Part shown: one piece after another, positions 1 to 64,000 of the stretch
Position numbering within the stretch: the stretch's first letter is position 1
Layout of the letters: every line of letters begins with the position of its first letter
Origin: an uncultured Bacilli bacterium
GTDB lineage: Bacteria > Bacillota_I > Bacilli_A > RF39 > UBA660
Assembly (NCBI GenBank): GCA_944358545.1
Contig: CALVRJ010000002.1
Location: 3,187 to 67,186, forward strand
Reading direction: 5' to 3'
Length of the DNA stretch: 64,000 nt
The notes under the pieces: generated by a model
Database searches by the model: none
Told to the model about the DNA's origin: nothing
What the model saw: the letters and a program-made list of their open reading frames with translations, nothing else
Program-made: the position numbers and the translations under genes

Positions 1-1193
1 TGTTCCAGTTTATAGCCATAATCAAACATATAAGCCATATCTGTTACTTTACTTGTATTAAATGAACATAAGTTTAACTCTTTTATACTTTGTAATCTTG
101 AAAACATAGCATTCATATTAACAACATTACTTGTATCAAAATCTTCAAGCCCTTTTATTTCTTTTAAATTCTTATTATATTGAAACATACCTGCCATACT
201 CGTTACTTTTGATGTGTTAAAATTACTGACATCAATTGTTATTAATTTACTAGTTGCCGAATCCATCGTTCGATCAGAACCAGCCATACTAAACATCGAA
301 GACATTTTTGTAACATTAGATGTATCAAAGGTACTAACGTCTAATGTGGTAAGACTCATACATCCTTGAAACATGCCTTCCATATTAGTAACTTTATTTG
401 TATTAAAATTACTAACATCTAAGTATTCTAAACTGTTACATTCACAAAACATATTATACATATCTGTTACGTTACTTGTGTCAAACATGCTCAAATCTAT
501 GTCTTTAATTTTATTACAATTAGTAAACATACTCCGCATATTAGTAACTTTACTTGTGTCAAAATTACTTCCAAAAATTATTTTTTGTAAATTATTATCT
601 AAATTTTGATTTTCCCACATGGTGAACATTGCACTCATATCTGTAACATTAGATGTATCAAAACTACTTAAATCAATCTCTGTTAAACTAGTACAATTTC
701 TAAATAAATTTGTCATATTAGTCGCATTACTTGTATCATAATTATTATCAAAGTTTATTTCTTTTACTCCTCTAAAATCATAAAATATATTACTACTGTC
801 TTCATTAGCTATTACTTTTCCTTTGGCTCCAATATATAAATCATACTTTGATGAATCACTTAAATTTGGTACTACCCAAGCTTTTACGGTTCCTTTTTCT
901 TTATCTTCGGATACATTCCAGCTTTCTACGGCATTTTCTGGTACATTATTGTTATTTAAAAATGTTATGCTCACTATATTTTGTTTATAAAAGCCAGAAT
1001 GAAAGTCAGTTTGACTATTTTTATCCCACTCTTGAATTACTCTAGTTCCTTCCAAAATATTTCCTTTAACATGCAAACTTATATTTGTTGAAAATGCGGC
1101 ATATCCGGCTGTTATAACAAATAATAAACAAAATGCGGATAAAACTATTATTCTATTTAGTTTTCTTCTTCTATGTCTTCCTATTCTTCTCAT
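1..1193 (-). CDS. DUF285/BspA-like LRR surface (lipo)protein, paralog A; N-terminal ~397 codons, C-terminus beyond window start
   Basis: Minus-strand frame open from 1193 (ATG, M-R-R-I-G-R..., RBS AGGAGAA 8 nt upstream) to window edge. nt 786-1190 are near-identical to 2281-2678 of the downstream paralog. Same FDTSNVT.M..MF repeat architecture. Absent from the ORF track because its stop lies outside the window. Confidence 0.6.
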   Translation of the reverse strand, partial: MRRIGRHRRRKLNRIIVLSAFCLLFVITAGYAAFSTNISLHVKGNILEGTRVIQEWDKNSQTDFHSGFYKQNIVSITFLNNNNVPENAVESWNVSEDKEKGTVKAWVVPNLSDSSKYDLYIGAKGKVIANEDSSNIFYDFRGVKEINFDNNYDTSNATNMTNLFRNCTSLTEIDLSSFDTSNVTDMSAMFTMWENQNLDNNLQKIIFGSNFDTSKVTNMRSMFTNCNKIKDIDLSMFDTSNVTDMYNMFCECNSLEYLDVSNFNTNKVTNMEGMFQGCMSLTTLDVSTFDTSNVTKMSSMFSMAGSDRTMDSATSKLITIDVSNFNTSKVTSMAGMFQYNKNLKEIKGLEDFDTSNVVNMNAMFSRLQSIKELNLCSFNTSKVTDMAYMFDYGYKLE

Positions 1194-1213
1194 ATATAAT
1201 TCTCCTATTTTTA

Positions 1214-1244
1214 TGTACAATTTTATTGTACACCCCCCCCCCCC
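1214..1244. promoter_or_regulatory. 19-bp perfect palindrome TGTACAATTTTATTGTACA abutting a C12 homopolymer (G12 on the coding strand), in the promoter/5'UTR of paralog A
   Basis: Read directly: palindrome 1214-1232, C-run 1233-1244. It lies ~40-50 nt upstream of the start at 1193. TAAAAT/TACAAT -10-like hexamers sit between the tract and the RBS. Confidence 0.5.
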
Positions 1245-1325
1245 AGAAAAATCAAGCTTTCAGGGGGATTAATTTTTATGAGAAAATACGTCATTTTATG
1301 AGGGGGAGGGTTATATTTTGAGTAA

Positions 1326-1351
1326 ATAAAAAACTCTGAATTTAATCAGAG
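1326..1351 (-). terminator. Rho-independent terminator of the 1380..2678 gene
   Basis: Stem CTCTGA/TCAGAG (1334-1339 / 1346-1351) with a 6-nt loop, followed on the minus strand by a T-run (A-run 1326-1333 on plus). Confidence 0.5.
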
Positions 1352-1379
1352 ATTTATTCAAGGACATATTTTTTAATCT

Positions 1380-2678
1380 TTATCCACAATGACCTGTTGT
1401 TACAGATGATGTACCACTTCCGTCAAAAATTCCATTTGTATTTGCTTGAGAAATTATCCAATTTGGTCCGACATATATTTTTTGAAGTTTTGGTGATGAA
1501 GCAAACATTCTTTCCATCTTTGTTACTTTTTTTGTATTAAATGAACATAAATTTAATTCAGTTAAATTCTTATTACTTGCAAACATATGATACATATTTG
1601 TCACATTACTTGTATCAAAATTCTCGAGTCCTTTTATTTCTGACACATTACTGCATGAAAACATATTGTTCATATCTGTTACTCTCGACGTTTTAAAATT
1701 ACTTACATCTAATTCTTTTAAATTATTAATTAAACAATTTCCATTTTCATCACCATACCACATGCTGAACATAGCGTTCATCTTAGTTACATTAGTTGTA
1801 TTAAAATTACTTACATCTAGTTCAGATAAGCTCGTACATTGTGCAAACATAGCTTCCATATCAGTAACATTACTTGTGTCAAATGAACTTACATTTAACT
1901 CTGTTAAACTACTACAACTATTAAACATATGATACATATCTGTAACATTAGATGTATTAAAATTACTGAGATCTAACTCTTTTAATTCAGTAAGTCCAGC
2001 AAACATACTTCGCATGTTGGTAACATTGTCAGTAATAAAATTGTGTCCAAATTTAATATGTTCAAGTTTATTCTCTGGCGTAAGGTTTAACACACTATCC
2101 CACATACAAAACATCGCATACATACTTGTTACATTACTAGTATCAAAACTTGTTAAATCGAGCTCGGTTAAACTTGTACAATTTAGAAACATTTTAGACA
2201 TATCTATTGCATTGCTTGTATCGAAGTTATTATCAAAGCTTATTTCTTTTACTCCTCTAAAATCATAAAATACATATCCACTATTTTCATTAGCTATTAC
2301 TTTTCCTTTGGCTCCAATATACAAATCATATTTTGATGAATCACTTGAATTTGGTACTACCCAAGCTTTTACTGTTCCTTTTTCTTTATTTTCGGATACA
2401 TTCCAGCTTTCTACGGCATTTTCCGGTACATTATTGTTATTTAAAAATGTTATGCTCACTATATTCTGTTTATAAAAGTCCGAATGAAAATCTGTTTGAC
2501 TATTTTCATCCCACTTTTGAATTACTCTAGTTCCTTCTAAAATATTTCCTTTAACATGCAAACTTATATTTGTCGAAAAAGCTGCATATCCAGCTGTTAT
2601 AACAAATAATAAACAAAATGCAGATAAAACTATTATTCTATTTAGTTTTCTTCTTCTAAGTCTTCCTATTCTTCTCAT
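1380..2678 (-). CDS. DUF285/BspA-like LRR repeat surface protein, paralog B (N-terminal signal anchor)
   Basis: 432 aa with ~10 tandem ~25-aa repeats (L.ELDLSNFDTSNVT.M..MF..C.SL), typical of the DUF285 'Mycoplasma/Firmicutes' LRR-like family. Basic N-terminus plus hydrophobic anchor. Confidence 0.65.
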   Translation of the reverse strand: MRRIGRLRRRKLNRIIVLSAFCLLFVITAGYAAFSTNISLHVKGNILEGTRVIQKWDENSQTDFHSDFYKQNIVSITFLNNNNVPENAVESWNVSENKEKGTVKAWVVPNSSDSSKYDLYIGAKGKVIANENSGYVFYDFRGVKEISFDNNFDTSNAIDMSKMFLNCTSLTELDLTSFDTSNVTSMYAMFCMWDSVLNLTPENKLEHIKFGHNFITDNVTNMRSMFAGLTELKELDLSNFNTSNVTDMYHMFNSCSSLTELNVSSFDTSNVTDMEAMFAQCTSLSELDVSNFNTTNVTKMNAMFSMWYGDENGNCLINNLKELDVSNFKTSRVTDMNNMFSCSNVSEIKGLENFDTSNVTNMYHMFASNKNLTELNLCSFNTKKVTKMERMFASSPKLQKIYVGPNWIISQANTNGIFDGSGTSSVTTGHCG

Positions 2679-2692
2679 AATTCACCTCTATT

Positions 2693-2804
2693 ATGACATA
2701 AAATGTCGTTATTATAAATATAATATTTATAATAACAGATGTCAATAATTAAGCGACATTTAATATCGTGTTTTTGAAAAACTAACTATGACATAATATG
2801 TCTA
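2693..2804. promoter_or_regulatory. Divergent promoter/operator region with two copies of palindrome GACATAA(A/T)ATGTC and a 21-bp AT palindrome
   Basis: GACATAAAATGTC at 2695-2707 and GACATAATATGTC at 2790-2802, the latter overlapping the RBS of the XRE gene. TTATAAATATAATATTTATAA palindrome at 2711-2731. Confidence 0.45.
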
Positions 2805-2805
2805 G

Positions 2806-3003
2806 GTGAATAAAATGATAAAAGAGAACAGAGTAAAAAAAGGATATACTCAAGAACAACTGGCTGAACTCATTGATATTAGCTGGCGCCAACTTCAAAG
2901 AATTGAAAAAAATGAAAACAATACTAAAATATCAACCTTAAAAAAAATAATTCAAATTCTAAACATTCCCGATGATGATATATTAAAATTTTTTAAAAAA
3001 TAA
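2806..3003 (+). CDS. XRE-family HTH transcriptional regulator (small, Cro/CI-like)
   Basis: HTH_3 signature (GYTQEQLAELIDISWRQLQRIE). The track start at 2806 is GTG; ATG at 2815 with AGGTGA RBS is the likelier start. Confidence 0.7.
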   Translation: MNKMIKENRVKKGYTQEQLAELIDISWRQLQRIEKNENNTKISTLKKIIQILNIPDDDILKFFKK

Positions 3004-3047
3004 AACTATTCAAATCTGATGAAATATTCATCAAACATGAATAGTTT

Positions 3048-3497
3048 TTATTTATGATAACTTTCGTTATTATTTATTTTAAAACACCTATATATTTGTT
3101 CGAGTAAAATAACTCTAAAAAGTTGATGAGGAAAAGTAAGCTTCGAAAAAGATAAACTATAATTACTTCTTTTTATAACCTCATCAGAAAGACCATAAGA
3201 ACCACCAATTACAAACGTAATTACTGAATGAGAATTAAAAGTTTTATCGATAAATTTAGCCATAGAAACTGAATCCAGCATTTTTCCATTGATTTCTAAA
3301 GTTACGACAAACTCGTTATCTTTTATCTTTTTTAATATTTCCATTCCTTCTTTTTTCAAAGATAAATTACTATCAGAAGTATCCGGAACCTCTTCGATTA
3401 TAACTTTCGTATATTTAGAAAGTCTTTTTAAATATTCATCTATTGCTTCTCTAAAGAAATGCTCTTTAACCTTCCCTACACAAACTATCTTTATCAT
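3048..3497 (-). CDS. rlmH: 23S rRNA (pseudouridine1915-N3)-methyltransferase RlmH (SPOUT)
   Basis: ~150 aa, N-terminal MKI.VV.VGK.K...F..A..EY.KRL and SPOUT knot region. yycJ-rlmH synteny as in Bacillus. Confidence 0.75.
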   Translation of the reverse strand: MIKIVCVGKVKEHFFREAIDEYLKRLSKYTKVIIEEVPDTSDSNLSLKKEGMEILKKIKDNEFVVTLEINGKMLDSVSMAKFIDKTFNSHSVITFVIGGSYGLSDEVIKRSNYSLSFSKLTFPHQLFRVILLEQIYRCFKINNNESYHK

Positions 3498-4252
3498 ACC
3501 TCATATACCTCTGTTTTTTCATGTTGATAAGAAATTATAACTTCTGGAAGTTTTAAATGTTCCTTATCAAAAGTTTCTTTTAAACATGCAAGTGCTTTTT
3601 CCGGTGTATTATTCGACTCACTTAAATGAATCAAAACAATTCTTTTAGTCCTTGGACCAACAACCCGAGACAAATAATAAGATGTATCCTTATTTGAAAG
3701 ATGCCCAACATCACTGAGAATTCTTTGCTGAAGTCTATATGGATAAGGACCCTCTCTAAGCATCTTTACATCATGATTACTTTCAATTATATACAAATTT
3801 CGATTTCTAATCTTATCAAAAACTCTTTCGTTTAAATAGCCCGTATCCGTAATATACACTGCTGTCCTTCCTTTATGAACAAATACATAACCATTACTAT
3901 CAGCCACATCATGAGAAGTTTTAAATGTAATTACACCTAAATCCTTGACCTCCAATTCCTCCCCAATAAATTCATAATTTGGAAGATCAAATTTAAGTTC
4001 TCTAAGCATAGGTGGAGTTAAAAACACCTTTGCCCGGTGTTTTTTTGTAAAAGTCTTAAGCCCAGCTGTATGATCCGAATGCGTATGCGTTATAAATATA
4101 AAATCAATATCATCTGCATTAACACCTATCTCACTTAAAAGCTTTTCTTCCTGCGCACAACTAAGTCCAATATCAACTAAAAATTTAACCTCATCAGTTT
4201 CAAAATAACTTGAATTACCTTTACTACCTGTAGCTAACTGACAAACTTTCAT
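3494..4252 (-). CDS. MBL-fold metallo-hydrolase, YycJ/WalJ-like
   Basis: HTHSDH metal-binding motif, ~250 aa, located directly upstream of rlmH as yycJ is in Firmicutes. Confidence 0.7.
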   Translation of the reverse strand: MKVCQLATGSKGNSSYFETDEVKFLVDIGLSCAQEEKLLSEIGVNADDIDFIFITHTHSDHTAGLKTFTKKHRAKVFLTPPMLRELKFDLPNYEFIGEELEVKDLGVITFKTSHDVADSNGYVFVHKGRTAVYITDTGYLNERVFDKIRNRNLYIIESNHDVKMLREGPYPYRLQQRILSDVGHLSNKDTSYYLSRVVGPRTKRIVLIHLSESNNTPEKALACLKETFDKEHLKLPEVIISYQHEKTEVYEV

Positions 4253-5724
4253 TAATAAACTGACATCGGATTAATCCGGCAGTATTCACAACCTTTCCAT
4301 ATTTCATAATGAACATGAGGTCCAGTTGCCGCACCTGTCATTCCAACATAACCAATAACCTGACCACGTGATACAACATCTCCAACCTTAACTGCAATTC
4401 TTGACATATGACCATACAAAGTATAATAGCCATTATTGTGATTTATAATAACATGGTTACCATAACTATAATGATATCCTGCTTCTATTACTCTACCATT
4501 ATTTGTAGCATAAATGTTTGAACCATATCCTGTACCACTTATATCAAGACCACCATGTAACTCACGTCTACCATTAATCGGACTAGTTCGCCAAACATAT
4601 CCACTACTCAATGTCCAACCACTATCAGTCGGCCATCCCCAACTCGTCGTACTACCAACATCAGGAATAACTTTACTACCCTTAACAATAATTTTAGATA
4701 CAGGAGCTTTTAAAGTTTCTTTACCTTTTGGATCAACATAAACAATTGTCCCATTAATTTTTCTTTCTAGCTGTGAAACCCTATCCATTCCATTTGAACC
4801 ATCTTGAATAACCTTATCTTGTCCAACAACCATATTATCGTCGTAACGTTCCTCTGTTGAATATTGACTTTCGATATCTTCGACTACATAAGTCTCTTCA
4901 ACCACACTTATCTGAGGATTAGTTTCAGCAATCGTTAACTTTTGCCCAGGATAAAGCAAATTACTTGTACTCGTCAAAGAAGAATTAGACAGTAGAAGTT
5001 CCTCTGGACTAATTTGATTATTAAAAGCCACATTGTCAATCGTATCACCTGCATTAACCGTATACTCACTAGTATCATAATCTTTACCATATAGTAAGTA
5101 ACGTGCAAGATCATCTGCATCAGTATAAATAGTCTTGTTAACTGGAATATTCGTCTCCTTAAAAGTTATATCTTCATCGATATAAACATTTTCAATGTTC
5201 TCACCAGTTGTTTCAATCCTAACCTGATTATCATCTAAATAAGCCTTATATCTATCTTTACCAACAAAAGTTTCAATCAAAGCCTCAACAGCCTTTTTAA
5301 ATACATTTTTATCTAAAACGTATATCGTTTGAACTTTAGTTTTACCAGTCGGATTACCCTCTTCATCAGTCTCTTCCTTTTTTATCTTAAATTCATAACC
5401 TCTAATCGTAAACTCTGAATCATCGGCAATCTTCTTATAAACATCTCTAACTGAAGAAACCTTATCATCATAAGTAGTTATTTTTTTAACTTGTAAATCA
5501 GAAGGAGAGTAAACATTTTTTACCTTATATTTATTCTTATAATAAGAACCATTTGTATTTATATAGTCATCAAGTTCATCTTTAGAAGCAATAACCCCTA
5601 AAGATTTATCTTTTAAATACACCTCATAATAAACATTTGGCTCAGGTGACTTTTGATAACCAAAACCTAAACAAACGACACCTATAGTTACAATAATCAA
5701 TCCCAAAAATACAATTTTTTTCAA
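4252..5724 (-). CDS. M23 family metallopeptidase (LytM domain) with N-terminal TM anchor
   Basis: C-terminal HGGLD...H.H motifs of peptidase M23; single N-terminal TM. Confidence 0.7.
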   Translation of the reverse strand: MKKIVFLGLIIVTIGVVCLGFGYQKSPEPNVYYEVYLKDKSLGVIASKDELDDYINTNGSYYKNKYKVKNVYSPSDLQVKKITTYDDKVSSVRDVYKKIADDSEFTIRGYEFKIKKEETDEEGNPTGKTKVQTIYVLDKNVFKKAVEALIETFVGKDRYKAYLDDNQVRIETTGENIENVYIDEDITFKETNIPVNKTIYTDADDLARYLLYGKDYDTSEYTVNAGDTIDNVAFNNQISPEELLLSNSSLTSTSNLLYPGQKLTIAETNPQISVVEETYVVEDIESQYSTEERYDDNMVVGQDKVIQDGSNGMDRVSQLERKINGTIVYVDPKGKETLKAPVSKIIVKGSKVIPDVGSTTSWGWPTDSGWTLSSGYVWRTSPINGRRELHGGLDISGTGYGSNIYATNNGRVIEAGYHYSYGNHVIINHNNGYYTLYGHMSRIAVKVGDVVSRGQVIGYVGMTGAATGPHVHYEIWKGCEYCRINPMSVY

Positions 5725-5737
5725 ACCATTTCACCTT

Positions 5738-7072
5738 CTAACTATTTTCCATATTAAAGAACGAACCAGTATTTCGTTTAAAAATCATATTTACTGTTGC
5801 TGTCGGTCCATTACGGTGCTTAGCAATAATAAACTCGCTCTTACTAGTATCTTCATCTATCGCACTCTCTTTATTATAATAATCATCTCTATAAAGAAAT
5901 GCCACTATATCTGCATCCTGTTCAATAGAACCGGATTCCCTTAAATCACTAAGAAGCGGACGCTTATCTTCTCTTCCTTCAACACTACGTGAAAGCTGAG
6001 CTAAAGCCACAACTGGAATATTTAGTTCCATTGCCATCGTTTTAAGTGAACGCGAAATTTCCGAAACCTCTTGCTGTCTCTGACCCGCATATCTAGCTGA
6101 ACCACTAATAAGCTGTAAGTAATCGATTATTACAATATCAAGACCATCTTCCGAATTAGCAAGTCTTCGGCATTTAGCTCGCATTTCACTAACCGTCATT
6201 CCCGGTGTATCATCTATAAAAATCTTTGTATCGGCAAGTCTACTTATTGCTTCATTAACTCGTTTCCAATCATTGTGCTCGAGCTTTCCTGTTCTAAGCT
6301 TTGAAGATTCTATCTGACCAACAGAAGAAAGCATTCTTGTAATAAGCTGTTCAGCACCCATTTCCATATTGAATAAAGCAACACTTTTTTTAGCATTAAT
6401 TGCCATATTAACCGCCATATTAAGTGCAAAAGCAGTTTTACCCATAGCTGGTCTTGCCGCAATAATTATAAGCTCGTTCTCATGAAAACCCGAAGTAAGC
6501 TTATCGATATCATAATATCCCGTCGGTACACCCGTAATCTCGTTTTTCATAGAAGAAAGCTTTTCTAAATCAGCTTGTGCCTTAAACAAAACATCTTGAA
6601 TAGTTTTAAATTCACTACCCCTTCTGTTTTTTACAACATCGAATATCTTTTTTTCTGCCTCATCTAAAACATCGCCAATATCATCAGGTGATGAAAAACC
6701 TAAAGAAGTAATTTCTGTACCAGCTTCTATTAAGTTACGCCTCAAATATTTATCTTCGATAATTTTTATATACTGCTCGACATTAGCCGCCGTTGGAACA
6801 ATATTTACAAGCTCCGTTAAATAAGCGACTCCTCCAACTTGATTTAAAAGATTTTTCTCCTCTAAAGCATTCGTCACTGTTGTAATATCTATCGGTATCT
6901 TTTTATCATCAAGATTTTTCATCACTTCAAATATTTTTTTGTGCGAATCTAAATAAAACATATCTTTGTTTAAAGATTCAACAGCTTTTTCTAAAGCATT
7001 TTTACTTAAAAACATTGCTCCTAAAACAGACTGCTCTGCATCGATTTTTTGTGGCATAACCTTTTCGTTCAT
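5738..7072 (-). CDS. dnaB: Replicative DNA helicase DnaB
   Basis: 444 aa; Walker A AARPAMGKTAFALN, DnaB N- and C-terminal domain motifs; rplI-dnaB synteny. Confidence 0.9.
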   Translation of the reverse strand: MNEKVMPQKIDAEQSVLGAMFLSKNALEKAVESLNKDMFYLDSHKKIFEVMKNLDDKKIPIDITTVTNALEEKNLLNQVGGVAYLTELVNIVPTAANVEQYIKIIEDKYLRRNLIEAGTEITSLGFSSPDDIGDVLDEAEKKIFDVVKNRRGSEFKTIQDVLFKAQADLEKLSSMKNEITGVPTGYYDIDKLTSGFHENELIIIAARPAMGKTAFALNMAVNMAINAKKSVALFNMEMGAEQLITRMLSSVGQIESSKLRTGKLEHNDWKRVNEAISRLADTKIFIDDTPGMTVSEMRAKCRRLANSEDGLDIVIIDYLQLISGSARYAGQRQQEVSEISRSLKTMAMELNIPVVALAQLSRSVEGREDKRPLLSDLRESGSIEQDADIVAFLYRDDYYNKESAIDEDTSKSEFIIAKHRNGPTATVNMIFKRNTGSFFNMENS

Positions 7073-7080
7073 AAATTCAC

Positions 7081-7518
7081 CTACTTCACTAATCTAATTT
7101 TGAGTTTAGCTTCAACCTCTTTATGAAGTAAAACTGTTACCTCCGTTACTCCCAAAGAATTAACTGGAACATCTAATCTTATCTTTCTCTTATCGATTTC
7201 TATTCCTCTTTTTTTAAGCTCATCCACAATTTGTTTTGTACTAATAGTCCCAAAAACTTGATCACCTTTTCCAGTTTTAACCTTAAATTCCAAAGTCATA
7301 TTTTCAAGTTTTCCTTTTATTTCTCTACATTCATGCAAAACTCTCTCTGCCTCTTCAGCAGCGGCTTTATTTTGCTCATCTAAAACTTTCTTACTGCCTT
7401 TAGTTTCTAAAACCGCTAATTTATTATTTATTAAATAAGTTCCATAACCATCTTTAACGTTGATTATTTCACCTTTTTTTCCTTGTTTTTTAACATCTTT
7501 CAGTAATATTACTTTCAT
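7081..7518 (-). CDS. rplI: 50S ribosomal protein L9
   Basis: MKVILLKDVKKQGKKGEI... is the canonical L9 N-terminus. The track start at 7527 is probably 3 codons too long. Confidence 0.9.
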   Translation of the reverse strand: MKVILLKDVKKQGKKGEIINVKDGYGTYLINNKLAVLETKGSKKVLDEQNKAAAEEAERVLHECREIKGKLENMTLEFKVKTGKGDQVFGTISTKQIVDELKKRGIEIDKRKIRLDVPVNSLGVTEVTVLLHKEVEAKLKIRLVK

Positions 7519-8506
7519 AGTCACCATTCCTCACTAATTTGGTTAAATCTTCTATTACTTCAGTTTTACTCTTACCTTCTATTTGCGTAGCTGCACTAGC
7601 TGAATGACCACCGCCACCAAGCTTTCGCATCATTTCACCAACATTTATATCACCCATTGACCTCGCACTAATTCCAAGGACAGAAGGAGATATTCGGCCA
7701 ATCGCAAAAGCCGCATTAACGCCATCAAAACTAAGTAAATCATTAGCTATTAAAGATAAGAAAACTGGACTGTATATCTCATCGTCAAGCACACATACAT
7801 GCATATTATTTCCAATCTCATAACTATCTTTAAGCATTTCATATCTTCTAAGCTTCTCCGCCTTTGACTCCTTTAAAAACTTCTGCTTTAATATCAAATC
7901 GGCACCTTCCCCGACTAAATATCCTGCTGTTTCAAGTGTCTTTCTTGTTGTTTTTAAATTAAATGTGTTTGTATCAGTTTCAATTCCGGCCAAAAGCATT
8001 GTTAAAGCAACCTTACTTAATTTAAAATTATTATATTTTAAATATTCAGCTATCATCTCCGCCACACTAGATTTAGTCGCATCCTCAAACTCCATAACTG
8101 AAGAACCAATTAAATTATCCATCTTACAGTGATGATCAATTACAATAATGTTTTTCGCTTTTTCGATTATTTTCGGACTTTCCACAATTTTCATACTGTT
8201 TGTGTCCAAGACAATCACTAGTGATTTGTCATCTAATAATTTTAACACATCTTTTTCCGGAACAAAATTCAAATCAAAAGATTTACTATAAACATCTAAA
8301 GCTCTAATTAAAGAATAATTGTTATTAACCTTTGGTTTAACAATTACGACTTTCTTTCCTAAAAACTCAGTAAACTCTTTAAGTGCACAAGCACTACCCA
8401 TTCCATCTAAATCAGGTCTTGCATGTGTCATTAAAATAATTAAATCGTTATTTTTAATCTGATCCGTAAGTTTATCAAAAATCTCCATCCAAATCACCTT
8501 CAACAT
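7490..8506 (-). CDS. DHH/DHHA1 family phosphoesterase (GdpP/NrnA-like catalytic core, no sensor domains)
   Basis: DHH motif (VVIDHH), GGGH motif of DHHA1 (GGGGHSASAA). Position upstream of rplI matches yybT/gdpP synteny. Confidence 0.7.
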   Translation of the reverse strand: MLKVIWMEIFDKLTDQIKNNDLIILMTHARPDLDGMGSACALKEFTEFLGKKVVIVKPKVNNNYSLIRALDVYSKSFDLNFVPEKDVLKLLDDKSLVIVLDTNSMKIVESPKIIEKAKNIIVIDHHCKMDNLIGSSVMEFEDATKSSVAEMIAEYLKYNNFKLSKVALTMLLAGIETDTNTFNLKTTRKTLETAGYLVGEGADLILKQKFLKESKAEKLRRYEMLKDSYEIGNNMHVCVLDDEIYSPVFLSLIANDLLSFDGVNAAFAIGRISPSVLGISARSMGDINVGEMMRKLGGGGHSASAATQIEGKSKTEVIEDLTKLVRNGDYESNITERC

Positions 8507-8606
8507 ATATTATACTATAAAAAAACACATCTGTCTTCTGTTCTACAAAAATTACATAACTCATATTTATCATATTTAAATAACAACCTATTATATTTTT
8601 TATTAA

Positions 8607-8632
8607 CAAAAACATCAGTGCAATTCTGATGT
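8607..8632 (-). terminator. Rho-independent terminator downstream of the Rpn-family gene
   Basis: AAACATCAG / CTGATGTTT 9-bp stem with 7-nt loop, flanked by A/T runs. Confidence 0.5.
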
Positions 8633-8638
8633 TTATAA

Positions 8639-9490
8639 TTATGACAATTCCTTAATTTGTTTTTGAGATAAACCTGTGTTTTTGGCAATATCAGCTACTG
8701 ACATTCCATATTTAAGTAAATTCTTAGCCGTTTCAATTAAAGCGTTTTCTTTACCTATCTTAATTCCATTAGCTATTCCACGTTTTTCGCCCTCTTCTTT
8801 GCCATTGGCAAAATAAGTGTTTCTAATTTTCCTCTCATCCTCTTCTACAGATATAAAGTTTGCAAAATAATTTTCATCGTTTAACTTCTCTACTTGTTTT
8901 TGAATTTTCCTCATAAAATCATCTCCTTTCTCTGCTAGAAATTCTAATTCTTCTCTTGATGCGGTTATCATTTTCAGAAAGTTATATTCATCATCTTCAT
9001 TATAGCACCTATTATTTATTTTATCTAGGTTTACATCATAAATATCTAAGTTCCTAACTTTTAGTTTTAATGTATCTTTATTGATAACTCTGCTTACACT
9101 TATCTCTGGTTTCTTTGTACCTAAACCTACAGTTAAATTAATTTGAACAAAGTCTAAATCATTATTATATTCTTCACCTACTTTTAAATGACTTGCATAA
9201 ACAAGAGCGATATAACTAAAGTTTCGTTCATCAAGTCCTTCATAATTATGACTATTTATTTCAATATTGATAAATAGATTATCGGCTTTAATTAGAATAT
9301 CTAAATATTTACCTTTTTCATAAATATTATTTTTTGTAAGTTCAGGGGATAATATTTTAAAGGTTTTAAATTTTCTTTTGAGTAATCTTTCGGTAAATTC
9401 TTTAAGTAAAGATTCATTGCCAGGTGTGCAAAAAACTGCTTTAAATAACTTATCTATAATGAGAGGATAAAACTTTTTAATTGTACCTAT
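8639..9490 (-). CDS. Rpn-family recombination-promoting nuclease / PD-(D/E)XK 'transposase_31' protein; no canonical start codon
   Basis: Manual minus-strand translation of 8972-9490 is open and joins the 110-aa track ORF in frame (...YLDILIKADNLFINIEINSHNYEGLDERNFSYIALVYASHL...). The C-terminus (KGIANGIKIGKENALIETAKNLLKYGMSVADIAKNTGLS) is the family-typical tail. Strong RBS GGAAGGTGA at 9497-9505, but the only downstream in-frame codons are ATC/ATA (9493/9490). Confidence 0.5.
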   Translation of the reverse strand: MGTIKKFYPLIIDKLFKAVFCTPGNESLLKEFTERLLKRKFKTFKILSPELTKNNIYEKGKYLDILIKADNLFINIEINSHNYEGLDERNFSYIALVYASHLKVGEEYNNDLDFVQINLTVGLGTKKPEISVSRVINKDTLKLKVRNLDIYDVNLDKINNRCYNEDDEYNFLKMITASREELEFLAEKGDDFMRKIQKQVEKLNDENYFANFISVEEDERKIRNTYFANGKEEGEKRGIANGIKIGKENALIETAKNLLKYGMSVADIAKNTGLSQKQIKELS

Positions 9491-9564
9491 GATATCACCT
9501 TCCTTTCTTTTTTTGATGAAGTCCTTTTTTATTTTGAAAAATAAAAAAACAAATAAAATTAATC

Positions 9565-10482
9565 TTATTTGCCTTCTTTAAGTCTATCCGCTACCTCACC
9601 TATTTTTTTAAACCTATAATATAAACTAGATTTTGAAGTCTTACTTTCCGTTTCCATACTTATAATTTCCGCAAGTTCTAAAAGAGAAGCCTCCGGATAC
9701 TTTAATCTATAATCTGCCGCTATCTTTTCTTTTTCACTTAAAACATCTAAATTACCATTTTCTATAATAAAGTTTATATCTTTAACCTGATTTAAAGCCG
9801 TCTCTATTGCTCTATCAACATTAGCTTGTTCACAATTGTTAAGTCTATTTGTCATGTTTTTATGATCTCTATATATCCTTATATCCTCATAATATAAAAC
9901 AGCTTTCATCGCTCCAATCATTCTTAAAAAATCACCAATTTTCTCCGCTCCCTTAACGTAAACCATATAGTGATTTTCCCTATGCAAAATCTTACTATTT
10001 AAATTGAAACTATTAAGCAATTTCTTTATAAATTCCGCATATTCTAAAACATTTAAATTAAATTCCAAATGGTACCTAGCCGTCTTCGGGTCGTTAATAC
10101 TTCCCGATGTTAAAAATACGCCTCTTAAATAAGCTCTAGTTAAACCTTCATCGGCCCATATAAATTCTGCGGGAACAAATTCGTTTATTCCAAGATTTTT
10201 CAGTACTTTATCCTTGTTTTCTAAAACCTCTACAATATAAAGATATTTTTTATTATAATTATATCCTTTGCGCACTGTAATTTTAGGATATATTCCAAAT
10301 AAATCCTTAATTAAAGAATATATTCTTCTTGCCACCCCATTACTTTCAGTTACTACTCTAATATTACTACCATCGAAAGAAGAGCCAATAATTCCTGAAA
10401 GTTCCGAAATATTATCCGCTTTATCTAATTTTAAAGTACATACTTCTTCCTTAACTTCACTAGTAAATGACATACAAATCAC
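9565..10482 (-). CDS. whiA: DNA-binding sporulation/cell-division regulator WhiA
   Basis: 305 aa; LAGLIDADG-like N-terminal domains plus C-terminal HTH; yvcK-whiA synteny. Confidence 0.85.
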   Translation of the reverse strand: MICMSFTSEVKEEVCTLKLDKADNISELSGIIGSSFDGSNIRVVTESNGVARRIYSLIKDLFGIYPKITVRKGYNYNKKYLYIVEVLENKDKVLKNLGINEFVPAEFIWADEGLTRAYLRGVFLTSGSINDPKTARYHLEFNLNVLEYAEFIKKLLNSFNLNSKILHRENHYMVYVKGAEKIGDFLRMIGAMKAVLYYEDIRIYRDHKNMTNRLNNCEQANVDRAIETALNQVKDINFIIENGNLDVLSEKEKIAADYRLKYPEASLLELAEIISMETESKTSKSSLYYRFKKIGEVADRLKEGK

Positions 10483-11435
10483 CTCTTATCTAATAAATAT
10501 GAAAGCATATCTAAAGATACCCTTAAAGTATTATGCCTAATCGCCCCATTTTCTAAAGTGATGTAGTCATTCTCAATCGCCTCAACTTTATATTTCTTTA
10601 AATTTTCTTTGTCATATACAACCAAATCTTTTTGTTCAGCCGTCGCATAATTCTCAACTATTTTTTCATCTACTTTACCAGTATTTACAACAACTGCATC
10701 GACTTTTCTTTTTCCTAAATAACTATTTAAAAGTTTAATATGGTCACTCACCTTAAAATTATCTGTTTCTCCAGGCTGAGTCATAATATTACATACATAA
10801 ATAATTTTTGCTTTACTCTTATCAATCTCACTCTTAACCTCATCACAAAGCAAATTAGGAATTATTGAAGTAAACAAACTACCCATACTTAAAACAATCG
10901 CATCCGCATGACGAATAGCCTTTAAAACATCTAAATTAACCTTTGGGTGTTTTTTATAATAAACCTTTTTAATTCCTTTCCCACTTTCGGTTATATTATG
11001 TTCTCCAACTACAGTTGAACCATCTAGCATCTTCCCAACTAAAGTAACATTATCTTCCGTAAGCGGAATTACTTCGCCTTTTAATTTTAAAATAGAACCA
11101 ATTAAAGAAATACCATCAGAAATATTTCCTTCAGTTTCCGCTGCCCCAATCAAAAGTAAATTTCCAAGTGGATGACCATTTAAATCACTATATGTATTAA
11201 ATCTATAATCTAAAAGTCTTCTAACCGCATCCTCATTTTCCGCTAAACTAATTAAAACTTTTCTAATATCTCCAACAGCTGGCGTATTAAATTCTTTTCT
11301 AAGTCTTCCCGTACTACTGCCATCATCACACACCGAAACAATTGCTGAAATATCAAAAGGTAACTTTTTAAGACCTCTAAGTAAAGTACTAAGACCAGTT
11401 CCTCCACCTAAAACTGCAATTTTCATCTTTATCAT
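10479..11435 (-). CDS. yvcK: Gluconeogenesis factor YvcK (UPF0052, CofD-like)
   Basis: MKIAVLGGGTGLSTLLRGLK N-terminus, typical length, 4-nt overlap with whiA. Confidence 0.85.
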   Translation of the reverse strand: MIKMKIAVLGGGTGLSTLLRGLKKLPFDISAIVSVCDDGSSTGRLRKEFNTPAVGDIRKVLISLAENEDAVRRLLDYRFNTYSDLNGHPLGNLLLIGAAETEGNISDGISLIGSILKLKGEVIPLTEDNVTLVGKMLDGSTVVGEHNITESGKGIKKVYYKKHPKVNLDVLKAIRHADAIVLSMGSLFTSIIPNLLCDEVKSEIDKSKAKIIYVCNIMTQPGETDNFKVSDHIKLLNSYLGKRKVDAVVVNTGKVDEKIVENYATAEQKDLVVYDKENLKKYKVEAIENDYITLENGAIRHNTLRVSLDMLSYLLDKR

Positions 11436-12316
11436 TCCTTCCCTGAAATCGTTAAAGCCGCAATTGCCCCGTCACTAGTAGCTGTAACAATTTGATAATA
11501 ATCTTTTTTTATAATGTCTCCTGCCCCATATATTCCTTTCACATTACTTTCCATTTTATTATTGACAATTAAATAACCATTATCCATTTCTAATCCTAAA
11601 CTATTCACATAAATTAAATTTGGCTTTCCACCTATCGCATAAAAAATGCCATCTAACTGTATTTCACTTCCATTATCAAGTAAAATTCCTTCAATCTTTT
11701 CATTATAAATTAACTTAGTAACCTTAGCCGGCTTAATAATCGTTACGTTTTCCTTTGTTTTTAGTCTTTGAACCAAAACAGAAGAAGCCTTTATTTCACC
11801 CCTTACAATAAGATAGACTTTTTTAGCCAAGCTTGCCATATAAATTGCATCAGTTAAAGCTGTATCACCACCACCGATAATCGCAACAACTTTATCTTTA
11901 TAAAAACTACCATCACAAGGCGCACAAAAACTTATACCTCTAGAAGTAAATTTCTCTTCGCCCTCAAGACCAAGCTTATTTGGAATCCGGCCAGTTGCTA
12001 AAATAACATTATCCGTCATAATTTCTTCATCTTTTAACTTAACTATAAATTTCTTCTCTTTAATAATATCTAAAACTTCATTAAACTCTATTTTTATTCC
12101 TAAATCTTTTAATTGATTATTCATTTTCATCGCTAAATCAGGGCCAGCCACATTACTCACTCCAGGATAATTTTCAATCACACTTGTCTTTAAAAGCTCC
12201 CCACCCGGGGCCCCTTTATCGACAATTACAAAATCAATACCAGCTCTTTTCAAATAAATTGCCGCTGTCATACCGGCTGGACCAGCCCCAACAATTACAC
12301 ATTTGACGCGTCGCAT
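11432..12316 (-). CDS. trxB: Thioredoxin-disulfide reductase
   Basis: FAD GxGxxG (VIVGAGPAGMTAA), redox CAPC motif (CAPCDG), NADPH GGGDTAL motif. Confidence 0.8.
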   Translation of the reverse strand: MRRVKCVIVGAGPAGMTAAIYLKRAGIDFVIVDKGAPGGELLKTSVIENYPGVSNVAGPDLAMKMNNQLKDLGIKIEFNEVLDIIKEKKFIVKLKDEEIMTDNVILATGRIPNKLGLEGEEKFTSRGISFCAPCDGSFYKDKVVAIIGGGDTALTDAIYMASLAKKVYLIVRGEIKASSVLVQRLKTKENVTIIKPAKVTKLIYNEKIEGILLDNGSEIQLDGIFYAIGGKPNLIYVNSLGLEMDNGYLIVNNKMESNVKGIYGAGDIIKKDYYQIVTATSDGAIAALTISGKE

Positions 12317-13140
12317 TTAACCATCTCCTCATTATAATTTTTATTTTTTCTAAAACTCCAAACAAGTAAAACTATACCTGCTATAAACATAATAATTGAA
12401 ACAACCTGAGCCATTTTTATCGGTCCAAACATCAAACTATCGGTCCTAAGTCCTTCGATAAAAAATCTTTCAAAACCATACCACATCAAATAAAAACTTG
12501 TCAAATAACCTATTTTCATAAATTTTCTATGTCTAATTAATATCATAATTATAAATCCAATCAAACACCAAAGAGACTCATACAAAAACGTTGGGATATA
12601 ATAATTACCACCTATATTCATTCCCTCGATAATAAATTTTGGAAGATGCAAACTTTCTAAATAACTTAAAGTTGTAATCGGACCATGAGCTTCGCCATTA
12701 AAGAAATTACCCCACCGGCCAATCGCTTGACCTACAATCGCCCCGACAACAATAAAATCAAGCATTTTTAAACTACTAACCTTATTATTGTGACACATTA
12801 TTAAAATACAAATAAGTGCGGCAATTATTCCCCCGTGAATAGCTAAGCCACCTTCCCAAACTTTAAATATATCCAAAGGATTATCTTTATAATAATCAAA
12901 ATTAAATATTACAAAATATATTCTAGCGCCTATTATTCCAAAAACAATTCCGAAAAAAAGCAAATTAATCGTAAAATTTTCTGAAATACCATGTCTTTTA
13001 GCTTCTCTAATAACCAAATTTGAACCAAGTAAAATTCCAATAAAAAGACATATTGAATAAATATGAATTGAAATAAACCCTAAATTAATCACTGGATCCA
13101 TAAAGTTCCGCCTTTCCCTTATCGATAATATCATCGACAA
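12295..13140 (-). CDS. lgt: Prolipoprotein diacylglyceryl transferase
   Basis: Lgt signature GQAIGRWGNFFNGEAHG, 7 TM helices. Confidence 0.85.
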   Translation of the reverse strand: MSMILSIRERRNFMDPVINLGFISIHIYSICLFIGILLGSNLVIREAKRHGISENFTINLLFFGIVFGIIGARIYFVIFNFDYYKDNPLDIFKVWEGGLAIHGGIIAALICILIMCHNNKVSSLKMLDFIVVGAIVGQAIGRWGNFFNGEAHGPITTLSYLESLHLPKFIIEGMNIGGNYYIPTFLYESLWCLIGFIIMILIRHRKFMKIGYLTSFYLMWYGFERFFIEGLRTDSLMFGPIKMAQVVSIIMFIAGIVLLVWSFRKNKNYNEEMVKCDASNV

Positions 13141-13513
13141 TAATATTCATAATTGAAATTAAAACTGAGGCAATTAAAGCAAACCAAATACCATAAATTT
13201 CAAAATGACCAGCTAAAATTAAACTGACAATTTTTAAAATAAATAAATTTATAAAAGGATAAAAAAGTCCCATTGTAAGTCCTGTAATTGGAATAGTAAG
13301 CCACACTAAAAAAGGCTTTATCGTTTTATTTAAAAGAAAAACTAAAATTGCTGCTAAAATTCCCCATAGTCCATAATTAGTATTATCGATATAAAGCGTA
13401 TTTTCAAAAACGATTGACGTTCCCATTAAAATAAGCGTGTACCCGACAATCTTAATTATTAAATCAAATATCTTATATACAAATAAAGTAGTTTTTACCT
13501 TTTTACTAGCCAT
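13085..13513 (-). CDS. DUF360/YvlD-like 4-TM membrane protein (phage-holin-4-like fold)
   Basis: 142 aa with four hydrophobic helices; lgt-yvoD-like synteny. Confidence 0.45.
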   Translation of the reverse strand: MASKKVKTTLFVYKIFDLIIKIVGYTLILMGTSIVFENTLYIDNTNYGLWGILAAILVFLLNKTIKPFLVWLTIPITGLTMGLFYPFINLFILKIVSLILAGHFEIYGIWFALIASVLISIMNIIVDDIIDKGKAELYGSSD

Positions 13514-13749
13514 CTTTTATAATAGGAAAACCTATTATCCTCCCTTCTTCTCTAATCAGAAAAGCCTTAACGGTTATACCTATTATACCATATTCAAAGA
13601 AAAATAAAAAAAATATAACTTTTTCAAAATAAAAAAAGGAAATTAAAGAAAAACATCGTATATATATCTATAGAGATGAATAATCAAGTAACCTAAAACT
13701 TCCAAAACGATACAAGCTAGTTACCATTATTCATCTTTAAATAAATTTG

Positions 13750-13779
13750 TAAAAAAAGAGCCAATAATTATTCGCTCTT
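13750..13779 (-). terminator. uvrB terminator overlapping the stop codon
   Basis: AAGAGC(GAATAATTATTG)GCTCTT hairpin followed by T7 on the minus strand. Confidence 0.5.
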
Positions 13780-15720
13780 CATTTCAAATAAAACATCCCT
13801 AAGTTCCATCGCTCTTTCAAAGTCTAAATTCTTCGCAGCTTCCTTCATTTCTCTTTCAATATTATTCATAAGTTCTTGCTTATCTTTCTTACTCATCTTT
13901 TCCTTCTTCGCTTCAGGAGCTTTTTGTTTATTAGTAACCACATCTCTAATCTCTTTAACAATAGTTTTTGGTACAATTCCATGTTCCTTATTATAAACTT
14001 CCTGAATTCTTCTTCTTCTCTCTGTCTCACTAATAGCTGCCTTCATTGAATCACTCATTATATCCGCATACATAATAACTCTACCATTCGCATTTCTGGC
14101 TGCCCTTCCTATTGTCTGAATTAAACTTCTCTCACTACGTAAAAATCCTTGTTTATCCGCATCTAATATTGCAATTAAACTAACTTCCGGAATATCGATT
14201 CCTTCTCTAAGCAGGTTAATTCCGACAACCACATCATATTTACCAAGTCTTAAATCACGAATAATTTCTAATCTCTCTAAAGTTTTAATCTCATTGTGCA
14301 AATAAGCAACTTTAATATCTAATTTTTTCAAGTAAGCCGTAAGCTCTTCGGCCATTCTGATTGTCAAAGTCGTAATCAAAGTACGTTCATTCTTTTCAAT
14401 CTGTTTATTAATCTGACTTACTAAATCATCAATTTGATTTTCCGTCGGCTTAACCTCAATTTTTGGATCAAGTAAACCTGTCGGCCTAATAATTTGTTCA
14501 ACAACTTTATGATGACATTTTTCAAGCTCATAATCTCCAGGCGTCGCTGAAACATATATCGCATAATCAATCTTTTTCTCAAACTCATCAAACTTAAGTG
14601 GTCTATTATCTAATGCACTAGGAAGTCTAAAACCATAATCTACTAGAGATTGCTTTCGCATCCGGTCTCCATTATACATAGCTCTAACCTGTGGTAAAGT
14701 AACATGAGATTCATCAACAACTAATAAAAAATCATCGCCAAAAAAATCAATTAATGTCGTTGGTGTCTCACCAGGACCTCTCAAAGCTAAATGTCTTGAA
14801 TAATTTTCCACACCTCTACAAAAACCAGTTTCTGAAAGCATCTCTATATCGTAATTAGTTCTTTCCTTAAGTCTCTGATATTCAAGCAATTTATTTTCAC
14901 TTTGAAACTTTTCAAGCTGTTCTTCTAACTCTTTTTTTATTCTTTCAATTGCTATCTTTAACTTACCCTCACTAGTTACAAAGTGACTAGCCGGAAATAA
15001 AGTATAAGTCTTTTTATCATCAGTAATCGTTCCAGTAACCAAATCAAATTCACAAATTCTATCGATTTCGTCTCCAAAAAATTCAATTCTAACCCCCTTA
15101 GAATGCTGACCAATTGGAATAATTTCTAAAACATCCCCTCTTACTCTAAAAGTTCCTCTCTTCAAATCTATATTATTTCGCTCATAAAGCATATCGATTA
15201 ACTTTTCAATTATCTTATCTCTATCGACATTTTCCCCAACACTAAAAAATAGCGTTTTATCTTTATAATCTTCAATTTCCCCAATACCATAAATACAAGA
15301 AACTGAAGCTACAACAATAACATCTTTTCTCGAAATTAAAGCTGCAGTTGCCGCGTGTCTAAGTTCATCTATTTCATCATTAATCGATGCATCCTTTTCA
15401 ATATAAGTATCAGTCTTAGCTACATAAGCTTCCGGCTGATAATAATCATAATATGAAACAAAGTACTCGACGGCGTTTTCCGGAAATAATTCCTTTAATT
15501 CCGCATATAACTGTCCAGCTAAAGTTTTATTATGAGCTAAAACTAAAGTAGGCTTCTGAACTCTTTCGATTACATTGGCAATTGTAAAAGTTTTACCAGT
15601 ACCCGTCGCCCCAAGTAATACTTGATTTTTCTTACCTTCTTCAATTCCTTCTACTAATTTATCTATTGCCTGTGGCTGATCACCACTAGGTTTAAACTTT
15701 GAATGAATCTTAAATTTCAT
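13768..15720 (-). CDS. uvrB: Excinuclease ABC subunit B (intact)
   Basis: 650 aa; Walker A GATGTGKT, helicase motifs, C-terminal UVR domain ([13 protein letters not shown]). Confidence 0.95.
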
Positions 15721-15837
15721 CTAATAAACGCCTCCTTATTATGATTACTATCAACCACAAAATTCGTTACAAAATAGCCTCAAATTCGTTGCCTAAATTA
15801 AAAAAATTAACTTTTAATTATCAAAATTCTCGTTGCA

Positions 15838-15858
15838 ACACATAAAAGTCACAAACTT
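15838..15858. repeat. Left copy of exact 21-bp direct repeat ACACATAAAAGTCACAAACTT (candidate attL core)
   Basis: Identical 21-mer at 43995-44015; sits between the uvrB start and the integrase genes. Confidence 0.6.
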
Positions 15859-15968
15859 ACTAAAAAACACTAAGCAAACTTAAATAATATTAAACAAACT
15901 AAATAATCTAAGTAACTTCAAACTATTATGTATTTTAACATTTATAAAAATATAAGACAACCATTACA

Positions 15969-17270
15969 CTATACTAAATGTAGCTTTTTAAATACTTTAT
16001 CAAAATTCGTTGCAATATCAACAACACTTTTATTTTCGTTTAAAGGCTTAACAACATCTATATAACTATTTAAAGTATCAGATAAATCAATAACAATACT
16101 ACTTTTATCATAATAAACATCTGTTGTTATTATTGTAGAACCATGCCCTAACATAGCCGACACAGCTTTCACACTAAAGCCTTCATTTAAAAGTCTAGTT
16201 GCATAAGTATGTCTTAAATCGTGAAATCTAATATTTGGAAGATTATTTTCCTTAAGTAATTTCTTAAAATATTTATAATAAAAGCTCTTACTTCTTGGAT
16301 GACCATAAGTTGAACAACATATATAATTTAAATCCAAAAAGGGATTATTTTTATCATTAATTCTTCTACTTCTATTTCTTTCATACTTTTTACGTTCTTC
16401 CACTATTGCATTAAAAACTATATCTGGAATATTTAAAATTCTATCACTATTTTTAGTCTTTAAAGGTATTTCCTGTTTTGTATAAGTTTTCAATTTAAAT
16501 TCTTTTTTATTAGAATTCGAAACTACCCCTAATTGTCTACAAACATGTAATTTTTTATTTACAAAATCCACATCAGAATATTTTAAACCATTTATTTCTT
16601 GTTTTCTAAGCCCCATAATAACAGCAAATAAAACCTGTAAATATATGGGCGTTTCTTTGCTCTTTTCAACCAAAGTAAACACTTGCTCATCATTTAAAAC
16701 CTTAGTTGTGTCAATTTTCAAAAATCCATATTTTCCATAATCAACATTTTTAGATAAATAAATATTTTCTGATGGATCAGAACTAATTAAATCATTTTTC
16801 CTTGCAAATTGTAAAGCACCTTTTAATACTACTCTAAGCAATCTCGCAACAGACTTATGCTTTTCAGCTACTTTATCATAAATGGATTTTATATTATCAG
16901 TATTTATTTGACATAAATTAATATTTTTAAAAAATACATCTAAATAATTATAAACAATATTCTTATAAGACATATAACTATTATAAGTTATTTTAGGTTT
17001 CATAATGTTTTCAAGCCAATAATCAAAAAAATCAATAGCTTTAATTTTATTTTCCACAACATAAGTATGAGTTTCAAGTTGTAAAATTACCTTATTTCTC
17101 TCTTTATTAGCCTCGCTTTTTAAATCAAAACCACTGTGTTGCTTTATTGTAACAGTATCATCTGAAAAAAATAATTTAACTCTAAATCCATATTTATCTT
17201 TTATATTAGTAACAGAATAAACAACATAATTCACATAAGTTTTATACAATAATTTTTCAAGCATTAGCAT
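15969..17270 (-). CDS. Tyrosine site-specific recombinase / integrase 1
   Basis: C-terminal R..HDLRHTYAT...LGH...Y catalytic motifs of the phage integrase family. Confidence 0.8.
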   Translation of the reverse strand: MLMLEKLLYKTYVNYVVYSVTNIKDKYGFRVKLFFSDDTVTIKQHSGFDLKSEANKERNKVILQLETHTYVVENKIKAIDFFDYWLENIMKPKITYNSYMSYKNIVYNYLDVFFKNINLCQINTDNIKSIYDKVAEKHKSVARLLRVVLKGALQFARKNDLISSDPSENIYLSKNVDYGKYGFLKIDTTKVLNDEQVFTLVEKSKETPIYLQVLFAVIMGLRKQEINGLKYSDVDFVNKKLHVCRQLGVVSNSNKKEFKLKTYTKQEIPLKTKNSDRILNIPDIVFNAIVEERKKYERNRSRRINDKNNPFLDLNYICCSTYGHPRSKSFYYKYFKKLLKENNLPNIRFHDLRHTYATRLLNEGFSVKAVSAMLGHGSTIITTDVYYDKSSIVIDLSDTLNSYIDVVKPLNENKSVVDIATNFDKVFKKLHLV

Positions 17271-18462
17271 TTACATCAAATAAATTGTTCATGAATGACA
17301 ATATTTTTTCATCGTCATCCATAACTTCACAATAATATTTAAAAGTAGTATGAATAGATTGATGGCCTAAAAAAGCTGATATTTTTGCAAGATTTTCGCC
17401 AACATTAATTGAAGAATTTTCCAATAATATTGTTGCACACATATGTCTTAAAGCATGAACAGTTATATGAGGTAAACTCAAATCATTACATACTTTTTTT
17501 ATATGTGCATTTAATGAAGTTAATGAATGTGGTCTTCCATCAACACCACAGCTAACATAATCATTATCAACATATTTTTCTTGAAATATTTGTTTATTAA
17601 TATTTACTAATTCACTACGTTTAGATAACTCTTCTAAAACTAAGTTAGGTACTCTAATTGTTCTAAAACTATTTGAAGTTTTCGGATAATGTTCCACCAA
17701 ACGATTTTCAATAACTTTAGACGAACCTTTTATTCGTTTTCCACTTTTAACCAATTGTCTTTCAATTCTCAAAGTTTTATTCTGTAAATCAAAATCGCTA
17801 AATTTTAATGCTAATATTTCACCTTTTCTTAAACCGCAAAATAAAGCTAATAATATTTCTAAATACCAATTAGATTCACTCTCTACCTTCAAAAATTTCA
17901 TTAATTGTTTAGTATTTAATATTTTTATTTTAGGTTTTATCCTTGGATAAGTTTTAGTATCTAAAGCAATATTTTTAGTTACTATTTTTTTCTTTACAGC
18001 AAATTTAAAAGCCATAATTAAAATACTACGAACACCTTGTGCCCCATAATCCACCATTTTTGAAATTTTTAAAAGAAGCTCATCCAAATATGAAGTTGTT
18101 ACCAAACTTAATTTCACATCGTAGTCAATATTAGAAAATATTAAATTATAAATCATATATGCAGAAACAATCTCCGTAGAAAATTCTACTTTTGAAGAAT
18201 AAATTTCTTCAAACCAATAAGTTAAGTAATTTTTAAAAGTTATATCCTTATCTATTTCTTTTTTTTGACTTTTCAACTGTTCCTTAAATTCCCTTTCATG
18301 TTCATAATAAGCAATATCAGATTCTTCCTCAGTTTTATAACCTTTTTTCTTTTTATAAATTGTTTCACCATTTGGTCCAACAACTTTATATCTATGACAC
18401 CATGAAGAATATTCATAAAAAGATATACCGTTTTTTCCTTTATAAATTTTACCTCTACTCAT
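17257..18462 (-). CDS. Tyrosine site-specific recombinase / integrase 2 (overlaps integrase 1 by 14 nt)
   Basis: HALRHMCAT...LGHQSIHTTFKYY catalytic box; N-terminal SAM-like domain. Confidence 0.8.
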   Translation of the reverse strand: MSRGKIYKGKNGISFYEYSSWCHRYKVVGPNGETIYKKKKGYKTEEESDIAYYEHEREFKEQLKSQKKEIDKDITFKNYLTYWFEEIYSSKVEFSTEIVSAYMIYNLIFSNIDYDVKLSLVTTSYLDELLLKISKMVDYGAQGVRSILIMAFKFAVKKKIVTKNIALDTKTYPRIKPKIKILNTKQLMKFLKVESESNWYLEILLALFCGLRKGEILALKFSDFDLQNKTLRIERQLVKSGKRIKGSSKVIENRLVEHYPKTSNSFRTIRVPNLVLEELSKRSELVNINKQIFQEKYVDNDYVSCGVDGRPHSLTSLNAHIKKVCNDLSLPHITVHALRHMCATILLENSSINVGENLAKISAFLGHQSIHTTFKYYCEVMDDDEKILSFMNNLFDVNANA

Positions 18463-18471
18463 AAATTCACC

Positions 18472-18684
18472 CTATTCTAAATCATTTAACCAATTATCAA
18501 AAGATTTCTTAGGAATTTTGTAAAGCTTACCTATCTTTAACACTTTAAAAGGTTTTTGTGTTTTAAAGATTGCATGTATCCAACTATACGCCGTACTTCT
18601 ACCTAATCCCAACATCTTTTGAATGTCTACAACGTCATAGAACAATAAATTACTATTCATGTGGTCACACCATAAAAATAACAA
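18472..18684 (-). CDS. Excisionase/AlpA-like HTH_17 DNA-binding protein
   Basis: 70 aa, DVVDIQKMLGLGRSTAYSWI helix-turn-helix, immediately upstream of the integrases. Confidence 0.5.
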   Translation of the reverse strand: MLFLWCDHMNSNLLFYDVVDIQKMLGLGRSTAYSWIHAIFKTQKPFKVLKIGKLYKIPKKSFDNWLNDLE

Positions 18685-18713
18685 TTATTCATAAAATAAA
18701 CAAAGGTGCAAAT

Positions 18714-18926
18714 TCATTGTTTTGCACCTTTGACATTCTTAAAATGCTGTATTGAATATTTAAAATAAGGTTTATCGTCAAATATTTTATTCATATTAAC
18801 GTCATAATCAGAACATTTATTAATAAAAGATATAACTTTATTTAATGTTTTTACTTCGTTTTTTTCTCTAACTATCATTTTAATTTGTTGTACCTTTTCC
18901 ACAACAACTAAATATTCTTTCATCAC
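18714..18926 (-). CDS. Hypothetical 70-aa protein translationally coupled (ATGA overlap) to mazF; candidate downstream antitoxin
   Basis: 4-nt overlap with the mazF stop; no recognizable domain. Confidence 0.35.
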   Translation of the reverse strand: MMKEYLVVVEKVQQIKMIVREKNEVKTLNKVISFINKCSDYDVNMNKIFDDKPYFKYSIQHFKNVKGAKQ

Positions 18927-19258
18927 ATACCTCCTAAACTCAAAGAAATAACAATAGCTCTATTTATTTCTTTAATTTTTTTATCTGATAACTTACATAC
19001 AAAGAGTTTTAATCTACTTTTATCAATAGCACGTATTTGTTCTAATAAAACATTAGAAGAATATTTAATAAAATTATTCGGCTTTAAATAAACATGTGTT
19101 GGCAAATTAAGAATTTTAGAAGTAATTGGAGCTACAATAGTTGTCGGACTATATCTGTTTCCGACGTTATTTTGAATTATAACAACTGGTCTTGTTCCAC
19201 CTTGTTCACTTCCCTTGACAGGATCTAAATTAGCATAATATATTTCACCTTTTTTCAT
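18923..19258 (-). CDS. mazF: MazF/PemK-family endoribonuclease toxin
   Basis: GEIYYANLDPVKGSEQGGTRPVVIIQNNVGNRYSPTTIVAPITS is the classic PemK/MazF core. Start placed at ATG 19258 (RBS AAGGGGA 7 nt upstream) rather than the track's 19309. Confidence 0.75.
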   Translation of the reverse strand: MKKGEIYYANLDPVKGSEQGGTRPVVIIQNNVGNRYSPTTIVAPITSKILNLPTHVYLKPNNFIKYSSNVLLEQIRAIDKSRLKLFVCKLSDKKIKEINRAIVISLSLGGM

Positions 19259-19728
19259 TAACATTCCCCTTTCAAAAACATCACAAATAAAATATGTAAA
19301 AAAAAACAATAAGAATAATAAAATCCTATTGTTTGTAAATAATCATAATTAAAATTTTCCTCCTCGCCCTAATTAGGGATTTATCAAACGACTAATTGCT
19401 AATTAGTTCCATAGGAATTTCACCTCAACTGTGGTTCTCACAGAGCCGTTCCGATTGATTGAGTCTATCGCTAAACGGAAGTATCATTATACTTTTAATT
19501 TGTCATCGCAAAATTAAGAGCAACTTAATTTTTATAACCAAATATTTATCGCTAACTATTTAATATAGATTACTGCGTATTTGTTAACGTGCTATAATTA
19601 AAAGAACGTATTTGATAAATGCTATTTGATTATCAAAGAACAAACTTATTTCTAAAAAAGAAACAAGTAAAAGGAACTTATCCTTCCAATTGTTTCCTAA
19701 ATAAAGAGTGATTTAACAGACACAAATT

Positions 19729-20202
19729 TTATTTTTTTAATATTTTTTTCAAGTTTTCTAACGCTCGTTTTAAAACAATATGAACAGATTGTTGTGTAGC
19801 ATTCTCTTCTTCAGCTATTTCTCTCTCGGTTTTCTCTTGAAAATAATATTTTTTAATCCTTCTTTTTTGTACATTGGGCAATTTATCTATTGCTTTTTTT
19901 AGCTCTTCAAAAGCACATTTATTAATAACCTCATCTTCTAAACTTATGGACTTATTAATAGCACGACTATTTAAATTATTTTCAAATATTTCAGAATGTT
20001 CAATATGGTTATCATATTCATTCATTTCTGATAAATCTTCTAACTCAAATTTATCTAAAGCATTAAAAATCTCTTCACTTATTTCTACCTTTTGAATAAT
20101 TCCACGACTATCTTTAAAAGACACTATATAAACCTTACAAACATTATCTATTTCAAGTCTATACGGATTATCCTTATACCTTCTTCTTTTAGGTCTTTGC
20201 AA
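19729..20202 (-). CDS. Sigma-70 family region-4 protein (Tn916 Orf7-like conjugative-element regulator)
   Basis: C-terminal region 4 HTH (EREIAEEENATQQSVHIVLKRALENLKK); divergent N-terminus. Confidence 0.55.
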   Translation of the reverse strand: MQRPKRRRYKDNPYRLEIDNVCKVYIVSFKDSRGIIQKVEISEEIFNALDKFELEDLSEMNEYDNHIEHSEIFENNLNSRAINKSISLEDEVINKCAFEELKKAIDKLPNVQKRRIKKYYFQEKTEREIAEEENATQQSVHIVLKRALENLKKILKK

Positions 20203-20607
20203 CTTTTATACCTCCTATCAACTAACTTTTTTCGTAAATTGATAGGAGGAGATCTAATTTTTAGATATAAAAAAAAACGCAAGAACAGAACAAAATCTGA
20301 ACTTGCATCATGAAAAAAACAGTAATAGTCCCTTTTTATTCCAAAGAGACTATACTGCATAAATAAATTCTCCCCGAAATATTGGGGTATATTATATATT
20401 TTAAATTACAAACATATTATACTTTTGCACTAAATATATAATTGTTTGATTAAACGTTAACAAAGTATAACCAACAATGACACTTTTTTAAATTAGAACA
20501 ATAAACTTATAATTATAAACATTTTTTGTAAACAAATAACCAATTATATGATATAATCTAAAATTACATCAACAATCAAAACAAACTTAAATCATTATTA
20601 TAAAAAA

Positions 20608-20685
20608 CTAATAAAAATAAAAATAAAAATAAATTATAAATTATAAATTATTAATAATTAATAATTAATAATTAATAATTAAGAA
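20608..20685. repeat. Cluster of A/T microsatellites: (ATAAAA)3, (TTATAAA)2-3, (TTAATAA)4-5
   Basis: Read directly in the 580-bp intergenic region between the sigma gene and the bacteriocin operon. Confidence 0.6.
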
Positions 20686-20732
20686 CACCCAAAAATAAAC
20701 ACTTTAAATTAATTTAACAATACAATCTTTTA

Positions 20733-20772
20733 ATCATTTCATATAAAAAATACCAGGAAACAAAATTCATGG
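20733..20772 (-). terminator. Bidirectional rho-independent terminator ending the bacteriocin operon after the signal peptidase gene
   Basis: ATACCA/TGGTAT stem (20740-20745 / 20760-20765), 14-nt loop, T7 on plus and T-run on minus. Confidence 0.5.
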
Positions 20773-20782
20773 TATTTTTTTA

Positions 20783-21220
20783 TTAAATTTTTAAAATCAT
20801 TTTCCCTTTAACTTGATTTAAAGAAATTGTACCAAAGTTTCTTCCATCATAAGAATAAGGACGATTATCTCCTAAAACAAGTATTTTGTTGTTTTCAACA
20901 GTAACACTAAAATCATCTGTAAAATTTCTTTCAAACGGTTCCTTAATTTTTTTATTGTCAATAAACAACTTATTTTTATTAAATTCAACTTTATCTCCAG
21001 GTAATCCTATAATTCGTTTAACATACAATTTGTTATCCACTTTAACTATAACTATATCAAAATAATTAAGTTTAATATTATTCTTTTTATATAAAACAAT
21101 ATCATTATTATGCAAATTAGGTTTCATAGAATTACCATCAACTTTAAAAAGGCCAAAGGAAAAACAAAAATATAAAACAATTGCTAAAAATATTAAATAT
21201 ATTATTAATGAAATTTTTTT
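20783..21220 (-). CDS. Signal peptidase I (S26); true N-terminus extends upstream of the track ATG with no canonical start
   Basis: Track ORF 20783-21127 has box D/E (VKRIIGLPGD, VLGDNRPYSYDGRNFG). The codon immediately upstream of the track ATG is Ser, giving the catalytic S-M. The frame stays open to ~21244, encoding a basic/hydrophobic signal anchor (IKNKKISLIIYLIFLAIVLYFCFSFGLFKVDGNSM), with only ATA/ATT as possible starts. Confidence 0.65.
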   Translation of the reverse strand, partial: KKISLIIYLIFLAIVLYFCFSFGLFKVDGNSMKPNLHNNDIVLYKKNNIKLNYFDIVIVKVDNKLYVKRIIGLPGDKVEFNKNKLFIDNKKIKEPFERNFTDDFSVTVENNKILVLGDNRPYSYDGRNFGTISLNQVKGKMILKI

Positions 21221-21225
21221 ATTTT

Positions 21226-21855
21226 TTATAAATGCAATATGGCATCACATTCTTGAGCTAATTGTTCATTATGAGTTACCATAATTATAGTTTTTCCTTG
21301 TTTATTTAACTGTTTTAAAATACTCATAACTTTTCTTGCATTAGAATTGTCTAAATTTCCAGTTGGTTCATCAGCTAAAATAATATCTCCTTTTTTTAAC
21401 ATAATACGAGCCAAAGCTACTCTTTGCTGCTCACCTCCAGATAAAGTATAAACCTTCTTATTATTATAAGATGCCAAACCTACTTTGTCTAAAGCTTCTG
21501 ATACTTTTTCTTTTTTTTCTTTCAACGGAATTTTTTCATATTCCAAAGCCAAAAGCAAATTATACTCAACACTTTCATCATCTATTAAAGCATAATTTTG
21601 AAATAAATAGTTTATATTGTTACGGATATATTCATTTACTTGTTTTTCTTTTAACATAGCAACATCTTTTCCGTTAAACAATACTTCTCCAGTATAATCA
21701 AAATCTAATAAACCAATTATATTTAATAAAGTACTTTTACCACAACCACTTTTTCCAACAATAGCCACAAATTCACCATTATTTATTTTATAAGATAAAT
21801 CTGTGAATATAATCTTTTCACCAAAAGATTTACTTACTTTCTTTAATTCAATCAT
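21226..21855 (-). CDS. ABC transporter ATP-binding protein (bacteriocin export/immunity)
   Basis: Walker A GKSGCGKST, signature LSGGEQQR, Walker B IILADEPTG. Confidence 0.85.
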   Translation of the reverse strand: MIELKKVSKSFGEKIIFTDLSYKINNGEFVAIVGKSGCGKSTLLNIIGLLDFDYTGEVLFNGKDVAMLKEKQVNEYIRNNINYLFQNYALIDDESVEYNLLLALEYEKIPLKEKKEKVSEALDKVGLASYNNKKVYTLSGGEQQRVALARIMLKKGDIILADEPTGNLDNSNARKVMSILKQLNKQGKTIIMVTHNEQLAQECDAILHL

Positions 21856-24019
21856 TTGCTCCTCCTTTTAAATCAATATAAACTTTATTAAACTTATATT
21901 TCTGAATTACAAATATAGATATTAAACAATCAATTATCAAAAACAACGATACAGATATAATAAACAAAATAATATTAAGTAAATTTAAAATTAAAAGAAT
22001 AAAGAAAGATATAACTAAGGCAATAACAGTATACAAAATATTTCTCTTCATTATTGGTTCAAAAATTTTAAATTTATCAAATCCTAACAAATATTTCACT
22101 ACAACAGACTGTTGTTCACTTTTAACATATAATGAAAATACTTCAATAGAAATTATAAAGTAAACCAAAACAATCAAAGCAACTCCTAAACACACTACTA
22201 ACATTATTAACCTTGCACGTTGAATTTCGTCATTAAAATAATCTTTAAATGACATAAAATTACTTTGGCCAATCAAATTACTCAAACCAGCTTTTTTTAC
22301 ATCATCTAATACATAATCTAAAGTATTACTATTAACTTTTATTTTTAACCCCGTTGTTAATGAATTGCCAAATACGCTAATTCCTCTAGAACTTTCAATA
22401 TAGGATAATTTTATTGAATCATCAACAACACGTAATCTAGGATTTTTAACATATTTAACACTTAAATCTAGTCTATACGAATTAAAAGATTGATCATCAT
22501 ATAAATACGCTTTAAATTCAAGAGGTATATTATATTTTTCATAATCTTTTTTAGAATCTTCTAAATAATACTTTTTAAATTTTGGAACGATATTTTTTTC
22601 GCTTTTAGCAAACAAGAAAAATACTCCATCAATATTATCAATATCTACCAATTGACCATTTAAATTATATATTTTTATATTCTCTTTTTTTAAATAATTT
22701 CTATCAACAGAAGCATAATCAAAATATTTACCTTCACTTTCCCATTTTTTTATTCTTCTTTCTTCATCAGGTTTTACTTTTACATAATTACTAAATTGAG
22801 AATAAAATGTGGATAGCCTTTTATCATTATATATAATGTTATATAAATTAGCTTGTTTATCATAATCATATATTTCAGGTGAATCAGCATTAAAATCTTT
22901 TATAATTCCATAATCCAATAACTCTTTAGAATTATTATAAACTTTTAACGATGAATTTAAAGATGAAATAGAATTTCCTAATAAAGAAATGCCAACAATC
23001 ATCATTATAGTCATTAAAAGCTTTAATTTAGCACTTGTTTTGCCAATCTTTATTGCAACATTTTGTTTTTTTATAATATTAGAAGTGCGATAACTTTTTA
23101 AAATAAGATTAACACAAAGCATATTCAAAAAATAAGTAATTAACAATAACAAACATGTAATAATCAGCAAGAATAAGAACTGTAAAAGATTCATATTACT
23201 TGCTAAAATCAATGCTAAAATTAAAATAATAATTGAAAAAATAATATATATTTTTAGTTTATTTTTTATCATAATATTAGAAATTTTTATTTTGTCAAAA
23301 CCTAACAACTTCATACAACCAATTTTTTTAGAATTATAATAAGTATCATAAATTTCAAAAACAAAATAAAATATCATTATAAATATAATACTAAATACCA
23401 ACAATATAAATGTTTCGGTTTGCAAATCTGTAATTGATAAGCTGGTAGATATATCTTTATCAACAATTTTTTTTATTTGATTACTAAAATTAACAAAATC
23501 ATCGTAATTCTTGTAATAAACCAAATATTCACCATAATAATTTCCTTTTTCATTTATTAATGTCGAAAAAGTATAAAAATTATATTTGTCATTTTCCAAA
23601 AAATCTTTTATTAAAAAAACTTGTTTACTATCTTGATGATTATATGTAGAAATAAAAGAATCATCTGTTATTTTTTTATTTAATGACACAACTTTAAATT
23701 TTTTACTAATAATTTTTTTTATTTTGTTAATATTATCTAAAGAAACATAAACATTTTTTATAGAACCATCTTTACCAGAAATGTTTGATTTAGCTAAAAC
23801 AACTTTATTATCTTGTGCTAATTTTGCCACTTCTTTCATAGATTTATCATTAATAACGATATCATCGCTATAATTAATTCTAATGGAATCTCTACTATAT
23901 CCAAAAAAGTTCAAATATTGACTCGATTGAGAAAAATTTAGAAAAAGAATAGAAATAATTATTGCTACCAATATACATAAAATAGGTATTATTCTAGTTA
24001 CATATTTCAAAAAAACCAC
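21848..24019 (-). CDS. Bacteriocin-associated large integral membrane protein (Lcn972 ORF2-like, FtsX-like permease)
   Basis: 723 aa, N-terminal TM, large extracellular domain, two clusters of 3-4 TM helices; sits between the bacteriocin and ABC ATPase as in the lactococcin 972 operon. Confidence 0.6.
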   Translation of the reverse strand: MVFLKYVTRIIPILCILVAIIISILFLNFSQSSQYLNFFGYSRDSIRINYSDDIVINDKSMKEVAKLAQDNKVVLAKSNISGKDGSIKNVYVSLDNINKIKKIISKKFKVVSLNKKITDDSFISTYNHQDSKQVFLIKDFLENDKYNFYTFSTLINEKGNYYGEYLVYYKNYDDFVNFSNQIKKIVDKDISTSLSITDLQTETFILLVFSIIFIMIFYFVFEIYDTYYNSKKIGCMKLLGFDKIKISNIMIKNKLKIYIIFSIIILILALILASNMNLLQFLFLLIITCLLLLITYFLNMLCVNLILKSYRTSNIIKKQNVAIKIGKTSAKLKLLMTIMMIVGISLLGNSISSLNSSLKVYNNSKELLDYGIIKDFNADSPEIYDYDKQANLYNIIYNDKRLSTFYSQFSNYVKVKPDEERRIKKWESEGKYFDYASVDRNYLKKENIKIYNLNGQLVDIDNIDGVFFLFAKSEKNIVPKFKKYYLEDSKKDYEKYNIPLEFKAYLYDDQSFNSYRLDLSVKYVKNPRLRVVDDSIKLSYIESSRGISVFGNSLTTGLKIKVNSNTLDYVLDDVKKAGLSNLIGQSNFMSFKDYFNDEIQRARLIMLVVCLGVALIVLVYFIISIEVFSLYVKSEQQSVVVKYLLGFDKFKIFEPIMKRNILYTVIALVISFFILLILNLLNIILFIISVSLFLIIDCLISIFVIQKYKFNKVYIDLKGGAND

Positions 24020-24067
24020 CTCTTACAACAAAAAGTGGAGAATAAGAAATTCTCCACGACATTATTC

Positions 24068-24406
24068 TTACTCTCTCCAGTAGCCTCTGACTTCAGCATA
24101 ATCATCAAACAAACTTCCATAATCTCTATGCGTTATAGAACGAGTTGATTTCTTTGCCCAGTCAGAATAAGTACCCCCAGCTCCAGATCTAGCATAAACT
24201 TGTTTCTGGTAATTGTAGGCAGCTGGAGCACCGTTAGACATTGTGCCTTCAATCCAATTTCCTTGTAAAGATGTACCAGCAGCAGTATCCATATGGAAAA
24301 CGTTATTAGGTCCCAAGTTATAGCCAGCTAATGCTGTTGCTAAACCAGAAACTGTTACGACAACTGCAAATGCAAGAGTAGTCACATACTTTTTCATTGT
24401 ACTCAC
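24068..24406 (-). CDS. Lactococcin-972-family bacteriocin precursor (Sec signal peptide plus ~80-aa mature domain)
   Basis: N-terminal signal peptide (MKKYVTTLAFAVVVTVSGLATALA|G); mature part Gly/Ala/Tyr/Trp-rich with G-rich segment plus WAK motif. Canonical operon context. Locally elevated GC. Confidence 0.55.
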   Translation of the reverse strand: MSTMKKYVTTLAFAVVVTVSGLATALAGYNLGPNNVFHMDTAAGTSLQGNWIEGTMSNGAPAAYNYQKQVYARSGAGGTYSDWAKKSTRSITHRDYGSLFDDYAEVRGYWRE

Positions 24407-24582
24407 CTCCTTGTCTTTTTAGATTTCTATTATAAAAATAATAGACAAATTAAGGAGATGTAATGGTTGCAAATATAACCAGTAACAACAACAAGAAGAA
24501 CAACAATCACATCATAATGCAATATTAATTAATAAAATATTACAATTAAATAATAACATAACGCAAGAAATTAAAACAAATA

Positions 24583-24681
24583 TTTGCTCGAAAAAACAGT
24601 AACTGTGCTTAAACGCTTTTTATTTTAACAATTTGTTTATAATACAAGCGTTCGAGCAAAAAAACATAGCATTCGAACAAA
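24583..24681. promoter_or_regulatory. Operator-like inverted repeats between bacteriocin operon and divergent XRE gene
   Basis: TTTGCTCGAA (24583-24592) and its exact reverse complement TTCGAGCAAA (24651-24660), a third half-site ATTCGAACAAA (24671-24681), and palindrome ACAGTAACTGT (24596-24606). Confidence 0.45.
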
Positions 24682-24854
24682 ATAAATAAAATGTTTGTTA
24701 TTTTTTATCATCCTTATTATTTTTTTATAGCACACTCTTAAATATTTTAAAGTAAATAAAAACAAATAACAAAATCCAAAAATATTTTAGCACAATTAGA
24801 ACCAAAAATCAATTGGTAAATTTTGCACCACTAGAATAATAAATAGGTGGTCAT

Positions 24855-25295
24855 ATGACATATTTTTCTAAAAAAATTCGTGATACAAGAATAGACAATG
24901 ATTCAACACAAGAACAGATGGCAAACATCTTAGGAATAGCAAGAAGCAGATATAAAAATTATGAAATTGAAAGAAATATGATGCCATTATTTATAATTGT
25001 TAAGTTTGCAAATCATTTTAATTTAAGCTTAGATTTTTTATTTAATCTATCAAATAAAAAATATTGTAATTCTAATATAAATTATAATAATGACCTTTCA
25101 GCTAAATTAATTAAGCAAATAAGACAAGAGAAAAATCTTTCACAAGAAAAATTTGGAAAAATACTTGGATTACCACAACGCACATATTCAAGTTATGAAA
25201 ACAACGAAAGAACATTAACCATAGAAATACTACTCAAAATAGCAAAAATCACGCATTATTCCCTTGATTACCTCACAGGGCGAGTAAACAATTAA
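24855..25295 (+). CDS. XRE-family regulator with two tandem HTH_3 domains
   Basis: Two Cro/CI-type HTH segments (TQEQMANILGIARSRYKNYE and SQEKFGKILGLPQRTYSSYE). Confidence 0.7.
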   Translation: MTYFSKKIRDTRIDNDSTQEQMANILGIARSRYKNYEIERNMMPLFIIVKFANHFNLSLDFLFNLSNKKYCNSNINYNNDLSAKLIKQIRQEKNLSQEKFGKILGLPQRTYSSYENNERTLTIEILLKIAKITHYSLDYLTGRVNN

Positions 25296-25377
25296 AAAAT
25301 ATAATTTAGAAAGTTAAAAATCTAATATAAAAAAACGCAAAAAGTAAAACAAACTATAAATTTTACTTTTTGCGTTT

Positions 25378-26805
25378 TTATGTTATTCCATAACCATATA
25401 TATCTTTACTATTTATTTTATAATTTCTTTCTTTAACTTGATCACCAGAATTTCCCTCAATTGTATAAACCATATTGTTTTCAACTTTCTCAACAATTCC
25501 AACATGGTCTGCTCGGCCATCTTGTTGCCAATCAAAGAAAATAATATCTCCAGACTTTGGAATATATCCCCTATCTCGCCATCTAGACATAGATTTAAAC
25601 CAAGGCACACCTTGATTTGTACATGAAGAAAACCTAGGAACAATTACATTTAAATTACCAGATTGATTAGCTACCCAGCTTACAAATATCGCACACCACT
25701 CTACTCTCTGTTGAAATCCATACCATGACCAAAATTTTTGCCCACCTTTATTTCCAATTTCATTCTTTGCAATTTGAACCATATCGCTATTTCCTAATGA
25801 TTTTCCAAAAATTACATTTTTCCATAAAGATTTGTATTTTTCGTTTGTTAGCTCATAAAACTGTTTCTTTTGATCAATATTAAACATATTTAAATTCATA
25901 ATTTCTTCAGGTGATTTACCATCTATCCTAATCGTAAGCATTTTTATAGCTCTTCCATCTTCAGACTGTCTATCACTAATAGATGATGTAATAACGTTCA
26001 TCTCCCAAAAAATGGACTTTAAAATTTCAACCTTATTATCATCCATTGTAACAACTTCCGTTGCAACTTGTCCATTAGCTACTTTTACTGCATAAATTGA
26101 AAGTACATCTTCCCACGAAGCCATATTGGAAACAATTTCATAATCATCGTGAGGAGTTGTATTTTGAATTTCTAATATTTTATTATTTAAATCTATTTTT
26201 ATTTCTTCAACAACTTGACTTATAGTTTTCTCATTATTCATATTCTCACTTGAAAAGAAAATACCAAATACTGAATTAAGCAATATAGCAATTAAAGTTA
26301 TAACTAAAATTATTACAACAGCAATAACTCCAAATATTCCAAGAGGAACTATCATATTTTTCAATTTAAGAACATTAGCTTTTAAAGCACTATAAAACCT
26401 AGATTTTTTTTGTAAGTTTTTCTTTTTAGATTTAGTATTCTTTAAAGATAATAGTTTTTGTTTTACATATCCTTTTGCCTTATTAGGATTACTTTTAGAT
26501 TTACTTTTAAAGCTAAATTTGTTTTTCAATTTATTAGATTTAGAGTTTACTTGAGTATTATTAATTTCTTCTTTTAATTGATTTAATCGTTTTTTTTGTT
26601 TCTTAGCTAAGCTTTTAGATTGATATTTAAATACAGGTCTTATTGTATCCTTTATATACCCAATACTTTGTTCATTAACATTCTCATCGGTATATTCACT
26701 TTTTTCCTTAACATATTCTAATGCTTCCTTAGTCTTCTCGGCAACAATAAGACCTTTATCCAATAATTTTATTTTTTTTTTAGGTTTCTCTTTTATATCA
26801 GACAT
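25378..26805 (-). CDS. Conjugative-element peptidoglycan hydrolase with C-terminal CHAP domain (Tn916 Orf14 / TcpG analogue)
   Basis: N-terminal K-rich region plus TM; C-terminal CHAP Cys (EWCAIFVSW) and His (DHVGIVEKV). Confidence 0.7.
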   Translation of the reverse strand: MSDIKEKPKKKIKLLDKGLIVAEKTKEALEYVKEKSEYTDENVNEQSIGYIKDTIRPVFKYQSKSLAKKQKKRLNQLKEEINNTQVNSKSNKLKNKFSFKSKSKSNPNKAKGYVKQKLLSLKNTKSKKKNLQKKSRFYSALKANVLKLKNMIVPLGIFGVIAVVIILVITLIAILLNSVFGIFFSSENMNNEKTISQVVEEIKIDLNNKILEIQNTTPHDDYEIVSNMASWEDVLSIYAVKVANGQVATEVVTMDDNKVEILKSIFWEMNVITSSISDRQSEDGRAIKMLTIRIDGKSPEEIMNLNMFNIDQKKQFYELTNEKYKSLWKNVIFGKSLGNSDMVQIAKNEIGNKGGQKFWSWYGFQQRVEWCAIFVSWVANQSGNLNVIVPRFSSCTNQGVPWFKSMSRWRDRGYIPKSGDIIFFDWQQDGRADHVGIVEKVENNMVYTIEGNSGDQVKERNYKINSKDIYGYGIT

Positions 26806-29137
26806 CTAAGACTTCACTCGGTTTAGTTGTCATTAATTTATAAAGCTTTGTATTCTTAGGAAAATCATTTTCAAAAGGAACTAAAATGCTACCAATTCTA
26901 ATAAGGCCATGTCCTGCAGCCACATTAGTAATATAACTCATTTGAAGTTCAGAAATATTTAATAATTTGGCTAATTCAACTCTGTCTGTTGCGGCTTGAT
27001 TAAGCATAACAATAAATTCAGAATTTGCAAGCATCGTTCTTGCAGTATGACTTTGTAATAAATCATCGACATTCTGTGTTATCCCAGTCGCACATGCTCC
27101 ATATTTTCTAACACGTTTCCATAAAGTAAACAAGAAATTTGCCGAATACTCATGTTGAAATAACAAATATATTTCATCAATAAAAATATAAGTAGTTCTG
27201 CCTTTAGACCTATTTTTTGTTATTCTATTTAAAATACTATCTAATATAACTAACATTCCAAGTGATTGAAGTTGTTTACCCAAGTCTAAAATATCATAAC
27301 AAATTAATCTATTATTTGTATCTACATTAGTCTGTTTAGCAAAAGTATTCAAACTACCATTAGTAAATAATTCAATAGCAAGAGCTATACTCTTTGCTTC
27401 GGGTTCAGTTTGTTTCATTAACTCATCATGAAAATCTTGTAATGTTGGTGGTGTACCTTGATAATTTCCCTGCTGATAAAACCTATAAACATTTGCCGTA
27501 CATCTATCAATTATTGATTTTGCTTGTGGATTTAAATTGTTTTTTCCAATCAATTGCTCACAAAGTGATAATAAGAATTCAGACTTTAAAATAACTGGAT
27601 TTGCTCCATCACCATAATCTTTATTAAGATCCATCGCATTTATATGATTATTACTTGTTGATGATATTTTTATAACCTCACCATGTAAAGCATTTACTAA
27701 ATTACCATATTCCCTTTCAGGATCTATTATAATTATATCAGCATTTGGATTTTTAAGCATAGTGTTAACAATTTCATTTTTGGCTACAAAAGATTTACCA
27801 CTACCTGGAACACCTAAAATAAATGAATTTCCATTTAGTAAACTACCTCTATCAGCTAATATCATATTTTTACTAATCACATTTTGACCGTAATATACAC
27901 CATGAGGATGGTTAATTTCCTGCACTCTAAATGGCATAAAAACAGCAAGTGATTCTGTAGTTAAAGTTCTTAATGAATCTATTTTTTTAACACCGTAAGG
28001 AATTACAGTATTAAGTCCATCCATTTGTTGCCACTTTAATACTGCCAGCTGACATAAATGTTTTCTAGCGGTTGCAAGTAAAGCTTCGGTATCATTATCT
28101 AACTCTTTTTTACTATTTGCCGTATGCACAAAAGTTAAAGTGGATAAAAACATTCTTTGATCTCTAGTTGTTAAATCCTCTAAAAATTCTTTACTTTCTT
28201 TTCTTTGAAGTTCTAAATCATAAGGAATAACTGCACTAAAATTGTTTTTATCATTTTGTCTTCGTTGCCAATTTGTAATATTGCTTTCAACCCCAAGTCT
28301 TCTGTTTTCTACCTCACGAATTGCTTCATCCAAAGGAATTGGTAAAACATCTATGCTCATCATCATATTTTTATTTATATCAGTAAGTTCTGATACCATC
28401 GAATCTTTAATAAATGAAGCATATTCTTTTAAAAACAAAACTCTACCATATTTATTACCAAACATAAAATAATCCTTTTCAAAACTAAAACTATCTGGAC
28501 ATATATAATCTTTAAAACTATGCCCTTTTTTCATGTTAGATAATACATCAAAACTAAAGTAATTCTCTTCGCCAATTCTAAAAAAATCATAAAATACTTT
28601 TAATCTATTAACAGAATTCGTTCTAATACATTTAGAACCTAATTCAGCTAAACGATTAGATAACTCCACTTCAATTCTATTAAAATAATTTCTTGCCTCT
28701 TCTAAACTATTTTTATTTACAGTAATTGTTATATATTTTTCTTGAACAATATTATTAAAGTCAGATACTTTATTTTTAAGCATATCATTATACTCTCTTC
28801 GATATTCATCAAGACTATCATTAACATAATCAGATAACATATTCTTTTCAAAATCTTGTTTGTTAATATAATGATTATTTATTGTAATTTTTGTTATCGC
28901 ACTAGTATCAAATCCATTTAAAACTTCACTATATTTTAAAAACATTGCTTCTTTATCATTTTTAGAAGCAACGGCATAATTTACATCAGTAAACTTATAA
29001 GATACAGAATACTTATTTTCTCCAACTAAAAAAATTCCATCTTCAAACATTTTTTGAACTGGAATAACATCTTGAACTCCTTTAGGTACAATATATTTTT
29101 CATGTTCATTGTTTTTTATTTTTTTGAATAGATTCAT
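26798..29137 (-). CDS. VirB4-family conjugal transfer ATPase (TcpF / Orf16 / PrgJ-like)
   Basis: 779 aa, Walker A GVPGSGKS, Walker B IIIDPERE, AAA_10-like architecture. Confidence 0.8.
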   Translation of the reverse strand: MNLFKKIKNNEHEKYIVPKGVQDVIPVQKMFEDGIFLVGENKYSVSYKFTDVNYAVASKNDKEAMFLKYSEVLNGFDTSAITKITINNHYINKQDFEKNMLSDYVNDSLDEYRREYNDMLKNKVSDFNNIVQEKYITITVNKNSLEEARNYFNRIEVELSNRLAELGSKCIRTNSVNRLKVFYDFFRIGEENYFSFDVLSNMKKGHSFKDYICPDSFSFEKDYFMFGNKYGRVLFLKEYASFIKDSMVSELTDINKNMMMSIDVLPIPLDEAIREVENRRLGVESNITNWQRRQNDKNNFSAVIPYDLELQRKESKEFLEDLTTRDQRMFLSTLTFVHTANSKKELDNDTEALLATARKHLCQLAVLKWQQMDGLNTVIPYGVKKIDSLRTLTTESLAVFMPFRVQEINHPHGVYYGQNVISKNMILADRGSLLNGNSFILGVPGSGKSFVAKNEIVNTMLKNPNADIIIIDPEREYGNLVNALHGEVIKISSTSNNHINAMDLNKDYGDGANPVILKSEFLLSLCEQLIGKNNLNPQAKSIIDRCTANVYRFYQQGNYQGTPPTLQDFHDELMKQTEPEAKSIALAIELFTNGSLNTFAKQTNVDTNNRLICYDILDLGKQLQSLGMLVILDSILNRITKNRSKGRTTYIFIDEIYLLFQHEYSANFLFTLWKRVRKYGACATGITQNVDDLLQSHTARTMLANSEFIVMLNQAATDRVELAKLLNISELQMSYITNVAAGHGLIRIGSILVPFENDFPKNTKLYKLMTTKPSEVLDV

Positions 29138-29480
29138 CTGATTTCTCCCTTCTATTTAATAACTCATAATAATAATTTGTTGGTCTAAAAGTTAATTGCT
29201 TAGGAACTAATAGCTCAGATCTAATCCATGCTAAAACAAACTTTTCAGCTGACATTCCATTATAATTAAAGAAGCCAAGAAAAGCAAAAGGAAAAGCTCC
29301 AAGCATACATATCCATGAACTAATTTCTGTCCCCACTAAATTGTTAAATAATATATATAAAAATAAAGCTACAACACAAGCAAGTAAAGAAAAAACAAAT
29401 TGCCTAACAGTCAAACCAAAATAAATATTTTCTTTATAATTTCTTATCTCTTTATTTATTTTAACTTCCATAAGAAACAC
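29106..29480 (-). CDS. Small conjugation membrane protein (PrgI/Orf17-like, 2 TM)
   Basis: 124 aa, two TM helices, directly upstream of VirB4 as in Tn916/pCF10 modules. Confidence 0.45.
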   Translation of the reverse strand: MFLMEVKINKEIRNYKENIYFGLTVRQFVFSLLACVVALFLYILFNNLVGTEISSWICMLGAFPFAFLGFFNYNGMSAEKFVLAWIRSELLVPKQLTFRPTNYYYELLNRREKSDESIQKNKKQ

Positions 29481-29765
29481 CTACCTTTCAACATTTTTAT
29501 TATTTTTTTTTTGCAACACTTCACTAAGTACATCAATTAAATCAGGATAGCTTAACTTGGCAAGTTCAATTGCTCCGTTTAATCTTCGTAATCTTTGTTC
29601 TAAATAATAATTACTTTTATTAGCTCGTTTACAAAAATGAGAATAACTTTCTTTAATTTTATTAATTTCTGATTCATCTAACAAAACACGTACACCATAT
29701 TCAAGTAAGTAATAAAATGACTCTATTACAGTGCCTTTATTCTTTTTTAACATTTCTTTATCCAT
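29481..29765 (-). CDS. Hypothetical 94-aa protein
   Basis: ORF with coding-like composition inside the T4SS operon; no recognizable motif. Confidence 0.35.
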   Translation of the reverse strand: MDKEMLKKNKGTVIESFYYLLEYGVRVLLDESEINKIKESYSHFCKRANKSNYYLEQRLRRLNGAIELAKLSYPDLIDVLSEVLQKKNNKNVER

Positions 29766-29794
29766 TATAATACCTTTCCTTCCATAACATCTAT

Positions 29795-30631
29795 TTATAA
29801 TCCCATCATTTCTTTTATTATTCTATCTGCTAATTTAACAGTTCCAACAAGTACAAGCATATTAAAAATAAGTTCACCAACATAGCTCCATACTTGTGTA
29901 ATAGGACTAGCCGTCGTATCAACTACAGGTGGAGCAGAAGCAAATAGCGAAAAAATAATACATGCAAGAACAATAATTGCTCCTTCCAAACAAACACCAA
30001 CATAACTCTTCAAGAAGTTCTGCCCAATACTTTGTGTTGGTTCACCGGCAAAACAAGAAAGAGGAATAGGAGCAATAGCCGTATAAATATATATTTTAAA
30101 GAATCTTGCATATACAGTTAAAATCATAATAAAAGATAAAACTAAAATTACCAATCCGGCTATCAATGTAATTGCCCAAAGTGGTATAGATTCAAAGAAC
30201 CCCATATTTTCTATTGTAGATATAAGATCTTGTGGTAAACTGCTTTTACTTGAAAACAGAACGTCAGATGTACTCATAATTTTATCAATAACTCCTTGAA
30301 CAATATCAAATATAGCAAGCATTAATTTTAATCCGTAAGTCACTATTCCTTTAGATATTACAAATCTAATAAAAAGTCTAAACATGTGTTCTGGTCTTTT
30401 TACTTCTTCATAAGTATTACAAGTTTTTATAACTCCAACTAAAAAAAATAGAACTAATAAACCATAGCCTATTCCTTGCATAGCAGTATAAATATTATTG
30501 ATTACATCCCATATTCCGCCACCTTTAAAAGTTTGAGGCGACTCTGTAATTAACTTCCAAATAGTTGCAAGATTATCATTCCAGGTATCAAGAGCATTCT
30601 GAAGGTTTTGAACAATCCAGTTATCAGACAT
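29795..30631 (-). CDS. VirB6/TrbL-like polytopic conjugation membrane protein
   Basis: 278 aa, 5-6 TM helices, position in the T4SS operon. Confidence 0.5.
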   Translation of the reverse strand: MSDNWIVQNLQNALDTWNDNLATIWKLITESPQTFKGGGIWDVINNIYTAMQGIGYGLLVLFFLVGVIKTCNTYEEVKRPEHMFRLFIRFVISKGIVTYGLKLMLAIFDIVQGVIDKIMSTSDVLFSSKSSLPQDLISTIENMGFFESIPLWAITLIAGLVILVLSFIMILTVYARFFKIYIYTAIAPIPLSCFAGEPTQSIGQNFLKSYVGVCLEGAIIVLACIIFSLFASAPPVVDTTASPITQVWSYVGELIFNMLVLVGTVKLADRIIKEMMGL

Positions 30632-30642
30632 TTATTATTCTC

Positions 30643-30954
30643 CTACTTTAAAATAATATCTAAAATTGGTTGTATAAAAACCATTATAATTCCCCCACCA
30701 ACAGACAAAAAGCCATCAGTTCTTTGTGTCGCATCATGACTACGAATTGAAATTCCAATTTGCATAACACCAAAACCTGTAAAAATAACACCTATTGCCC
30801 TAACAAAACTAAATATAAAGTTTGTCAAATTATCTACAACAGTAATCGGATCATCTGCTGCAAACACAGAACCTCTCGTCCAAAACATCAATGAAATAGC
30901 AAACGTAATAAACTTATATAAACTTAAAAATTTATTTTTTCTCACTTTTCTCAC
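30643..30954 (-). CDS. Small T4SS membrane protein (TcpD/Orf19-like)
   Basis: 103 aa, signal anchor plus 2 TM helices. Confidence 0.4.
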   Translation of the reverse strand: MRKVRKNKFLSLYKFITFAISLMFWTRGSVFAADDPITVVDNLTNFIFSFVRAIGVIFTGFGVMQIGISIRSHDATQRTDGFLSVGGGIIMVFIQPILDIILK

Positions 30955-32758
30955 CTTCTTTATTTCTATTTATATAATCATCAATTTCTTCAGATGAAAT
31001 CACTGTATAATTTGATTCATTATCCATGCTAATACTTTCATTTTCTTCGCTATTATTTTCATCAAAACTTATAACTATCGAAGCAACTTCATTGTCAGTT
31101 TTTCCATGCACATATATACCACCTTCTCCATCAGCAGAAAATTTAATATTAGGGTGCTTTAAAATATTATATTTATTATCTTTAACTGGTCTTTCGCCTC
31201 TTATAAAAAGCAAAGCATAATTATTATCAAGCATTCTTACCTCATCAGGTGTCATAAGTTCTCTGCCACTTAATTGATAATTAGTAGAATAATTACCAGA
31301 CCTGCCAGATGTCTTTCCATGGGTATCTAAATCTATTGTTTCTTTTCCAAGAAGTTCACTAATATATTTATGTGTAGATTGCTCATTCCCACCTAAATAA
31401 AGTAACTCATCACAATTACCAACAATAGATTCCCATTGCTTTTCAAATAAAGCTTTTAATTGAGCTAAATTCTGTAATATGATTGAAACTGACACATTCC
31501 TACTTCTCATAGTAGACAATATTTTTTCAAAATCATCTGGTAAACTTACATTGGCAAATTCATCCATTACAAAGTGAACATGCATAGATAAACTTCCACC
31601 ATATTTATTATCTGCTAAGAAAAAAAGTTGTTGGAACAGCTGAGTATATAAAATACTTACTAAAAAATTAAAAGAAGTATCATTATCTGGAATTAAAGCA
31701 AATAAAGCAACTTTCTTTTCACCTAGTGAAGATAAATCTAATTCATCTACCATAGTTAAAGAAGCCATACTTTCAAGATTAAATTTTTCAAGTCTACTTG
31801 CCAACGTTATTTGTATCGACTTCAACGTTTTACCAGAACCTGAACGATAATTTTTATAATATTTAACAGCTATATGATTCGGATATTCTTCTTCTAATTT
31901 TTCAAACAAAATATCTAACGGACTTAAATACATATCATCATCCTCTTTTACTTCACCTGCTCTAAGCATTTCAAGAACCATGCTAAAGTTTTGTTCATCT
32001 TCTGGAGCTTCATATTTTAGATAAAAAATTAATGCAAGTAATAACATGCTCGCTGCAGTATCCCAAAATGGATCATTAGTAGAAGAAGCTTTTGGAGTTG
32101 TAGCTTTAAACAAATTGGTAACTAATTTTTGAACATCATTATCATCTCTAAGATATACAAAAGGATTATAACAATGACTTTTATCCATATTTATTAAATC
32201 TAAAACCTTTACCTCATAACCAAATTTTTCTAAAAGATTTCCTGTATCTCTCAAAAGCTCACCTTTAGGATCTAAAACAACATATGAACAATTACATTGC
32301 ATTATATTAGGTTTACAATAAAATCTAGTTTTCCCTGCACCACTTCCGCCAATAACTAAAGTATTCAAATTTCTACGATGTATTCTTCCATCTAATCCAA
32401 TACAAACATTATTTGTTAATATTTTGTTATTCAAATCAGAATTTTGCTTATATTTTTTATTTATACTTCTCGCATTACCCCACTTTGCCGAACCATATTC
32501 TACCTTTCTTCTATAGTTCTTCTTTGATGACAAAATAATTCCATAGACAATTACATATACACAAAGACATACTGCAATCGTTTTAAAAGTGCTTTCACAC
32601 AACACTATTTTAAATGGATTACTTAAAATGTTTGAAAAATTATTTACTATTCCTACTAATCCATGATTAGATATAGGTGCGATTAATAATGCAAACCATA
32701 AAACAAATACAAACCCAAACAAGAATAACAAAAGCTGTTCTTTATAACTATTGTTCAT
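30932..32758 (-). CDS. Type IV coupling protein (VirD4/TraG/TcpA-like)
   Basis: N-terminal 2 TM helices; Walker A GGSGAGKT; Walker B VMDEFAN. Confidence 0.8.
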   Translation of the reverse strand: MNNSYKEQLLLFLFGFVFVLWFALLIAPISNHGLVGIVNNFSNILSNPFKIVLCESTFKTIAVCLCVYVIVYGIILSSKKNYRRKVEYGSAKWGNARSINKKYKQNSDLNNKILTNNVCIGLDGRIHRRNLNTLVIGGSGAGKTRFYCKPNIMQCNCSYVVLDPKGELLRDTGNLLEKFGYEVKVLDLINMDKSHCYNPFVYLRDDNDVQKLVTNLFKATTPKASSTNDPFWDTAASMLLLALIFYLKYEAPEDEQNFSMVLEMLRAGEVKEDDDMYLSPLDILFEKLEEEYPNHIAVKYYKNYRSGSGKTLKSIQITLASRLEKFNLESMASLTMVDELDLSSLGEKKVALFALIPDNDTSFNFLVSILYTQLFQQLFFLADNKYGGSLSMHVHFVMDEFANVSLPDDFEKILSTMRSRNVSVSIILQNLAQLKALFEKQWESIVGNCDELLYLGGNEQSTHKYISELLGKETIDLDTHGKTSGRSGNYSTNYQLSGRELMTPDEVRMLDNNYALLFIRGERPVKDNKYNILKHPNIKFSADGEGGIYVHGKTDNEVASIVISFDENNSEENESISMDNESNYTVISSEEIDDYINRNKEGEKSEKK

Positions 32759-32763
32759 AACAA

Positions 32764-33549
32764 TTACCTAGAATATCCTCGGCTTCTATTAATAGTAACT
32801 CTTTGCAAATACTCATCAATGCCTTCATTAATTTTGTTTACAATATTTTTTATTTCAACTAAATCTTTTCGGGCTTCTATACTAGAATTATTTATAAATG
32901 TCTTTGGAAGTTCATCAAAAGAATATGAAGACACATCTAAATCATGAATTTTGCATAAAATATAAGCAATTGATGTAACTTTAAAATTATCCATTTCTTT
33001 ATCATAACTTGAAGTATATTCCAATCTTGCAAGTTCAAATGCTAATGATTTAAAAATCATATTATAGTCCATTCCCCTTCGAATATAAATAATATTCTTA
33101 TTATCACCAACTGTTTCATGACTAGCATTTAAATTAGAATCATCAAAGCCATCAACAGCTTTTATTTCCGCTAAATTATTATGCAAAAAAGCTTTTAATA
33201 GCGTTCTGTTATCATATTTTGTTTTTTTGTTTTTAGCATTTGTTTGGGAAATATCATACATTTCTTTAGAATGATAATCCATAATCTCTTTTTCACCATC
33301 AAAAACTGGTTCTAAAATATATATCGGTTTTGCCTTTTTTGATATCTTAATACTTTCTCTCTCCCAAGCTAAACTATCTTTTATAAGAGTTGCCTTAGGC
33401 ATTTGTGATGCTATTAAAATGGCATTTGCTGTAGAATACTTATAAAACTTTGCTTGAACATCTAAAAAATCTTTAAATGATATAGATTTGTTCTGCAAAT
33501 TTATTATTGCCTCATTTATTATTTTATATAATTCGTTATTATCTTTCAT
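32764..33549 (-). CDS. Hypothetical 261-aa ICE protein
   Basis: ORF within the transfer operon; no diagnostic motif recognized. Confidence 0.35.
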   Translation of the reverse strand: MKDNNELYKIINEAIINLQNKSISFKDFLDVQAKFYKYSTANAILIASQMPKATLIKDSLAWERESIKISKKAKPIYILEPVFDGEKEIMDYHSKEMYDISQTNAKNKKTKYDNRTLLKAFLHNNLAEIKAVDGFDDSNLNASHETVGDNKNIIYIRRGMDYNMIFKSLAFELARLEYTSSYDKEMDNFKVTSIAYILCKIHDLDVSSYSFDELPKTFINNSSIEARKDLVEIKNIVNKINEGIDEYLQRVTINRSRGYSR

Positions 33550-34315
33550 GGCTAGATTTCTCCTTATCTAATAAATTTTCTTCTTTTTTATTTACAAGTG
33601 ATTCTTTTATTTTCCTTAATTTTTTTCTAACAGACTCTTTCTTTTTAGTACCAATTTCTGAGCTTTTTTTGTTCTTCAAGGAAGGTTCGGACTGATTTTT
33701 TTTTACTTTGTTTTCAGACTTGTTTTTAGATTGATTGGAAAATAAATCTTTCATTATTTCCTCATCACTTTTATCTTTGTTTTTATTTTTTGAAGGCTTT
33801 GACAATATATCATCCACAATATCATCATCTTTAGTTCTAACATTTTTACCATGAGTTTTCTTATTATAATCTTTAGGACTATCGTTTTCATGCTCTACAG
33901 TTGTCTCTTTATAAGTTGAAAATTTATATCTATTTATTATGCGATTAATTCTTGCAGCGTCTTCGGCCCTTACCATAAAATCAATCATTCCATCTTTGTC
34001 TTGATGTTTTTTATCAATTAATAAAGCATATAATATTCCATATCTTTTAGCAACTTGTTGAAAAAATTTTAATTCTTCTTTTCTTACCGAAAACACTTTT
34101 AAAGGTCTACCTGACTTTAGTAATTTTTCAAGTTTAGTTTTTCCTTTAGTCTGTTTCTTCCCACGATAAATAGCATAAAGTAAAGCAGCAATATTTTTTG
34201 CTGCCACTCCTGTTAATCTCAAAGTAACTTCTGTTCCTTGCAAGCTCATTCTTACAACCGATTCAGCTGCCTCTCCTGAATTCATTTCTATCAACTTCCT
34301 TTCTATTTTCTTCAT
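33539..34315 (-). CDS. Hypothetical protein with ~120-aa Lys-rich low-complexity tail (relaxosome accessory candidate, PcfB/DUF3801-like?)
   Basis: N-terminal ~130 aa globular, then a K/N/S-rich tail; immediately downstream of the relaxase. Confidence 0.35.
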   Translation of the reverse strand: MKKIERKLIEMNSGEAAESVVRMSLQGTEVTLRLTGVAAKNIAALLYAIYRGKKQTKGKTKLEKLLKSGRPLKVFSVRKEELKFFQQVAKRYGILYALLIDKKHQDKDGMIDFMVRAEDAARINRIINRYKFSTYKETTVEHENDSPKDYNKKTHGKNVRTKDDDIVDDILSKPSKNKNKDKSDEEIMKDLFSNQSKNKSENKVKKNQSEPSLKNKKSSEIGTKKKESVRKKLRKIKESLVNKKEENLLDKEKSSHER

Positions 34316-35576
34316 CTTGTTTTTTTATATTATTTTCAATCATTGATTTTCTTTTTTCAATTTCGTAAAGTAGCTTAACCTCTCTACGTAAATCATTTAT
34401 TTCTTTACTTAATCGACTATTTTCAAGTTGATATGTTACCAAATCTTCTTTACTAGTAGTCTTCTTTATCTTATAATTTAACTTCTCTTTTCTATCTAAT
34501 AAAGTATCTAGTTGCTTTTCTTTCTTTGTTTTAAATTTAATAAAATCTACATCAGTAATTATATTATTATTTCCAAGTAATTCCGTTTGTTTCATTAGAT
34601 TATCAAACTCTTTTAAATCAGATCTAATTTCTGGAATTAATTTATAATTTAAATTCTTTTTAGGAAACACTTCAAGCAAATAACAATAATACATAAATAA
34701 TCCGTAAATTCCTTTATTTCTGTTTTTCATTTTAAAAAAGTTTTCTACAGGTGTTCTCCCTTTTTTAATAAAATTTTCTTCAATTCTTTTTATTATATTT
34801 GCTTTACTATACTCATTACCAAATGTTCTAGAAACCCTAACTTTAAACCCGTCTAGCTTTCTTCTTATACTAAATATCTTATTAATGATAGTAACTTCAT
34901 ATCCCATTGAATTTAATTTATTTAAAAAGTCTTTATACGAATAAGAATTTAAAATAGCCGCATCAAGATCATCTTTTATCATTTGATAATAATCAGAAGA
35001 ATTAACATATTTTTTATAAAAGTTTTCATACTTAAATCCTGCTTTACTCTTCTTTTCAGTAAGTATACTTAATCCATATTCTGCACATAAATCGTCCGAA
35101 AGTCTTCTTAATCTAGCATAATTAATATTGTTATCATAATATTTTTTTCCATCTTTAAAGGAAACTGAATTAATAACAAAATGGTTATGAATGTGTTTAG
35201 TATTTTGGTGAGTACTAATAACAACTTCAAATCTATCTCCCCACATTTCGTTAGCAAGTTGAACACCTATTTTATGAGCAAGTTCCGGAGTAACTTCACC
35301 TTCCGCAAAAGACTGATAAGCATGGAATCCTAAAATACCGCCTTCTTTTTTATATGACTTTTTAGTTAAAATCATTTCCTTATAAGCCGTCTCAACAGAA
35401 CAATTAAGTGCAGAAACATAACATTCCTTTTCTGATTTTAAATCTATAAGTTCCTTATCATGCAAATTAAAAAACTCTTCACCATAAGAAGAGTTTCTCG
35501 TTTTTTCAATATTAGTTGTATATTCTATAACATGATCTAATCTTTTGTTAATTTTCCATATTTTTGTAGTAGCCAT
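34263..35576 (-). CDS. Conjugative relaxase (MobA/VirD2 Relaxase domain, MOBP-like)
   Basis: Histidine triad HQNTKHIHNHFVIN (H.D/N..H.H.H); N-terminal Tyr region; C-terminal coiled-coil. Confidence 0.65.
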   Translation of the reverse strand: MATTKIWKINKRLDHVIEYTTNIEKTRNSSYGEEFFNLHDKELIDLKSEKECYVSALNCSVETAYKEMILTKKSYKKEGGILGFHAYQSFAEGEVTPELAHKIGVQLANEMWGDRFEVVISTHQNTKHIHNHFVINSVSFKDGKKYYDNNINYARLRRLSDDLCAEYGLSILTEKKSKAGFKYENFYKKYVNSSDYYQMIKDDLDAAILNSYSYKDFLNKLNSMGYEVTIINKIFSIRRKLDGFKVRVSRTFGNEYSKANIIKRIEENFIKKGRTPVENFFKMKNRNKGIYGLFMYYCYLLEVFPKKNLNYKLIPEIRSDLKEFDNLMKQTELLGNNNIITDVDFIKFKTKKEKQLDTLLDRKEKLNYKIKKTTSKEDLVTYQLENSRLSKEINDLRREVKLLYEIEKRKSMIENNIKKQDEENRKEVDRNEFRRGS

Positions 35577-35608
35577 ATATCACCACCCTAAATAACAAAA
35601 ATATAATA

Positions 35609-37078
35609 TTATTCATAAAAGAAAAAGTTTATTTCATCAGTACCAATAATGGAATCTATATTTTCTATTTCAGTTTCATTTATCAATACAGATTCATCAA
35701 TCTTAAAAGGAAGCCAAGAAGAATTCCATAATTCTTCTTTACAACCATAAACTTTTTTAGCTAATAAAGTAGAGTATTCTTTATCTCTGTTAAACTTTAA
35801 AGTTATACGCTGCAAACACATATTTATGTCATCTGTATTAGGTATTTCTTTAAATTTATTTCTAATACTTTCTATATAATAATCTATCTTATCAGTACAA
35901 AAGCTAAGTAACTTACTTAATATCCCTGAACAAGCCATATATGATTTAGGATTTCTAATTAATATATCGGTAGTTATACTGATTAATTGTTCCAAACATT
36001 CTGGTTCTTCTTCTAAATCTTTCAATTTTTTTTCATAGAAATTTACAAGCATTTTTTTTACAAAACTACTGTTTGGATTTTTCAAAGAAAACTGTCTTAT
36101 TTTTAATAACCAGTTTAAAATACTTTTATCTTCAACTATCAAAAACAAACTATTCAATTTATCTTGTTTAATAGAATTAGATATAACATCATCACAAACA
36201 AAAGTCTTTTTAGTATTAAATTTCATGTTTAATTCTGATAAAACTTCTGATAAAATTTTCAAAATCTTTTCTAAATCAGATTTACTATTTGAAAAAATTC
36301 TATAATCATCTCTAAATCGTATTATCTTATAATCATATATATCTTTTAATCTTTCAGATAATAACATATCTGCATATCCTAAAACTATTTCGGCAATAAA
36401 ATCCATTAATACACTTCCCTGAGGAATACCATTTGTTTGTCCATATGACATACATTGTATTCTCTCATCAATGATATTACCTATTATAGGGTCAAAGCGA
36501 TGGTCTTTCGCATATAATTTATCATGTATTGCCCACGAAATAGAATGAGTATATATAGAACTATAGCAATTTTCAATATCCGCATGAGCCATATATTTAT
36601 AATTCAAAGATAATTGTATACTTCGATTTTCAATGTTCTCTAACCAATTATCTATTATATTTGCAGTAGAACTTTTATCATTATCCGAATCAAAAGGAAT
36701 ACTATAACATTCAATATTACATAAATTTCTAAATTGTTTTAATCGTTCTGTTATAATTTTCCAATTATCAGGTTTTGTTATTTCATAAACTAAATCTATA
36801 TATAAAATTGGATGTATTATTTGCAGTTGTCGCCAAGTATATTTACCATCCTTGTTCGACATATAATTGTAATTAACATTCTCACATTTTTTAACTTGTT
36901 TTATTAAGTCTTTATCAAGTTTACATGAAAGATCATAAAAATATTTACATTCTGACATTTTTAATAAAGCACCAAAATCAAAATATTTTGGCAAATCAAT
37001 CGAACAATAATTAGAACCTTCTAGGAAAAAAAGCTTTGCTTGATTAGCCTCCATATCTATAACGCTTAATCTTTCCAT
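35609..37078 (-). CDS. Reverse transcriptase-like protein (Abi/unknown-group, putative defence RT) embedded in the mob operon
   Basis: RT palm motifs: A (MAHADIENCYSSI), B (GIPQGSVLMDFIAEIVL), C-like (IIRFRDDYRIF). No maturase/X or endonuclease domain and no canonical YADD. Confidence 0.6.
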   Translation of the reverse strand: MERLSVIDMEANQAKLFFLEGSNYCSIDLPKYFDFGALLKMSECKYFYDLSCKLDKDLIKQVKKCENVNYNYMSNKDGKYTWRQLQIIHPILYIDLVYEITKPDNWKIITERLKQFRNLCNIECYSIPFDSDNDKSSTANIIDNWLENIENRSIQLSLNYKYMAHADIENCYSSIYTHSISWAIHDKLYAKDHRFDPIIGNIIDERIQCMSYGQTNGIPQGSVLMDFIAEIVLGYADMLLSERLKDIYDYKIIRFRDDYRIFSNSKSDLEKILKILSEVLSELNMKFNTKKTFVCDDVISNSIKQDKLNSLFLIVEDKSILNWLLKIRQFSLKNPNSSFVKKMLVNFYEKKLKDLEEEPECLEQLISITTDILIRNPKSYMACSGILSKLLSFCTDKIDYYIESIRNKFKEIPNTDDINMCLQRITLKFNRDKEYSTLLAKKVYGCKEELWNSSWLPFKIDESVLINETEIENIDSIIGTDEINFFFYE

Positions 37079-37131
37079 ATTACCACCTCGACAAGTATTA
37101 TATCACTCATCATTTGTCTTTTCATTGTCTT

Positions 37132-37446
37132 TTATATTAAAAATTCTTTTTTTATATCTATAATAAATTTGTTCAACTTTTCTGTTTCTTTGTTATATGA
37201 ATCTCTATCTATATAATTTAAATGATTGGCTTTCTTTGCAATTTGATTTAAATTATTTCCTATATATCTAAGTTGTTTAATTGCCTCATAAAACCTATCA
37301 TCAGGTTTTTCTCTCGGCTGAAAATTCATTATTAAATTACGTAATAAAGTAGCCTCATTTAAACCGGTTTTTTTAGCTTGTTTTTTTAACTGTGTAGCTT
37401 CTTCTCTATTAAGCCATATTTGTTTTTTTATATTTCTTTTTCTCAT
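37132..37446 (-). CDS. mobC: MobC-family relaxosome accessory protein
   Basis: FYEAIKQLRYIGNNLNQIAKKANHLN is the MobC signature (L..IGNNLNQIA). Start placed at ATG 37446 (MRKRNIKK...). Confidence 0.6.
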   Translation of the reverse strand: MRKRNIKKQIWLNREEATQLKKQAKKTGLNEATLLRNLIMNFQPREKPDDRFYEAIKQLRYIGNNLNQIAKKANHLNYIDRDSYNKETEKLNKFIIDIKKEFLI

Positions 37447-37544
37447 TTTATTACATTTCCACCTTTCAAACTTAAATTTCCCACATATATAAACCATAAT
37501 TTTATTAGAATATTACGGGAGTAAATATTCAGTGCTTGCTAGGA

Positions 37545-37578
37545 CAAAAATTCAGACCTAAAAAAATCTGAATTTAAT
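37545..37578 (-). terminator. Hairpin AAATTCAGA(N11)TCTGAATTT plus T-run: terminator after the primase-like gene and/or oriT-associated inverted repeat upstream of mobC
   Basis: 9-bp stem read directly; T-run on the minus strand; ~90 nt upstream of mobC. Confidence 0.4.
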
Positions 37579-37598
37579 CCTTAAACACACTGAAAAAA

Positions 37599-38540
37599 TC
37601 ATCGGCTTTCTCTATCTATGTTCCTCTTTACATAACATAAAAAATCATTAAAATCTTTACAAATTACAGCTGGCTTATCAAACACTTCATATCCGCCTGA
37701 TAAAACATTGCTTATCGCTTTAGCTGATAACCTACCTACATCATCATTATCTAAATGTAAAATAATCCTTTTTATATTTGGATTATTTTTTAAATAATTA
37801 AGTAATGACGAAGGCAAATTACTATACCTAAGATTATTTGGAACATAAACTCCACCAAATGATAACAAGTTATATTTATGCCAGTCAATATTACTCATTT
37901 TTAATATAGTAGCATAAGATAACAAGTCAATTGCACTTTCAAACAAATGTAGATCTTTATTCTTCACGTCAGAACTAATTCTAAATGAATACTCTTTACA
38001 GCTTCCAGTTACTTCCTTAATAAATCTATGTTGTCCGGTGCCTCTGCACATTGCATATTTTGGCACTTTATTTTCATTATATCCAACAAAAACTACATTA
38101 TTATTAACATCTTGATAAATAAGACTATTATTTATACATTCATTAATAATTGAATCATCAATACCTCTTTTAGTTAAATACTTTATTGCTACATCGTTAT
38201 TTTTAGCTTTAACTGGTAACTTAAACATTGTTTTATTAACTTCTGGACACTTAGAAATATCTAGATTCTGAACCATATTAATTTTATCTAATATTATTTT
38301 CATAGAATCCATAAAACTATAACCTCTAACTTTAATTAAATAATCTAATGCGCTCTTTCCACCAATGCTTTTTGAAAACCAATACCACATACCATTAGAA
38401 ATCTTTAAACTATCATGAGTCTTTGTCGTATAGTTTCCTCTACAAACAACAATCAGTTCATCTGGCTCAAAGTTCTGCAAATATGTTAGTAAATCGATTT
38501 GTTTTACTTTTTGAATTGTATTTTTTGAATAATAAGGCAT
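37599..38540 (-). CDS. DUF3991 plus Toprim domain protein (putative conjugative primase)
   Basis: Toprim acidic motif IILHLDNDDVG; preceding ESAIDLLSY region typical of DUF3991 proteins of Firmicutes ICEs. Confidence 0.5.
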   Translation of the reverse strand: MPYYSKNTIQKVKQIDLLTYLQNFEPDELIVVCRGNYTTKTHDSLKISNGMWYWFSKSIGGKSALDYLIKVRGYSFMDSMKIILDKINMVQNLDISKCPEVNKTMFKLPVKAKNNDVAIKYLTKRGIDDSIINECINNSLIYQDVNNNVVFVGYNENKVPKYAMCRGTGQHRFIKEVTGSCKEYSFRISSDVKNKDLHLFESAIDLLSYATILKMSNIDWHKYNLLSFGGVYVPNNLRYSNLPSSLLNYLKNNPNIKRIILHLDNDDVGRLSAKAISNVLSGGYEVFDKPAVICKDFNDFLCYVKRNIDRESR

Positions 38541-38545
38541 AATTA

Positions 38546-38770
38546 TTATCTTTCCAATTCTTTCTTTTTGGCTTTTTCATTAAATAATGTTTCAATATAT
38601 TCCTTAATATTAATCTCTTTAATAGCTTCTGAATCAAGGACATATTCGCCACTATAATATTTTTCTTTCACAATGTTAATAGCATCCTTCAAAGACTTGG
38701 ATTTAACTTCAACAACATCTTGTAAAATTTCCTCTATTTCTATTTTGTATGTTTTCATTTTATCCTCCAA
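38546..38770 (-). CDS. Hypothetical 74-aa protein
   Basis: ORF only. Confidence 0.3.
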   Translation of the reverse strand: MEDKMKTYKIEIEEILQDVVEVKSKSLKDAINIVKEKYYSGEYVLDSEAIKEINIKEYIETLFNEKAKKKELER

Positions 38771-38820
38771 TCTAAAAAAGTGCTTTAATTATATACAATC
38801 AAAACACTTTATACATGTTT

Positions 38821-39117
38821 TCAAATTTTTTCATTTAAACCTTTAATAAATATTTCCTTAAGTTCAATATCGTATTTTCTTTGTTTCACATCTAATAACA
38901 ATATAAGATTATTCACCTCTTCCATTGTAAGTGAACATGCTTCTTTATCTTCTAATACTTTTCGTATACGTGGATAATTATTTAATATTAATTCTTCTTT
39001 TTTGCAATAATAATTATATTGTTTGTTTTTCCTTTTTAGTTCACATAATACATCAGAAAAAAACTCGGCAAAACATTTATTGATTGCATAATCTTTTATA
39101 AAACTTTTTTTCATCAC
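38821..39117 (-). CDS. Hypothetical 98-aa protein
   Basis: ORF only. Confidence 0.3.
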   Translation of the reverse strand: MMKKSFIKDYAINKCFAEFFSDVLCELKRKNKQYNYYCKKEELILNNYPRIRKVLEDKEACSLTMEEVNNLILLLDVKQRKYDIELKEIFIKGLNEKI

Positions 39118-39202
39118 ATTGCCCCACTTTCAATATTAATTTTATACAAAACAATTAAATATTTACAATGTGCAAATAAATAAGTCTACATTATTGACAA
39201 AA

Positions 39203-39538
39203 CTATCTTTCTTGTTCATTTTCTTTATATTTAGTAGATAAAAAAGTAACCTTCTCCGCAATTACTTCCATAACAATTCTATTATTTTCATCGTTATTGT
39301 AAGTTTGAAGACGACCTTTAATACCAACAAGATCACCTTTCTTACAATATTCAGCCGTATTAGTAGCAATTCCTTGCCACAATTTACAATTTACAAAGTC
39401 AGTTTCATACTCACCATCTTCATTTTTAAAAGACCTTGGCACTGCCAATGTTACATTTGTATACTTCTTTCCGCTTTCAGTTTCATAAACCTCTGGTTCA
39501 TTTGCTAAACGTCCTACTAAAACTACCTGATTTAACAT
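39203..39538 (-). CDS. ssb: Single-stranded DNA-binding protein (plasmid/ICE type, no acidic tail)
   Basis: OB-fold N-terminus MLNQVVLVGRLANEPE...; 111 aa. Confidence 0.75.
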   Translation of the reverse strand: MLNQVVLVGRLANEPEVYETESGKKYTNVTLAVPRSFKNEDGEYETDFVNCKLWQGIATNTAEYCKKGDLVGIKGRLQTYNNDENNRIVMEVIAEKVTFLSTKYKENEQER

Positions 39539-39683
39539 TTACATCACAACCTTTCCTTTTTTATTTAAAAGTGTTCAATCATTTTATTAGTTTTTAAATA
39601 GAAGCTTTTTTCAAAAACATTTTCCTATCTACGCATATAAAAGTAATAACTTCCTACCTAAGTTTTCATCTCCTTAAGAATTT

Positions 39684-40325
39684 TTAATATTTCTCTTTTG
39701 AATTTAAGTAATTAATATAAATAGTTTGCTCTGTATCGTTATTTTTGGTACAAGTAATTAACGTTAAAGTACTTTTATTTGAATTACGTTGTATTTTTAC
39801 TTTGCCAGTTTTTTTCACGTTATAAATGTTATCTAAAATATACTCATATTTTATTCCAGAATAATAAATATACACTTTAGCACCTGTTTTTAATTTATAT
39901 AAATTTTTAAAATAAGATATATTACTAGTTCCAGAATGTGCTGCCAAAATCAAATTTCCTTTATCAACATCAGGAAATTGTGAACCTTCAATAATTTGGA
40001 TTCCTTTATCAACATCATTTCTAAAAGAATTAAAATCTACAAGTCCTGTTTTTAATAAAACAGAAGGTATTTCTAACACTGCAATATAAACATTTTCTGA
40101 TTGACTATTTACATTTTTAATTTCTGTATTTGATTTATTATTTTGCTTGAAAAAAGCGTCTACAGATTTCTCATTTTCAATTAAAGGTTCTTCATATTTA
40201 TAAAGATTATAGGTATATAACGTTATTCCAATAAGAAGTAAAAAAAGGCCTAATAGTAATAGACCTTTTGAATTCTTATTCTTTTTTACTTTTATTTCTT
40301 CTTTTTTTAACTTCATCATAAACAA
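39684..40325 (-). CDS. Sortase (probably class B) dedicated to the adjacent adhesin
   Basis: N-terminal TM, catalytic His (LILAAHSG) and TLITC Cys motif. Confidence 0.7.
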   Translation of the reverse strand: MFMMKLKKEEIKVKKNKNSKGLLLLGLFLLLIGITLYTYNLYKYEEPLIENEKSVDAFFKQNNKSNTEIKNVNSQSENVYIAVLEIPSVLLKTGLVDFNSFRNDVDKGIQIIEGSQFPDVDKGNLILAAHSGTSNISYFKNLYKLKTGAKVYIYYSGIKYEYILDNIYNVKKTGKVKIQRNSNKSTLTLITCTKNNDTEQTIYINYLNSKEKY

Positions 40326-41841
40326 TAATTCCTATTCCAGCAGCACATATAATAACAGCGATTATATTACCAATGTTAGATTGATTTTTTTGAGTATTAG
40401 GTACATTAACAATTTGTTCATTGGTCATTGTAGCTTTAACTATTTCACCATTTTCTTTGATTTCAAAATAAACTTTTTCATCTGATAATTTATAACCAGT
40501 AGCAGGATTACGTTCTATAATATAATATTTTTGACCAGCGAGTAAATCTGTAATGACAATCTTTCCATTCTCATCTGTTACTCCTTGATAAACGAGTCTA
40601 TCATCTTCTGTGAAAATCATTATCTCAGTGTTTGGAATAACATTACCATTGGTAAAGTCAAGTTTTGTAAACTCGAGTGTCCCTTTTGGTAAATAGTTTT
40701 GAATGTCTAATTTTTTAATAATCTTACCATTCACTAAATCATTTTTAGTTGTTTCAAAATAATATTTTTCATTACTTACCATATTTCCTTGTGCTGATTT
40801 ACCTTCAACTAAGAAATATTTACCGTAATACATATTTTCAAGTTTAACAAATCCAAGTTTATCTGTTGTTAAAGTATCAATAAGATCATATTTTTTATAA
40901 ATAACTTTACCAGTACTATCAACTATATCTTCATTTGCATAAATTGCAAATTCAACTTCAGGTAAATTTATTGTTTCATAACTATAACTGCCATTAGAAT
41001 AAACAATTTTTTCGCCTTTCTTATTAATTTCAACAGAACCACCATTAGATTTAATTTTTATTTCAAAATTTAACGGATTACTAATTCTTAATGTAGCTAA
41101 TGTTTGAGAACTCTCTTTATAGTAAATCAAATTAACTTGATTATCATAGTTTTTCTTAACAAACTTAAGAGTTTCTTCACCAATAAAATTATCATCTAAT
41201 TTAATATCTAAATTATTAACATTAACTGATACTTTGTTTTGTCCATTATAATTAAGACTAAATTGATTTAATACTTTGTTTGTATCGTTTAAAACAATTT
41301 CATCACCCATGTTAGCTTCAATTTTATCATTTGCAAAACTAGGTAAAGAACTATAATTATTCACCAAATTTAAAATATCATTCTTTTCTTTAGTTAAATC
41401 AATTTCTGTACCACCATTTCGTTCTGTGGTATATTTTGTTTCTACATTTCTTGCTTTTTCCCAAATAAGTTGTTGAGCAGCCATATAATATTTATCTGTT
41501 TGATGACCAGGGTATTCATAACCGAAATAACCAACTTTTTCAATAAAATCTTCTTGTTCATCCGAAAGACCAACTACACTCCAATCAGTTGTTGAATTGT
41601 ATGTGTGATCAGTTATTTGAACTAATGGTTCAATACAATAAGCTAACTTTTCATTTAAATAAAACTTGTTAGCGTGTCCAGTCATTATCTTACCGGTATC
41701 TTTATCTTTCTGATAATAATAAGCCCCATCTATTACTTCTTTTGTAAACTGTGAATCATTCTCCGCTGCCTTAACTGTATTAGCCGAACCAACTGAAAAA
41801 ATTGGTAACAAAGCTAAAATAATTCCTAATAATTTTTTCAT
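40276..41841 (-). CDS. Sortase-anchored surface adhesin: thioester domain plus 2 Cna-B/prealbumin-like domains (TIE-protein-like)
   Basis: Signal peptide from MKKLLGIILALLPIFSV. Cys in AYCIEP and Gln in AAQQLIWE match the thioester [YF]C / TQxA(I/V)W pair. Two TDENGKIV...GQKYY.IE-type Cna B repeats. C-terminal VPNTQ-hydrophobic-KKRRNK sorting signal. Track start 41889 lies inside an upstream terminator hairpin. Confidence 0.5.
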   Translation of the reverse strand: MKKLLGIILALLPIFSVGSANTVKAAENDSQFTKEVIDGAYYYQKDKDTGKIMTGHANKFYLNEKLAYCIEPLVQITDHTYNSTTDWSVVGLSDEQEDFIEKVGYFGYEYPGHQTDKYYMAAQQLIWEKARNVETKYTTERNGGTEIDLTKEKNDILNLVNNYSSLPSFANDKIEANMGDEIVLNDTNKVLNQFSLNYNGQNKVSVNVNNLDIKLDDNFIGEETLKFVKKNYDNQVNLIYYKESSQTLATLRISNPLNFEIKIKSNGGSVEINKKGEKIVYSNGSYSYETINLPEVEFAIYANEDIVDSTGKVIYKKYDLIDTLTTDKLGFVKLENMYYGKYFLVEGKSAQGNMVSNEKYYFETTKNDLVNGKIIKKLDIQNYLPKGTLEFTKLDFTNGNVIPNTEIMIFTEDDRLVYQGVTDENGKIVITDLLAGQKYYIIERNPATGYKLSDEKVYFEIKENGEIVKATMTNEQIVNVPNTQKNQSNIGNIIAVIICAAGIGIIVYDEVKKRRNKSKKE

Positions 41842-41871
41842 AAATAATTTCTTCCTTTCTAATTCTTCAAT

Positions 41872-41896
41872 AAAAAAAGCGATTACCAAGATCGCT
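41872..41896 (-). terminator. Hairpin AGCGAT(N7)ATCGCT plus T7 between the par genes and the adhesin gene
   Basis: Read directly; T-run on the minus strand. Confidence 0.4.
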
Positions 41897-42139
41897 CATG
41901 TCTAACACTTATAGCAAATATAAACAAACATTTTAATACTATTAATACAAGTGATAATAATAATTTACAAACTGAAAAAATGACAATACCAAATATGCTA
42001 AAAATATTCTTAATCATATAAAACAACTCCTTTGAGTTTATATTAAATCACAATATATATTTTTTACAAGTATATAGATATTCTTTCAGTTGGTATTTAA
42101 TAATTAATATATAATTATATTTAGTAAAATTTACTCCCA

Positions 42140-43090
42140 CTATCTTTCCATCTGATGTCTTTCTTTTTGCTTTTTACAGTAATATTCAACTGCTTTAATT
42201 ACAAATTCCTCTTTTTCTTTTTCAGAAACCAAATTTTGTGGAAGTATATTTCTTAAACGATTCATATTGATTTTTAGTTTTTGAACTTGATTAGGTTTTT
42301 CAATATTTAAAATGTTTTCAATTGTTGAATAATCTAATTTACTTTTTTGACTTAATTCTTTTAACTGAATTGCCTGACTTAATGAAGGTGTAATCAAACT
42401 ACATTCTATAAAATCAGACAACATCGTTTGCTCTTCTTTTGATAAAAACGAAATTTCAACAGCCGGTCGTAAAGCTATACTCGGAGTATTACCTAAAACA
42501 TTATTATCAACAAATTTTAAAATGTCAGGTATAAGCTCTGTTAAACGAATATATCTTTGAACTTGTCTACCACTTTCACCAAATTCTTTACCTACAAGTT
42601 CAGCACTACTAAACTTATCGACCACTGGTCGCAAAGTTAAGATATCTTTTTTACCTTGATGCTTTATTGCCTCCAGTTTCATTTTATAAGCAAATGCTCT
42701 CTCGCTAGGGAGTATCTTTTCCCTTTGCATATTACTATCGACCATAATAATAGTTGCTTCATCATCGGTTAACTCCCGAATAATACACGGCATAGTTGTC
42801 TTTCCAGCAATTTCACTTGCTCTTTTTCTTCGATGACCAGAAATCATTTCATATCTACCGTTTTTTGGACGTATTATAGCAGGTACTAAAACACCACTTT
42901 CTCTTATACTATCAGCCATCTCAAATAATTCATCATTATCATTGACTTTAAATGGATGATTTTCAAATGAATCAATTTCAGATAAATTTACATCTACTAT
43001 CTTTTGAGCATTATTATATATGCGTTCTTCTTCCGTTGAAAATAAATCATCTAACTTGTTCAATCTTTCCGACAAATCGTTCTTTTTCAT
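42140..43090 (-). CDS. parB: ParB/KorB-like partition protein
   Basis: ParB box II ISGHRRKRA; overlaps parA. Confidence 0.7.
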   Translation of the reverse strand: MKKNDLSERLNKLDDLFSTEEERIYNNAQKIVDVNLSEIDSFENHPFKVNDNDELFEMADSIRESGVLVPAIIRPKNGRYEMISGHRRKRASEIAGKTTMPCIIRELTDDEATIIMVDSNMQREKILPSERAFAYKMKLEAIKHQGKKDILTLRPVVDKFSSAELVGKEFGESGRQVQRYIRLTELIPDILKFVDNNVLGNTPSIALRPAVEISFLSKEEQTMLSDFIECSLITPSLSQAIQLKELSQKSKLDYSTIENILNIEKPNQVQKLKINMNRLRNILPQNLVSEKEKEEFVIKAVEYYCKKQKERHQMER

Positions 43091-43868
43091 TGCTTATCAC
43101 CTCCAAAGCAAGAGAACAATATGCTTCAGATACCGGATTTTTTCTATCATAAGATAAAATACTTTTACCATAAATAGAAGATTCTGCGGTTTTTATAGCA
43201 ATTGGTATTTTTGATTTAAAAATATTTAATTGTGAACCGTATTCACTATGCAATAATTCATCTACGTTTTTAGATAAATTAGTTCTACGATCAAACAATG
43301 TCAATAAAACACCAGCAATTGATAAATTAGGATTTATTTGTCTTCTAACTTTATTGATAGTTTGTATTAATTGTGTCATTCCACGAAGTGCCAAATATTG
43401 ACTTTGAACAGGAATTATAACTTCATCTGAAGTAGCTAATGCATTAACAGTAATCATTCCCAACGATGGTGAACAATCAATCAAAATATAATCATATTTT
43501 TTCTTCAAATCATATATACATCTTTTTAATGTATACTCCCTACTCATGGCGTTAACTAAAGACATTTCCATAGCTGATAAATCCAAATTTGCGGGAATCA
43601 AATCTAGTCTTTCCTTATGATGTAATATAGCTTTATCAAAATATATAAGCTTATCATTCATAGATTGTTCCATTAAATCAGCTAAAGTTAAAGGTAATTC
43701 ATCCGAGTTATACCATCCCATATAAGTTGTTAAGTCTCCTTGAGGATCTGTATCAACTAATAAAACCTTTTTTCCAGCATTAACCAAAGCTACACCTAAA
43801 TTAAATACTGTTGTTGTTTTACCAACACCACCTTTCTGATTAACAACAGCAATAATTTTACCGTCCAT
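43047..43868 (-). CDS. parA: ParA/Soj family partition ATPase
   Basis: Deviant Walker A NQKGGVGKTT; 273 aa. Confidence 0.85.
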   Translation of the reverse strand: MDGKIIAVVNQKGGVGKTTTVFNLGVALVNAGKKVLLVDTDPQGDLTTYMGWYNSDELPLTLADLMEQSMNDKLIYFDKAILHHKERLDLIPANLDLSAMEMSLVNAMSREYTLKRCIYDLKKKYDYILIDCSPSLGMITVNALATSDEVIIPVQSQYLALRGMTQLIQTINKVRRQINPNLSIAGVLLTLFDRRTNLSKNVDELLHSEYGSQLNIFKSKIPIAIKTAESSIYGKSILSYDRKNPVSEAYCSLALEVISNEKERFVGKIEQVR

Positions 43869-43886
43869 TTTTATCCCTCCTTTCCA

Positions 43887-43919
43887 TAAAAAAAAGCCAT
43901 CTTAAAAAATAAAATGGCT
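43887..43919 (-). terminator. Hairpin AGCCAT(N13)ATGGCT plus T8 immediately upstream of parA
   Basis: Read directly; would block read-through from the uvrB-fragment promoter. Confidence 0.4.
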
Positions 43920-43994
43920 ATGTACACAAGCAAAATATGTTAAAAAGGTAAATACCATCGTTACCAAAATTAAATTTTTAATTATACTTTCGCC

Positions 43995-44015
43995 ACACAT
44001 AAAAGTCACAAACTT
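43995..44015. repeat. Right copy of 21-bp direct repeat ACACATAAAAGTCACAAACTT (candidate attR core)
   Basis: Exact match to 15838-15858. Confidence 0.6.
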
Positions 44016-44116
44016 TTTGTGTCCATCTAGTATTATTAAGTTTTTTTAATGTTTTTTAATACTTTTTTAGGGATTATCAAACATCAAAAAGTCTTAAAAA
44101 TCAACGGTTTTTAATG

Positions 44117-44395
44117 TTAAACATAGTATGAAACGAAATATTCGACCGCATTTTCAGGAAATAATTCCTTAAGCTCTGCGTATAACTGTCCAGCAAGCGT
44201 CTTATTATGAGCTAAAACTAAAGTTGGTTTTTGAACCCTTTCAATCACATTGGCAATCGTAAAAGTCTTTCCAGTACCTGTTGCTCCAAGTAATACTTGA
44301 CTTTTCTTACCTTCTTCAATCCCTTCCACTAATTTATCTATCGCCTGTGGCTGATCACCACTAGGTTTAAACTTTGAATGAATCTTAAATTTCAT
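44117..44395 (-). pseudogene. uvrB': Duplicated, diverged uvrB 5' fragment (codons 1-91, then stop)
   Basis: 92-aa ORF identical in protein to UvrB residues 1-91 except N32S. At nt level, the first ~58 nt are identical to 15663-15720, then ~85-90% identity with mostly synonymous changes. Walker A retained; RBS AAAGGTGA. Confidence 0.8.
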
Positions 44396-44469
44396 AATAT
44401 CACCTTTTCAAAAACACAAAAAATATTCTATCATTTTTTTCTATGATTAACAACAGAAAGAGATTAAAA

Positions 44470-45210
44470 TTACTTTAACCTCTTTACTCCTTTAAATATA
44501 TAATTATTATTGTTATCTATCTTTTTAAACTCATATTCATAAACGCTACCTTTATCTATATAATCGCTAGGCTTAATATCTCTTGAACCATTACTATCTT
44601 CTTCATAATAATCAATTAAATTCTTTTTATCAATATTTGTAAAAACAGAAACATGACTATAATAATCATTCCAATCATTATAAACAAAGAAAGATTTTTC
44701 TTTTATATAAAGCCTATCATTTTCTTTATAAGCAGACGTTATTTCCCGGTAAAATCTTTCATATCCCATATCACCGCATCCACCAGCATCTTCATAACGC
44801 TTTAAATCACCATTATATTTAAAACCGCAAATATCACCTGACATTATTAAAACATCTTCTGGTTTGTATTCAGTCTCTCCTAAAGTAAGCTTTATATGAT
44901 TTATAACATCATCTTCTTTAATGTAATCACTTAAACCATCATTTAAAACTTTATTATCTTTTAAATAATCCATAATTCCCATCGCAATCTTATATTTATT
45001 ACTTAACTTCTTTTTACCATATAAATCATCGAGTAAAATTGCATTATCACTTGGATTAGCCATCTTATACAACTTTTGAACAAGCTTATCATTTACATTT
45101 AAATTAATTATATCTTGCTTGTCATTATCTTTATTTAAAGAAAAAATAATAAAACCTTCTAAAACAATTAGAATTACTATAACTAAAATTAAAATTAACT
45201 TTTTCTTCAT
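44470..45210 (-). CDS. Hypothetical secreted/membrane-anchored protein (246 aa)
   Basis: N-terminal TM/signal; no motif recognized. Confidence 0.35.
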   Translation of the reverse strand: MKKKLILILVIVILIVLEGFIIFSLNKDNDKQDIINLNVNDKLVQKLYKMANPSDNAILLDDLYGKKKLSNKYKIAMGIMDYLKDNKVLNDGLSDYIKEDDVINHIKLTLGETEYKPEDVLIMSGDICGFKYNGDLKRYEDAGGCGDMGYERFYREITSAYKENDRLYIKEKSFFVYNDWNDYYSHVSVFTNIDKKNLIDYYEEDSNGSRDIKPSDYIDKGSVYEYEFKKIDNNNNYIFKGVKRLK

Positions 45211-45221
45211 TGAATTTACCC

Positions 45222-46712
45222 CTAACTTCTATAATATATTGCCCTCTTGCCAAAAAGATTATACATTTTTTGGAATTGACTTCTTCCATATTTTACAATT
45301 TTTCCATTATAAGGATCTGATACATACACATATTTACTATTAAAACCAACAATTACAACACTGTGCAGATTACAAATCCAATTAATTTTTTGACCAGTCT
45401 CTTTGTAAATCCATGAAGTACATACACTTGTATTTCTTAAATTAATCGAAACCCATACTTGTACAGGTATACCACCTTTTACAAGCTCTAAAACTTGCGT
45501 TAAACTATGTCCTGTATAATCAATCATTCCAGATTTATATTGATTAGCCACATCGATAATCGGCTTTTGAAAAACACCGTATCCATTCTTTGCCCGTGGA
45601 TCACCAACAAATTCAATTTCCGGATTACCACCATAAAGAACATCGTTCTCCCAATAAGGACCTTTGCCTTTTTTTAGCCTATTTACAATATCTTCTGGAG
45701 AAACATTAACATTATAATACTTTAAAAGCGTATAAAGAGCAACACTCTCACAACCATTCGGATAATTAGGGAACTGCGAATATGTCGGAAAATTATTAAT
45801 CATATATGTTATATCTCTTTGTTTAATCGTTATCTTTCTCTCTTGAGTCGTAGAATTTCCAAGTGTATCCGCTGCCGTATAATAAATCACATAATTACCT
45901 GGAGTATTATAATCAACCTTAGAATCATCTATACTAAATTCAACACTTCCAAACCTTTCATCAACCGCTTCCACACCTTTATTTAAATCTGGCTTACTAC
46001 CTGTATAAACACTTAAATTAGAAAGCCCTGAAAAAGTTGGTGGTTCCTTATCCTCTTTTATCGTCAGTTTTGTTTCTTTTTTTGTTTGGTTTCCATATTT
46101 ATCTTTAGCAATTATCGAAACTGTCTGTTCACCTACCGTCTTTTGAATCTCTATCTTTTGCAAACTAACCTTTGACAAATCATCGACTTTAACCACAAAA
46201 TCCTTTGCTCTTGGCATCTCTTCGTCTATATAAACTTCTAAATCTTTAACTTCTAAAGTTGGTGGAGTAGTATCTTTAATTGTTACTATAACTTCAAATT
46301 TTTGATCATCAATTGTTAAAGTAACCTTATGCTTACCAATTTTTTTAAGCGATTTAAGATTAGGACTAACCTTAACTTTCTTATAACTATTTTTCTTTAA
46401 AATATCATTAAGTGTTATATCTTTTCCATATTCAATTACAATTTTATCTTTAATATTTTTTGCAATATCACTTCGAACATAAAAAGTATACCCTATAAAA
46501 ACACTTATTAAAATCAAAATAATAATTAAAACTACAATAACAATATTTAAAATTTTATTATGTTTTTTGAATCTTTTTTCTTTTAAATTATTATCATTTG
46601 CTTCTTTTTTAATATATTTACTTTCTGCATTACTAATTTCTTTACTATTTTTAACATTGATATTTCTTTTACTTTGTTTCTTTTTTTCTTTCTTACTAAC
46701 TTTCTTACTCAC
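45222..46712 (-). CDS. Membrane-anchored protein with Ig-like repeats and C-terminal C39-like (YvpB-type) cysteine peptidase domain
   Basis: K-rich N-terminus plus TM; C-terminal ...PNGCESVALYTLLKYY... papain-like Cys motif and downstream His. Confidence 0.45.
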   Translation of the reverse strand: MSKKVSKKEKKKQSKRNINVKNSKEISNAESKYIKKEANDNNLKEKRFKKHNKILNIVIVVLIIILILISVFIGYTFYVRSDIAKNIKDKIVIEYGKDITLNDILKKNSYKKVKVSPNLKSLKKIGKHKVTLTIDDQKFEVIVTIKDTTPPTLEVKDLEVYIDEEMPRAKDFVVKVDDLSKVSLQKIEIQKTVGEQTVSIIAKDKYGNQTKKETKLTIKEDKEPPTFSGLSNLSVYTGSKPDLNKGVEAVDERFGSVEFSIDDSKVDYNTPGNYVIYYTAADTLGNSTTQERKITIKQRDITYMINNFPTYSQFPNYPNGCESVALYTLLKYYNVNVSPEDIVNRLKKGKGPYWENDVLYGGNPEIEFVGDPRAKNGYGVFQKPIIDVANQYKSGMIDYTGHSLTQVLELVKGGIPVQVWVSINLRNTSVCTSWIYKETGQKINWICNLHSVVIVGFNSKYVYVSDPYNGKIVKYGRSQFQKMYNLFGKRAIYYRS

Positions 46713-46777
46713 TTTACTTCTCCCTACTATACCATCATTATACTATAAAATGGATAAAAAAAATCATTTTTCATGAT

Positions 46778-47305
46778 TTAATTTTTGACGCCAATTAACT
46801 TTAAAAAACTATTTTTAGATTTTAAATTACATTTTATAAGTGCATAAGAACTAAATAAAAATACAACCATATAACCCCATACCAAAATAACACTATTGTA
46901 ATAAATATAATAAACCGCATAAAATAAACCCTTAATTAACGAAGAAATTTTTAAATATTTAACATCTGGAACCCACAAACAATAAACACCTATAATCGAT
47001 GCCATCGTTGGAAATAAAGAAATAAGTCCATCAAAAGTGATCACACAATTAAAAATAACTATAAATTCAAAAAACAAAAACAACATAAAATAAGCTTTTT
47101 TACTAAAAATTTCTCTATCGGCAAATAAATATGTTCTTATAAAATTTATAACCCCTAAAAAAGTACCAGTTAAAGCTCCAAGCGTCATACAATAAAGCGA
47201 TTCACATAAACAACTTATTGAATAAACTTGTAAAGCTTTTTTTCTATTTTTTATTAAAACACTTAAACAAATTGTAATAAAAGTAATCGTGCTAAATAAT
47301 ATCAT
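46778..47305 (-). CDS. Hypothetical polytopic membrane protein (175 aa)
   Basis: 5 predicted TM helices. Confidence 0.35.
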   Translation of the reverse strand: MILFSTITFITICLSVLIKNRKKALQVYSISCLCESLYCMTLGALTGTFLGVINFIRTYLFADREIFSKKAYFMLFLFFEFIVIFNCVITFDGLISLFPTMASIIGVYCLWVPDVKYLKISSLIKGLFYAVYYIYYNSVILVWGYMVVFLFSSYALIKCNLKSKNSFLKLIGVKN

Positions 47306-47454
47306 ATCCTATCACCTAATAAACACAGTATAACATAAAAAATCATAAATTTAATTTCCATATTCTTATCTTTTACACATATTAACGTAATTATTTCGAA
47401 AAATATATGTTTTTTTGTAAAAAATTGTTATAATCAATTTAGGAAGTATGATAT

Positions 47455-48780
47455 ATGAAGAAGAAAAAAAGAAGAAAAAGAATTATTAAACTGTTTTTAT
47501 TTATTACAATTATTATTTTAATTATTTTAGGTTTATTTTTTGTATCCAAAAATTTTCTAACCAAAACCCATCTTTTAGAAACCATAAATTATCAAAACTA
47601 TGGTCATATAACCTATTATGACATTTATGGAATTCACCTAAACTTTAAAGGAAATTTTCAAAATAAAGACAATGCCCAAAACTTAAAGCTAGTCTTAACC
47701 GATGGTCAAAACGACATCAAAATTCCATGGAAACTAACGCAAAATGGAAATGAATATGAATTTGCGACAAGTAATTATATAAATGACGGCATAAATCTTG
47801 AAAAATTAAACCAAGGTACCTACTATCTTTTAATAAAAGGAAAACTAAACGAAGAAAATATATATTATTCACTAAAAAATAATACTGAATATAAAAATTT
47901 AGAATACTATTCCCTTACAAAAAACGGAAAAAATAATAAGATTGATATAAACTGGGATAAATTTAATAAAAATTCTATTTTAAGCTTTAACATAAAAGAA
48001 ACAACTTTGCCAAATAACGTTTATGATTTTACTATTGACCCAGGCCACGATGCCAATGATGCTGGTAAACTCGCCTGTTCCAATGGAAGCCCAGTTACTA
48101 ATAGTGGCCTTTGCCGTAGTGGAACTCTTTATAAAGAATCAGACGTCAACCTTGCTTTAGCCAAAGAAATAAAAAAACAATTAGAAAACCTAGGGTATAA
48201 AGTCAAAATGACTAGAGAAAACAAAACAGACACCGTCAAATCATATGGTCATATGGGTGCAGCAACTACCGCCAATGATACTAAATCCAAATTTAATTTA
48301 GCTATTCATCACAATTCATCAGGTATCATCGGTGGCTCTAGCTCACTTAAAGGATTAGAACTTTATATTGCCAATGATACTAAATTAGACCTTGCTAAAC
48401 TATTCGTCAAAAATATAACTAAATATGCAAATACAACAACTTCTCCAAAAGACCTAGACAAAGTAACCGATGGCATATATCAAAGATTCTTTACAGAAGA
48501 TGAAATAGCTGAAGAACAAAACCCACCAGCCAATAAAAATACCAACACCATCTACTACTATTTCTTAAGAGAAGTTGGAGGTATTGCCACCCACGCTTAT
48601 AATGATGGCAGATATGAAAATATGGATGAAAATCCTTACTATAATTCTAACAACACAGCTGAAAGCTATCTATTTGAAATGGGATATTTAGATAACGTTC
48701 AAGATTTAAGAAATATACAGAGCAATAAAGAAGGATATGCTAAAGGTGTAGTTACTGCTCTTCAAGAATACTTAAAATAA
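47455..48780 (+). CDS. N-acetylmuramoyl-L-alanine amidase (Amidase_3) with N-terminal anchor and beta-rich spacer
   Basis: IDPGHDANDAG zinc-binding motif and LAIHHNS...E of the Amidase_3 fold. Confidence 0.65.
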   Translation: MKKKKRRKRIIKLFLFITIIILIILGLFFVSKNFLTKTHLLETINYQNYGHITYYDIYGIHLNFKGNFQNKDNAQNLKLVLTDGQNDIKIPWKLTQNGNEYEFATSNYINDGINLEKLNQGTYYLLIKGKLNEENIYYSLKNNTEYKNLEYYSLTKNGKNNKIDINWDKFNKNSILSFNIKETTLPNNVYDFTIDPGHDANDAGKLACSNGSPVTNSGLCRSGTLYKESDVNLALAKEIKKQLENLGYKVKMTRENKTDTVKSYGHMGAATTANDTKSKFNLAIHHNSSGIIGGSSSLKGLELYIANDTKLDLAKLFVKNITKYANTTTSPKDLDKVTDGIYQRFFTEDEIAEEQNPPANKNTNTIYYYFLREVGGIATHAYNDGRYENMDENPYYNSNNTAESYLFEMGYLDNVQDLRNIQSNKEGYAKGVVTALQEYLK

Positions 48781-48807
48781 AAATCAAAGCCTAAAAACTT
48801 TGATTTT

Positions 48808-49773
48808 TTACTTTATAAAAGTTGCCTTTATCAATTTAACCTTATTGGCAATCAAACTACCATCCAAATTATCCTCTTTAGTTAAATCAGTTGATAAATA
48901 TTTTTTGTTATCATCAGCAAAAACAGTTGCTACCGGTTTGTTTATTTCAGAGCCAAGTAAAATACTACCTATTAAATTAGCCCCAGATGAAATACCAACA
49001 CCTATACCTAACTCTTTAGAAACCCTTCTAGCCATTTGTATAGCATCTTCATCATCGATTAAAATAACCTTATCGATTAAATTTTTATCCACAAGTTTAG
49101 GTATAAAATCATCACCAATACCTTCAATTTTATGTGGACCAATTATTTTTCCACCAGAAATTAAAGGCATATTCTTTGGTTCAATCGCGCAAGTAATCAT
49201 CTCTTTAAAATTTTCCTTTAACCTCTTGCTAGTCCCAAGTAACGTTCCACCAGTTCCAACACCTGATACAAAACCACCTATTTCTTCAGAAACTTGCTTT
49301 AATATCTCCGCCCCAGTTGTTTCATAATGAGCAAGTATATTATTTTCGTTACTAAACTGATCAGGATAAAAAGCCCCATCTTTTAAAGCCATTTTTCTAG
49401 CTTCCTCAAGACACTTACTAAATCCTCCGTCCTCTCTACTTATTAAACTAACCTTCGCACCATATCCTTCCATTAATTTTCTTCTTTCAATTGATGCCCA
49501 GTCAGGCATAAAAATATGCACAGGATAACCATAATAACTTCCGAGTGCCGCAAGAGAAATACCTGTATTCCCACTTGTAGCTTCAACTATCTCCATTCCT
49601 TCTTTAAGTTTTCCACATTTTTTAGCTTCATTAATCATATAATAAGCAACCCGATCCTTAATACTTCCCGTTAAATTAAACATCTCAAGTTTCACATAAA
49701 CCGAATTCTTTTTGCCTAAATACTCATAGTCTATCTTTACCATCGGTGTATTTCCAATTACTTTATTTAACAT
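48808..49773 (-). CDS. cysK: Cysteine synthase / O-acetylserine sulfhydrylase family PLP enzyme
   Basis: PLP-lysine motif GSIKDRVA, GTGGT loop, ~320 aa. Confidence 0.8.
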   Translation of the reverse strand: MLNKVIGNTPMVKIDYEYLGKKNSVYVKLEMFNLTGSIKDRVAYYMINEAKKCGKLKEGMEIVEATSGNTGISLAALGSYYGYPVHIFMPDWASIERRKLMEGYGAKVSLISREDGGFSKCLEEARKMALKDGAFYPDQFSNENNILAHYETTGAEILKQVSEEIGGFVSGVGTGGTLLGTSKRLKENFKEMITCAIEPKNMPLISGGKIIGPHKIEGIGDDFIPKLVDKNLIDKVILIDDEDAIQMARRVSKELGIGVGISSGANLIGSILLGSEINKPVATVFADDNKKYLSTDLTKEDNLDGSLIANKVKLIKATFIK

Positions 49774-49956
49774 CTATACCACTCTTTTCTATCTATATTC
49801 TATTAAAAAAACAAAATCGTTGTTAATATAAACATCTATTCTTATAAAACAAACTATTACTTAAAAAGTAATTTTTTGCAAAAATAATCTTTTTTTGTCA
49901 CATTTGTAAATAAAATGTCAAATTTACAAAAAACTTTTAAAATACATTTTGCAAAA

Positions 49957-50835
49957 TTATCTTCGTCTTACCTTTATCGTATCATTTTCAGTTAGTTTAC
50001 CAATTAACAAAGATGAATTATCATCGTGATTTTTAAAATTCTCTTGAACCTTTTCTTCATCATAATTCGCGTAACAATACTTACAAAAATGCCGGCAAGA
50101 ATTATACACTCCAATATCTACCATTTCGGCACATCCACATTTTCTAGCTTGCCATTTTCTAAATTTTTTTCCAGTTAATTTATAAGCTATTTCCTTAGAA
50201 ACACAAACATCACCTGAAAAACCATATTTAACTAAATTATCGTCTTCATAACAAGTTTGAATACTCATTCCATTTTCTTTTGCAATTTTACTAAAATTTA
50301 TTGCAATCTTCTTTTTCATCTCATCAACAATATTCTTTAACCTTAAATACTTCATATTTTTCTGAACATTTTTATAATCATCAACAAAAGAAATAATAAT
50401 ATGTTTAACATAACCATTTAAAATTTCACATAAATGTTCAAAAGCTTTTATATGATAATCCAAAGTATACCTATCATTAATTAAAATTGGATCATATCTT
50501 ACATATAAATTATCTATTCCAACCAAATCCTTTAACTTCTTAATCGCCAAAATTATTTTTCCTTTCGAAATAACATTAGGTTCCACATCTTTCTTATAAG
50601 GAGTTAACGTTACTTGAAATATAATTGGCTTATCAATTTCCTTTAAACAGTTTAAAATTGGTATTGGATTTTTTGTACAAAACACAATTAAATCAACATC
50701 TTCAAAATAAATTCTACTTATAAGTTTTGGATAAAAGGGATTTCTTACATCTACAAATCCTTCCTTATACCTATTCATAAACCACTTACTATAAAAAGCT
50801 ACTACATCAGTTCGTCCACTAACATTTAAAATCAT
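49957..50835 (-). CDS. DUF1848 family protein with C-terminal Cys cluster
   Basis: CGCAEM...CRHFCKYCYAN Cys-rich C-terminus typical of DUF1848. Confidence 0.45.
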   Translation of the reverse strand: MILNVSGRTDVVAFYSKWFMNRYKEGFVDVRNPFYPKLISRIYFEDVDLIVFCTKNPIPILNCLKEIDKPIIFQVTLTPYKKDVEPNVISKGKIILAIKKLKDLVGIDNLYVRYDPILINDRYTLDYHIKAFEHLCEILNGYVKHIIISFVDDYKNVQKNMKYLRLKNIVDEMKKKIAINFSKIAKENGMSIQTCYEDDNLVKYGFSGDVCVSKEIAYKLTGKKFRKWQARKCGCAEMVDIGVYNSCRHFCKYCYANYDEEKVQENFKNHDDNSSLLIGKLTENDTIKVRRR

Positions 50836-50917
50836 AAACCCACATCCATATTATTATAACAAAATTAAAAAGTTGTCGAAAATACATTATCGACAACTAA
50901 TTTTATTCATAAACTAA

Positions 50918-51085
50918 TTATCCTGCATTTGAATATGTATCACAAGAACAACCATCACTCAAATCTACAGCACAACTGCCATCTGGGTCCATTGCATAAA
51001 TACTACAAGATAACTCATCATGATTACAATCAATTTCATTAAAAGAATCAGTTAAAACTTTATCTGCAGATAAAATCACTCTCAT
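50918..51085 (-). CDS. 55-aa Cys/Asp-rich peptide, translationally coupled to upstream rSAM-SPASM gene (candidate ranthipeptide/sactipeptide-like RiPP precursor)
   Basis: Not in the ORF track (under 60 aa). ATG at 51083-51085 overlaps the rSAM TGA stop (ATGA). RBS GAGGAGGTG 6 nt upstream. Sequence MRVILSADKVLTDSFNEIDCNHDELSCSIYAMDPDGSCAVDLSDGCSCDTYSNAG has 5 Cys, each near Asp. Confidence 0.45.
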   Translation of the reverse strand: MRVILSADKVLTDSFNEIDCNHDELSCSIYAMDPDGSCAVDLSDGCSCDTYSNAG

Positions 51086-52314
51086 TTTTTCACCTCCTCA
51101 AGTAAACTATTTATATATTTAATAGAATTATCAATATATGGAGGACATTCATTAATTTGATTTCTAACACATCCACCTTGACATACAGGTAAAAAAACAC
51201 AGTTAATACATTTATCAGATAAATTTTCATAAATATTCATTTCTGAATTTTTACCACAAGCAAAATCACTTATCTTTCCTATTTTTTTATCAAAATTCCA
51301 AAAATGATGTTCACAAATGTATATATTCCCAAATATATCCAAAAAAAATGACTGATTATTTTGAACACCACAAAATATATTTCTTCTTCTTGGTAACGAA
51401 AAATTTCGATATTTACTAATTTTTTTAAAAATTTGCTCATTTATATTTATCTGTTCTTCAGTAGTAAATGCAAACTTTTGCTTATTTGTATCATCTATTA
51501 TGTATGAATAATAACAAACAAAATTCTTATATTTTTTAAATCTTGTAAAAAAATATGAAAAAATTTCATCAGCCTCCATATAATTAACCTTCGATAAATT
51601 AATTCTGACATCAACTTTAATTTTGTTTTCAAGAATTTTTTCAATACACTGTATCAAATTGTCAAAAACATTCTCATTTGACATATAGTTCTTACGTTTA
51701 TCATGCCTCTCATACAAACCATCAAATGTAAGCTGTATCATTTTTACTTTCCAAACGCTCTTCAGTAAATTTATATTTATTTTATTTAATAACAAGCCAT
51801 TTGTTATTATAGTTGACGAAAAATCAACTTTATATTCTAATAATTTATTTGAAATATAATCAATCGCATCCATTTTCATTAATGGTTCTCCGCCAAACCA
51901 AATGATTTCAATTTTCCTATTTTTAGAGTTACTCAATATAAAATCAATAATCTTTTCATAGTTTTCTTGACTTGATACAGTTTTTTTAAATCCCATACTA
52001 GCCTGATAACAATAATAACATCTAGCATTACATTGTTGAGTTAAAGCAATAGTAAAAGTAACTTTATTTTTTGAAGTTTTAATATATTGTTCTCGAGATT
52101 TTAAAACATCATTAAGTTCATCAACATCATCATCTACCAATATTCCATTATCTTTTAAAATATCTAGTTCTTTTTTTTCTATTAAATTAAATTTCAAATT
52201 TTTCAATCTATTATAATAATCCATATCAAACTCAATCAAAGAACCCCGTAATGTATTCCATATTACTGCTTTTTTTGAATTATTTGCAGTATAATTAAAA
52301 ATAGACAATTTCAT
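51082..52314 (-). CDS. Radical SAM enzyme with SPASM domain and N-terminal RRE-like extension (peptide-modifying maturase candidate)
   Basis: CNARCYYC (CxxxCxxC) ~100 aa from the N-terminus; C-terminal CGV...CINCVFLPVCQGGCVRNQ auxiliary-cluster cysteines. Likely start is ATG 52314, 2 nt after the gltX stop (the track's 52350 lies inside gltX). Confidence 0.7.
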   Translation of the reverse strand: MKLSIFNYTANNSKKAVIWNTLRGSLIEFDMDYYNRLKNLKFNLIEKKELDILKDNGILVDDDVDELNDVLKSREQYIKTSKNKVTFTIALTQQCNARCYYCYQASMGFKKTVSSQENYEKIIDFILSNSKNRKIEIIWFGGEPLMKMDAIDYISNKLLEYKVDFSSTIITNGLLLNKININLLKSVWKVKMIQLTFDGLYERHDKRKNYMSNENVFDNLIQCIEKILENKIKVDVRINLSKVNYMEADEIFSYFFTRFKKYKNFVCYYSYIIDDTNKQKFAFTTEEQININEQIFKKISKYRNFSLPRRRNIFCGVQNNQSFFLDIFGNIYICEHHFWNFDKKIGKISDFACGKNSEMNIYENLSDKCINCVFLPVCQGGCVRNQINECPPYIDNSIKYINSLLEEVKK

Positions 52315-52315
52315 T

Positions 52316-53743
52316 TTATTTATCTGCACCCTCCAACTTTTTGATTCCAAATTTAATTCTTTTCAACGTTTCTTCTTTACCTAACAGATAAGCAATTTCC
52401 ACAGCACCACCAGGAGTTTTTTCTTTTCCAGATAATGCAACTCTAACAGGCCATAAAAATTGTCCTGTTTTAAAATTTATTTTATTTGGAACACTTAATA
52501 ATAAATCATGTAATTTTTCAAAAGAATTCCAATCCCTAAATTGGTTTAGCTGTTTATATGCAATAATTAATGATTGCTTAGCATTATCAAAATTTGTTTT
52601 CATCTTTTTATTTTCATATAAATCAATCATATAATCAGGTAAAGTCTCAAAAAAATCAATCATTTCTGGAATATCAGTTAATACTTCTGTCCGTTTTTGA
52701 ATTATTTTACTTAACTCATAAACATCAATATTTTTTTGAATCCATTTACTATAATATTTCTTTGCTAGTGACATAAAATGATTAATATCCATATTTCTAA
52801 TATAAACACCATTCATCCATTTTAATTTTTCTATATCAAAAATAGCAGGTGATTTTGATATTCCTTTTACATCAAAAATTTTTATTAATTCATTTAATGA
52901 ATATATTTCATTTTCACCTTTCGGCGACCAACCTAATAATACAATATAGTTTAAAATTGCTTCCGGCAAATACCCTTTATTTAAAAGATCGTTAAATGAT
53001 GCATCTCCATTTCTTTTACTTAATTTACTATGTTCATCTTTCATAACAGGAGCCAAATGTATATATTTTGGAATTTTCCATCCAAAATCATTATATATAA
53101 TATTATACTTAGGGGTAGACGACAAATATTCGTTACCTCTAATAACATAATTAATATGCATTAAATGATCATCAACTACATTAGCAAAATTATATGTTGG
53201 AAAACCATCAGATTTTAAAAGGACACCTTCATCTAATAGTTTTTTTTCGTTTTTTATTTTGCCATAAACCTCATCCTCAAATTCTACAAAACCATCATCA
53301 CTAATGGTTTGACGAATTACAGGCACCTCACCATCTTCTATTTTTTTCAAAACTTCTTTTTTGCTAAGTAATTTACATGGATCCTTTATATTTTGTGAAG
53401 TGCCATCATCATTTTTACAAAAACAATAATGAGCTCCGCCTAAATCAATCAATTTCTTTGCATATTTTTTATAAATTGACAATCTTTCTGACTGAACATA
53501 TGGACCGTATGGACCGCCTTTTTTTGGACCTTCATCATATTTAATATTCATAGCATCAAGAGATTCATAAATAACATCCATAGCACCGTTTACAAGTCTT
53601 TTTTGATCAGTATCCTCTATTCGTAATATAAAATTTCCATTATTGTGTCTTGCTATCAAATATGCATATAAAGCTGTTCTTAAATTTCCAATATGCATAT
53701 ATCCTGTAGGACTTGGAGCAAATCTTGTTCTTACTTTATCCAT
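52316..53743 (-). CDS. gltX: Glutamate--tRNA ligase
   Basis: HIGN (HMGN-type) and KLSKR (KMSKS) class I motifs, 475 aa. Confidence 0.9.
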   Translation of the reverse strand: MDKVRTRFAPSPTGYMHIGNLRTALYAYLIARHNNGNFILRIEDTDQKRLVNGAMDVIYESLDAMNIKYDEGPKKGGPYGPYVQSERLSIYKKYAKKLIDLGGAHYCFCKNDDGTSQNIKDPCKLLSKKEVLKKIEDGEVPVIRQTISDDGFVEFEDEVYGKIKNEKKLLDEGVLLKSDGFPTYNFANVVDDHLMHINYVIRGNEYLSSTPKYNIIYNDFGWKIPKYIHLAPVMKDEHSKLSKRNGDASFNDLLNKGYLPEAILNYIVLLGWSPKGENEIYSLNELIKIFDVKGISKSPAIFDIEKLKWMNGVYIRNMDINHFMSLAKKYYSKWIQKNIDVYELSKIIQKRTEVLTDIPEMIDFFETLPDYMIDLYENKKMKTNFDNAKQSLIIAYKQLNQFRDWNSFEKLHDLLLSVPNKINFKTGQFLWPVRVALSGKEKTPGGAVEIAYLLGKEETLKRIKFGIKKLEGADK

Positions 53744-53919
53744 TTTTACACCTCACTCGTAATAATTTCCTTATAAAACTTATTATATCACATTTAGTAA
53801 AACTTTGTTATTCAAATTAAATGATTTTAAAAAAAATATATTTAAAAATTTGATTTAATCCAAAATCTTACTTTTTTATAATATATAAAAGTTATTTTAT
53901 TTGATAAACAAAAAACAAA

Positions 53920-54402
53920 TTAAATAACTTGTTTTTTCCCTATATTTCTCTTTAAAATACTTATGGCAGCCTCATGATAACTAATTCCGCCAGAAGACGC
54001 GCAATAATCTTTCAACACATAAACATCATAACCATTTTCGAACAAGTCAAAAGCCGTCGATAGCACACACGCATCAGTATCCACTCCAGCTAAATAAATT
54101 TCTGAAATTTTATTTTCCATAATATAGTCTCTAAACTCGTCATTAAAAACCGAATATTTTCCTTTTTCTAAAACTTTGTTATCCAAAGTATCAATCACAA
54201 TCTCACAATCATTTTTATCCATACATCGTTTATAATTCATTTTTTTTACAAAATAACTGTCAGAATAATTTATAAACTTTGTAAAAACAATTTTATCAAA
54301 ATAATCATTATTCAATAAATCTCTTATCTTATCAATTAAGAAATTTGTATTTTCATTTATAAAAGCTTTTTGCATATCTATAACTAATAATAATTTTTTC
54401 AT
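53920..54402 (-). CDS. Isochorismatase-family cysteine hydrolase
   Basis: MKKLLLVIDMQKAF N-terminus and catalytic Cys region (DTDACV). Confidence 0.6.
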   Translation of the reverse strand: MKKLLLVIDMQKAFINENTNFLIDKIRDLLNNDYFDKIVFTKFINYSDSYFVKKMNYKRCMDKNDCEIVIDTLDNKVLEKGKYSVFNDEFRDYIMENKISEIYLAGVDTDACVLSTAFDLFENGYDVYVLKDYCASSGGISYHEAAISILKRNIGKKQVI

Positions 54403-54483
54403 ATTCTAATCACCATTTTATTAACCTAACATTATTATATCACGTCTAACCTAAAAATTAAAAAAAACGAATCAAAAATCGCT

Positions 54484-55221
54484 TTATTTAAGTTTATCAT
54501 ACACTTCATCACTAACTGGTTCAAGCCACTCATTAGAAGTATTCTCACCTGGAAGTTCGATAGCCAAATGACTAAACCATCCATCCTTACCAGCACCGTG
54601 CCAATGTTTAACATTAGCTGGAACGACCACAACATCACCAGGCATTAATTTTTGAGCTTCTTCGCCTTCTCTTTGATACCAGCCCTGACCATCTACAGCA
54701 ATTAAAATCTGTCCGCCACCTTTCGTTGCTTTATGAATATGCCAGTTATTTCTACACCCAGGTTCAAAAGTCACATTTGCAATAAATAGTGGATCATCTG
54801 TCTTAGTTAATGGTTTTAAATAACTTTGACCGACAAAATATTTCGAATAAGCATCATTAGGCGCACCTAATCCAAACATTCCACCACCTTTTACTTCTTC
54901 CTCACCTGTATAAACTTCTTTCATAACTCTAAAAGCAGCCCAAGCATTTGGCCAACCAGCATAAAAAGCCGCATGCGTAATTATCTCAGCCATCTCGTCT
55001 CTTGTAATTCCATTCTTTTTTGCGTTTTCCATATGACTCTTAAAAGAACTATCAAACAAACCTTTACTCATAAGACAAACAATTGTTACTAGACTTCTAT
55101 CTCTAAGTGAAAGCTTATCCTCTCTTGACCAAACCTCGCCAAATAAAACATCATCGTTAAGTTCAGCAAATTTAGGTGCAATATCACCCAAATTATCTCT
55201 TCCCGCAGTTTGTTTAACCAT
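54484..55221 (-). CDS. Carboxymuconolactone decarboxylase (AhpD-like) domain fused to cupin domain
   Basis: N-terminal CMD fold region; C-terminal cupin His cluster (NNWHIH...H). Confidence 0.5.
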   Translation of the reverse strand: MVKQTAGRDNLGDIAPKFAELNDDVLFGEVWSREDKLSLRDRSLVTIVCLMSKGLFDSSFKSHMENAKKNGITRDEMAEIITHAAFYAGWPNAWAAFRVMKEVYTGEEEVKGGGMFGLGAPNDAYSKYFVGQSYLKPLTKTDDPLFIANVTFEPGCRNNWHIHKATKGGGQILIAVDGQGWYQREGEEAQKLMPGDVVVVPANVKHWHGAGKDGWFSHLAIELPGENTSNEWLEPVSDEVYDKLK

Positions 55222-55224
55222 TTA

Positions 55225-55686
55225 TCAATCACCTAATCCTTTCAACCATTTTTCAAATTTTTCTTTTTCACAAAGCTTATTTCCATCAAACTTTAAACTT
55301 ATTGCATCTTTTATTCTTGAACCACTTTTTTCAGCAATATCATCTATTGTATGACCAAGCCATCCTCCGTTAGTTACTAAAGGAATAATCGTTTTATCTT
55401 TTAAATTATATTTATTTAAGAAAGTATTTACTGGACTTGCAACCGTATACCACCATACTGGTGTCCCTAAAATTAATTCATCGTACTTTGAAATATCCAA
55501 ATCCATAATTTCTGGTTGATAATTATTCTTAGTATCGTCTACTGCTCTTTCAACAACCTCATCATAATTATCACTATAAGCCTCCACTGGTTTTATTTCT
55601 AAAATATCATATCCATATTTTTCTTTAATTTTTGAAACCAATTCTTTTGTATGACCCGAATAAGAATAAAAAACGACCGCTCTCAT
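55225..55686 (-). CDS. Flavodoxin-like protein
   Basis: VVFYSYSGHTK FMN-binding start, 153 aa. Confidence 0.65.
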   Translation of the reverse strand: MRAVVFYSYSGHTKELVSKIKEKYGYDILEIKPVEAYSDNYDEVVERAVDDTKNNYQPEIMDLDISKYDELILGTPVWWYTVASPVNTFLNKYNLKDKTIIPLVTNGGWLGHTIDDIAEKSGSRIKDAISLKFDGNKLCEKEKFEKWLKGLGD

Positions 55687-56036
55687 TTTTTCATCTTTCC
55701 TTCATATAAATTGATTTTATAATTAAGATAATCTAGTGTCTCCTTTTTCTCTTCAATTTCCGAAACCAACACCTCTTTTTGTTTCTTTAAAATATCGAGC
55801 CTTTTCGGAAGTGTCTTATCTCCTTCTCGGCTATACTTTGTAAACTTTAAAATATCATTTAAAGAAAGTCCAGCATTTTTCATACATAAAATAAATTTAA
55901 TCTCATTAATATTATCATCAGTATAATTACGCCTTCCAGATACTTTTGAAACGTTGCTTAATAGACCTATCTTTTCATAATATCTTAGAGTATCAAGTGA
56001 TAAATCAAACTCTTTAGCTACTTCGCCTATTGTCAT
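55683..56036 (-). CDS. MerR-family transcriptional regulator
   Basis: MTIGEVAKEFDLSLDTLRYYEKIGLL HTH. Confidence 0.75.
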   Translation of the reverse strand: MTIGEVAKEFDLSLDTLRYYEKIGLLSNVSKVSGRRNYTDDNINEIKFILCMKNAGLSLNDILKFTKYSREGDKTLPKRLDILKKQKEVLVSEIEEKKETLDYLNYKINLYEGKMKK

Positions 56037-56099
56037 ATCTTGCCTCCTACACTTAAATTATATAACTTAGACTAAACTCTAAGTCAAGAAAAAAATTAC

Positions 56100-56723
56100 T
56101 TAATTTTTATAAACCTTCAAATTAAGTAATTTAATCACCCATATCAAATAAACAATCGAAATTAAAAAGCCACCAATCACATCACTCGCGTAATGTACAC
56201 CTAAATATATTCTACTAAAACCAATAAGTAAAATTAAAAATCCGAGTAAAAACATTATAATATACTTTATTTCCTTATCATCTACCTTCGTAAATACAAA
56301 ATACATAAGAAGTCCATAATAAGCCATACTTACCATTGAATGTCCAGACGGAAAACTATAGCCAGATTCTTCAATTAAAAAATCTTCAAGCGGTCTATCC
56401 CGCTGAATAATTCCTTTAAAAATTAAATTAAGCAAAATCGAAACAAACAAATTTATAAGAATAATTAGACCCATCTTTTTATCTTTACTAAAAATTAAAA
56501 TAATTAAACTAAGCAAAAGTAAAATAATTGGATTGCAAAAATTAGTAATAAATAACATAATAAAAGTCAAATAATCACTTCGCAAATTATTTACAACTAA
56601 ATCGTGCATAAAAACATCGATATTCATAATATCATTATTATATACATTTTCTGTTATACTAACTAAAACAAACACAATAATAAATAAAACAAACCAAATC
56701 CAAAACTTCTTTACTTTACTCAT
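56100..56723 (-). CDS. PAP2-family phosphatase (membrane)
   Basis: PSGHS and SR...H motifs, 6 TM helices. Confidence 0.7.
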   Translation of the reverse strand: MSKVKKFWIWFVLFIIVFVLVSITENVYNNDIMNIDVFMHDLVVNNLRSDYLTFIMLFITNFCNPIILLLLSLIILIFSKDKKMGLIILINLFVSILLNLIFKGIIQRDRPLEDFLIEESGYSFPSGHSMVSMAYYGLLMYFVFTKVDDKEIKYIIMFLLGFLILLIGFSRIYLGVHYASDVIGGFLISIVYLIWVIKLLNLKVYKN

Positions 56724-56796
56724 ATGTTTTCCACCTATTTTTTAATATAACACAAATTTAAAAAACAATAAATAAAAAAATAGATGCTTGACACAT

Positions 56797-57822
56797 CTAC
56801 TTGTTTGGATCAACTAAAATTTTAATTGCTGAATCGTTACCTGAAGTAAGTCTTTCATAAGATTTTTGAACTTCATCTAAAGAAACAATATCAGATAAAA
56901 ATTTCATAACTGAAATACGTTTATGACTCATTAAATCAATAACCATTTCAAATTCGCGTTTTGTATAAGCAATTGAACCTTTCACTGTCAATTCCTTAGT
57001 TACGGCTAAAACTGAATAAAAATTAATTGGACCCGTTGCCACTCCAGCCAAAACCAAAGTTCCACCAGCCTTAGAAGCCATAACCGCACTATTTACAGCC
57101 GAACTATTACCTGAAGCATCAATTACAACATCAAAACCACCATTACTCTTTGCCATAAGTGTTTGCATAATATTTTCATCTTTCGCATTAAACCACTCAT
57201 CAGCAACCTCAAGTTCAACAGATTTTTTTCCGCGTTCCTCATTTACTTCCATCAAAGCTAAATAACTAGCTCCTTGTAATTTGGCAAAAAGACCAGACAT
57301 AAGTCCAATAATTCCACCACCAATTACTAAAACCTTATCTCCAGCTTTGACATTACCTAAATGAACAGCGTGCAAACCTACAGAAGCTGGCTCTACCATC
57401 GCCACTTCCTCATCTCTAATATTATCCGGAACTTTAATTACCATATCTGGTCTAATTGCAATTCTCTGCGTTAATCCTCCAGGGTTATCTAAAGAAAGTC
57501 CTAAAGCATGTGTCCAAGTTTCCGTACAATACTGAATATTACCACTTAAACAAGCCTCGCACTTTCCACAAGGTGACACTGGTAAAGCAGATATTCTATC
57601 TCCTACCTTCAAATCACTTCTTGAACCAGGATCGACAACTCGTGCACATATTTCGTGACCCATAACTAAACCTACTGGGCTTCCTGCATCCCAGTTATGA
57701 ATATCGGAACCACAAATACCACTTAAAATAATATCTGCAATAACCTTATTACCCTCGCTTTTTACTTCGGCAACCTCTGTCGTTTCTATTAATTTTTTTC
57801 CTTTAATTGCTGCTGCTTTCAT
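56797..57822 (-). CDS. Zn-dependent medium-chain alcohol/polyol dehydrogenase
   Basis: GHE motif, structural-zinc Cys cluster (CGKCEAC), Rossmann GGGIIG. Start moved to MKAAAIKG. Confidence 0.8.
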   Translation of the reverse strand: MKAAAIKGKKLIETTEVAEVKSEGNKVIADIILSGICGSDIHNWDAGSPVGLVMGHEICARVVDPGSRSDLKVGDRISALPVSPCGKCEACLSGNIQYCTETWTHALGLSLDNPGGLTQRIAIRPDMVIKVPDNIRDEEVAMVEPASVGLHAVHLGNVKAGDKVLVIGGGIIGLMSGLFAKLQGASYLALMEVNEERGKKSVELEVADEWFNAKDENIMQTLMAKSNGGFDVVIDASGNSSAVNSAVMASKAGGTLVLAGVATGPINFYSVLAVTKELTVKGSIAYTKREFEMVIDLMSHKRISVMKFLSDIVSLDEVQKSYERLTSGNDSAIKILVDPNK

Positions 57823-57959
57823 ATACCTATCCTCCTTACTTAAATTATAACACATAACCTAAAAAGAACAGTTATAAAATAAAACTGTTCACCATTCTTT
57901 ACACAAAATATACTTTTTTAATGTCTTCAAAATTAAAAGGCAGTATAAATATACTTGCC

Positions 57960-58424
57960 TTACTTAACTTTAAAAATAGTTCTAAATATTTTTCTAACAA
58001 TTGGTCCAGCAAAAAATATTTGATAGAAAAATGCCATTGGGAAATTTAAAATAACAGTCTTAACCCATAAAACTAAAAATATATCCCATGAATAATCCGC
58101 AAATAAAAGTGTTGCAATAAAACTCATTAATGGGCACATAAAACATACAGTCAATGAAGAAATCATTAAAGTTATAAATATAGGTTGACTTTTTTTAACA
58201 TCTAAAGTTTTAAAAGTAAAATATTTAGTTAATTTTCCAATTACAAAAAATTCAGCAATAAAAGCAATCACCATCATAATTGGAATTTCCTTAAATCCCA
58301 TAATAAATAATTTAGCACTCATTTCTCCAGTATTTAAATACACGTTATAAGTAACCATTGCATAAACCATAAATAAAACCATTATTAAAGTAAAAATAAC
58401 ATCTTGAAATTTTGTTTGTGGCAT
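57960..58424 (-). CDS. Hypothetical membrane protein (154 aa, 4 TM)
   Basis: ORF plus hydrophobicity only. Confidence 0.35.
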   Translation of the reverse strand: MPQTKFQDVIFTLIMVLFMVYAMVTYNVYLNTGEMSAKLFIMGFKEIPIMMVIAFIAEFFVIGKLTKYFTFKTLDVKKSQPIFITLMISSLTVCFMCPLMSFIATLLFADYSWDIFLVLWVKTVILNFPMAFFYQIFFAGPIVRKIFRTIFKVK

Positions 58425-58552
58425 ACTAATTAACTCCTTTTACCGCAAAGTAAAACAACATCAAATACATGTTGCTTTACCAAACAAATTTAGACAACTT
58501 CCAAAGTATACCACAAATAATTTTTTTTCGTAATACCCAAATTTAAAAAAAT

Positions 58553-59179
58553 TTAATTTTCTTCGTATGCCTTTTGAACAGTTATATTACTATCAACTAA
58601 AGAAACAAACTTCTTAAAATCATCATCACTGCCAACAACCATACCATAGTGATAAGGAACAACAACTTTAGGCTTCATTTTATTAATAAATTTTGCTGCC
58701 TCTTCTGCATTCATCGTATAAGTCCCCCCAATCGGTACCATCGCCACTTCACAAATAATACTTTCATTCTCCACTAAAGCATCTGTATCTCCTGCAATAT
58801 AATAAATAATTCCATCTATTTCCATTACATAACCAACCCAATTATATTCCTTCAAATGATATGGCTTATCCATATTATAAGCTGGAACACACATAAAATT
58901 CATATCATCCAAATCATATGTCTCATTCGGCTTAACTGTCACAATATTCTCTTCAGCAAACCCCATTTCAATACAATCATCATATATATCTTCTGGACCA
59001 ATTATTTTTGTATACCTATTCTTTAAATTTAAAATAGTTTCTTTATCAAAATGATCATAATGAGGATGAGTTATAAAAATATAATCTGCATCACTACTTT
59101 TTCCACGTTTGATTGGATCAAAATAAATAACTTTATAACCATCAAACTTAATACTACTTTGTATATTAACCTCAAACAT
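58553..59179 (-). CDS. MBL-fold metallo-hydrolase
   Basis: HPHYDH motif. Confidence 0.6.
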   Translation of the reverse strand: MFEVNIQSSIKFDGYKVIYFDPIKRGKSSDADYIFITHPHYDHFDKETILNLKNRYTKIIGPEDIYDDCIEMGFAEENIVTVKPNETYDLDDMNFMCVPAYNMDKPYHLKEYNWVGYVMEIDGIIYYIAGDTDALVENESIICEVAMVPIGGTYTMNAEEAAKFINKMKPKVVVPYHYGMVVGSDDDFKKFVSLVDSNITVQKAYEEN

Positions 59180-59268
59180 AAAAATATCACCTCTTATAAA
59201 AATATTTTATCACAAAAAAGTTTTTTTCACTCAAAAATATGATATACTTATAATAAAGGAGGCTGTCT

Positions 59269-60849
59269 ATGAAAAATAGAGTTAAAAATTTTAACAAATT
59301 ATTAAACACTTTAGTTAATAATTTACCATTTACAATCATCCCTGTGATTATTTACTTTCTATTACTAGGAGGAGTTTTAAGTTGTTCAAGCATCCTAAAC
59401 AGTTCATTTTTTAGTACATTTAGCGTTGTTTGTTTAATTTTAATTCCTAATAACTTTTTAATTGAAAGCTTAAATACCGATAAAACAACTAAAAAAGTAT
59501 CCTTATTTATATCCGTTGTTTTAGCTCTTACAATCGGTATTATGAGCAACTTTGGAAGTGAAATATTCCTAAGTAAACTACTTCATATATGTATAGGTTA
59601 TGCCTTAACATTATTCTTCATTAGTGTTTACTTAAATTACAAAAACAGCAACAATGAATTTGGTAATTATCTTTTAAAAACATTATCATCATTTATTAAA
59701 ATTACCATAAACTATTTTGCTTTAGCATTTGGAGTATTATTTATTACTTTAGCATTTAATTATTTAATATTAAATGACATTGACTTTTTAAGTGTATTAA
59801 GTTTGCAAACTATTGTCTTTGGTTGTTACTACTTACCTAGTTTAATATATCGCTTATATAAACCAGAAAAAGAAGCAGAAGATTTCTTTAAAACATTAAT
59901 AAGTTATATTTTAATACCTATAGTGGCAATAATATTTATAATTGTATACTTATATATATTAAAGTTACTAATTACATTAAATTTACCAGGAAATCAAGTA
60001 TTTGAATTAATTACAATATTCTTCTTAATTGCAATGCCTGTATGGACAATGAGTAAACATTTAAAATTAAATAAAACTGAAAGCAAACTTGCATTTTATT
60101 TTCCATACTTATTTGTTCCTTTAATTTTCATCCAAATATATTGCTTAAGTATTAGAGTTGTAAATTATGGTTTAACAACTGCTCGCTATTTATGTATAGC
60201 CTTTGTCTTACTTGAAATTATATATTACATTTTATATTTCACAGATTCAAAAAAATGTGGACAAATATTATTGTTTATGGCAGGATTTGCTTTTGTAACC
60301 TATAGTATTCCATACATTAATATGTATGACTTATCTAATCAAAATCAATACAACCGTTTAAATAAATACTTAGAAATAGAAAACCCATCAGATGATGAAC
60401 TTCAAGCTTTAAGTAGTTCATACTATTACTTATACTTTAATGTTGAAGGAAAAAATTATTTAAACGATATAAACATCAATAAGAGTTATATTGAAAGTAT
60501 TTCTAATACATATTACAGTGGCAATAATAATTATTATAATACTGATGAATTAGAACTTAATTTTGATGTTAAGGATTACACAAATGCCAGAATAGTTAAC
60601 GGTAACATCGAAAACAATAATGTAAATATCCTACAAGATAACCAAACAATATTAACATTCACAAACACAGAAAGTTTTTACCAATACATAAGTAACAGAG
60701 AAAATTTACAAAATTATTTAACAAAAAATAACAAAATAGAAATTAACAACAATAACACACTAATACTCACAAAGTTAGAATTCACATACAATGACAACAC
60801 AGAAGAAGTAAATAATTTTACGTTCCAAGGTATATTATTAACAAAATAA
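59269..60849 (+). CDS. Polytopic membrane protein with Asn-rich C-terminal extracellular domain (526 aa)
   Basis: ~10 TM helices, then a low-complexity N/Y-rich tail; RBS AAGGAGG upstream. Confidence 0.45.
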   Translation: MKNRVKNFNKLLNTLVNNLPFTIIPVIIYFLLLGGVLSCSSILNSSFFSTFSVVCLILIPNNFLIESLNTDKTTKKVSLFISVVLALTIGIMSNFGSEIFLSKLLHICIGYALTLFFISVYLNYKNSNNEFGNYLLKTLSSFIKITINYFALAFGVLFITLAFNYLILNDIDFLSVLSLQTIVFGCYYLPSLIYRLYKPEKEAEDFFKTLISYILIPIVAIIFIIVYLYILKLLITLNLPGNQVFELITIFFLIAMPVWTMSKHLKLNKTESKLAFYFPYLFVPLIFIQIYCLSIRVVNYGLTTARYLCIAFVLLEIIYYILYFTDSKKCGQILLFMAGFAFVTYSIPYINMYDLSNQNQYNRLNKYLEIENPSDDELQALSSSYYYLYFNVEGKNYLNDININKSYIESISNTYYSGNNNYYNTDELELNFDVKDYTNARIVNGNIENNNVNILQDNQTILTFTNTESFYQYISNRENLQNYLTKNNKIEINNNNTLILTKLEFTYNDNTEEVNNFTFQGILLTK

Positions 60850-60863
60850 AAAACTAAATTAAA

Positions 60864-60911
60864 AATCAAGGGAAAACAAAATGAGTTATGAACGGAACCC
60901 TTGATTTTTTT
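60864..60911 (+). terminator. Rho-independent terminator of the 59269..60849 gene
   Basis: AATCAAGGG / CCCTTGATT 9-bp stem with T7. Confidence 0.55.
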
Positions 60912-60989
60912 CAATATCAAGTAATAGAAGGTCAGTAAAAACCTTCTTTTATTGTGCTTTAATAGGATTAAGTAATCCCTTTATAAGCA

Positions 60990-61330
60990 TAACTCTAGCT
61001 TATAATTAAATTTTCTATAACCACAAACACAATGTTTAATCTGTTTGATTAAATTATTCATATCTTCTGTAATACCGCTTAAAATATTCATAATCAAAAG
61101 CATTAATAATATACCTTTCCATATTTCTGAAAGTTCTTAAAGACTTGAAGATATATTATCTGAATGATGATAAATAATATTTAAAAACTTCTTTTTATCA
61201 CAAGTATCTATAGATTTTAAAATGCCTTGGTAAATTTGATAAGTTTCATAGAATTGTTTATCGGTATTAATTAAATAAGTGACAATTTGAGTTTAAGAAT
61301 TTTCTTTTCTAAAATCAGTTAAATAATAAT
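60990..61330 (-). pseudogene. Degenerate ISL3-family transposase C-terminal remnant
   Basis: Minus-strand frames, broken by stops and frameshifts, encode ...SGITEDMNNLIKQIKHCVCGYRKFNYKL..., matching the ISL3 C-terminal motif NGPIEGINNKIKVIKRTAYGYRNFENFR. Confidence 0.35.
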
Positions 61331-61448
61331 TAAATTTTTCCTCCATATATGCTAAAAAAAACACCTCCTATCGGAAGTGTATTACAATATTTTCTTGAAC
61401 ATTTTTTATTAATGATACTTCATGAAGTAAAACCAAAACATTGATATC

Positions 61449-63368
61449 TTATTCTTTATCAATTGTAAACGTAACTTGATATTTATTGCCTAAATCAAGC
61501 TCGTCTAAATTAATTTTATAACCACATTGTCCAATCTGATTTGCACAGTCTCTAATTAATTTAACAACTTGAATAAAAGGTTGATTAGTCTGTGGACCAG
61601 GTGCAGCTTTAACAGGTGTCGGAATTGAACTAGCCATAGTTTCCGAACCAGCTATATCATTAGTTTCTTGGTAAATATCTGTATTTGGAATACTATCTAC
61701 ATATGATATACTATCAGTATTATTAACTTGTTGCGTGAAACTTGGCTGTACATTATTCACATTTGGTACCATATTAACTGGTTCTGCTTGAACCTCGTTT
61801 ACTGGTTGTGCAGTAAAGTTTGGCTGTACATTATTCACATTTGGTACTGTATTAACTGGGTCTGCTTGAACCTCGTTTACTGATTGTGCAGTAAAGTTTG
61901 GTTGTACATTATTCACATTTAGTGCCATATTAACTGGCTCTGCTTGAACCTCGTTTACTGATTGTGCAGTAAAGTTTGGCTGTACATTATTCACATTTGG
62001 TACCATATTAACCGGTTCTGCTTGAACCTCGTTTACTGATTGTGCAGTAAAGTTTGGCTGTACATTACTCATATTTGGTACCATATTAACCGGCTCTACT
62101 TGAACCTCGTTTACTGGTTGTACAGTAAAGCTTGGCTGTGAGTTACTCATATTTGGTACCATATTAACCGGCTCTGCTTGAACCTCGTTTACTGGTTGTG
62201 CAGTAAAACTTGGCTGTACATTATTCACATTTGGTACTGTATTAACTGGCTCTGATGAAGTATTACTTACTGATGAAATATTATTTGAATTACCTTCGGC
62301 AAAACCATTAGGCTGATTAAATCTTTTAAGTGCATCTGCCACTGCTATTCCAATTCCATTTGAACTTTGCGTTTGAGTTGAGGCTTGTTGTTCTGACTCA
62401 CTTGGAGTAGAAACACTTTGAATATTCGGCTCCTTTTTAAACATACTATCAAATGTTACACCTGCATTAACTGGAGTGGGTGTAGGTGTTGTTGAAGCAT
62501 TTTCAGGAATTTTAGAAAAATTAACAAACTTCCCATCTTCTCTTACTGGTTCAGGTGTAGGCTCCGGTGAAGTAATAATAGGAGACACTGGTGTATTCGC
62601 ATCTTGTTTCATTAACTGTGAAATATCCTTATGTTCCTCAGCTGGCGCATTAATATCTTGCGCCTCCCTCATAATTTTATCTATATCCATCATATTATTA
62701 CCCCTTTCATCATCAAACAAACTTTCAATATTATTATTGTCTGTTTGAACCTGATTATTCTTTTCTTCTTTTAATTTAACAATTTCATTATCTGTTTGTT
62801 TAACAGTAAGCCTTTCATCTATAATCCGATGCAACATCTTAACCTGATCGGCTTTATTATTAAGACGAAGTAAAGAACGAGCATGTCTTTCCGAAATCTT
62901 ATTTTCTAAAAGTGCTTCTTGAACTTCATCATCTAAATTTAAAAGTCTTACCTTATTCGCAATAGTCGACTGAGATTTTCCAAGCTTTTTCGCAAGCTCT
63001 TCTTGTGTTATATATCCCATATCCAAAATTCTTTTATATGAAACAGCCTCTTCAATCGGACTAAGCTGTTGTCTTTGAACGTTTTCTAGTAAAGCAATCT
63101 CTTCACTATCACGATCAGATAAATTTACAATAACCGCAGGGATAGTCGTGCGTCCAGCCATCACACTTGCCTTATAACGTCTCTCACCAGCAATAATTTC
63201 ATATTTTCCATTAATCGGTCTTACAACAATTGGCTGAATAACCCCATATTTACGAATAGATTCTGAAAGTTCTTCAAGCTTATCCTCATCAAACTTAAGA
63301 CGAGGTTGAAACCTATTTGGAAAAATATCATCAATATTAATTACCGCTAGTTTTCCAGATTCGTACAC
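61449..63368 (-). CDS. ParB/Noc-like N-terminal domain protein with long internal repeat region
   Basis: ParB box IAGERRYKA near the N-terminus; HTH region; 26-aa x ~6.5 tandem repeats; conserved C-terminal ~50 aa. rsmG-adjacent, as noc/spo0J would be. Confidence 0.6.
   Translation of the reverse strand: MYESGKLAVINIDDIFPNRFQPRLKFDEDKLEELSESIRKYGVIQPIVVRPINGKYEIIAGERRYKASVMAGRTTIPAVIVNLSDRDSEEIALLENVQRQQLSPIEEAVSYKRILDMGYITQEELAKKLGKSQSTIANKVRLLNLDDEVQEALLENKISERHARSLLRLNNKADQVKMLHRIIDERLTVKQTDNEIVKLKEEKNNQVQTDNNNIESLFDDERGNNMMDIDKIMREAQDINAPAEEHKDISQLMKQDANTPVSPIITSPEPTPEPVREDGKFVNFSKIPENASTTPTPTPVNAGVTFDSMFKKEPNIQSVSTPSESEQQASTQTQSSNGIGIAVADALKRFNQPNGFAEGNSNNISSVSNTSSEPVNTVPNVNNVQPSFTAQPVNEVQAEPVNMVPNMSNSQPSFTVQPVNEVQVEPVNMVPNMSNVQPNFTAQSVNEVQAEPVNMVPNVNNVQPNFTAQSVNEVQAEPVNMALNVNNVQPNFTAQSVNEVQADPVNTVPNVNNVQPNFTAQPVNEVQAEPVNMVPNVNNVQPSFTQQVNNTDSISYVDSIPNTDIYQETNDIAGSETMASSIPTPVKAAPGPQTNQPFIQVVKLIRDCANQIGQCGYKINLDELDLGNKYQVTFTIDKE
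61735..62255. repeat. 78-bp tandem repeat, ~6.5 near-identical copies, in-frame within the ParB-like gene
   Basis: Unit ggctgtacattattcacatttggtaccatattaactggttctgcttgaacctcgtttactggttgtgcagtaaagttt read repeatedly with point variants. Confidence 0.8.
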
Positions 63369-63483
63369 AAACTACCCCTCCCTTCCTTATTCTTCTAATA
63401 TCATAATACTATGAATTAGAAAATAATTCAACCAAAAATAAATTATTTAATTTTTTTAGTAAACAAATTTACATAAAAAAAGC

Positions 63484-64000
63484 CTATAACGGCTTCTTTT
63501 TCATATCGGAATATTTTCGAGGATATTTTAAGCTTATGTCTCCTACTCTTTTTATTAAAACTAAATTTCTTATTCCAGCTTCCTTTGGAAGTTCAAAACA
63601 AATAACCTTTTCTAACTTAGAACTTAAAACATCTAAAACTCTATTACTAACTGAAATATCATCTTGTCCCTTCATCGCCACAAAAAACTTATTAATTTTA
63701 ACCATTGGCATACTATACTCCATTAAAATAGAAAGTTTTGCGACCGCCCTAGCTGTAACTAAATCAAACATCTCTCTGTTATCTTTTGCATAATCTTCTG
63801 CTCTAGCATGAACTAAATTAACATCGTTAAGTCCAAGCTCAAAAACAACTTCCTTTAGAAAATTAATTCTTTTATTTAAAGCATCAACTAAAGTAAGCTT
63901 AATATTAGGATAAAATATTTTTATAACAATTCCAGGAAAACCAGCACCCGTCCCAATATCACACATACTTTCAATTTTTGCAAAATCAATCGCTTTAACT
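63484..64000 (-). CDS. rsmG: 16S rRNA m7G527 methyltransferase RsmG (GidB); 3' portion, N-terminus beyond window end
   Basis: SAM motif DIGTGAGFPGI; frame open to the window edge. Confidence 0.7.
   Translation of the reverse strand, partial: VKAIDFAKIESMCDIGTGAGFPGIVIKIFYPNIKLTLVDALNKRINFLKEVVFELGLNDVNLVHARAEDYAKDNREMFDLVTARAVAKLSILMEYSMPMVKINKFFVAMKGQDDISVSNRVLDVLSSKLEKVICFELPKEAGIRNLVLIKRVGDISLKYPRKYSDMKKKPL

Follow-up and report, generated by a model that had tools for sequence, protein, structure and literature searches.

Two tandem PARCEL/DUF285 genes and a divergent regulator gene

The window, by which we mean the whole 64-kb stretch of DNA analysed (28% GC), opens with two tandem minus-strand genes, here called paralogs A and B, and a small regulator gene divergent from B (Table 1). 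An earlier note on this DNA had described these genes and their upstream elements, and when the sequence was read again the features lay where the note had put them or within 1 nt. It had called the pair tandem DUF285 and BspA-like paralogs, of which the first designation holds: both proteins match Pfam DUF285 (PF03382, cut-off 25 bits; A, E = 1.4e-48, 164 bits; B, E = 7.5e-46, 155 bits) and NCBIfam TIGR02167 'PARCEL repeat' (cut-off 30 bits; A, E = 8e-67, 220 bits; B, E = 2.8e-62, 206 bits), and with scores above the curated cut-offs they are members of the PARCEL/DUF285 family. The BspA-like designation finds no support as family membership, as neither protein matched PF13306 (LRR_5, the BspA-type LRR) at E <= 0.01, and other LRR models gave weak, mostly sub-threshold matches beneath the DUF285 match. 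Ruminant mycoplasmas are rich in PARCEL/DUF285 proteins, which have a scattered distribution in other bacteria.

The full protein of paralog A has 430 aa (P0001), and the part encoded in the window is 100% identical to it. The exact protein of paralog B was found on 14 contigs; a PDB sequence search returned no homologue of B. The MAGs matched in a protein scan of genome contigs were all more distant ones, among them 'uncultured Bacilli bacterium' and an Erysipelotrichaceae MAG. Both proteins start with MRRIGRxRRRKLNRIIVLSAFCLLFVITAGYAAFST, a basic and then hydrophobic stretch without a canonical lipobox, which by eye points to a putative N-terminal signal-anchor on each. The degenerate repeat that the earlier note saw in both genes is indeed common to them, with a period of 26 aa (78 nt in both A and B by Tandem Repeats Finder, TRF) instead of the 25 aa it had given; the TIGR02167 model likewise has 26 positions and matched 7-8 stretches in A/B. 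The near-identity of the 5' regions was also borne out, at 94.0% over the first 450 nt and beginning precisely at the ATG, versus 66.8% beyond that point; the sequences upstream of the two genes are unrelated (40% identity). Rfam recognised no known RNA over positions 1-3200, even at E <= 1.

Table 1. Features at the start of the window; strand (.) marks elements given without orientation.
Feature	Position	Strand	Remark
Paralog A, DUF285/PARCEL-repeat surface-protein gene	1..1193	(-)	ATG 1193; 3' end cut at window start
RBS AGGAGA of paralog A	1201..1206	(-)	7 nt ahead of ATG; read from sequence
8-3-8 palindrome TGTACAAT-AAA-ATTGTACA, 19 bp, candidate operator	1214..1232	(.)	contains the -10-like hexamer; sequence
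-10-like hexamer TACAAT, putative	1225..1230	(-)	5/6 matches to TATAAT; sequence reading
G12 homopolymer, variable element	1233..1244	(-)	G on coding strand, C12 on + strand; sequence
Conserved 12-mer CTTGATTTTTCT	1245..1256	(-)	contains -35-like TTGATT (1250-1255); sequence
C5 box CCCCCTGAAAG	1257..1267	(-)	conserved in both lineages
Upstream cassette part	1268..1326	(-)	conserved at both loci of this species; alignment
C-rich box CCCTCCCCC	1302-1310	(-)	within upstream cassette part; sequence
Intrinsic terminator of paralog B	1334..1351	(-)	6-bp stem then T6; terminator scan
Paralog B, DUF285/PARCEL-repeat surface-protein gene, 432 aa	1380..2678	(-)	Pfam/NCBIfam matches
Palindrome GACATAAAATGTC, candidate XRE operator	2695..2707	(.)	between B's -10 and RBS; pattern count
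Predicted sigma-70-type promoter of paralog B, TTGACA-17-TATATT	2717..2745	(-)	11/12 matches; promoter scan, region's best
Degenerate third palindrome copy GACATTTAATATC	2755..2767	(.)	sequence
Palindrome GACATAATATGTC, candidate operator	2790..2802	(.)	just upstream of XRE gene's RBS; pattern count
XRE/Cro-type HTH regulator gene, 62 aa	2815..3003	(+)	divergent from B; HTH_3 E 8.3e-14

The paired palindromes and the small XRE gene that had been reported at B are both present. The 13-bp pattern, whose candidate XRE sites are written GACATAAWATGTC, has three matches where 0.31 are expected, a number that none of 100 shuffles reached, and they are confined to the B/XRE intergenic region. Two of the 13-bp palindromes there are perfect and one copy is degenerate. 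The XRE gene, for which an alternative GTG start exists at 2806, is the same gene in the same position in all related contigs, and a divergent XRE-DUF285 pair is likewise found in a relative (L005). A protein with an HTH_3 domain adjoins a predicted promoter with repeated palindromes, and on this arrangement its regulation of B is putative.

A poly-G tract in the putative promoter of paralog A

Upstream of A, the elements as read by eye follow in the order TTGATT, 19 nt, TACAAT, ~18 nt, AGGAGA, 7 nt and ATG, an order and a set of distances consistent with a promoter. The 19 bp between the -35-like and -10-like hexamers consist of TTTCT, G12 and TG. Apart from this G12 tract, no G/C run in the window reaches 7 nt, and the five G/C 8-mers observed compare with 0.14 expected, a count reached in no shuffle; a homopolymer of this length is improbable for the genome's composition. 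The tract was found at the position claimed for it, with the 19-bp palindrome fused to it. The palindrome directly abuts the G-tract and is unique within the window; among cassette copies of two lineages its arms are conserved and its centre varies (AAA, GGA or GAA), and TACAAT is kept in nearly all copies, the exceptions being TATAAT in L013 and TAAAAT in the low-coverage L038. The 12-mer CTTGATTTTTCT is retained in copies recovered independently via protein look-ups, and its 5' edge is the exact site of both an IS insertion and a homology start. Further upstream, the part of the cassette between the C5 box and the terminator of B contains two CTCATAAAA repeats and can be aligned in L011, L027 and L029-L037 although the upstream genes differ.

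The placement of the tract between a -35-like and a -10-like hexamer, which the earlier note had claimed, stands as a reading by eye: the consensus promoter scan, limited to spacers of 16-18 bp, did not call TTGATT-19-TACAAT, because the modal 19-bp spacer exceeds the usual 16-18 bp. Across the cassette copies the predicted spacer ranges from 15 to 24 bp, and in L013 two extra nt give 21 bp. Given the modal 19 bp, either most alleles are OFF or the assumed promoter geometry is wrong.

Such a mode and range fit a simple sigma-70 spacing switch poorly and would sit better with a hypervariable tract that affects expression by a route other than the -35/-10 spacing, either by setting the phase between the core promoter and an element or activator site that precedes it (the C5 box or an AT-rich block), or as part of a 5' leader whose transcription begins further upstream, in the manner of a rheostat and not of an ON/OFF switch. 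In both lineages the C5 box and the AT-rich block are conserved immediately before the 12-mer, and an RNA fold pairs the upstream CCCUCCCCCUC box with G12 (z -3.2). A precedent is the T-tract of H. pylori sabA, which is reported to lie upstream of the -35, to alter the axial alignment of upstream elements and to tune transcription through its length (PMC4081817); it shares with the tract described here the promoter-proximal homopolymer and is a model for this alternative, not for the spacer explanation. We nevertheless consider the alternative improbable: visual inspection showed no convincing promoter on the upstream side of the C5 box, the second lineage lacks the long C-rich box, and the IS insertion and the L013 homology boundary both coincide exactly with the 5' edge of CTTGATT and leave the cassette-gene unit complete, which suggests that the core unit begins there.

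The C5 box can also pair with TTTCT and the first five G's, leaving most of the -35 in an 8-nt hairpin loop (DNA fold -13.2 kcal/mol, z -3.8). One could therefore picture the G-tract as structural or neutral, as the arm of a hairpin or cruciform formed with the C5 box or as an insulator between genes, with its differences in length being unselected mutational noise that has no effect on regulation. The predicted hairpin (C5-T-GAAA paired with TTTC-T-G5), one compensatory change in L030 (CTCCC paired with GGGAG) and the predominance of G12 speak for this view. However, 176 of 500 shuffles showed covariation as good, which makes it not significant, and position 7 varies uncompensated; the hairpin is no terminator either, since the sense strand has no T-run behind it. 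In addition, a 12-nt G run at 28% GC, held at a fixed place relative to the -10 and RBS at many loci in two lineages, is not easily accounted for unless the tract itself is under selection. Taken with this evidence, a structural or neutral tract seems very improbable, and the hairpin, its good fold notwithstanding, was set aside. An ECF-sigma -35, which TGAAAG in the C5 box resembles, was rejected by eye, since the G of this motif may be G, A or C and a CGTx -10 is lacking downstream.

Dispersed cassette copies and variation in tract length

Copies of the ~110-bp cassette, 19 in all, came from two lineages and at least three loci, namely the window's locus (window, L010, L011, L013, L027), a YfhO-flanked locus (L029-L038) and the second lineage (L022-L025). 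The genes downstream are DUF285 genes and one gene for a large Ig/PKD/fn3-type protein. Seven further pattern matches (L016-L021 and L026) were discarded; they come from unrelated taxa, at about the chance expectation for a 19-mer in such a collection. A scan of viral contigs with the cassette gave no matches. In the distant MAG L006, a DUF285 gene is surrounded by two similar upstream regions, both with G9 tracts.

Illumina sequencing miscalls long homopolymers by about 1 nt. In the consensus metagenome assemblies used, of which some have a coverage of only 3.7-8.6x, the tract is called with 12 G's in nine copies (the mode), 11 in two, 13 in two, and 14, 17 and 8 in one each; the remaining three tracts are interrupted (G2A5G7, G3AG8 and G5TG6). 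Two of these three still have a total length of 12 and stand before intact genes, from which length 12 may be a functional state rather than OFF.

An orthologous cassette-DUF285 locus was compared between five samples (L033-L037). Its 1290-nt gene and the 39 nt between tract and ATG have 0 mismatches, the 84 nt before the tract differ by at most one mismatch or a 1-nt C-run indel, and the five tracts are all different (G12, G13, G5TG6, G17 and G8). Identical proteins in L031 and L032 are preceded by G11 and G12, and in the second lineage a G12 tract (L023) and a G11 tract (L024) stand between identical flanks. At the window's own locus, the uninterrupted alleles are G12 in 4 of 4 (window, L010, L011, L013), and one further allele is interrupted. 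At cassette loci, otherwise identical alleles are thus polymorphic in repeat number. Invariance across strains, which the earlier note had set down as the observation that would count against it, is not what we see, with lengths of 8 to 17 in homologous cassettes. Its reading of the tract as a site of slipped-strand phase variation is supported by this comparison of variable tracts beside identical flanks, not by experiment.

A sequencing or assembly artefact, such as the poly-G produced by two-colour chemistry, might be suspected because contig L002 ends exactly in G12 and several other cassette contigs end near the cassette. These breaks follow from the repetitive nature of the cassette and the gene 5' ends, both of them multi-copy, and in over 15 independent contigs, drawn from three studies or more, unique sequence brackets the tract on either side, which effectively refutes an artefact. 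L002 overlaps L010 by exactly 55 nt, as at an assembly-graph branch point; a reading of this overlap as tract-length heterogeneity was dropped for the same reason, since such repeats alone break assemblies.

Recombination between the paralogs and an IS insertion

Four strains have a single B-5'::A hybrid gene, and the crossovers in them lie at no fewer than two different points: some 450 nt from the gene start in L012, L014 and L028, and within the first ~100 nt in L015. Judged from these alleles, the recombination between copies whose potential the earlier note had pointed out is real.

An invertible promoter was also considered. Contigs L001 and L003 diverge from the window exactly between gaaag and cttgat; because no inverted copy occurs anywhere in the window or the loci, and because the other strand of the divergent sequence encodes the C-terminus of an rve-type transposase, this junction is an IS insertion and not an inversion. 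The upstream end of L013 resembles the other IR of the same IS.

Proposed mechanism and its meaning

Based on these comparisons, we propose, with a probability of roughly 75%, that poly-G slippage in the spacer of A's cassette switches the transcription of a surface protein stochastically, that B is controlled by a regulator, and that the two paralogs recombine. In this hypothetical scenario, A and B would be transcribed from two unrelated promoters. That of B would be a strong sigma-70-type promoter in the intergenic region shared with the divergent XRE gene, whose product likely represses it and regulates its own expression via two to three copies of the 13-bp palindrome. That of A would be the cassette, in the order C5 box, CTTGATTTTTCT, G(n) and TGTACAAT-N3-ATTGTACA, with the G-tract making up most of the putative spacer between TTGATT and TACAAT; slipped-strand mispairing at replication would change the number of G's and with it the distance and helical phasing of the two hexamers (spacer = n + 7), so that transcription of the downstream gene would be switched or graded, stochastically and reversibly. 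The palindrome over the -10 would probably add a deterministic layer through a bound dimeric regulator. Homologous recombination across the shared 450-nt 5' region deletes B's body and the cassette, and in this way places A's repeat domain under the putative XRE-side promoter.

The same cassette stands ahead of several surface-protein genes per genome, and combinatorial surface states may therefore be possible in a population. Tentatively, and with the odds somewhat against it, we suggest that the ~110-bp unit is a modular and possibly mobile contingency promoter, a poly-G switch combined with a palindromic operator, and that it has spread before multiple, unrelated surface-protein genes, those for PARCEL proteins and one for a giant Ig/PKD-type protein. 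Neither part of the mechanism is new, as homopolymer switches in promoters and families of recombining paralogs both belong to textbook knowledge; what the comparison supports is a random on/off switch of an established kind in a lineage that is new for it. If the unit is such a contingency promoter, an uncultured lineage of walled, spore-forming Bacilli would have Mycoplasma-style combinatorial surface variation, and neither this strategy nor its association with PARCEL proteins would be a speciality of the wall-less Mollicutes. The B::A hybrids would then form a second, recombinational layer that moves repeat domains between stochastic and regulator-controlled promoters. Contingency-type control of PARCEL/DUF285 proteins in walled Bacilli, for which the evidence is strong, supports a host- or phage-exposed surface role. 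The signature CTTGATTTTTCT-Gn-TGTACAAT is fixed, and tract-length distributions could therefore be read directly from existing metagenomic reads, which would open phase variation to study in an organism that is not in culture.

Comparison with known systems

In Neisseria meningitidis, porA (poly-G) and opc (poly-C) have tracts of about 9-14 G/C in the core promoter, whose length sets expression via spacing. The G/C homopolymer inside a core promoter, here a predicted one, is the common feature; porA and opc are single proteobacterial genes of an unrelated protein family, without dispersed cassette or palindrome, and the relation of length to expression was measured there and is putative here. 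The vlp genes of Mycoplasma hyorhinis have a poly(A) tract between -35 and -10 in a promoter region repeated before each surface-protein gene. They resemble the present system in the homopolymer within a conserved, repeated promoter region and in the tandem paralogs, and differ from it in having poly(A) instead of poly(G), lipoproteins with different repeats and a wall-less Mollicute as host.

The closest analogue is found in the Mycoplasma mycoides cluster, whose PARCEL genes are preceded by contingency loci. For the Vmc/Vmm genes of this cluster, such upstream loci were reportedly described by Wise et al. (2006, J Bacteriol). Roske et al. 2010 reported contingency loci upstream of PARCEL genes, in M. 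capricolum as homopolymeric or dinucleotide VNTRs in the 5' flanks of PARCEL ORFs (PMC2996958). Both systems have PARCEL/DUF285/TIGR02167 protein repeats, a modular 5' region with a simple-sequence repeat common to several surface-protein genes, and tandem paralogs for which combinatorial stochastic expression is proposed. In contrast to the (TA)n or other VNTRs of the M. mycoides cluster, the repeat here is a G homopolymer of 8-17; the cassette is unrelated in sequence and carries a conserved palindrome over the putative -10, the proteins have a putative signal-anchor rather than a lipobox, and the host belongs to walled, spore-forming (SpoIIR, sortase, LysM-M23), uncultured Bacilli with the standard code.

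Tandem DUF285 paralogs and their upstream regions

The window has a GC content of about 28% and carries nearly all of its genes on the minus strand; its only DUF285 genes in 64 kb are the tandem paralogs A and B at its left end. Both match Pfam DUF285 (E 1e-48 for A, 7.5e-46 for B) and NCBIfam TIGR02167, 'PARCEL repeat-containing surface protein' (E 8e-67 and 2.8e-62), and the repeat period in the DUF285 genes is 78 nt, or 26 aa. A Pfam search gave no match of either paralog to the BspA-type PF13306, and the family is DUF285/TIGR02167 rather than 'BspA-like', the label used in an earlier note on this DNA; a PDB sequence search returned no homologue. The near-identical 5' parts reported there are confirmed: the first 450 nt are 94.0% identical, the shared stretch beginning precisely at the ATG, whereas identity beyond is 66.8% and the upstream regions are unrelated. 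DUF285 proteins (P0001; paralog B, window 1380-1400; L005, 3001-4026) share a C-terminal ...VT(R/T/K)G(Q/H/M)C(G) with a terminal cysteine and an N-terminal ...AGYAAFST motif, which is suggestive of TasA/SipW-type signal peptides. Elsewhere in the window, a pemK RNA motif (RF02913, 55.7 bits; 19409-19490, minus strand) is the sole Rfam match at gathering threshold, and adjacent AT-rich microsatellites, (AATAAA)4 and (ATTAATA)4, occupy 20610-20677 in the lowest-GC part.

Paralog B and the small XRE gene share an intergenic region of 137 bp. The paired palindromic sites noted earlier between them are present, and sites of the GACATAAAATGTC/GACATAATATGTC type are confined to this region within the 64 kb (0.31 expected).

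Features of the paralog region (window positions)
Feature	Position	Strand	Remarks
Paralog A	ATG at 1193	-	cut by window start; full-length protein 430 aa (P0001, 100% identical)
Perfect 8-3-8 palindrome	1214-1232		encloses -10-like TACAAT
-10-like TACAAT	1225-1230	coding strand of A	downstream of G12
G12	1233-1244	coding strand of A	sole G/C run of at least 7 in window
-35-like TTGATT	1250-1255	coding strand of A	upstream of G12
Terminator of paralog B	1334-1351		upstream of paralog A
Paralog B	1380-2678	-	432 aa
Palindromic site GACATAAAATGTC	2695-2707		B/XRE intergenic region
Predicted promoter of paralog B, TTGACA-17-TATATT	2745-2717	-	best sigma-70 match of region
Palindromic site, degenerate third copy	2755-2767		B/XRE intergenic region
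Palindromic site GACATAATATGTC	2790-2802		B/XRE intergenic region
XRE/HTH_3 gene	2815-3003		62 aa; divergent from paralog B

Anatomy of the poly-G cassette

On its coding strand, paralog A is preceded by ...CCCTCCCCC...CCCCCTGAAAG-CTTGATTTTTCT-G12-TG-TACAAT-AAAATTGTACA-TAAAAAT-AGGAGA-ATTATAT-ATG. The earlier description, which put a tract and a palindrome where -35 and -10 elements should be, is accurate for G12 and the palindrome, with the tract inside the 19-bp spacer between TTGATT and TACAAT. A consensus promoter scan did not list TTGATT-19-TACAAT, 19 bp exceeding the canonical 16-18 bp. The palindrome arms are kept in both lineages carrying the cassette while the central 3 nt differ (AAA, GGA, GAA), a pattern that fits a candidate binding site, overlapping the -10, of a protein acting as a dimer.

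The C5 box of the cassette pairs with TTTCT and G5 in a predicted hairpin whose 8-nt loop holds most of the -35 (DNA fold z -3.8). L030 carries a compensatory CTCCC/GGGAG change in this hairpin; covariation is not significant, with one compensatory pair and 176/500 shuffles doing as well. Around the -35, the C5 box makes an imperfect inverted repeat with the leading G's of the tract (window 1240-1267, minus strand; L030 2427-2454; L027 1428-1460). In L027 the interrupted tract yields a perfect TTTTTC-TG-GAAAAA inverted repeat, and in L030 the double change restores pairing; speculatively, template switching at a quasi-palindrome could account for both changes.

Tract length across cassette copies

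Contigs were collected by identical or near-identical encoded proteins and by a metagenome-contig scan for CTTGATTTTTCT followed by G7, giving 19 cassette copies in total. Locus (a) is the window's own, with paralog A followed by spoIIR and an upstream neighbour that varies by contig (paralog B, an Rpn-like gene, an IS or small peptide genes). Locus (b), from the same species group, has the order YfhO, cassette, DUF285, TED-domain protein, sortase. Set (c) is a second lineage, with three of its contigs from one metagenome, ERZ1643249.

Poly-G tract of each cassette copy
Contig	Locus	Tract	Remarks
Window	(a)	G12	
L010	(a)	G12	
L011	(a)	G12	
L013	(a)	G12	2-nt insertion ahead of TATAAT -10
L027	(a)	GGAAAAAGGGGGGG	interrupted
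L029	(b)	G12	
L030	(b)	G3AG8	
L031	(b)	G11	
L032	(b)	G12	
L033	(b)	G12	
L034	(b)	G13	
L035	(b)	G5TG6	
L036	(b)	G17	
L037	(b)	G8	
L038	(b)	G12	
L022	(c)	G13	between two tandem DUF285 genes
L023	(c)	G12	contig stops short of gene; cassette-to-RBS flanks same as L024
L024	(c)	G11	precedes large Ig/PKD/fn3-type protein
L025	(c)	G14	downstream of Rpn-family gene

The key set is L033-L037, in which the 1290-nt gene and the 39 nt from tract to ATG show 0 mismatches and the 84 nt upstream show 0-1 mismatch or a 1-nt C-run indel (L037), and yet all five tracts differ. One-G differences also separate L031 from L032, which encode the same protein, and L023 from L024, with the same flanks, although these warrant caution, tract lengths being assembly consensus calls, some at 3.7-8.6x coverage; G8 versus G17 cannot be sequencing error. 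With the gene constant and the flanks nearly so, the tract is the most mutable site in the unit by a wide margin, which is what a slipped-strand contingency locus should show. Between strains, length thus ranges from G8 to G17, the opposite of the invariance that would speak against phase variation, and this comparative evidence supports the slipped-strand reading proposed in the earlier note, to which we assign a probability of roughly three in four.

G12 is the mode overall (9/19) and the length of all uninterrupted alleles at the window's own locus. The spacer equals n + 7, 19 bp for the modal G12; L031 and L032, which lack the TG dinucleotide, have spacers of 16 and 17 bp. G12 may represent an OFF, a low or an ON state; two of the three interrupted tracts, presumably stabilised, also total 12 ahead of intact genes, a hint that this length is perhaps functional.

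Further homopolymers were observed. Upstream of position 565 in L037, the C-rich box also shows a 1-nt length difference (CCCTCCCCCC versus CCCTCCCCC) between otherwise identical alleles. Independently, the distant MAG contig L006 (SUG1206) carries G9 tracts at 397-405 and 4361-4369, in two upstream regions of similar context (TTAAyhT-G9-TACTTwyTAA) that surround a DUF285 gene. Each tract is 110-130 nt ahead of the start of a gene. The first of these genes is a 619-aa ORF without Pfam match, followed 28 nt on by the DUF285 gene, which encodes 584 aa; the other tract lies just past that DUF285 gene. The pattern search also chanced on a further length-polymorphic G-tract in an unrelated organism (~43% GC): at one locus, seen in two metagenomes, CTTGATTTTTCT leads into G10 in one of them and G11 in the other (L019 410-428; L021 2368-2386).

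Recombination and insertion around the cassette

The window's two-gene arrangement is backed independently by L002 and L010, from one sample. In four other contigs, the interval from the XRE gene to spoIIR holds a single DUF285 gene. Window-by-window identity is B-like over the promoter and first ~450 nt and thereafter 100% A-like in L012, L014 and L028, and switches from B-like to A-like inside the first ~100 nt in L015. These two patterns show at least two independent crossovers within the shared 5' region. Each removed the repeat domain of B together with the poly-G cassette, so that the repeat domain of A came under the promoter on the XRE side. The recombination potential suggested for the copies is thus realised in natural populations.

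The match of L001 and L003 to the window breaks off precisely at a gaaag/cttgat boundary, directly upstream of the cassette's CTTGATT. Promoter inversion was considered and rejected, since the divergent sequence has no inverted copy in the window or retrieved loci and encodes, on its opposite strand, ...HSSIGYVSPVEFEKSL*, a typical rve-type transposase C-terminus. We conclude that in some strains an IS is inserted directly upstream of the -35 (L001 4412-4521; L003 2116-2203); the upstream end of L013 (1-78) resembles the other terminal repeat of this element.

Rpn-family recombination-promoting nuclease/putative transposase genes lie directly upstream of the cassette in two contexts and lineages: L025 341-1240 (minus strand; TIGR01784, E 7e-11) and L011 3-314, the latter assigned by eye from C-terminal likeness to the L025 protein, with no Pfam match. 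At the second locus, an 842-aa YfhO-family membrane protein is encoded upstream (L030-L032), and DUF285 is followed by a 299-aa TED protein (PF08341), a sortase and a DUF3800 gene (L030 3941-6185; also L031 and L032); this is a surface-adhesin neighbourhood.

Comparison with known contingency loci

Classic promoter-spacer examples are the (TA)n of Vmc/Vmm, the poly(A) of M. hyorhinis vlp and the poly-G/C of Neisseria porA/opc, and the cassette would work in the same way. PARCEL, equivalent to DUF285/TIGR02167, was defined by Roske et al. 2010 (PMC2996958), who described the M. capricolum case as 'governed by modular contingency loci'. Searches of the literature turned up no account of the cassette itself. 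It belongs to a well-known kind of system and is not surprising to a specialist, yet the finding is solid and useful. In contrast to M. capricolum PARCEL, Vmc/Vmm, vlp and porA/opc, the cassette sequence is unrelated, a G homopolymer is joined to a conserved palindrome, signal-anchors take the place of lipoprotein signals in the proteins, and the host belongs to an uncultured lineage of walled, spore-forming Bacilli, in which the loci neighbour SpoIIR, sortase and LysM-M23 peptidase genes.

Follow-up and report, generated by a model that had tools for sequence, protein, structure and literature searches.

A probable integrative conjugative element inserted within the uvrB coding sequence of an uncultured Bacilli bacterium

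The stretch of DNA analysed here (64,000 nucleotides from the genome of an uncultured Bacilli bacterium, hereafter the window) very probably carries an integrative conjugative element (ICE) of 28,675 bp, which entered the coding sequence of uvrB by site-specific tyrosine recombination at codons Val88-Ser89-Tyr90, part of a conserved motif. Comparison with empty sites places the element at window positions ~15452-44134. Beside its integrase genes it brings a copy of the uvrB 5' end together with 248 bp of upstream DNA. Because the element carries its own uvrB codons 1-88 and upstream DNA, integration restores a full-length, 650-aa uvrB with the 3' part of the host gene. Judged from its sequence, it is a real and apparently active ICE of ordinary kind whose integration module appears to be undescribed. 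The uvrB-type element is unnamed so far, with no uvrB-targeting ICE named in the literature searched, and is common in gut Firmicutes.

Integration within uvrB and reconstruction of the gene

The empty site was found in eight contigs of the same species, where a gene encoding 246 aa is followed by 74 bp and then by an intact uvrB. This sequence equals the right junction of the window through ...TTCGT and the left junction from TATTATGATT on, and its identity to the window switches at uvrB codons 88-90. The core GTTTCATA is present at both true junctions, the integrase-side attR (15452..15459, minus strand), where identity to the empty site switches, and the far-side attL (44127..44134, minus strand). 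Strand exchange took place within about 6 bp, which run from the Val88 wobble base, the first host-specific base, through the Ser89 codon to the TA of Tyr90. At attR the exchanged hexamer is likely TTCATA (15452-15457). An earlier note on this DNA had rightly recognized the core-gene flanks and the association with the uvrB 5' region; it had however placed the insertion upstream of uvrB, rather than within the coding sequence, and missed the replacement of the uvrB 5' end by an element-borne copy. The empty site that it had foreseen in relatives exists, although the single 21-mer copy expected there is carried by none of the eight contigs.

All mapped junctions of the family lie at the same uvrB codons. 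Across hosts and copies of the same element the crossover hexamer reads TTCATA, TTCTTA, CAGCTA, TAGCTA, TAGTTA or CAGTTA, and within one scaffold the attL and attR of a single copy differ (CAGCTA versus TAGCTA) while the attP-type joint has TAGTTA. Since the hexamer varies between hosts and element copies, it is no fixed part of the element.

The consequence for uvrB is visible in an overlooked, longer direct repeat of 278 nt with 88% identity (15443-15720 versus 44118-44395), which represents two copies of the uvrB 5' end. The intact gene (13768..15720, minus strand) is a chimera of 650 aa with codons 1 to ~88 from the element and the remainder native, as defined by its open reading frame, Pfam UvrB domains and the empty-site alignment. 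The element-borne copy of codons 1-87 (15460..15720, minus strand), shared by identical elements in divergent hosts, differs from the native stub at 31 of 261 nt, 28 of them at third positions, with one amino acid change (S32N). The host 5' end and its promoter are stranded 28.7 kb away (44117..44453, minus strand) as a 92-aa open reading frame (44117-44395) and a native promoter-like site located by a promoter scan (44453..44425), and this orphan stub is identical to the 5' part of the intact uvrB in the empty-site contigs. The same chimeric pattern is seen between family members. Loci L038 and L039 share Int1 at 100% and uvrB nt 1-255 at 99.2% but nt 286-900 at only 64% identity, and L043 and L044 share Int1 at 99.9%, uvrB nt 1-255 at 100% and nt 286-900 at 66%.

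Conserved boxes in the element arms

The 21-mer ACACATAAAAGTCACAAACTT occurs exactly twice on the plus strand of the window, at 15838 and 43995, as the earlier note had stated. Allowing 2 mismatches reveals no third copy in the window, and none arose in 100 shuffles. Both copies lie inside the element, with the real ends, as given by the empty sites, 386 bp (left) and 119 bp (right) beyond them, and the proposal that the 21-mers mark the element ends does not hold. The 21-mer is instead this element's version of a box, TTTGTGRC-N-ATTCGTGT, of which related elements carry one copy per arm; the identical 21-mer is also present in L012, although Int1 there is only 75% identical.

The integrase-proximal arm (15721..15968, minus strand) is the spacer between int1 and uvrB' and contains, besides direct repeats, the presumed promoter of uvrB' and the proximal box (15838..15858, minus-strand reading AAGTTTGTGACTTTTATGTGT), in a layout kept across the family; no terminator is predicted within it. 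Three direct repeats of GYAACGA(G)AATTT lie at 15760-15770, 15782-15792 and 15824-15836 (span 15760..15836, minus strand), with a fourth at 16003-16013 within the 3' end of int1. The exact GYAACGAATTT has three matches in the 64-kb window, all inside 15760-16013, and relatives carry NNACGAATTT pairs as the counterpart. The far arm (43869..44126, minus strand), reaching from the junction to parA, is missing from empty sites and constant across hosts. Its box (43995..44015, minus strand) has counterparts at about +110 to +120 in L067, L071, L075, L079, L082 and L085, and overlaps the -35 element of the best sigma-70-like promoter there (44009..43981, GTGACT-17-TATAAT, 10/12), between which and parA lies a terminator-like hairpin (43895-43919).

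Across the family, TTGTGRC is present in 56 of 67 distinct int1-uvrB spacers (shuffles: mean 2.3) and the bipartite box in 40 of the 67 (shuffles: 0). Every family member with both ends available carries the box pair, and the proximal and far boxes of one element agree at 21/21 positions in the window, 22/23 in L082 and 21/23 in L079. These patterns suggest that the boxes are probably binding sites for a recombinase or a regulator.

With the same boundaries, the box could also be a promoter or operator through which the HTH or sigma-like regulators of the element control uvrB' together with the operon led by parA, with no role as a recombination arm site. This is a possible reading of which we are doubtful. 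In its favour, the far copy supplies the -35 of the promoter-like site upstream of parA, uvrB' begins 118 nt downstream of the proximal copy, and the products of the element include a double-HTH regulator and a protein with sigma-70 region 4. However, no matching -10 stands at proper spacing from the proximal copy, and in the Lachnospiraceae elements the far-arm boxes are followed by unrelated first genes and show no obvious -10. In the far arm the distance of the box to the junction is constant, as expected for an arm site. One role does not preclude the other.

Gene content, family distribution and mobility

Gene content was confirmed with Pfam, NCBIfam and PADLOC. Two tyrosine recombinases that carry the PF00589 domain and keep their catalytic residues are encoded on the minus strand, Int1 (433 aa, 15969..17270) next to the att site and Int2 (401 aa, 17257..18462), with a 14-nt overlap of their genes, followed by an HTH_17 protein (PF12728, E 4.5e-8; 18472..18684, minus strand) that is a candidate excisionase. 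A toxin locus (18714..19490, minus strand) comprises a 70-aa open reading frame (18714-18926), a MazF/PemK toxin (18923-19309; PF02452, E 2e-32) and a pemK RNA motif (19409-19490; Rfam RF02913, 55.7 bits). A 157-aa protein with only sigma-70 region 4 (19729..20202, minus strand; PF08281, PF04545) is present in many family members and is a candidate regulator of the element. The cargo that follows (20783..24406, minus strand), comprising an S26 signal peptidase, an ABC ATPase, a 723-aa membrane protein and a 112-aa secreted peptide, is a putative bacteriocin/immunity module. The membrane protein resembles the bacteriocin-associated membrane family TIGR01654 weakly (E 2e-7, 29.8 bits against a cut-off of 189), and the peptide, previously taken for an Lcn972 bacteriocin, has no Pfam or NCBIfam match up to E=10. 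The block had been described as uniformly on the minus strand, which is almost correct, a double HTH_3 (Xre-type) regulator (PF01381 in two stretches, E 7e-25; 24855..25295) being its sole plus-strand gene.

The transfer module (25378..35576, minus strand) encodes a CHAP hydrolase, VirB4 (PF19044/PF12846), PrgI, a 94-aa open reading frame, a weak VirB6-like protein, a small pilin-like open reading frame, a VirD4-type coupling protein (T4CP, PF02534), a 261-aa open reading frame, DUF3801 and a MobA/VirD2 relaxase (PF03432) that is accompanied by MobC/NikA. It looks complete, as had been claimed, although domain searches did not identify a VirB8-like component. The reverse transcriptase among the cargo (35609..37078, minus strand) proved to be a full-length defence enzyme of the AbiP2 class (PADLOC PDLC03744, E 1e-170). 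The remaining genes (37132..43868, minus strand) encode NikA/MobC, DUF3991-Toprim, PcfM, DUF6664, SSB, a sortase, a TED-SpaA adhesin, ParB and ParA. Together the searches substantiate the ICE gene set listed in the earlier note (recombinases, HTH and sigma-like proteins, relaxase with MobC, T4CP, VirB4, CHAP, DUF3991-Toprim, SSB and ParAB, with VirB6 weak) as well as its MazF and its thioester adhesin, now placed beside a sortase.

Relatives of Int1 were confirmed by tblastn at 278 places in 185,579 species-representative genomes. Eighty loci were examined, and in 74 of them uvrB lies directly downstream of Int1, its start 202-2792 nt away (median 309). Full-length Int2 lies upstream of Int1 in 61 of 68 loci, and in most loci the HTH_17 gene upstream of Int2 is kept. 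At least 95% of the 56 homologues compared retain the Int2 residues R212, H336, R339, H367 and Y377, and the catalytic residues of Int1 are conserved too. Relatives of the window VirB4 (45-71% identity) are annotated as 'CD1110 family'.

The element is 99.7-100% identical in at least four gene neighbourhoods whose host uvrB is 73-87% identical to that of the window, from which conjugative transfer between divergent hosts may be inferred. Its presence is polymorphic between strains about 1% apart. Scans of JGI metagenome and IMG/VR data for attP gave no match, and the element itself was absent from these data. The circular junction proposed earlier has a candidate in one contig (L106), where an attP-type joint at the uvrB hexamer runs in the order int1, box, uvrB', hexamer, far arm with box, parA and agrees at 946 of 951 positions with the attP that the window ends predict, although a tandem array or an assembler path could give the same. 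In some hosts the 262-nt repeat is exact, and an assembler could path through it and mimic the joint.

That the element is a fixed genomic island, no longer mobile and with its repeats as relics, is highly improbable; the L106 joint could be an assembly artefact, but presence and absence vary among closely similar strains, a near-identical element resides in hosts 13-26% apart at uvrB, and all recombination and transfer genes are intact, with conserved catalytic residues. Even less credence is given to two nested or tandem elements, in which each integrase would have its own att, one the uvrB core and the other the 21-mers. Two integrase genes are indeed present, and tandem arrays at uvrB exist in L067, L071, L075 and L079, where an orphan uvrB' is followed by the far end of another element. 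However, int2 and int1 overlap and are paired throughout most of the family, the outer and inner parts travel together in 5 host contexts at 99.7-100% identity, and the gene-less remnant of ~500 bp with a uvrB' copy that excision at the 21-mers would leave has not been seen. The least tenable reading, in which the 21-mers are an att core duplicated on insertion upstream of uvrB, draws on their being exact, present in only two copies and flanking all ICE genes, but the 21-mer is absent from 8/8 empty-site contigs (and present in three occupied ones), empty-site identity switches within uvrB, the L106 joint retains both 21-mers ~760 bp apart, box pairs lie inside the ends of other family members, and no contig shows the uvrB stub, 240 bp and second start of uvrB that would remain if 15859-44015 were removed.

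Comparison with known systems and a proposed mechanism

SXT has one integrase and 17 bp of att identity, and Hochhut and Waldor are said to have reported in 1999 that it provides its target with a new promoter and 5' coding sequence. It differs from the uvrB element in phylum, integrase, target and transfer system, and the uvrB element, unlike SXT, replaces 262 nt of coding sequence, encodes two recombinases and has a variable overlap. XerC/XerD and TnpA/TnpB of Tn554 are two-recombinase tyrosine systems, and like them the uvrB element encodes two different tyrosine recombinases. Only the catalytic fold is shared with these systems, NCBIfam Xer models scoring far below their cut-offs. Xer recombination is not known to use arm sites, nor Tn554 to make repeats. 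Inspection by eye revealed no dyad symmetry between the half-sites on either side of the overlap, as would be expected if a different protein bound each.

Among streptococcal ICEs are those that enter ftsK or rbgA at the 5' end (Ambroset et al. 2016, PMC4701971). Like the uvrB element, they are Firmicute elements whose site-specific tyrosine integrases direct them to an end of a housekeeping gene, and direct repeats flank them. Their repeats are however 12-54 bp and overlap the gene start (PMC4701971), whereas the uvrB element interrupts its gene after 262 nt and has a repeat of 278 nt. Among the 18 integration specificities of that study uvrB does not figure (0 occurrences of 'uvrB', PMC4701971).

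The Int of Tn916/Tn1549 has arm-binding, core-binding and catalytic domains, and its crossover region of 5-7 nt, which comes along from the previous host, can form a heteroduplex (PMC5871717). The uvrB element resembles Tn916/Tn1549 in its small Xis-type partner and in a transfer module of the related clostridial CTn type, while integrase similarity is low (E 1e-6 and 7e-4). The hexamer differences correspond to a variable crossover of the Tn916/Tn1549 type, from which tolerance of heterology itself may be deduced. Tn916/Tn1549 uses many AT-rich sites with a single Int and restores no gene, whereas the uvrB element uses strictly one uvrB codon triplet and two recombinases; the low target specificity of the Tn916/Tn1549 type is not seen in a family with 74 of 80 loci directly upstream of uvrB. 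CD1110 lies within CTn4 (CD1091-CD1118) of Clostridioides difficile 630, an element of 30.5 kb shown to excise and transfer (PMC3158075). In size and module content the uvrB element appears close to CTn4, and its integration module and target differ from those described for CTn4. Domain content and annotation (CD1110-family VirB4, PrgI, CHAP, VirD4-type T4CP and MOBP-type relaxase) agree with a CTn4/Tn1549-type conjugation module.

From these comparisons a mechanism can be proposed. Adjacent and catalytically intact, Int2 and Int1 may act jointly, with the HTH_17 protein as excisionase; the need for both integrases is read from their co-conservation (61/68 loci) only. Junction comparisons suggest that heterology in the overlap would be tolerated, as with the 'coupling sequences' of Tn916/Tn1549, although selection of matching overlaps, or repair, could give the same pattern. 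The 21-mers would be binding sites in both attP arms, most likely for integrase N-terminal domains or for the excisionase or a regulator, and may help to build the recombination complex, the far copy also overlapping the parA promoter. The excised circle would be nicked by the MobA/VirD2-type relaxase with MobC and then moved via a Gram-positive type IV secretion system of the CTn4/Tn1549 type.

More tentatively, the family may represent an undescribed module that spans gut Bacillota, its hosts including Bacilli MAGs with small genomes as well as Lachnospiraceae and Oscillospiraceae, and in which a heteromeric pair of different tyrosine recombinases targets one invariant uvrB codon triplet, accepts any overlap sequence and rewires uvrB. 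If so, strict site choice would be joined with Tn916-like tolerance of heterology, since an invariant triplet is targeted yet any overlap tolerated. In that case expression of uvrB would start in element DNA with recombinase-binding boxes on either side, the host uvrB promoter would read into the parA-led operon of the element, and nucleotide-excision repair and ICE activity could be coupled. Repeated visits would also leave synonymous switches of the Ser89 codon (AGC to TCA) as footprints in host populations.

The ends of the element and its gene content

A repeat search identified a 278-nt direct repeat of 88% identity (15443–15720 and 44118–44395) that corresponds to the 5' end of uvrB. Intact uvrB (13768–15720) begins with one copy, and the second copy is a 92-aa ORF (44117–44395) just outside the right-hand member of a pair of 21-mers that an earlier note had taken for the ends of an integrative conjugative element (ICE). 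Judged from the sequence, two uvrB 5' copies are the signature of integration within the gene, with a replacement for the displaced part. Empty sites were sought through contigs encoding exactly the 246-aa host protein that adjoins the 92-aa ORF, the orphaned native 5' end of uvrB (hereafter the stub). In eight contigs from related genomes the 246-aa gene was followed by 74 bp and an intact 650-aa uvrB, and in two others by the stub and then ParA. The empty-site sequence equals the right junction of the window as far as ...GAATATTTCGT and the left junction from TATTATGATTATT on. These switches therefore place the ends of the element at two copies of the core GTTTCATA (15452–15459 and 44127–44134), giving a length of 28,675 bp and an insertion point at uvrB codons Val88-Ser89-Tyr90. 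Across the family loci, orphan uvrB fragments always end at residue 89–92. The single 21-mer predicted for an empty site was found in none of the eight empty-site loci, and the 21-mer was present in 3/3 occupied loci. Both copies lie inside the true ends, by ~380 nt on the integrase side and ~110 nt on the far side; the element ends and att site had been misassigned.

The G+C content is ~27% across the whole window and the element is not compositionally distinct. The block between the 21-mers, described earlier as uniformly minus-strand, is so for nearly all genes in the ORF calls, with one regulator gene, encoding a double-HTH_3 protein, on the plus strand. Domain searches bore out nearly all of the proposed ICE genes. 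Two PF00589 tyrosine recombinases, Int1 (15969–17270, minus strand) and Int2 (17257–18462, minus strand), are accompanied within the element, also on the minus strand, by an HTH_17 protein, MazF, a sigma-70 region-4 protein, an S26 peptidase, an ABC ATPase, CHAP, VirB4, PrgI, VirB6-like (weak) and VirD4-type coupling proteins, DUF3801, a MobA/VirD2 relaxase, NikA/MobC, DUF3991-Toprim, PcfM, SSB, a sortase, a TED-SpaA adhesin, ParB and ParA. The claimed reverse transcriptase (RT) is a full-length AbiP2-class defence RT (E 1e-170). The supposed Lcn972 bacteriocin is a 112-aa peptide without a family match at any threshold, and its 723-aa neighbour shows weak likeness to the bacteriocin-associated membrane family TIGR01654. 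Relatives of the VirB4 are annotated as 'CD1110 family'; CD1110 itself belongs to CTn4 of C. difficile 630, an element of proven mobility (PMC3158075). The transfer module is of the clostridial CTn type. The element is a real ICE of ordinary kind.

A pemK RNA motif (19409–19490, minus strand; Rfam RF02913, scoring 55.7 bits where the gathering threshold is 34.8) sits in a 400-nt untranslated stretch 5' of the MazF/PemK toxin gene, which is followed by a 70-aa ORF in place of a recognisable antitoxin before the toxin.

An element-borne uvrB 5' end and a variable crossover

Over codons 1–87 the two uvrB copies of the window differ at 31 of 261 nt, with 28 changes at third codon positions and a single residue altered (S32N). 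This near-synonymous divergence indicates that both copies evolved as coding uvrB sequence, and the element's 5' copy, uvrB', is judged to be element-borne and functional. An independent comparison of related loci from other genomes gave the same division of the gene. The loci L038 and L039 share 100% of Int1 DNA and 99.2% of uvrB nt 1–255, and only 64% of nt 286–900; for L043 and L044 the corresponding identities are 99.9%, 100% and 66%. In several such locus sets the first host-specific base is the Val88 wobble, directly after ...TTTGT.

The uvrB' segment (15460–15720, ...CCGGAAAACGCCGTCGAGTACTTTGT) equals the native start of uvrB in hosts B and D, two other carriers of the same element, over the ~40–70 nt compared (stubs of L093, L097, L099 and L016), and is only 88% identical over 278 nt to the native 5' end of the window's own host. 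This suggests that the window's species is a secondary host and that uvrB' came from the B/D lineage. By-eye inspection showed no LexA box 5' of either uvrB start. In host D, a group II intron-type RT (RVT_1 + GIIM) lies directly upstream of the stub (L097:2984–4255 and L099:2218–3489).

The crossover was written as ...TTTGT / n1–n4 TA / y TATG..., with attL as the far-side and attR as the integrase-side junction. The hexamer is TTCATA at both junctions of the window and TTCTTA at both junctions on one scaffold of host B, with y being C at attL and T at attR in each. One scaffold of host D has CAGCTA at attL and TAGCTA at attR, both with C, and host C has CAGCTA with C at attL. Single junctions read CAGTTA with C in L016 (attL or attP-type) and TAGTTA with C in the attP-type joint of L106. 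Base y is element-derived at attL and host-derived at attR, the hexamer matches that of the current or an earlier host, and in Lachnospiraceae relatives the far ends begin directly after ...TCCTA. Comparison of the junctions thus brackets strand exchange to ~6 bp without fixed sequence, which resembles the variable crossover region of Tn916/Tn1549 (PMC5871717), and we infer that heterology in the overlap would be tolerated.

The Ser89 codon, which falls exactly in the strand-exchange hexamer, is AGC, TCG or TCA in host strains (empty-site loci L001–L004, L006 and L008–L010; e.g. L001:11080–11082). Nowhere else in 7 kb are three neighbouring positions substituted in a row, and the change tracks the two host clades. 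Speculatively, this codon switch could be a synonymous footprint of past ICE integration and excision. Separately, a strain-variable insert lies downstream of whiA in two of these loci (L001:17621–20741 and L004:11143–14263) and is absent from the window and L011; its gene set (DUF6273, a MutS_I fragment, bAvd and a reverse transcriptase) is typical of a diversity-generating retroelement.

Boxes in the arms and probable transfer between hosts

The 21-mer ACACATAAAAGTCACAAACTT does occur exactly twice, at 15838 and 43995 (plus-strand coordinates), with no third copy in the window at up to two mismatches and 0 in 100 shuffles. Alignment of the element ends gave no convincing extension of the repeat beyond ~22 bp. 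Family-wide, the spacer between int1 and uvrB' contains ATTTAGT-like repeats, a box AWTTTGTGRC-N-ATTCGTGT, two direct NNACGAATTT repeats and a conserved stretch ahead of the ribosome-binding site, and the window's 21-mer is the local form of this box. An identical 21-mer is present in L012 though its Int1 is only 75% identical. Of 67 distinct spacers, 56 contain TTGTGRC, where shuffling gave a mean of 2.3, and 40 contain the bipartite box, which never arose in 200 shuffles. The median distance from this box to the uvrB' ATG downstream is 145 nt. All three exact matches to GYAACGAATTT in the window cluster at 15760–16013. The far arms of L067, L071, L075, L079, L082 and L085 carry a like box ~110–120 nt inside the junction, and the proximal and far boxes of one element agree at 21/21 positions in the window, 22/23 in L082 and 21/23 in L079. 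With the box in both arms, all members for which both ends are available therefore carry near-end direct repeats that are not the att core.

A reading of the box as parS was rejected by eye, as the box lacks palindromic symmetry and also occurs in the far arms of relatives that have a first gene other than parA. A sigma-70 promoter was searched for at the proximal 21-mer and none was found. The best reading is that the boxes are putative protein-binding sites in the two arms of attP. This fits the Int1 model (pLDDT 80.6), in which an N-terminal beta-sheet and helix precede the core-binding and catalytic domains, the richness of the N-terminal region in invariant residues, and the Arm-DNA-bind_4 matches of Int1 and Int2, all sub-threshold. 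On the far side, a terminator-like hairpin (43895–43919, minus strand; 10 pairs, then a T-run) between a box-overlapping promoter-like site and the parA start codon suggests a possible regulated leader for the parA-led operon.

Exact-protein look-ups with ParA and Int1 located the same element behind a 91–92-aa uvrB stub in at least four gene neighbourhoods. The element DNA is 99.7–100% identical across these, and the uvrB of those hosts is 84% identical to that of the window over nt 271–1950 and 73–87% over the 5' stub. Among strains of the window's species, occupied and empty ones are ~1% apart. The element has evidently been mobile recently.

The two ends of the window predict an attP of ...GAGTACTTTGT-NNNNTA-CTATGTTTAAC.... 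L106, which came from the exact-protein index, a collection that does contain the element, has the order int1, box, uvrB', TTTGT-TAGTTA-CTATG, far arm with box and parA, and two similar places were found. Of 951 positions in L106, 946 agree with the prediction, the Ser codon accounts for three of the five mismatches, and both 21-mers are retained. L106 could be the expected appearance of a circular or tandem form, or an assembler path through the 262-nt repeat; it was not taken as proof because an assembler could thread this repeat where the native 5' end equals uvrB'. The predicted joint, the far end and the 21-mer had 0 matches in JGI metagenome contigs and IMG/VR, which is uninformative because neither collection contains the element.

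Contig L100 (BRZ_IF NODE_1460) is 28,821 bp long, against 28,675 bp for the element, and starts 82 nt before the far-side junction, a layout that would be expected of an assembly-graph break at the att sites if the element were in several hosts of that sample. In a Candidatus Coprosoma intestinipullorum MAG (L016:1–4153), an element-type uvrB 5' piece, far arm and ParA are followed by ParB residues 1–214 joined directly to Int1 residues 73–325; the join reflects either a deletion within the same element or an assembly error.

A family of uvrB-targeting elements

A search of the protein collection gave 1366 homologues of Int1 at E ≤ 1e-10, and a scan of 185,579 species-representative genomes confirmed 278 relatives, from which 80 loci were kept for neighbourhood counts. 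Hosts of the kept loci comprise Bacilli and 'Tenericutes' MAGs, Candidatus Coprosoma, Lachnospiraceae, Dorea, Blautia, an Oscillospiraceae MAG, Merdimonas faecis, Acetatifactor muris, Eubacterium plexicaudatum ASF492 and Clostridium sp. Marseille-P3244. In 74 of these 80 loci, Int1 is followed by a uvrB start at a distance of 202–2792 nt (median 309). Where enough upstream sequence was available, Int2 adjoins Int1 at full length in 61/68 loci, as remnants in 5/68 and not at all in 2/68. The catalytic R-H-R-H-Y set is conserved in both recombinases.

Tandem accretion at uvrB was observed in Lachnospiraceae (L067:2001–5400; L079:11710–19030; L071:11594–11863; L075:2301–2570), where the element's uvrB' leads not into uvrB but into the far end of another, smaller element, and the real uvrB comes only at the other end of this second element. 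No integrase match was found in the intervals of the smaller elements (~3 kb and 7 kb), which look like mobilisable or decayed passengers on the same att site. A decayed ~9.3-kb relative (L082:1–9800) keeps both junctions, both boxes (22/23 identical), Int1, an Int2 fragment, and ParA and T4CP pieces.

SXT/R391, which uses prfC (PMC4344509), and streptococcal ICEs, which use ftsK and rbgA with repeats of 12–54 bp (PMC4701971), are established cases of elements that target a housekeeping gene at its 5' end. In the literature searched, uvrB was not described as a target of ICEs or prophages, with only an engineered insertion into a plasmid 'uvrB' gene found, and no conserved two-tyrosine-recombinase integration module was described for Firmicute ICEs, with only Xer papers found. 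In plasmid and phage collections the best annotated relatives of Int1 were ≤30% identical and generic 'site-specific integrase' entries. The integration module is specific for uvrB, encodes two recombinases, has a variable overlap and carries a 262-nt segment that restores the gene; it is widespread and apparently undescribed.

Gene flow in gut Firmicutes runs mainly through ICEs, most of which are undelimited. Exact ends, an att site and a signature are now given for a very widespread, apparently undescribed group, and a typical annotation trap is corrected, in that the exact repeat that stands out most is something other than the att site. The signature (int2-int1, box, uvrB 5' copy and orphan 92-aa uvrB stub) allows automatic delimitation in MAGs. 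The conserved recombinase pair and site-specific recombination with a variable overlap are relevant to tyrosine recombinase mechanism. The element takes over the first 88 codons of a core DNA-repair gene together with its presumed promoter, and has apparently moved between hosts 13–26% apart at uvrB with a cargo of AbiP2 RT and MazF defence, adhesion genes and a putative bacteriocin module.

Follow-up and report, generated by a model that had tools for sequence, protein, structure and literature searches.

A pemK-family RNA in the leader of a mazF gene is a probable counterpart of the Tn916 antiterminator canT

The window analysed here, a stretch of DNA of 64,000 nucleotides, contains a mazF toxin gene, and the question raised by this locus is what the long leader in front of the gene does and what holds the toxin in check. 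An earlier note on this DNA had described a GC-richer, stop-dense leader and a toxin gene without an upstream antitoxin gene, and had proposed a reversed-order toxin-antitoxin pair, control by RNA or leader peptides, or an antisense sRNA as explanations. The gene lies in a Tn916-style integrative conjugative element (ICE) of 28.7 kb that has inserted into the 5' end of uvrB, with the following features around the toxin gene and at the element ends.

43885..43919, minus strand: predicted intrinsic terminator just inside the far ICE end, downstream of the duplicated uvrB 5' end
19729..20202, minus strand: gene for a small Orf7-like protein with sigma-70 region 4, immediately 5' of the RNA
19259..19728, minus strand: leader or spacer from the Orf7-like sigma gene to mazF, about 470 nt
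18923..19258, minus strand: mazF/pemK, 111 aa, full length (Pfam PF02452, E = 1e-32)
18714..18926, minus strand: 69/70-aa ORF, translationally coupled to mazF, of a small basic and otherwise unannotated family
18691..18732, minus strand: predicted intrinsic terminator with a 12-bp stem and U-tract, placed where the 70-aa ORF ends and upstream of xis
18472..18660, minus strand: excisionase-like HTH_17 gene (xis)
15969..18462, minus strand: two tandem tyrosine integrase genes (18462-17257 and 17270-15969)
15668..15720: 53-bp exact direct repeat, with its second copy at 44343-44395, bounding the ICE

Genes for ParAB, a relaxase, a coupling protein and a VirB4-like protein are present on the ICE in one orientation, and nearly all its genes are on the minus strand. 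All terminators given here are predicted sites consisting of a hairpin and a U-tract, and 12 terminator-like sites were found between 24.0 and 44.0 kb compared to 4.1 ± 2.0 expected.

Judged by its sequence, MazF looks intact, with S. aureus MazF as the nearest solved relative (E 1e-31). The ATG at 19258, preceded by AAAGGGG, is its likely start, and the TTG at 19309 given in the earlier note is less likely. As the note had claimed, no MazE/AbrB-type antitoxin precedes the toxin: no MazE, AbrB or RHH-type gene was found upstream or nearby, and inspection of 19259-19728, a leader dense in stop codons, gave no minus-strand ORF of more than 20 aa.

The small features of the leader were all present. 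The sigma gene ends at 19729, and the spacer behind it contains mini-ORF 1 (GAGGUGA-N8-AUG, MELISN*, 19412-19392), mini-ORF 2 (GAGGAGG-N11-AUG, MIIYKQ*, 19346-19326), CCCTAATTAGGG at 19378-19367 and the palindrome TTGATAA-N11-TTATCAA at 19636-19612. The leader is modestly richer in GC, with about 0.31 across 19300-19600 and 0.23-0.27 in the flanks. The triplicated CTAATT motifs exist as well, but they are not enriched over the whole window (30 matches to CTAATTR compared to 48.6 expected), and the local copies are the paired arms of two hairpins, P4 and P5, described below. Thus, all the features listed in the earlier note are real and it is their meaning that differs: the 'Shine-Dalgarno' sequences, mini-ORFs, CTAATT repeats, palindrome and supposed plus-strand terminator are the helices P0-P5 and a loop of a structured RNA.

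Based on a scan against Rfam, which the note had suggested, this RNA is a member of the pemK RNA family. RF02913 matched 19409-19490 on the minus strand over model positions 1-61 of 61 with 55.7 bits (E = 2e-8; gathering score 34.8 bits), and nothing else in the 64 kb reached its gathering score; the other Rfam matches overlapping the leader at E <= 10 were dinG, below threshold, and PutA-thermometer (E = 8). The match starts with the 5' AUAAUGAUACUUCC and continues with three hairpins, the last being GGUGAAAUUCC followed by AUG. A covariance model built in this analysis, R1, which has the window as a seed member and covers P0-P4 with P5 left out, extended the conserved part, and the leader was resolved as follows.

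19600..19641, minus strand: promoter-like block TGTTCTTTGAtAA-N17-ATCaAATACGTT from alignments, with a -35-like TTGATA, 17 nt and AAATAC
19538..19553, minus strand: 5' conserved block AGCGAUAAAUAUUUGG, in many loci (A)GCGAUAAAUAU
19379..19537, minus strand: extended conserved core (P0, GCGAUGA, box, P1-P4), R1 score 143.6 bits
19510..19532, minus strand: helix P0, AAAAUUAAG-UUGCU-CUUAAUUUU, compensatory changes in 6/6 pairs
19503..19509, minus strand: single-stranded conserved GCGAUGA, 12-14 nt upstream of the box
19477..19491, minus strand: most conserved box, UAUAAUGAUACUUCC, with AUA at 19490-19488 as counterpart of the Tn916 canT(S3) triplet
19446..19478, minus strand: helix P1 (CCGUUU...GGAACGG) with an insert of variable length, covariation
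19426..19445, minus strand: helix P2, CUCUGUG-AGAAC-CACAGuuG, RF02913 match and covariation
19410..19425, minus strand: helix P3 (AGG-UGAAAUU-CCU), then conserved (A/G)UG, RF02913 match and covariation
19383..19407, minus strand: helix P4 (ACUAAUU-AGC-AAUUAGU), then conserved CGUUUGAU, covariation; the CTAATT repeats
19346..19378, minus strand: P5 module of (U)CCC, arm UAAUUA, loop GGGCGAGGAGGAAAAUUU and arm UAAUUA, outside R1
19298..19333, minus strand: terminator-like hairpin AACAAUA-N15-UAUUGUU + U9, between the RNA and mazF

The hairpin that had been read as a plus-strand terminator, at 19532-19510, is helix P0 of this minus-strand RNA. In the loci inspected P0 is a hairpin at a fixed position with stems that are unrelated in sequence, and many have a 5-nt loop of the NNGCN type. 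The P5 helix was seen in about 30 of 105 representative loci, also with unrelated stems, around a loop with the family consensus GGGGnGUYGAGGAYAAAUA; the CCC and GGG of this module possibly form an alternative or pseudoknotted stem. The two-part pattern GCGATGA-N10-16-(A)TAATGATACTTCC was found at 28 loci in IMG/VR and at more than 120 in genomes. Such two-part patterns replaced the 14-nt box as a search pattern, which alone had given mostly chance hits in IMG/VR (of the first 120 hits, only 3 were new real sites).

The pairing is supported by covariation, and the leader is a functional non-coding element, as had been suspected. RNAalifold on an unfitted MAFFT alignment gave compensatory changes in 20 of 24 pairs. 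In 93 loci aligned to R1, 93.2% of the cells were paired compared to 59% when shuffled and 35-49% when the partners were slid, percentages that are inflated because this alignment is fitted to the model; two-sided changes occurred in all 31 modelled pairs. The fitted alignment had 172 G-U pairs and 40 A-C pairs on the sense strand, which favours the sense strand and speaks against the antisense sRNA. Folding of the leader as a single sequence was uninformative (z = -1.3).

The same alignments bear on the mini-ORFs. The 'Shine-Dalgarno' and AUG of mini-ORF 1 are P3 with its (A/G)UG, and the start is AUG in the window and GUG in Tn916 and three relatives (L276, L285, L287). In the loci that were read (L276, L081, L110, L107) the ORF after this first start had as few as 2 codons or as many as 16 or more, and the peptides were unrelated. 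Mini-ORF 2 is absent in other loci, and its 'Shine-Dalgarno', which is contained in the P5 loop of the window, is conserved as a loop that has no start codon after it elsewhere. With neither start codon nor length conserved, and with nucleotides that covary as helices, the proposed control by leader peptides is not supported. No tandem repeats were found in 19259-19728, the CTAATT copies being hairpin arms, and a repeat-RNA antitoxin of type III is likewise not supported.

The genomic setting of the relatives is that of mobile elements. The nearest upstream ORF encodes a Sigma70_r4 protein in 59 of 86 representative loci, and the first large downstream ORF encodes a serine or tyrosine recombinase in 53 of 73, 12 of these 53 carrying the Tn916 integrase DNA-binding domain. 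The motif is tied to mobile elements, not to the toxin: more than 100 other elements from Firmicutes have it in the interval from an Orf7-like sigma gene to the recombinase genes. A PemK gene lies within about 1 kb downstream in about 28 of 151 loci. The two closest relatives, L276 and L285, have the RNA (58 bits) and no PemK, and two other elements (L279, L282) have PemK with the small ORF and no RNA. A dinG-type member (L128, 65.6 bits) has the box, GCGAUGA and a genomic context identical in kind to the pemK type.

A leader dedicated to MazF, acting as a type III-like RNA antitoxin, through leader peptides or as an antisense sRNA, would fit the Shine-Dalgarno-like sequences before both mini-ORFs and the clear enrichment of PemK genes behind the RNA, where they occur in about 20% of loci and mostly without an intervening ORF. 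However, about 80% of the family, including the homologous canT in Tn916, which has no MazF, is without PemK, and this adds to the missing repeats, the unconserved mini-ORFs and the excess of G-U over A-C pairs. We consider this explanation hardly credible, and the toxin-specific control that had been proposed for the leader is not supported.

The link to a known function came from Tn916. RF02913 also matched Tn916 (pCF10 copy, L275 2823-2923) with 55.0 bits, on the canT strand and in the spacer between orf8 and xis. This spacer contains canT, the conjugation-associated antiterminator, which has been defined by experiment as processive (Wirachman & Grossman 2024, PLoS Genet, PMC11658703). Its mutation canT(S3) replaces AUA with UGC at nucleotide 283 downstream of the orf8 stop codon (methods of PMC11658703), and this position maps to L275 2823-2825, which are model positions 1-3 of the box. 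As an independent check, the sole two Tyr codons of the spurious 'orf5' fall in the box. The AUA is conserved in the window at 19490-19488. The deletion canT(Δ162) corresponds to L275 2769-2930, compared to the R1 match at 2774-2952, and removes almost exactly the conserved core, roughly the stretch from P0 to P3. Each of the two mutations abolishes processive antitermination (PMC11658703). A Tn5 insertion in codon 41 of 'orf5' maps to the P2-equivalent helix. The relation between fragment and activity in Tn916 is not simple, as a 400-bp fragment stayed active despite S3, and one of 291 bp that includes the mutant-altered region was inactive (PMC11658703).

By these matches the leader RNA is homologous to the functional core of canT, and its own core is the motif listed in Rfam as pemK RNA. 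The order and orientation, from a sigma-like orf7 (or orf7 and orf8) through the RNA to xis and int, are common to Tn916 and the window, both at the end of an ICE with nearly all genes co-oriented, and the leader is the equivalent in position and size (spacer of 470 nt) of the 452-nt canT region in the 460-nt orf8-xis spacer of Tn916. Both RNAs are matched by RF02913 (55.0 and 55.7 bits) and the P0-P4 model, and they share an upstream block, TGTTCTTTGAnAA-N17-ATCrAATACGTT. In the window this is the promoter-like block 19600-19641, which aligns with the 5' half of Tn916 canT and includes the TTGATAA-N11-TTATCAA palindrome. Both elements also have a terminator just inside the opposite element end, the one at 43885-43919 being the positional analogue of the Tn916 insulator T1. 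In contrast, the P5 module with its GAGGA-rich loop is extra in the window and absent from Tn916, and for this reason the two RNAs are not identical machines. The window further differs in a terminator-like hairpin right after the RNA, whereas Tn916 has none immediately after the core, in mazF and the 70-aa ORF between RNA and xis, in having two integrases and a MobA/VirD2-type relaxase, and in having no orf8 homologue.

Taken together, the leader is probably the canT-class antiterminator RNA of this element, about 200-470 nt long and folded as P0-P5 around UAUAAUGAUACUUCC, with mazF and the 70-aa ORF as accessory genes. Its location between an orf7-type gene and xis/int, co-oriented with both and with the transfer genes reached across the circular junction, agrees with this, as do the predicted co-oriented terminators downstream of the RNA, including the insulator near the opposite ICE end. 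It is only through the homology of the core that we infer from Tn916 an antitermination activity in the window element. The RNA would be transcribed from the promoter of the Orf7-like sigma gene, from the promoter-like block at 19641-19600, or both; there is a weak hairpin after the sigma gene, and because of it read-through from the sigma-gene promoter is not assured. The folded RNA would then act in cis on its own RNA polymerase and make it resistant to intrinsic terminators, so that only such transcripts would pass the leader terminator at 19333-19298 and then the terminator at 18732-18691. After excision and circularisation, they would also pass the insulator at 43919-43885 and then the terminators inside the conjugation operon. 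In this scheme mazF and the 70-aa ORF would be accessory genes of the antiterminated unit, placed between the RNA and xis-int, and the RNA would not be their dedicated regulator.

The leader terminator itself could point to a local role, that of a riboswitch or attenuator that senses a ligand or protein and acts only on this adjacent hairpin to control pemK and the genes after it. A terminator right after a structured RNA is the ordinary layout of such regulators; a terminator-like hairpin follows the RNA at about 15-60 nt in the window and in L276, L285 and L287, the Rfam type of RF02913 is Cis-reg, and the alternative pairing in P5 (CCC/GGG against UAAUUA/UAAUUA) could serve as a switch. The hairpin of the window is AU-rich, weak and below the acceptance of the intrinsic-terminator scan, and the terminators of the three relatives at the matching position are stronger. 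However, the homologous Tn916 RNA is processive on several heterologous downstream terminators and needs no other gene of the element (PMC11658703), and Tn916 has no terminator immediately after the core. Also, the genes downstream of the RNA are heterogeneous across loci, which argues against a metabolite signal. A purely local regulator is therefore unlikely in our judgement.

A signal in DNA was considered as well, with the TATAAT-like box and GCGATGA as a promoter for the Orf7-like sigma protein, a single-strand origin or a single-stranded-DNA promoter in rolling-circle replication or transfer of the ICE. It draws on the TATAAT or GATAAT within the box and on the sigma-like gene that 59 of 86 loci have upstream. 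ICE replication biology suggests that the strand transferred by such elements probably has mRNA polarity, and covariation could then not separate RNA from single-stranded DNA. This ambiguity is a general one and was noted by Weinberg et al. (PMC5737381). As a sigma-70 promoter the box was rejected, since the 12-14 nt between GCGATGA and the box are the wrong spacing for a -35 and P0 lies upstream; the covarying P0 upstream of the supposed -10 places the box inside a folded molecule. As a single-strand origin it was rejected too, the CS-6-like TAGCGA in the P1 loop of the window not being conserved in other loci. Moreover, the Tn916 region is active from a heterologous promoter in a chromosomal reporter, with an effect specific to its orientation, and the canT defect is suppressed when T1 is lost, so that 'a strong promoter' was excluded by the authors (PMC11658703). 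We give a DNA signal very little weight compared to the canT-class antiterminator.

How MazF is kept harmless we can only infer. The 70-aa ORF overlaps the mazF stop, as had been reported, in GTGATGA (ATG at 18923) with GGAGG 6-7 nt upstream. A toxin-first type II system, in which this small protein is a new kind of antitoxin, is compatible with a canT-like RNA and is favoured by this translational coupling and by the intact look of MazF, which something must then restrain. It is also favoured by the recurrence of the PemK and small-ORF pair, at 30-46% identity overall and, in related uvrB-inserted elements (L279-284, L287), at 34-46% with overlaps of 4-11 nt. In this element family the small ORF was seen without PemK (L276, L285, L288) but PemK never without the small ORF, an asymmetry that an antitoxin would be expected to show, and L287 has a second, weakly related copy of the small ORF upstream of PemK (hhalign probability 81%, E = 1e-5); the upstream ORF of L298 showed no significant resemblance to the family. 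A word-index search returned only near-identical relatives of the 70-aa ORF, and a full HMMER search about 20 distant ones.

On the other hand, the small-ORF family is uniformly basic (pI 9.2-10.2), as is MazF (pI 9.95), whereas MazE-type antitoxins are acidic. The 70-aa ORF had no match in Pfam, NCBIfam or PADLOC, and Foldseek with its confident model (pLDDT 87) gave nothing with E < 0.1 in PDB and BFVD. Of seven contexts read, PemK was immediately upstream in four and missing in three, and the family could equally be an accessory gene of the ICE or of excision. What comes after PemK in other canT loci is an unrelated small ORF (SHOCT_2, DUF6870, DUF3789) or xis with nothing in between, and no canonical antitoxin was found in the PemK loci inspected, several of which have no partner ORF at all. 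Thus, of the reversed-order pair that had been proposed, the recurrence with overlapping frames stands, and the small ORF is also found without PemK, is basic and has no known antitoxin fold; we retain such a pair as a tentative explanation, somewhat short of even chances.

Repeated capture has placed a PemK/MazF gene right behind the canT-type RNA in about 20% of loci. A protein antitoxin might then be dispensable, if these toxins were silenced by transcriptional insulation, through terminators and a dependence on canT-modified polymerase, which would arise only once the element is activated, or neutralised by the RNA, and deliberately fired when the ICE is activated. We regard this as rather improbable. 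If true, toxin firing on ICE activation would lead to growth arrest of the donor or to processing of the long transfer transcript, and an antitermination circuit would take the place of the 'antitoxin' in a toxin module.

What appeared as a toxin with a strange leader is thus read as ordinary ICE biology together with the question of how MazF is restrained. The pemK and dinG RNA motifs were described by Weinberg et al. 2017 (NAR, PMC5737381). In Rfam they are typed as Cis-reg and sRNA with no mechanism given, and the window has the full-length match, the three-hairpin core and the 5' AUAAUGAUACUUCC of the pemK RNA upstream of a pemK gene. The RF02913 pemK and RF03082 dinG models cover just 61-87 nt, with P0, GCGAUGA, P4, P5 and the upstream blocks outside. 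No publication tying either RNA to canT was found in the literature searched. Catalogued since 2017 without a mechanism, these motifs would gain a concrete and testable function. For canT, reported in 2024 without a structural model, there is now a covariation-supported architecture (P0-P5, box, GCGAUGA), along with natural variants from Clostridia and enterococci that number well over 100. Processive antitermination by an RNA, in step with excision, may accordingly be common to the design of Tn916-like elements in general, instead of being special to Tn916.

Compared to mazEF and ndoAI-ndoA of S. aureus and B. subtilis, the toxin of the window is homologous to MazF/EndoA over its full length (phmmer E 1e-31 to 1e-28), with conserved GSEQGG-R-P, SPT-IVA-IT and LLEQIR segments. 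The locus differs in having no MazE/AbrB/RHH gene and a basic candidate partner downstream without a recognised fold, and in being embedded in the excision and transfer transcription unit of an ICE. The type III systems ToxIN and CptIN have a similar order of noncoding RNA, terminator and endoribonuclease gene, but the window has no tandem repeat array, its toxin is MazF/PemK and not ToxN, and its RNA family is mostly toxin-free. The put RNA of phage HK022, EAR of the B. subtilis eps operon and conAn2 of pLS20 have been likened to canT (PMC11658703). They resemble the mode proposed here, in which a cis-acting nascent RNA would make RNA polymerase resistant to terminators over long operons, and its use in long transcripts of mobile elements or operons, whereas their architecture is a different one, the window RNA consisting of five or six helices and a long single-stranded conserved box.

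An Rfam/Infernal scan (Rfam 15) of the mazF leader, proposed in the earlier note, gave a full-length match to RF02913 (pemK RNA) over minus-strand positions 19490-19409. The match scored 55.7 bits (E = 2e-8), where the gathering score is 34.8, and this was the sole Rfam family at gathering thresholds in the whole 64-kb window. At the same site RF03082 (dinG RNA) matched more weakly, below threshold. Weinberg et al. 2017 (PMC5737381) obtained both motifs in a comparative screen, and the portions of the literature available to our search assign no mechanism to either of them. The RNA lies in a run of minus-strand genes, in the following order.

Gene order at the mazF locus, read 5' to 3'
20202-19729, minus strand: sigma-70 region 4 protein, 157 aa, first gene of the order
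470 nt, minus strand: spacer between the sigma gene and mazF
19258 (ATG) to 18923, minus strand: PemK/MazF gene (PF02452, E = 1e-32)
to 18714, minus strand: ORF of 69/70 aa overlapping the mazF stop
18732-18691, minus strand: intrinsic terminator 3' of the 70-aa ORF
3' of this terminator, minus strand: HTH_17 excisionase-like gene (xis)
15969-18462, minus strand: two tyrosine integrase genes in tandem, 401 and 433 aa, with a 14-nt overlap

A public-contig search with the pattern GCGATGA-N10-16-(A)TAATGATACTTCC matched 28 IMG/VR loci and, among the matches listed, >120 genome contigs. Hosts among the matches listed include Lachnospiraceae, Oscillospiraceae, Ruminococcus, Butyrivibrio and Enterococcus canis; removal of duplicates from these listed matches left a working set of 151 instances. 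When the loci were placed side by side, the Rfam model was found to be only the core of a bigger structure, with the following shared parts.

Shared parts of the RNA, 5' to 3'
1: 5' block (A)GCGAUAAAUAU
2: hairpin P0, whose stem sequence varies between loci
3: GCGAUGA, single-stranded
4: the box, (U/G)AUAAUGAUACUUCC, most conserved segment (19477-19491, minus strand, in the window)
5: helices P1 (with variable inserts) and P2
6: helix P3, GGUGARAnnCC, then (A/G)UG
7: helix P4
8: YGYYUGAU
9: P5 hairpin with the large loop GGGGnGUYGAGGAYAAAUA, in about 30 of 105 representatives

A plain MAFFT alignment of 23 sequences, folded with RNAalifold, yielded helices P1-P4, and 20 of the 24 pairs showed compensatory changes. 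A covariance model termed R1, which spans P0-P4 (158 positions, 31 pairs), gave 93 matches in 100 sources. Standard pairs filled 93.2% of the cells in the R1 alignment, against 59% in shuffles and 35-49% with partners slid by 1-3 columns, and two-sided changes were seen in all 31 pairs, including 6/6 in P0; these figures are inflated by the fitting of the alignment to the model, and the unfitted RNAalifold result agrees with them in direction. Because G-U/U-G cells outnumbered A-C/C-A cells (172 versus 40), the structure appears to form on the strand sense to the flanking genes.

On re-reading the sequence, we found all the features listed in the earlier note at or near their reported positions, so that the observation as such was confirmed; several of them now read differently. 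The mazF gene is there, with a likelier start at 19258 than at 19309. The hairpin taken for a plus-strand terminator is real (19532-19510) but corresponds to the minus-strand helix P0, and the first Shine-Dalgarno sequence with its AUG is P3 plus the conserved (A/G)UG (19425-19410). Similarly, CCCTAATTAGGG and the second Shine-Dalgarno sequence (GAGGAGG) form the base and loop of P5 (19378-19346). The CTAATT repeats hold locally, as arms of P4 (19407-19391) and of P5, but window-wide enrichment of CTAATTR was absent. The mini-ORFs do not survive as conserved peptides: the AUG is GUG in Tn916 and in L276, L285 and L287 (L-numbers denote other public loci compared), and in the loci read the ORF behind the first start varies in length (2 to at least 16 codons) and encodes unrelated peptides. 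No tandem repeats and no coding-strand ORFs >20 aa were found in the leader.

In the P5 module of the window (19346-19378, minus strand) and of about 30 other loci, a (U)CCN/NGG(G) pairing overlaps the P5 arms and both covary, which suggests an H-type pseudoknot or a two-state switch beside the conserved loop GAGGAYAAAUA. This loop is similar to the 5' block GCGAUAAAUAU.

Members of the dinG type share GCGAUGA, the box, P0 and the sigma-upstream context with the pemK type, and the two Rfam motifs look like sub-classes of one family. An ORF of 669-680 aa lies 3' of dinG-type members; the scan of 73 downstream ORFs included two DinG-like helicases, which presumably belong to this group. Rfam places L128 (8442-8522, 65.6 bits), L129, L135, L176, L200 and L255 in dinG RNA, and at least four more structural sub-classes are apparent by eye.

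The RNA goes with mobile elements rather than with the toxin. A Sigma70_r4 protein was the nearest same-strand upstream ORF in 59 of 86 representative loci, and of 73 first large downstream ORFs, 29 encode large serine recombinases and 24 tyrosine integrases (12 of these with the Tn916 integrase DNA-binding domain). A PemK homologue was present within ~1 kb downstream in ~28 of the 151 instances among the matches listed. The closest relatives of the window are all inserted beside uvrB and all carry two integrases; among them, L276 and L285 combine the small ORF with the RNA (58 bits) and lack PemK, and L279 and L282 have PemK and the small ORF without the RNA, which points the same way. Of the earlier interpretation, the RNA element stands and the toxin-specific role does not.

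MazF itself is full length, with the segments GSEQGG-R-P, SPT-IVA-IT and LLEQIR conserved and S. aureus MazF and B. subtilis EndoA as closest solved relatives (phmmer E 1e-31 to 1e-28); sequence comparison gave no signs of inactivity. The product of the 70-aa ORF might be its antitoxin, a reading that we regard as possible but rather doubtful. The two genes are translationally coupled, the pair is conserved at 34-46% identity, the small ORF occurs without PemK whereas a lone PemK was never seen in this element family, and L287 carries a weakly related copy of the small ORF upstream of PemK. However, the family is uniformly basic (pI 9.2-10.2), PemK is absent from three of the seven members whose context was read, and behind other canT-type RNAs the gene after PemK is either xis itself or an unrelated small ORF (SHOCT_2, DUF6870, DUF3789 or a Cys-rich protein). 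No MazE/AbrB-type gene was seen after PemK or elsewhere at ~28 canT-type loci.

The 70-aa family is small (~20 members by full HMMER search of 1.8 billion representatives, 42 by profile search), and Pfam, NCBIfam and PADLOC gave no match. The AlphaFold model of the 70-aa product is confident (pLDDT 87; strand, helix, helix, strand), with no significant structural neighbours in PDB or BFVD. In L287, small ORFs flank PemK on both sides (3476-3664 and 4001-4210); hhalign relates the upstream one (62 aa) weakly to the downstream family's N-terminal half (probability 81%, E = 1e-5). Cys-rich small proteins (C-x-C-V-W...C-x-F..C) were observed upstream of PemK in L110, L126, L142, L173, L214, L239 and L234, and SHOCT_2, DUF6870 or DUF3789 mini-proteins, or xis, downstream of it in L188, L214 and others.

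The locus belongs to a 28.7-kb element (~15721-44395) inserted in the first codons of uvrB. Two copies of a 53-bp exact direct repeat mark its ends (15668-15720 and 44343-44395), and this repeat is itself part of an imperfect one of ~220 bp. The native uvrB promoter now points at the far end of the element and at a 92-aa uvrB' fragment (44395-44117); intact uvrB (15720-13768) follows the integrase genes, and its expression may therefore depend on transcription exiting the element. All element ORFs >=90 aa are on the minus strand, except one Xre-type regulator gene (24855-25295). By Pfam/PADLOC the element encodes ParA/ParB, an adhesin, a Toprim protein, an AbiP2-type reverse transcriptase, a MobA/VirD2 relaxase, a coupling protein, a VirB4-like ATPase, a CHAP hydrolase and an ABC transporter; the sigma gene and the RNA follow, and then mazF, the 70-aa ORF, xis and the two integrases. 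The tandem integrase arrangement is kept in all related uvrB-inserted elements (L276-L288), some with a 62-68-aa ORF in between. The reverse transcriptase gene (489 aa, 35609-37078, minus strand) immediately precedes the relaxase gene, and its product fits the AbiP2 defence-RT model of PADLOC (E = 1e-170), indicating that the ICE carries an anti-phage reverse transcriptase; Rfam gave no group II intron RNA. The genes at 20783-24406 (minus strand; S26 signal peptidase, 209-aa ABC ATPase, 723-aa multi-pass membrane protein, 112-aa ORF) look like a bacteriocin/peptide export or immunity cassette.

Upstream of the sigma-like gene (TTG start 20202), an inverted repeat CCTCCTATCAA-N17-TTGATAGGAGG (~20211-20250, minus strand) would mask the Shine-Dalgarno sequence, and a terminator-like hairpin lies farther upstream (20353-20325); together they may exert translational or attenuation control. 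Between the signal-peptidase gene and this region, 20500-20800 has ~10% G+C and contains the best minus-strand sigma-70-like promoter match (20572-20543, TTGATG-18-TATAAT).

With an orf7-like sigma gene upstream and xis-int downstream, the RNA occupies the position of canT, the conjugation-associated antiterminator of Tn916. Wirachman and Grossman (2024, PMC11658703) showed that the orf8-xis spacer of Tn916 works in cis and in an orientation-specific way as a processive antiterminator, most likely in the form of an RNA. Porf7 transcripts require this spacer to get past T1, the insulator terminator, and into the conjugation genes once the element has circularised; its structure or consensus was left undefined. 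In the pCF10 copy of Tn916 (L275), pemK RNA matched 2823-2923 on the canT strand (55.0 bits, E = 9e-9) and R1, of which this sequence is a seed member, matched 2774-2952. The canT(S3) allele, AUA to UGC at nucleotide 283 past the orf8 stop (PMC11658703, methods), falls at 2823-2825, positions 1-3 of the box. It was meant to change a tyrosine in the spurious 'orf5' (PMC11658703), whose only two Tyr codons both lie within the box, in independent agreement with this placement. The canT(Δ162) deletion (nucleotides 229-390, L275 2769-2930) removes almost exactly the P0-P3 core, and thus both loss-of-function alleles fall on the motif shared with the window; an old Tn5 insertion (orf5 codon 41) maps to P2.

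We consider it likely that the leader is a processive antiterminator RNA of the canT class, belonging to a Tn916-like ICE in which mazF and the small ORF are lodged within the antiterminated unit. The RNA of the window is one more member of an already known class; new here are the link between the pemK/dinG motifs and canT, which we did not find in the canT paper (PMC11658703) or in other literature searched, and the structural model. Both are open to direct testing.

Co-oriented terminator-like sites
19333-19298, minus strand: directly 3' of the RNA; weak and AU-rich in the window, strong in L276, L285 and L287
18732-18691, minus strand: 3' of the 70-aa ORF
43919-43885, minus strand: a short way in from the far end, past the displaced promoter and 5' fragment of uvrB

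Several internal terminator-like sites, likewise co-oriented, were found in the element (12 in 24.0-44.0 kb, versus 4.1 ± 2.0 expected). In their 5' halves, Tn916 and the window RNA share a block TGTTCTTTGAnAA-N17-ATCrAATACGTT (window 19641-19600), which looks like a weak promoter and contains the palindrome reported in the earlier note. The site at 43919-43885 is the counterpart of T1, and the layout of terminators and RNA is the termination/antitermination layout described for Tn916.
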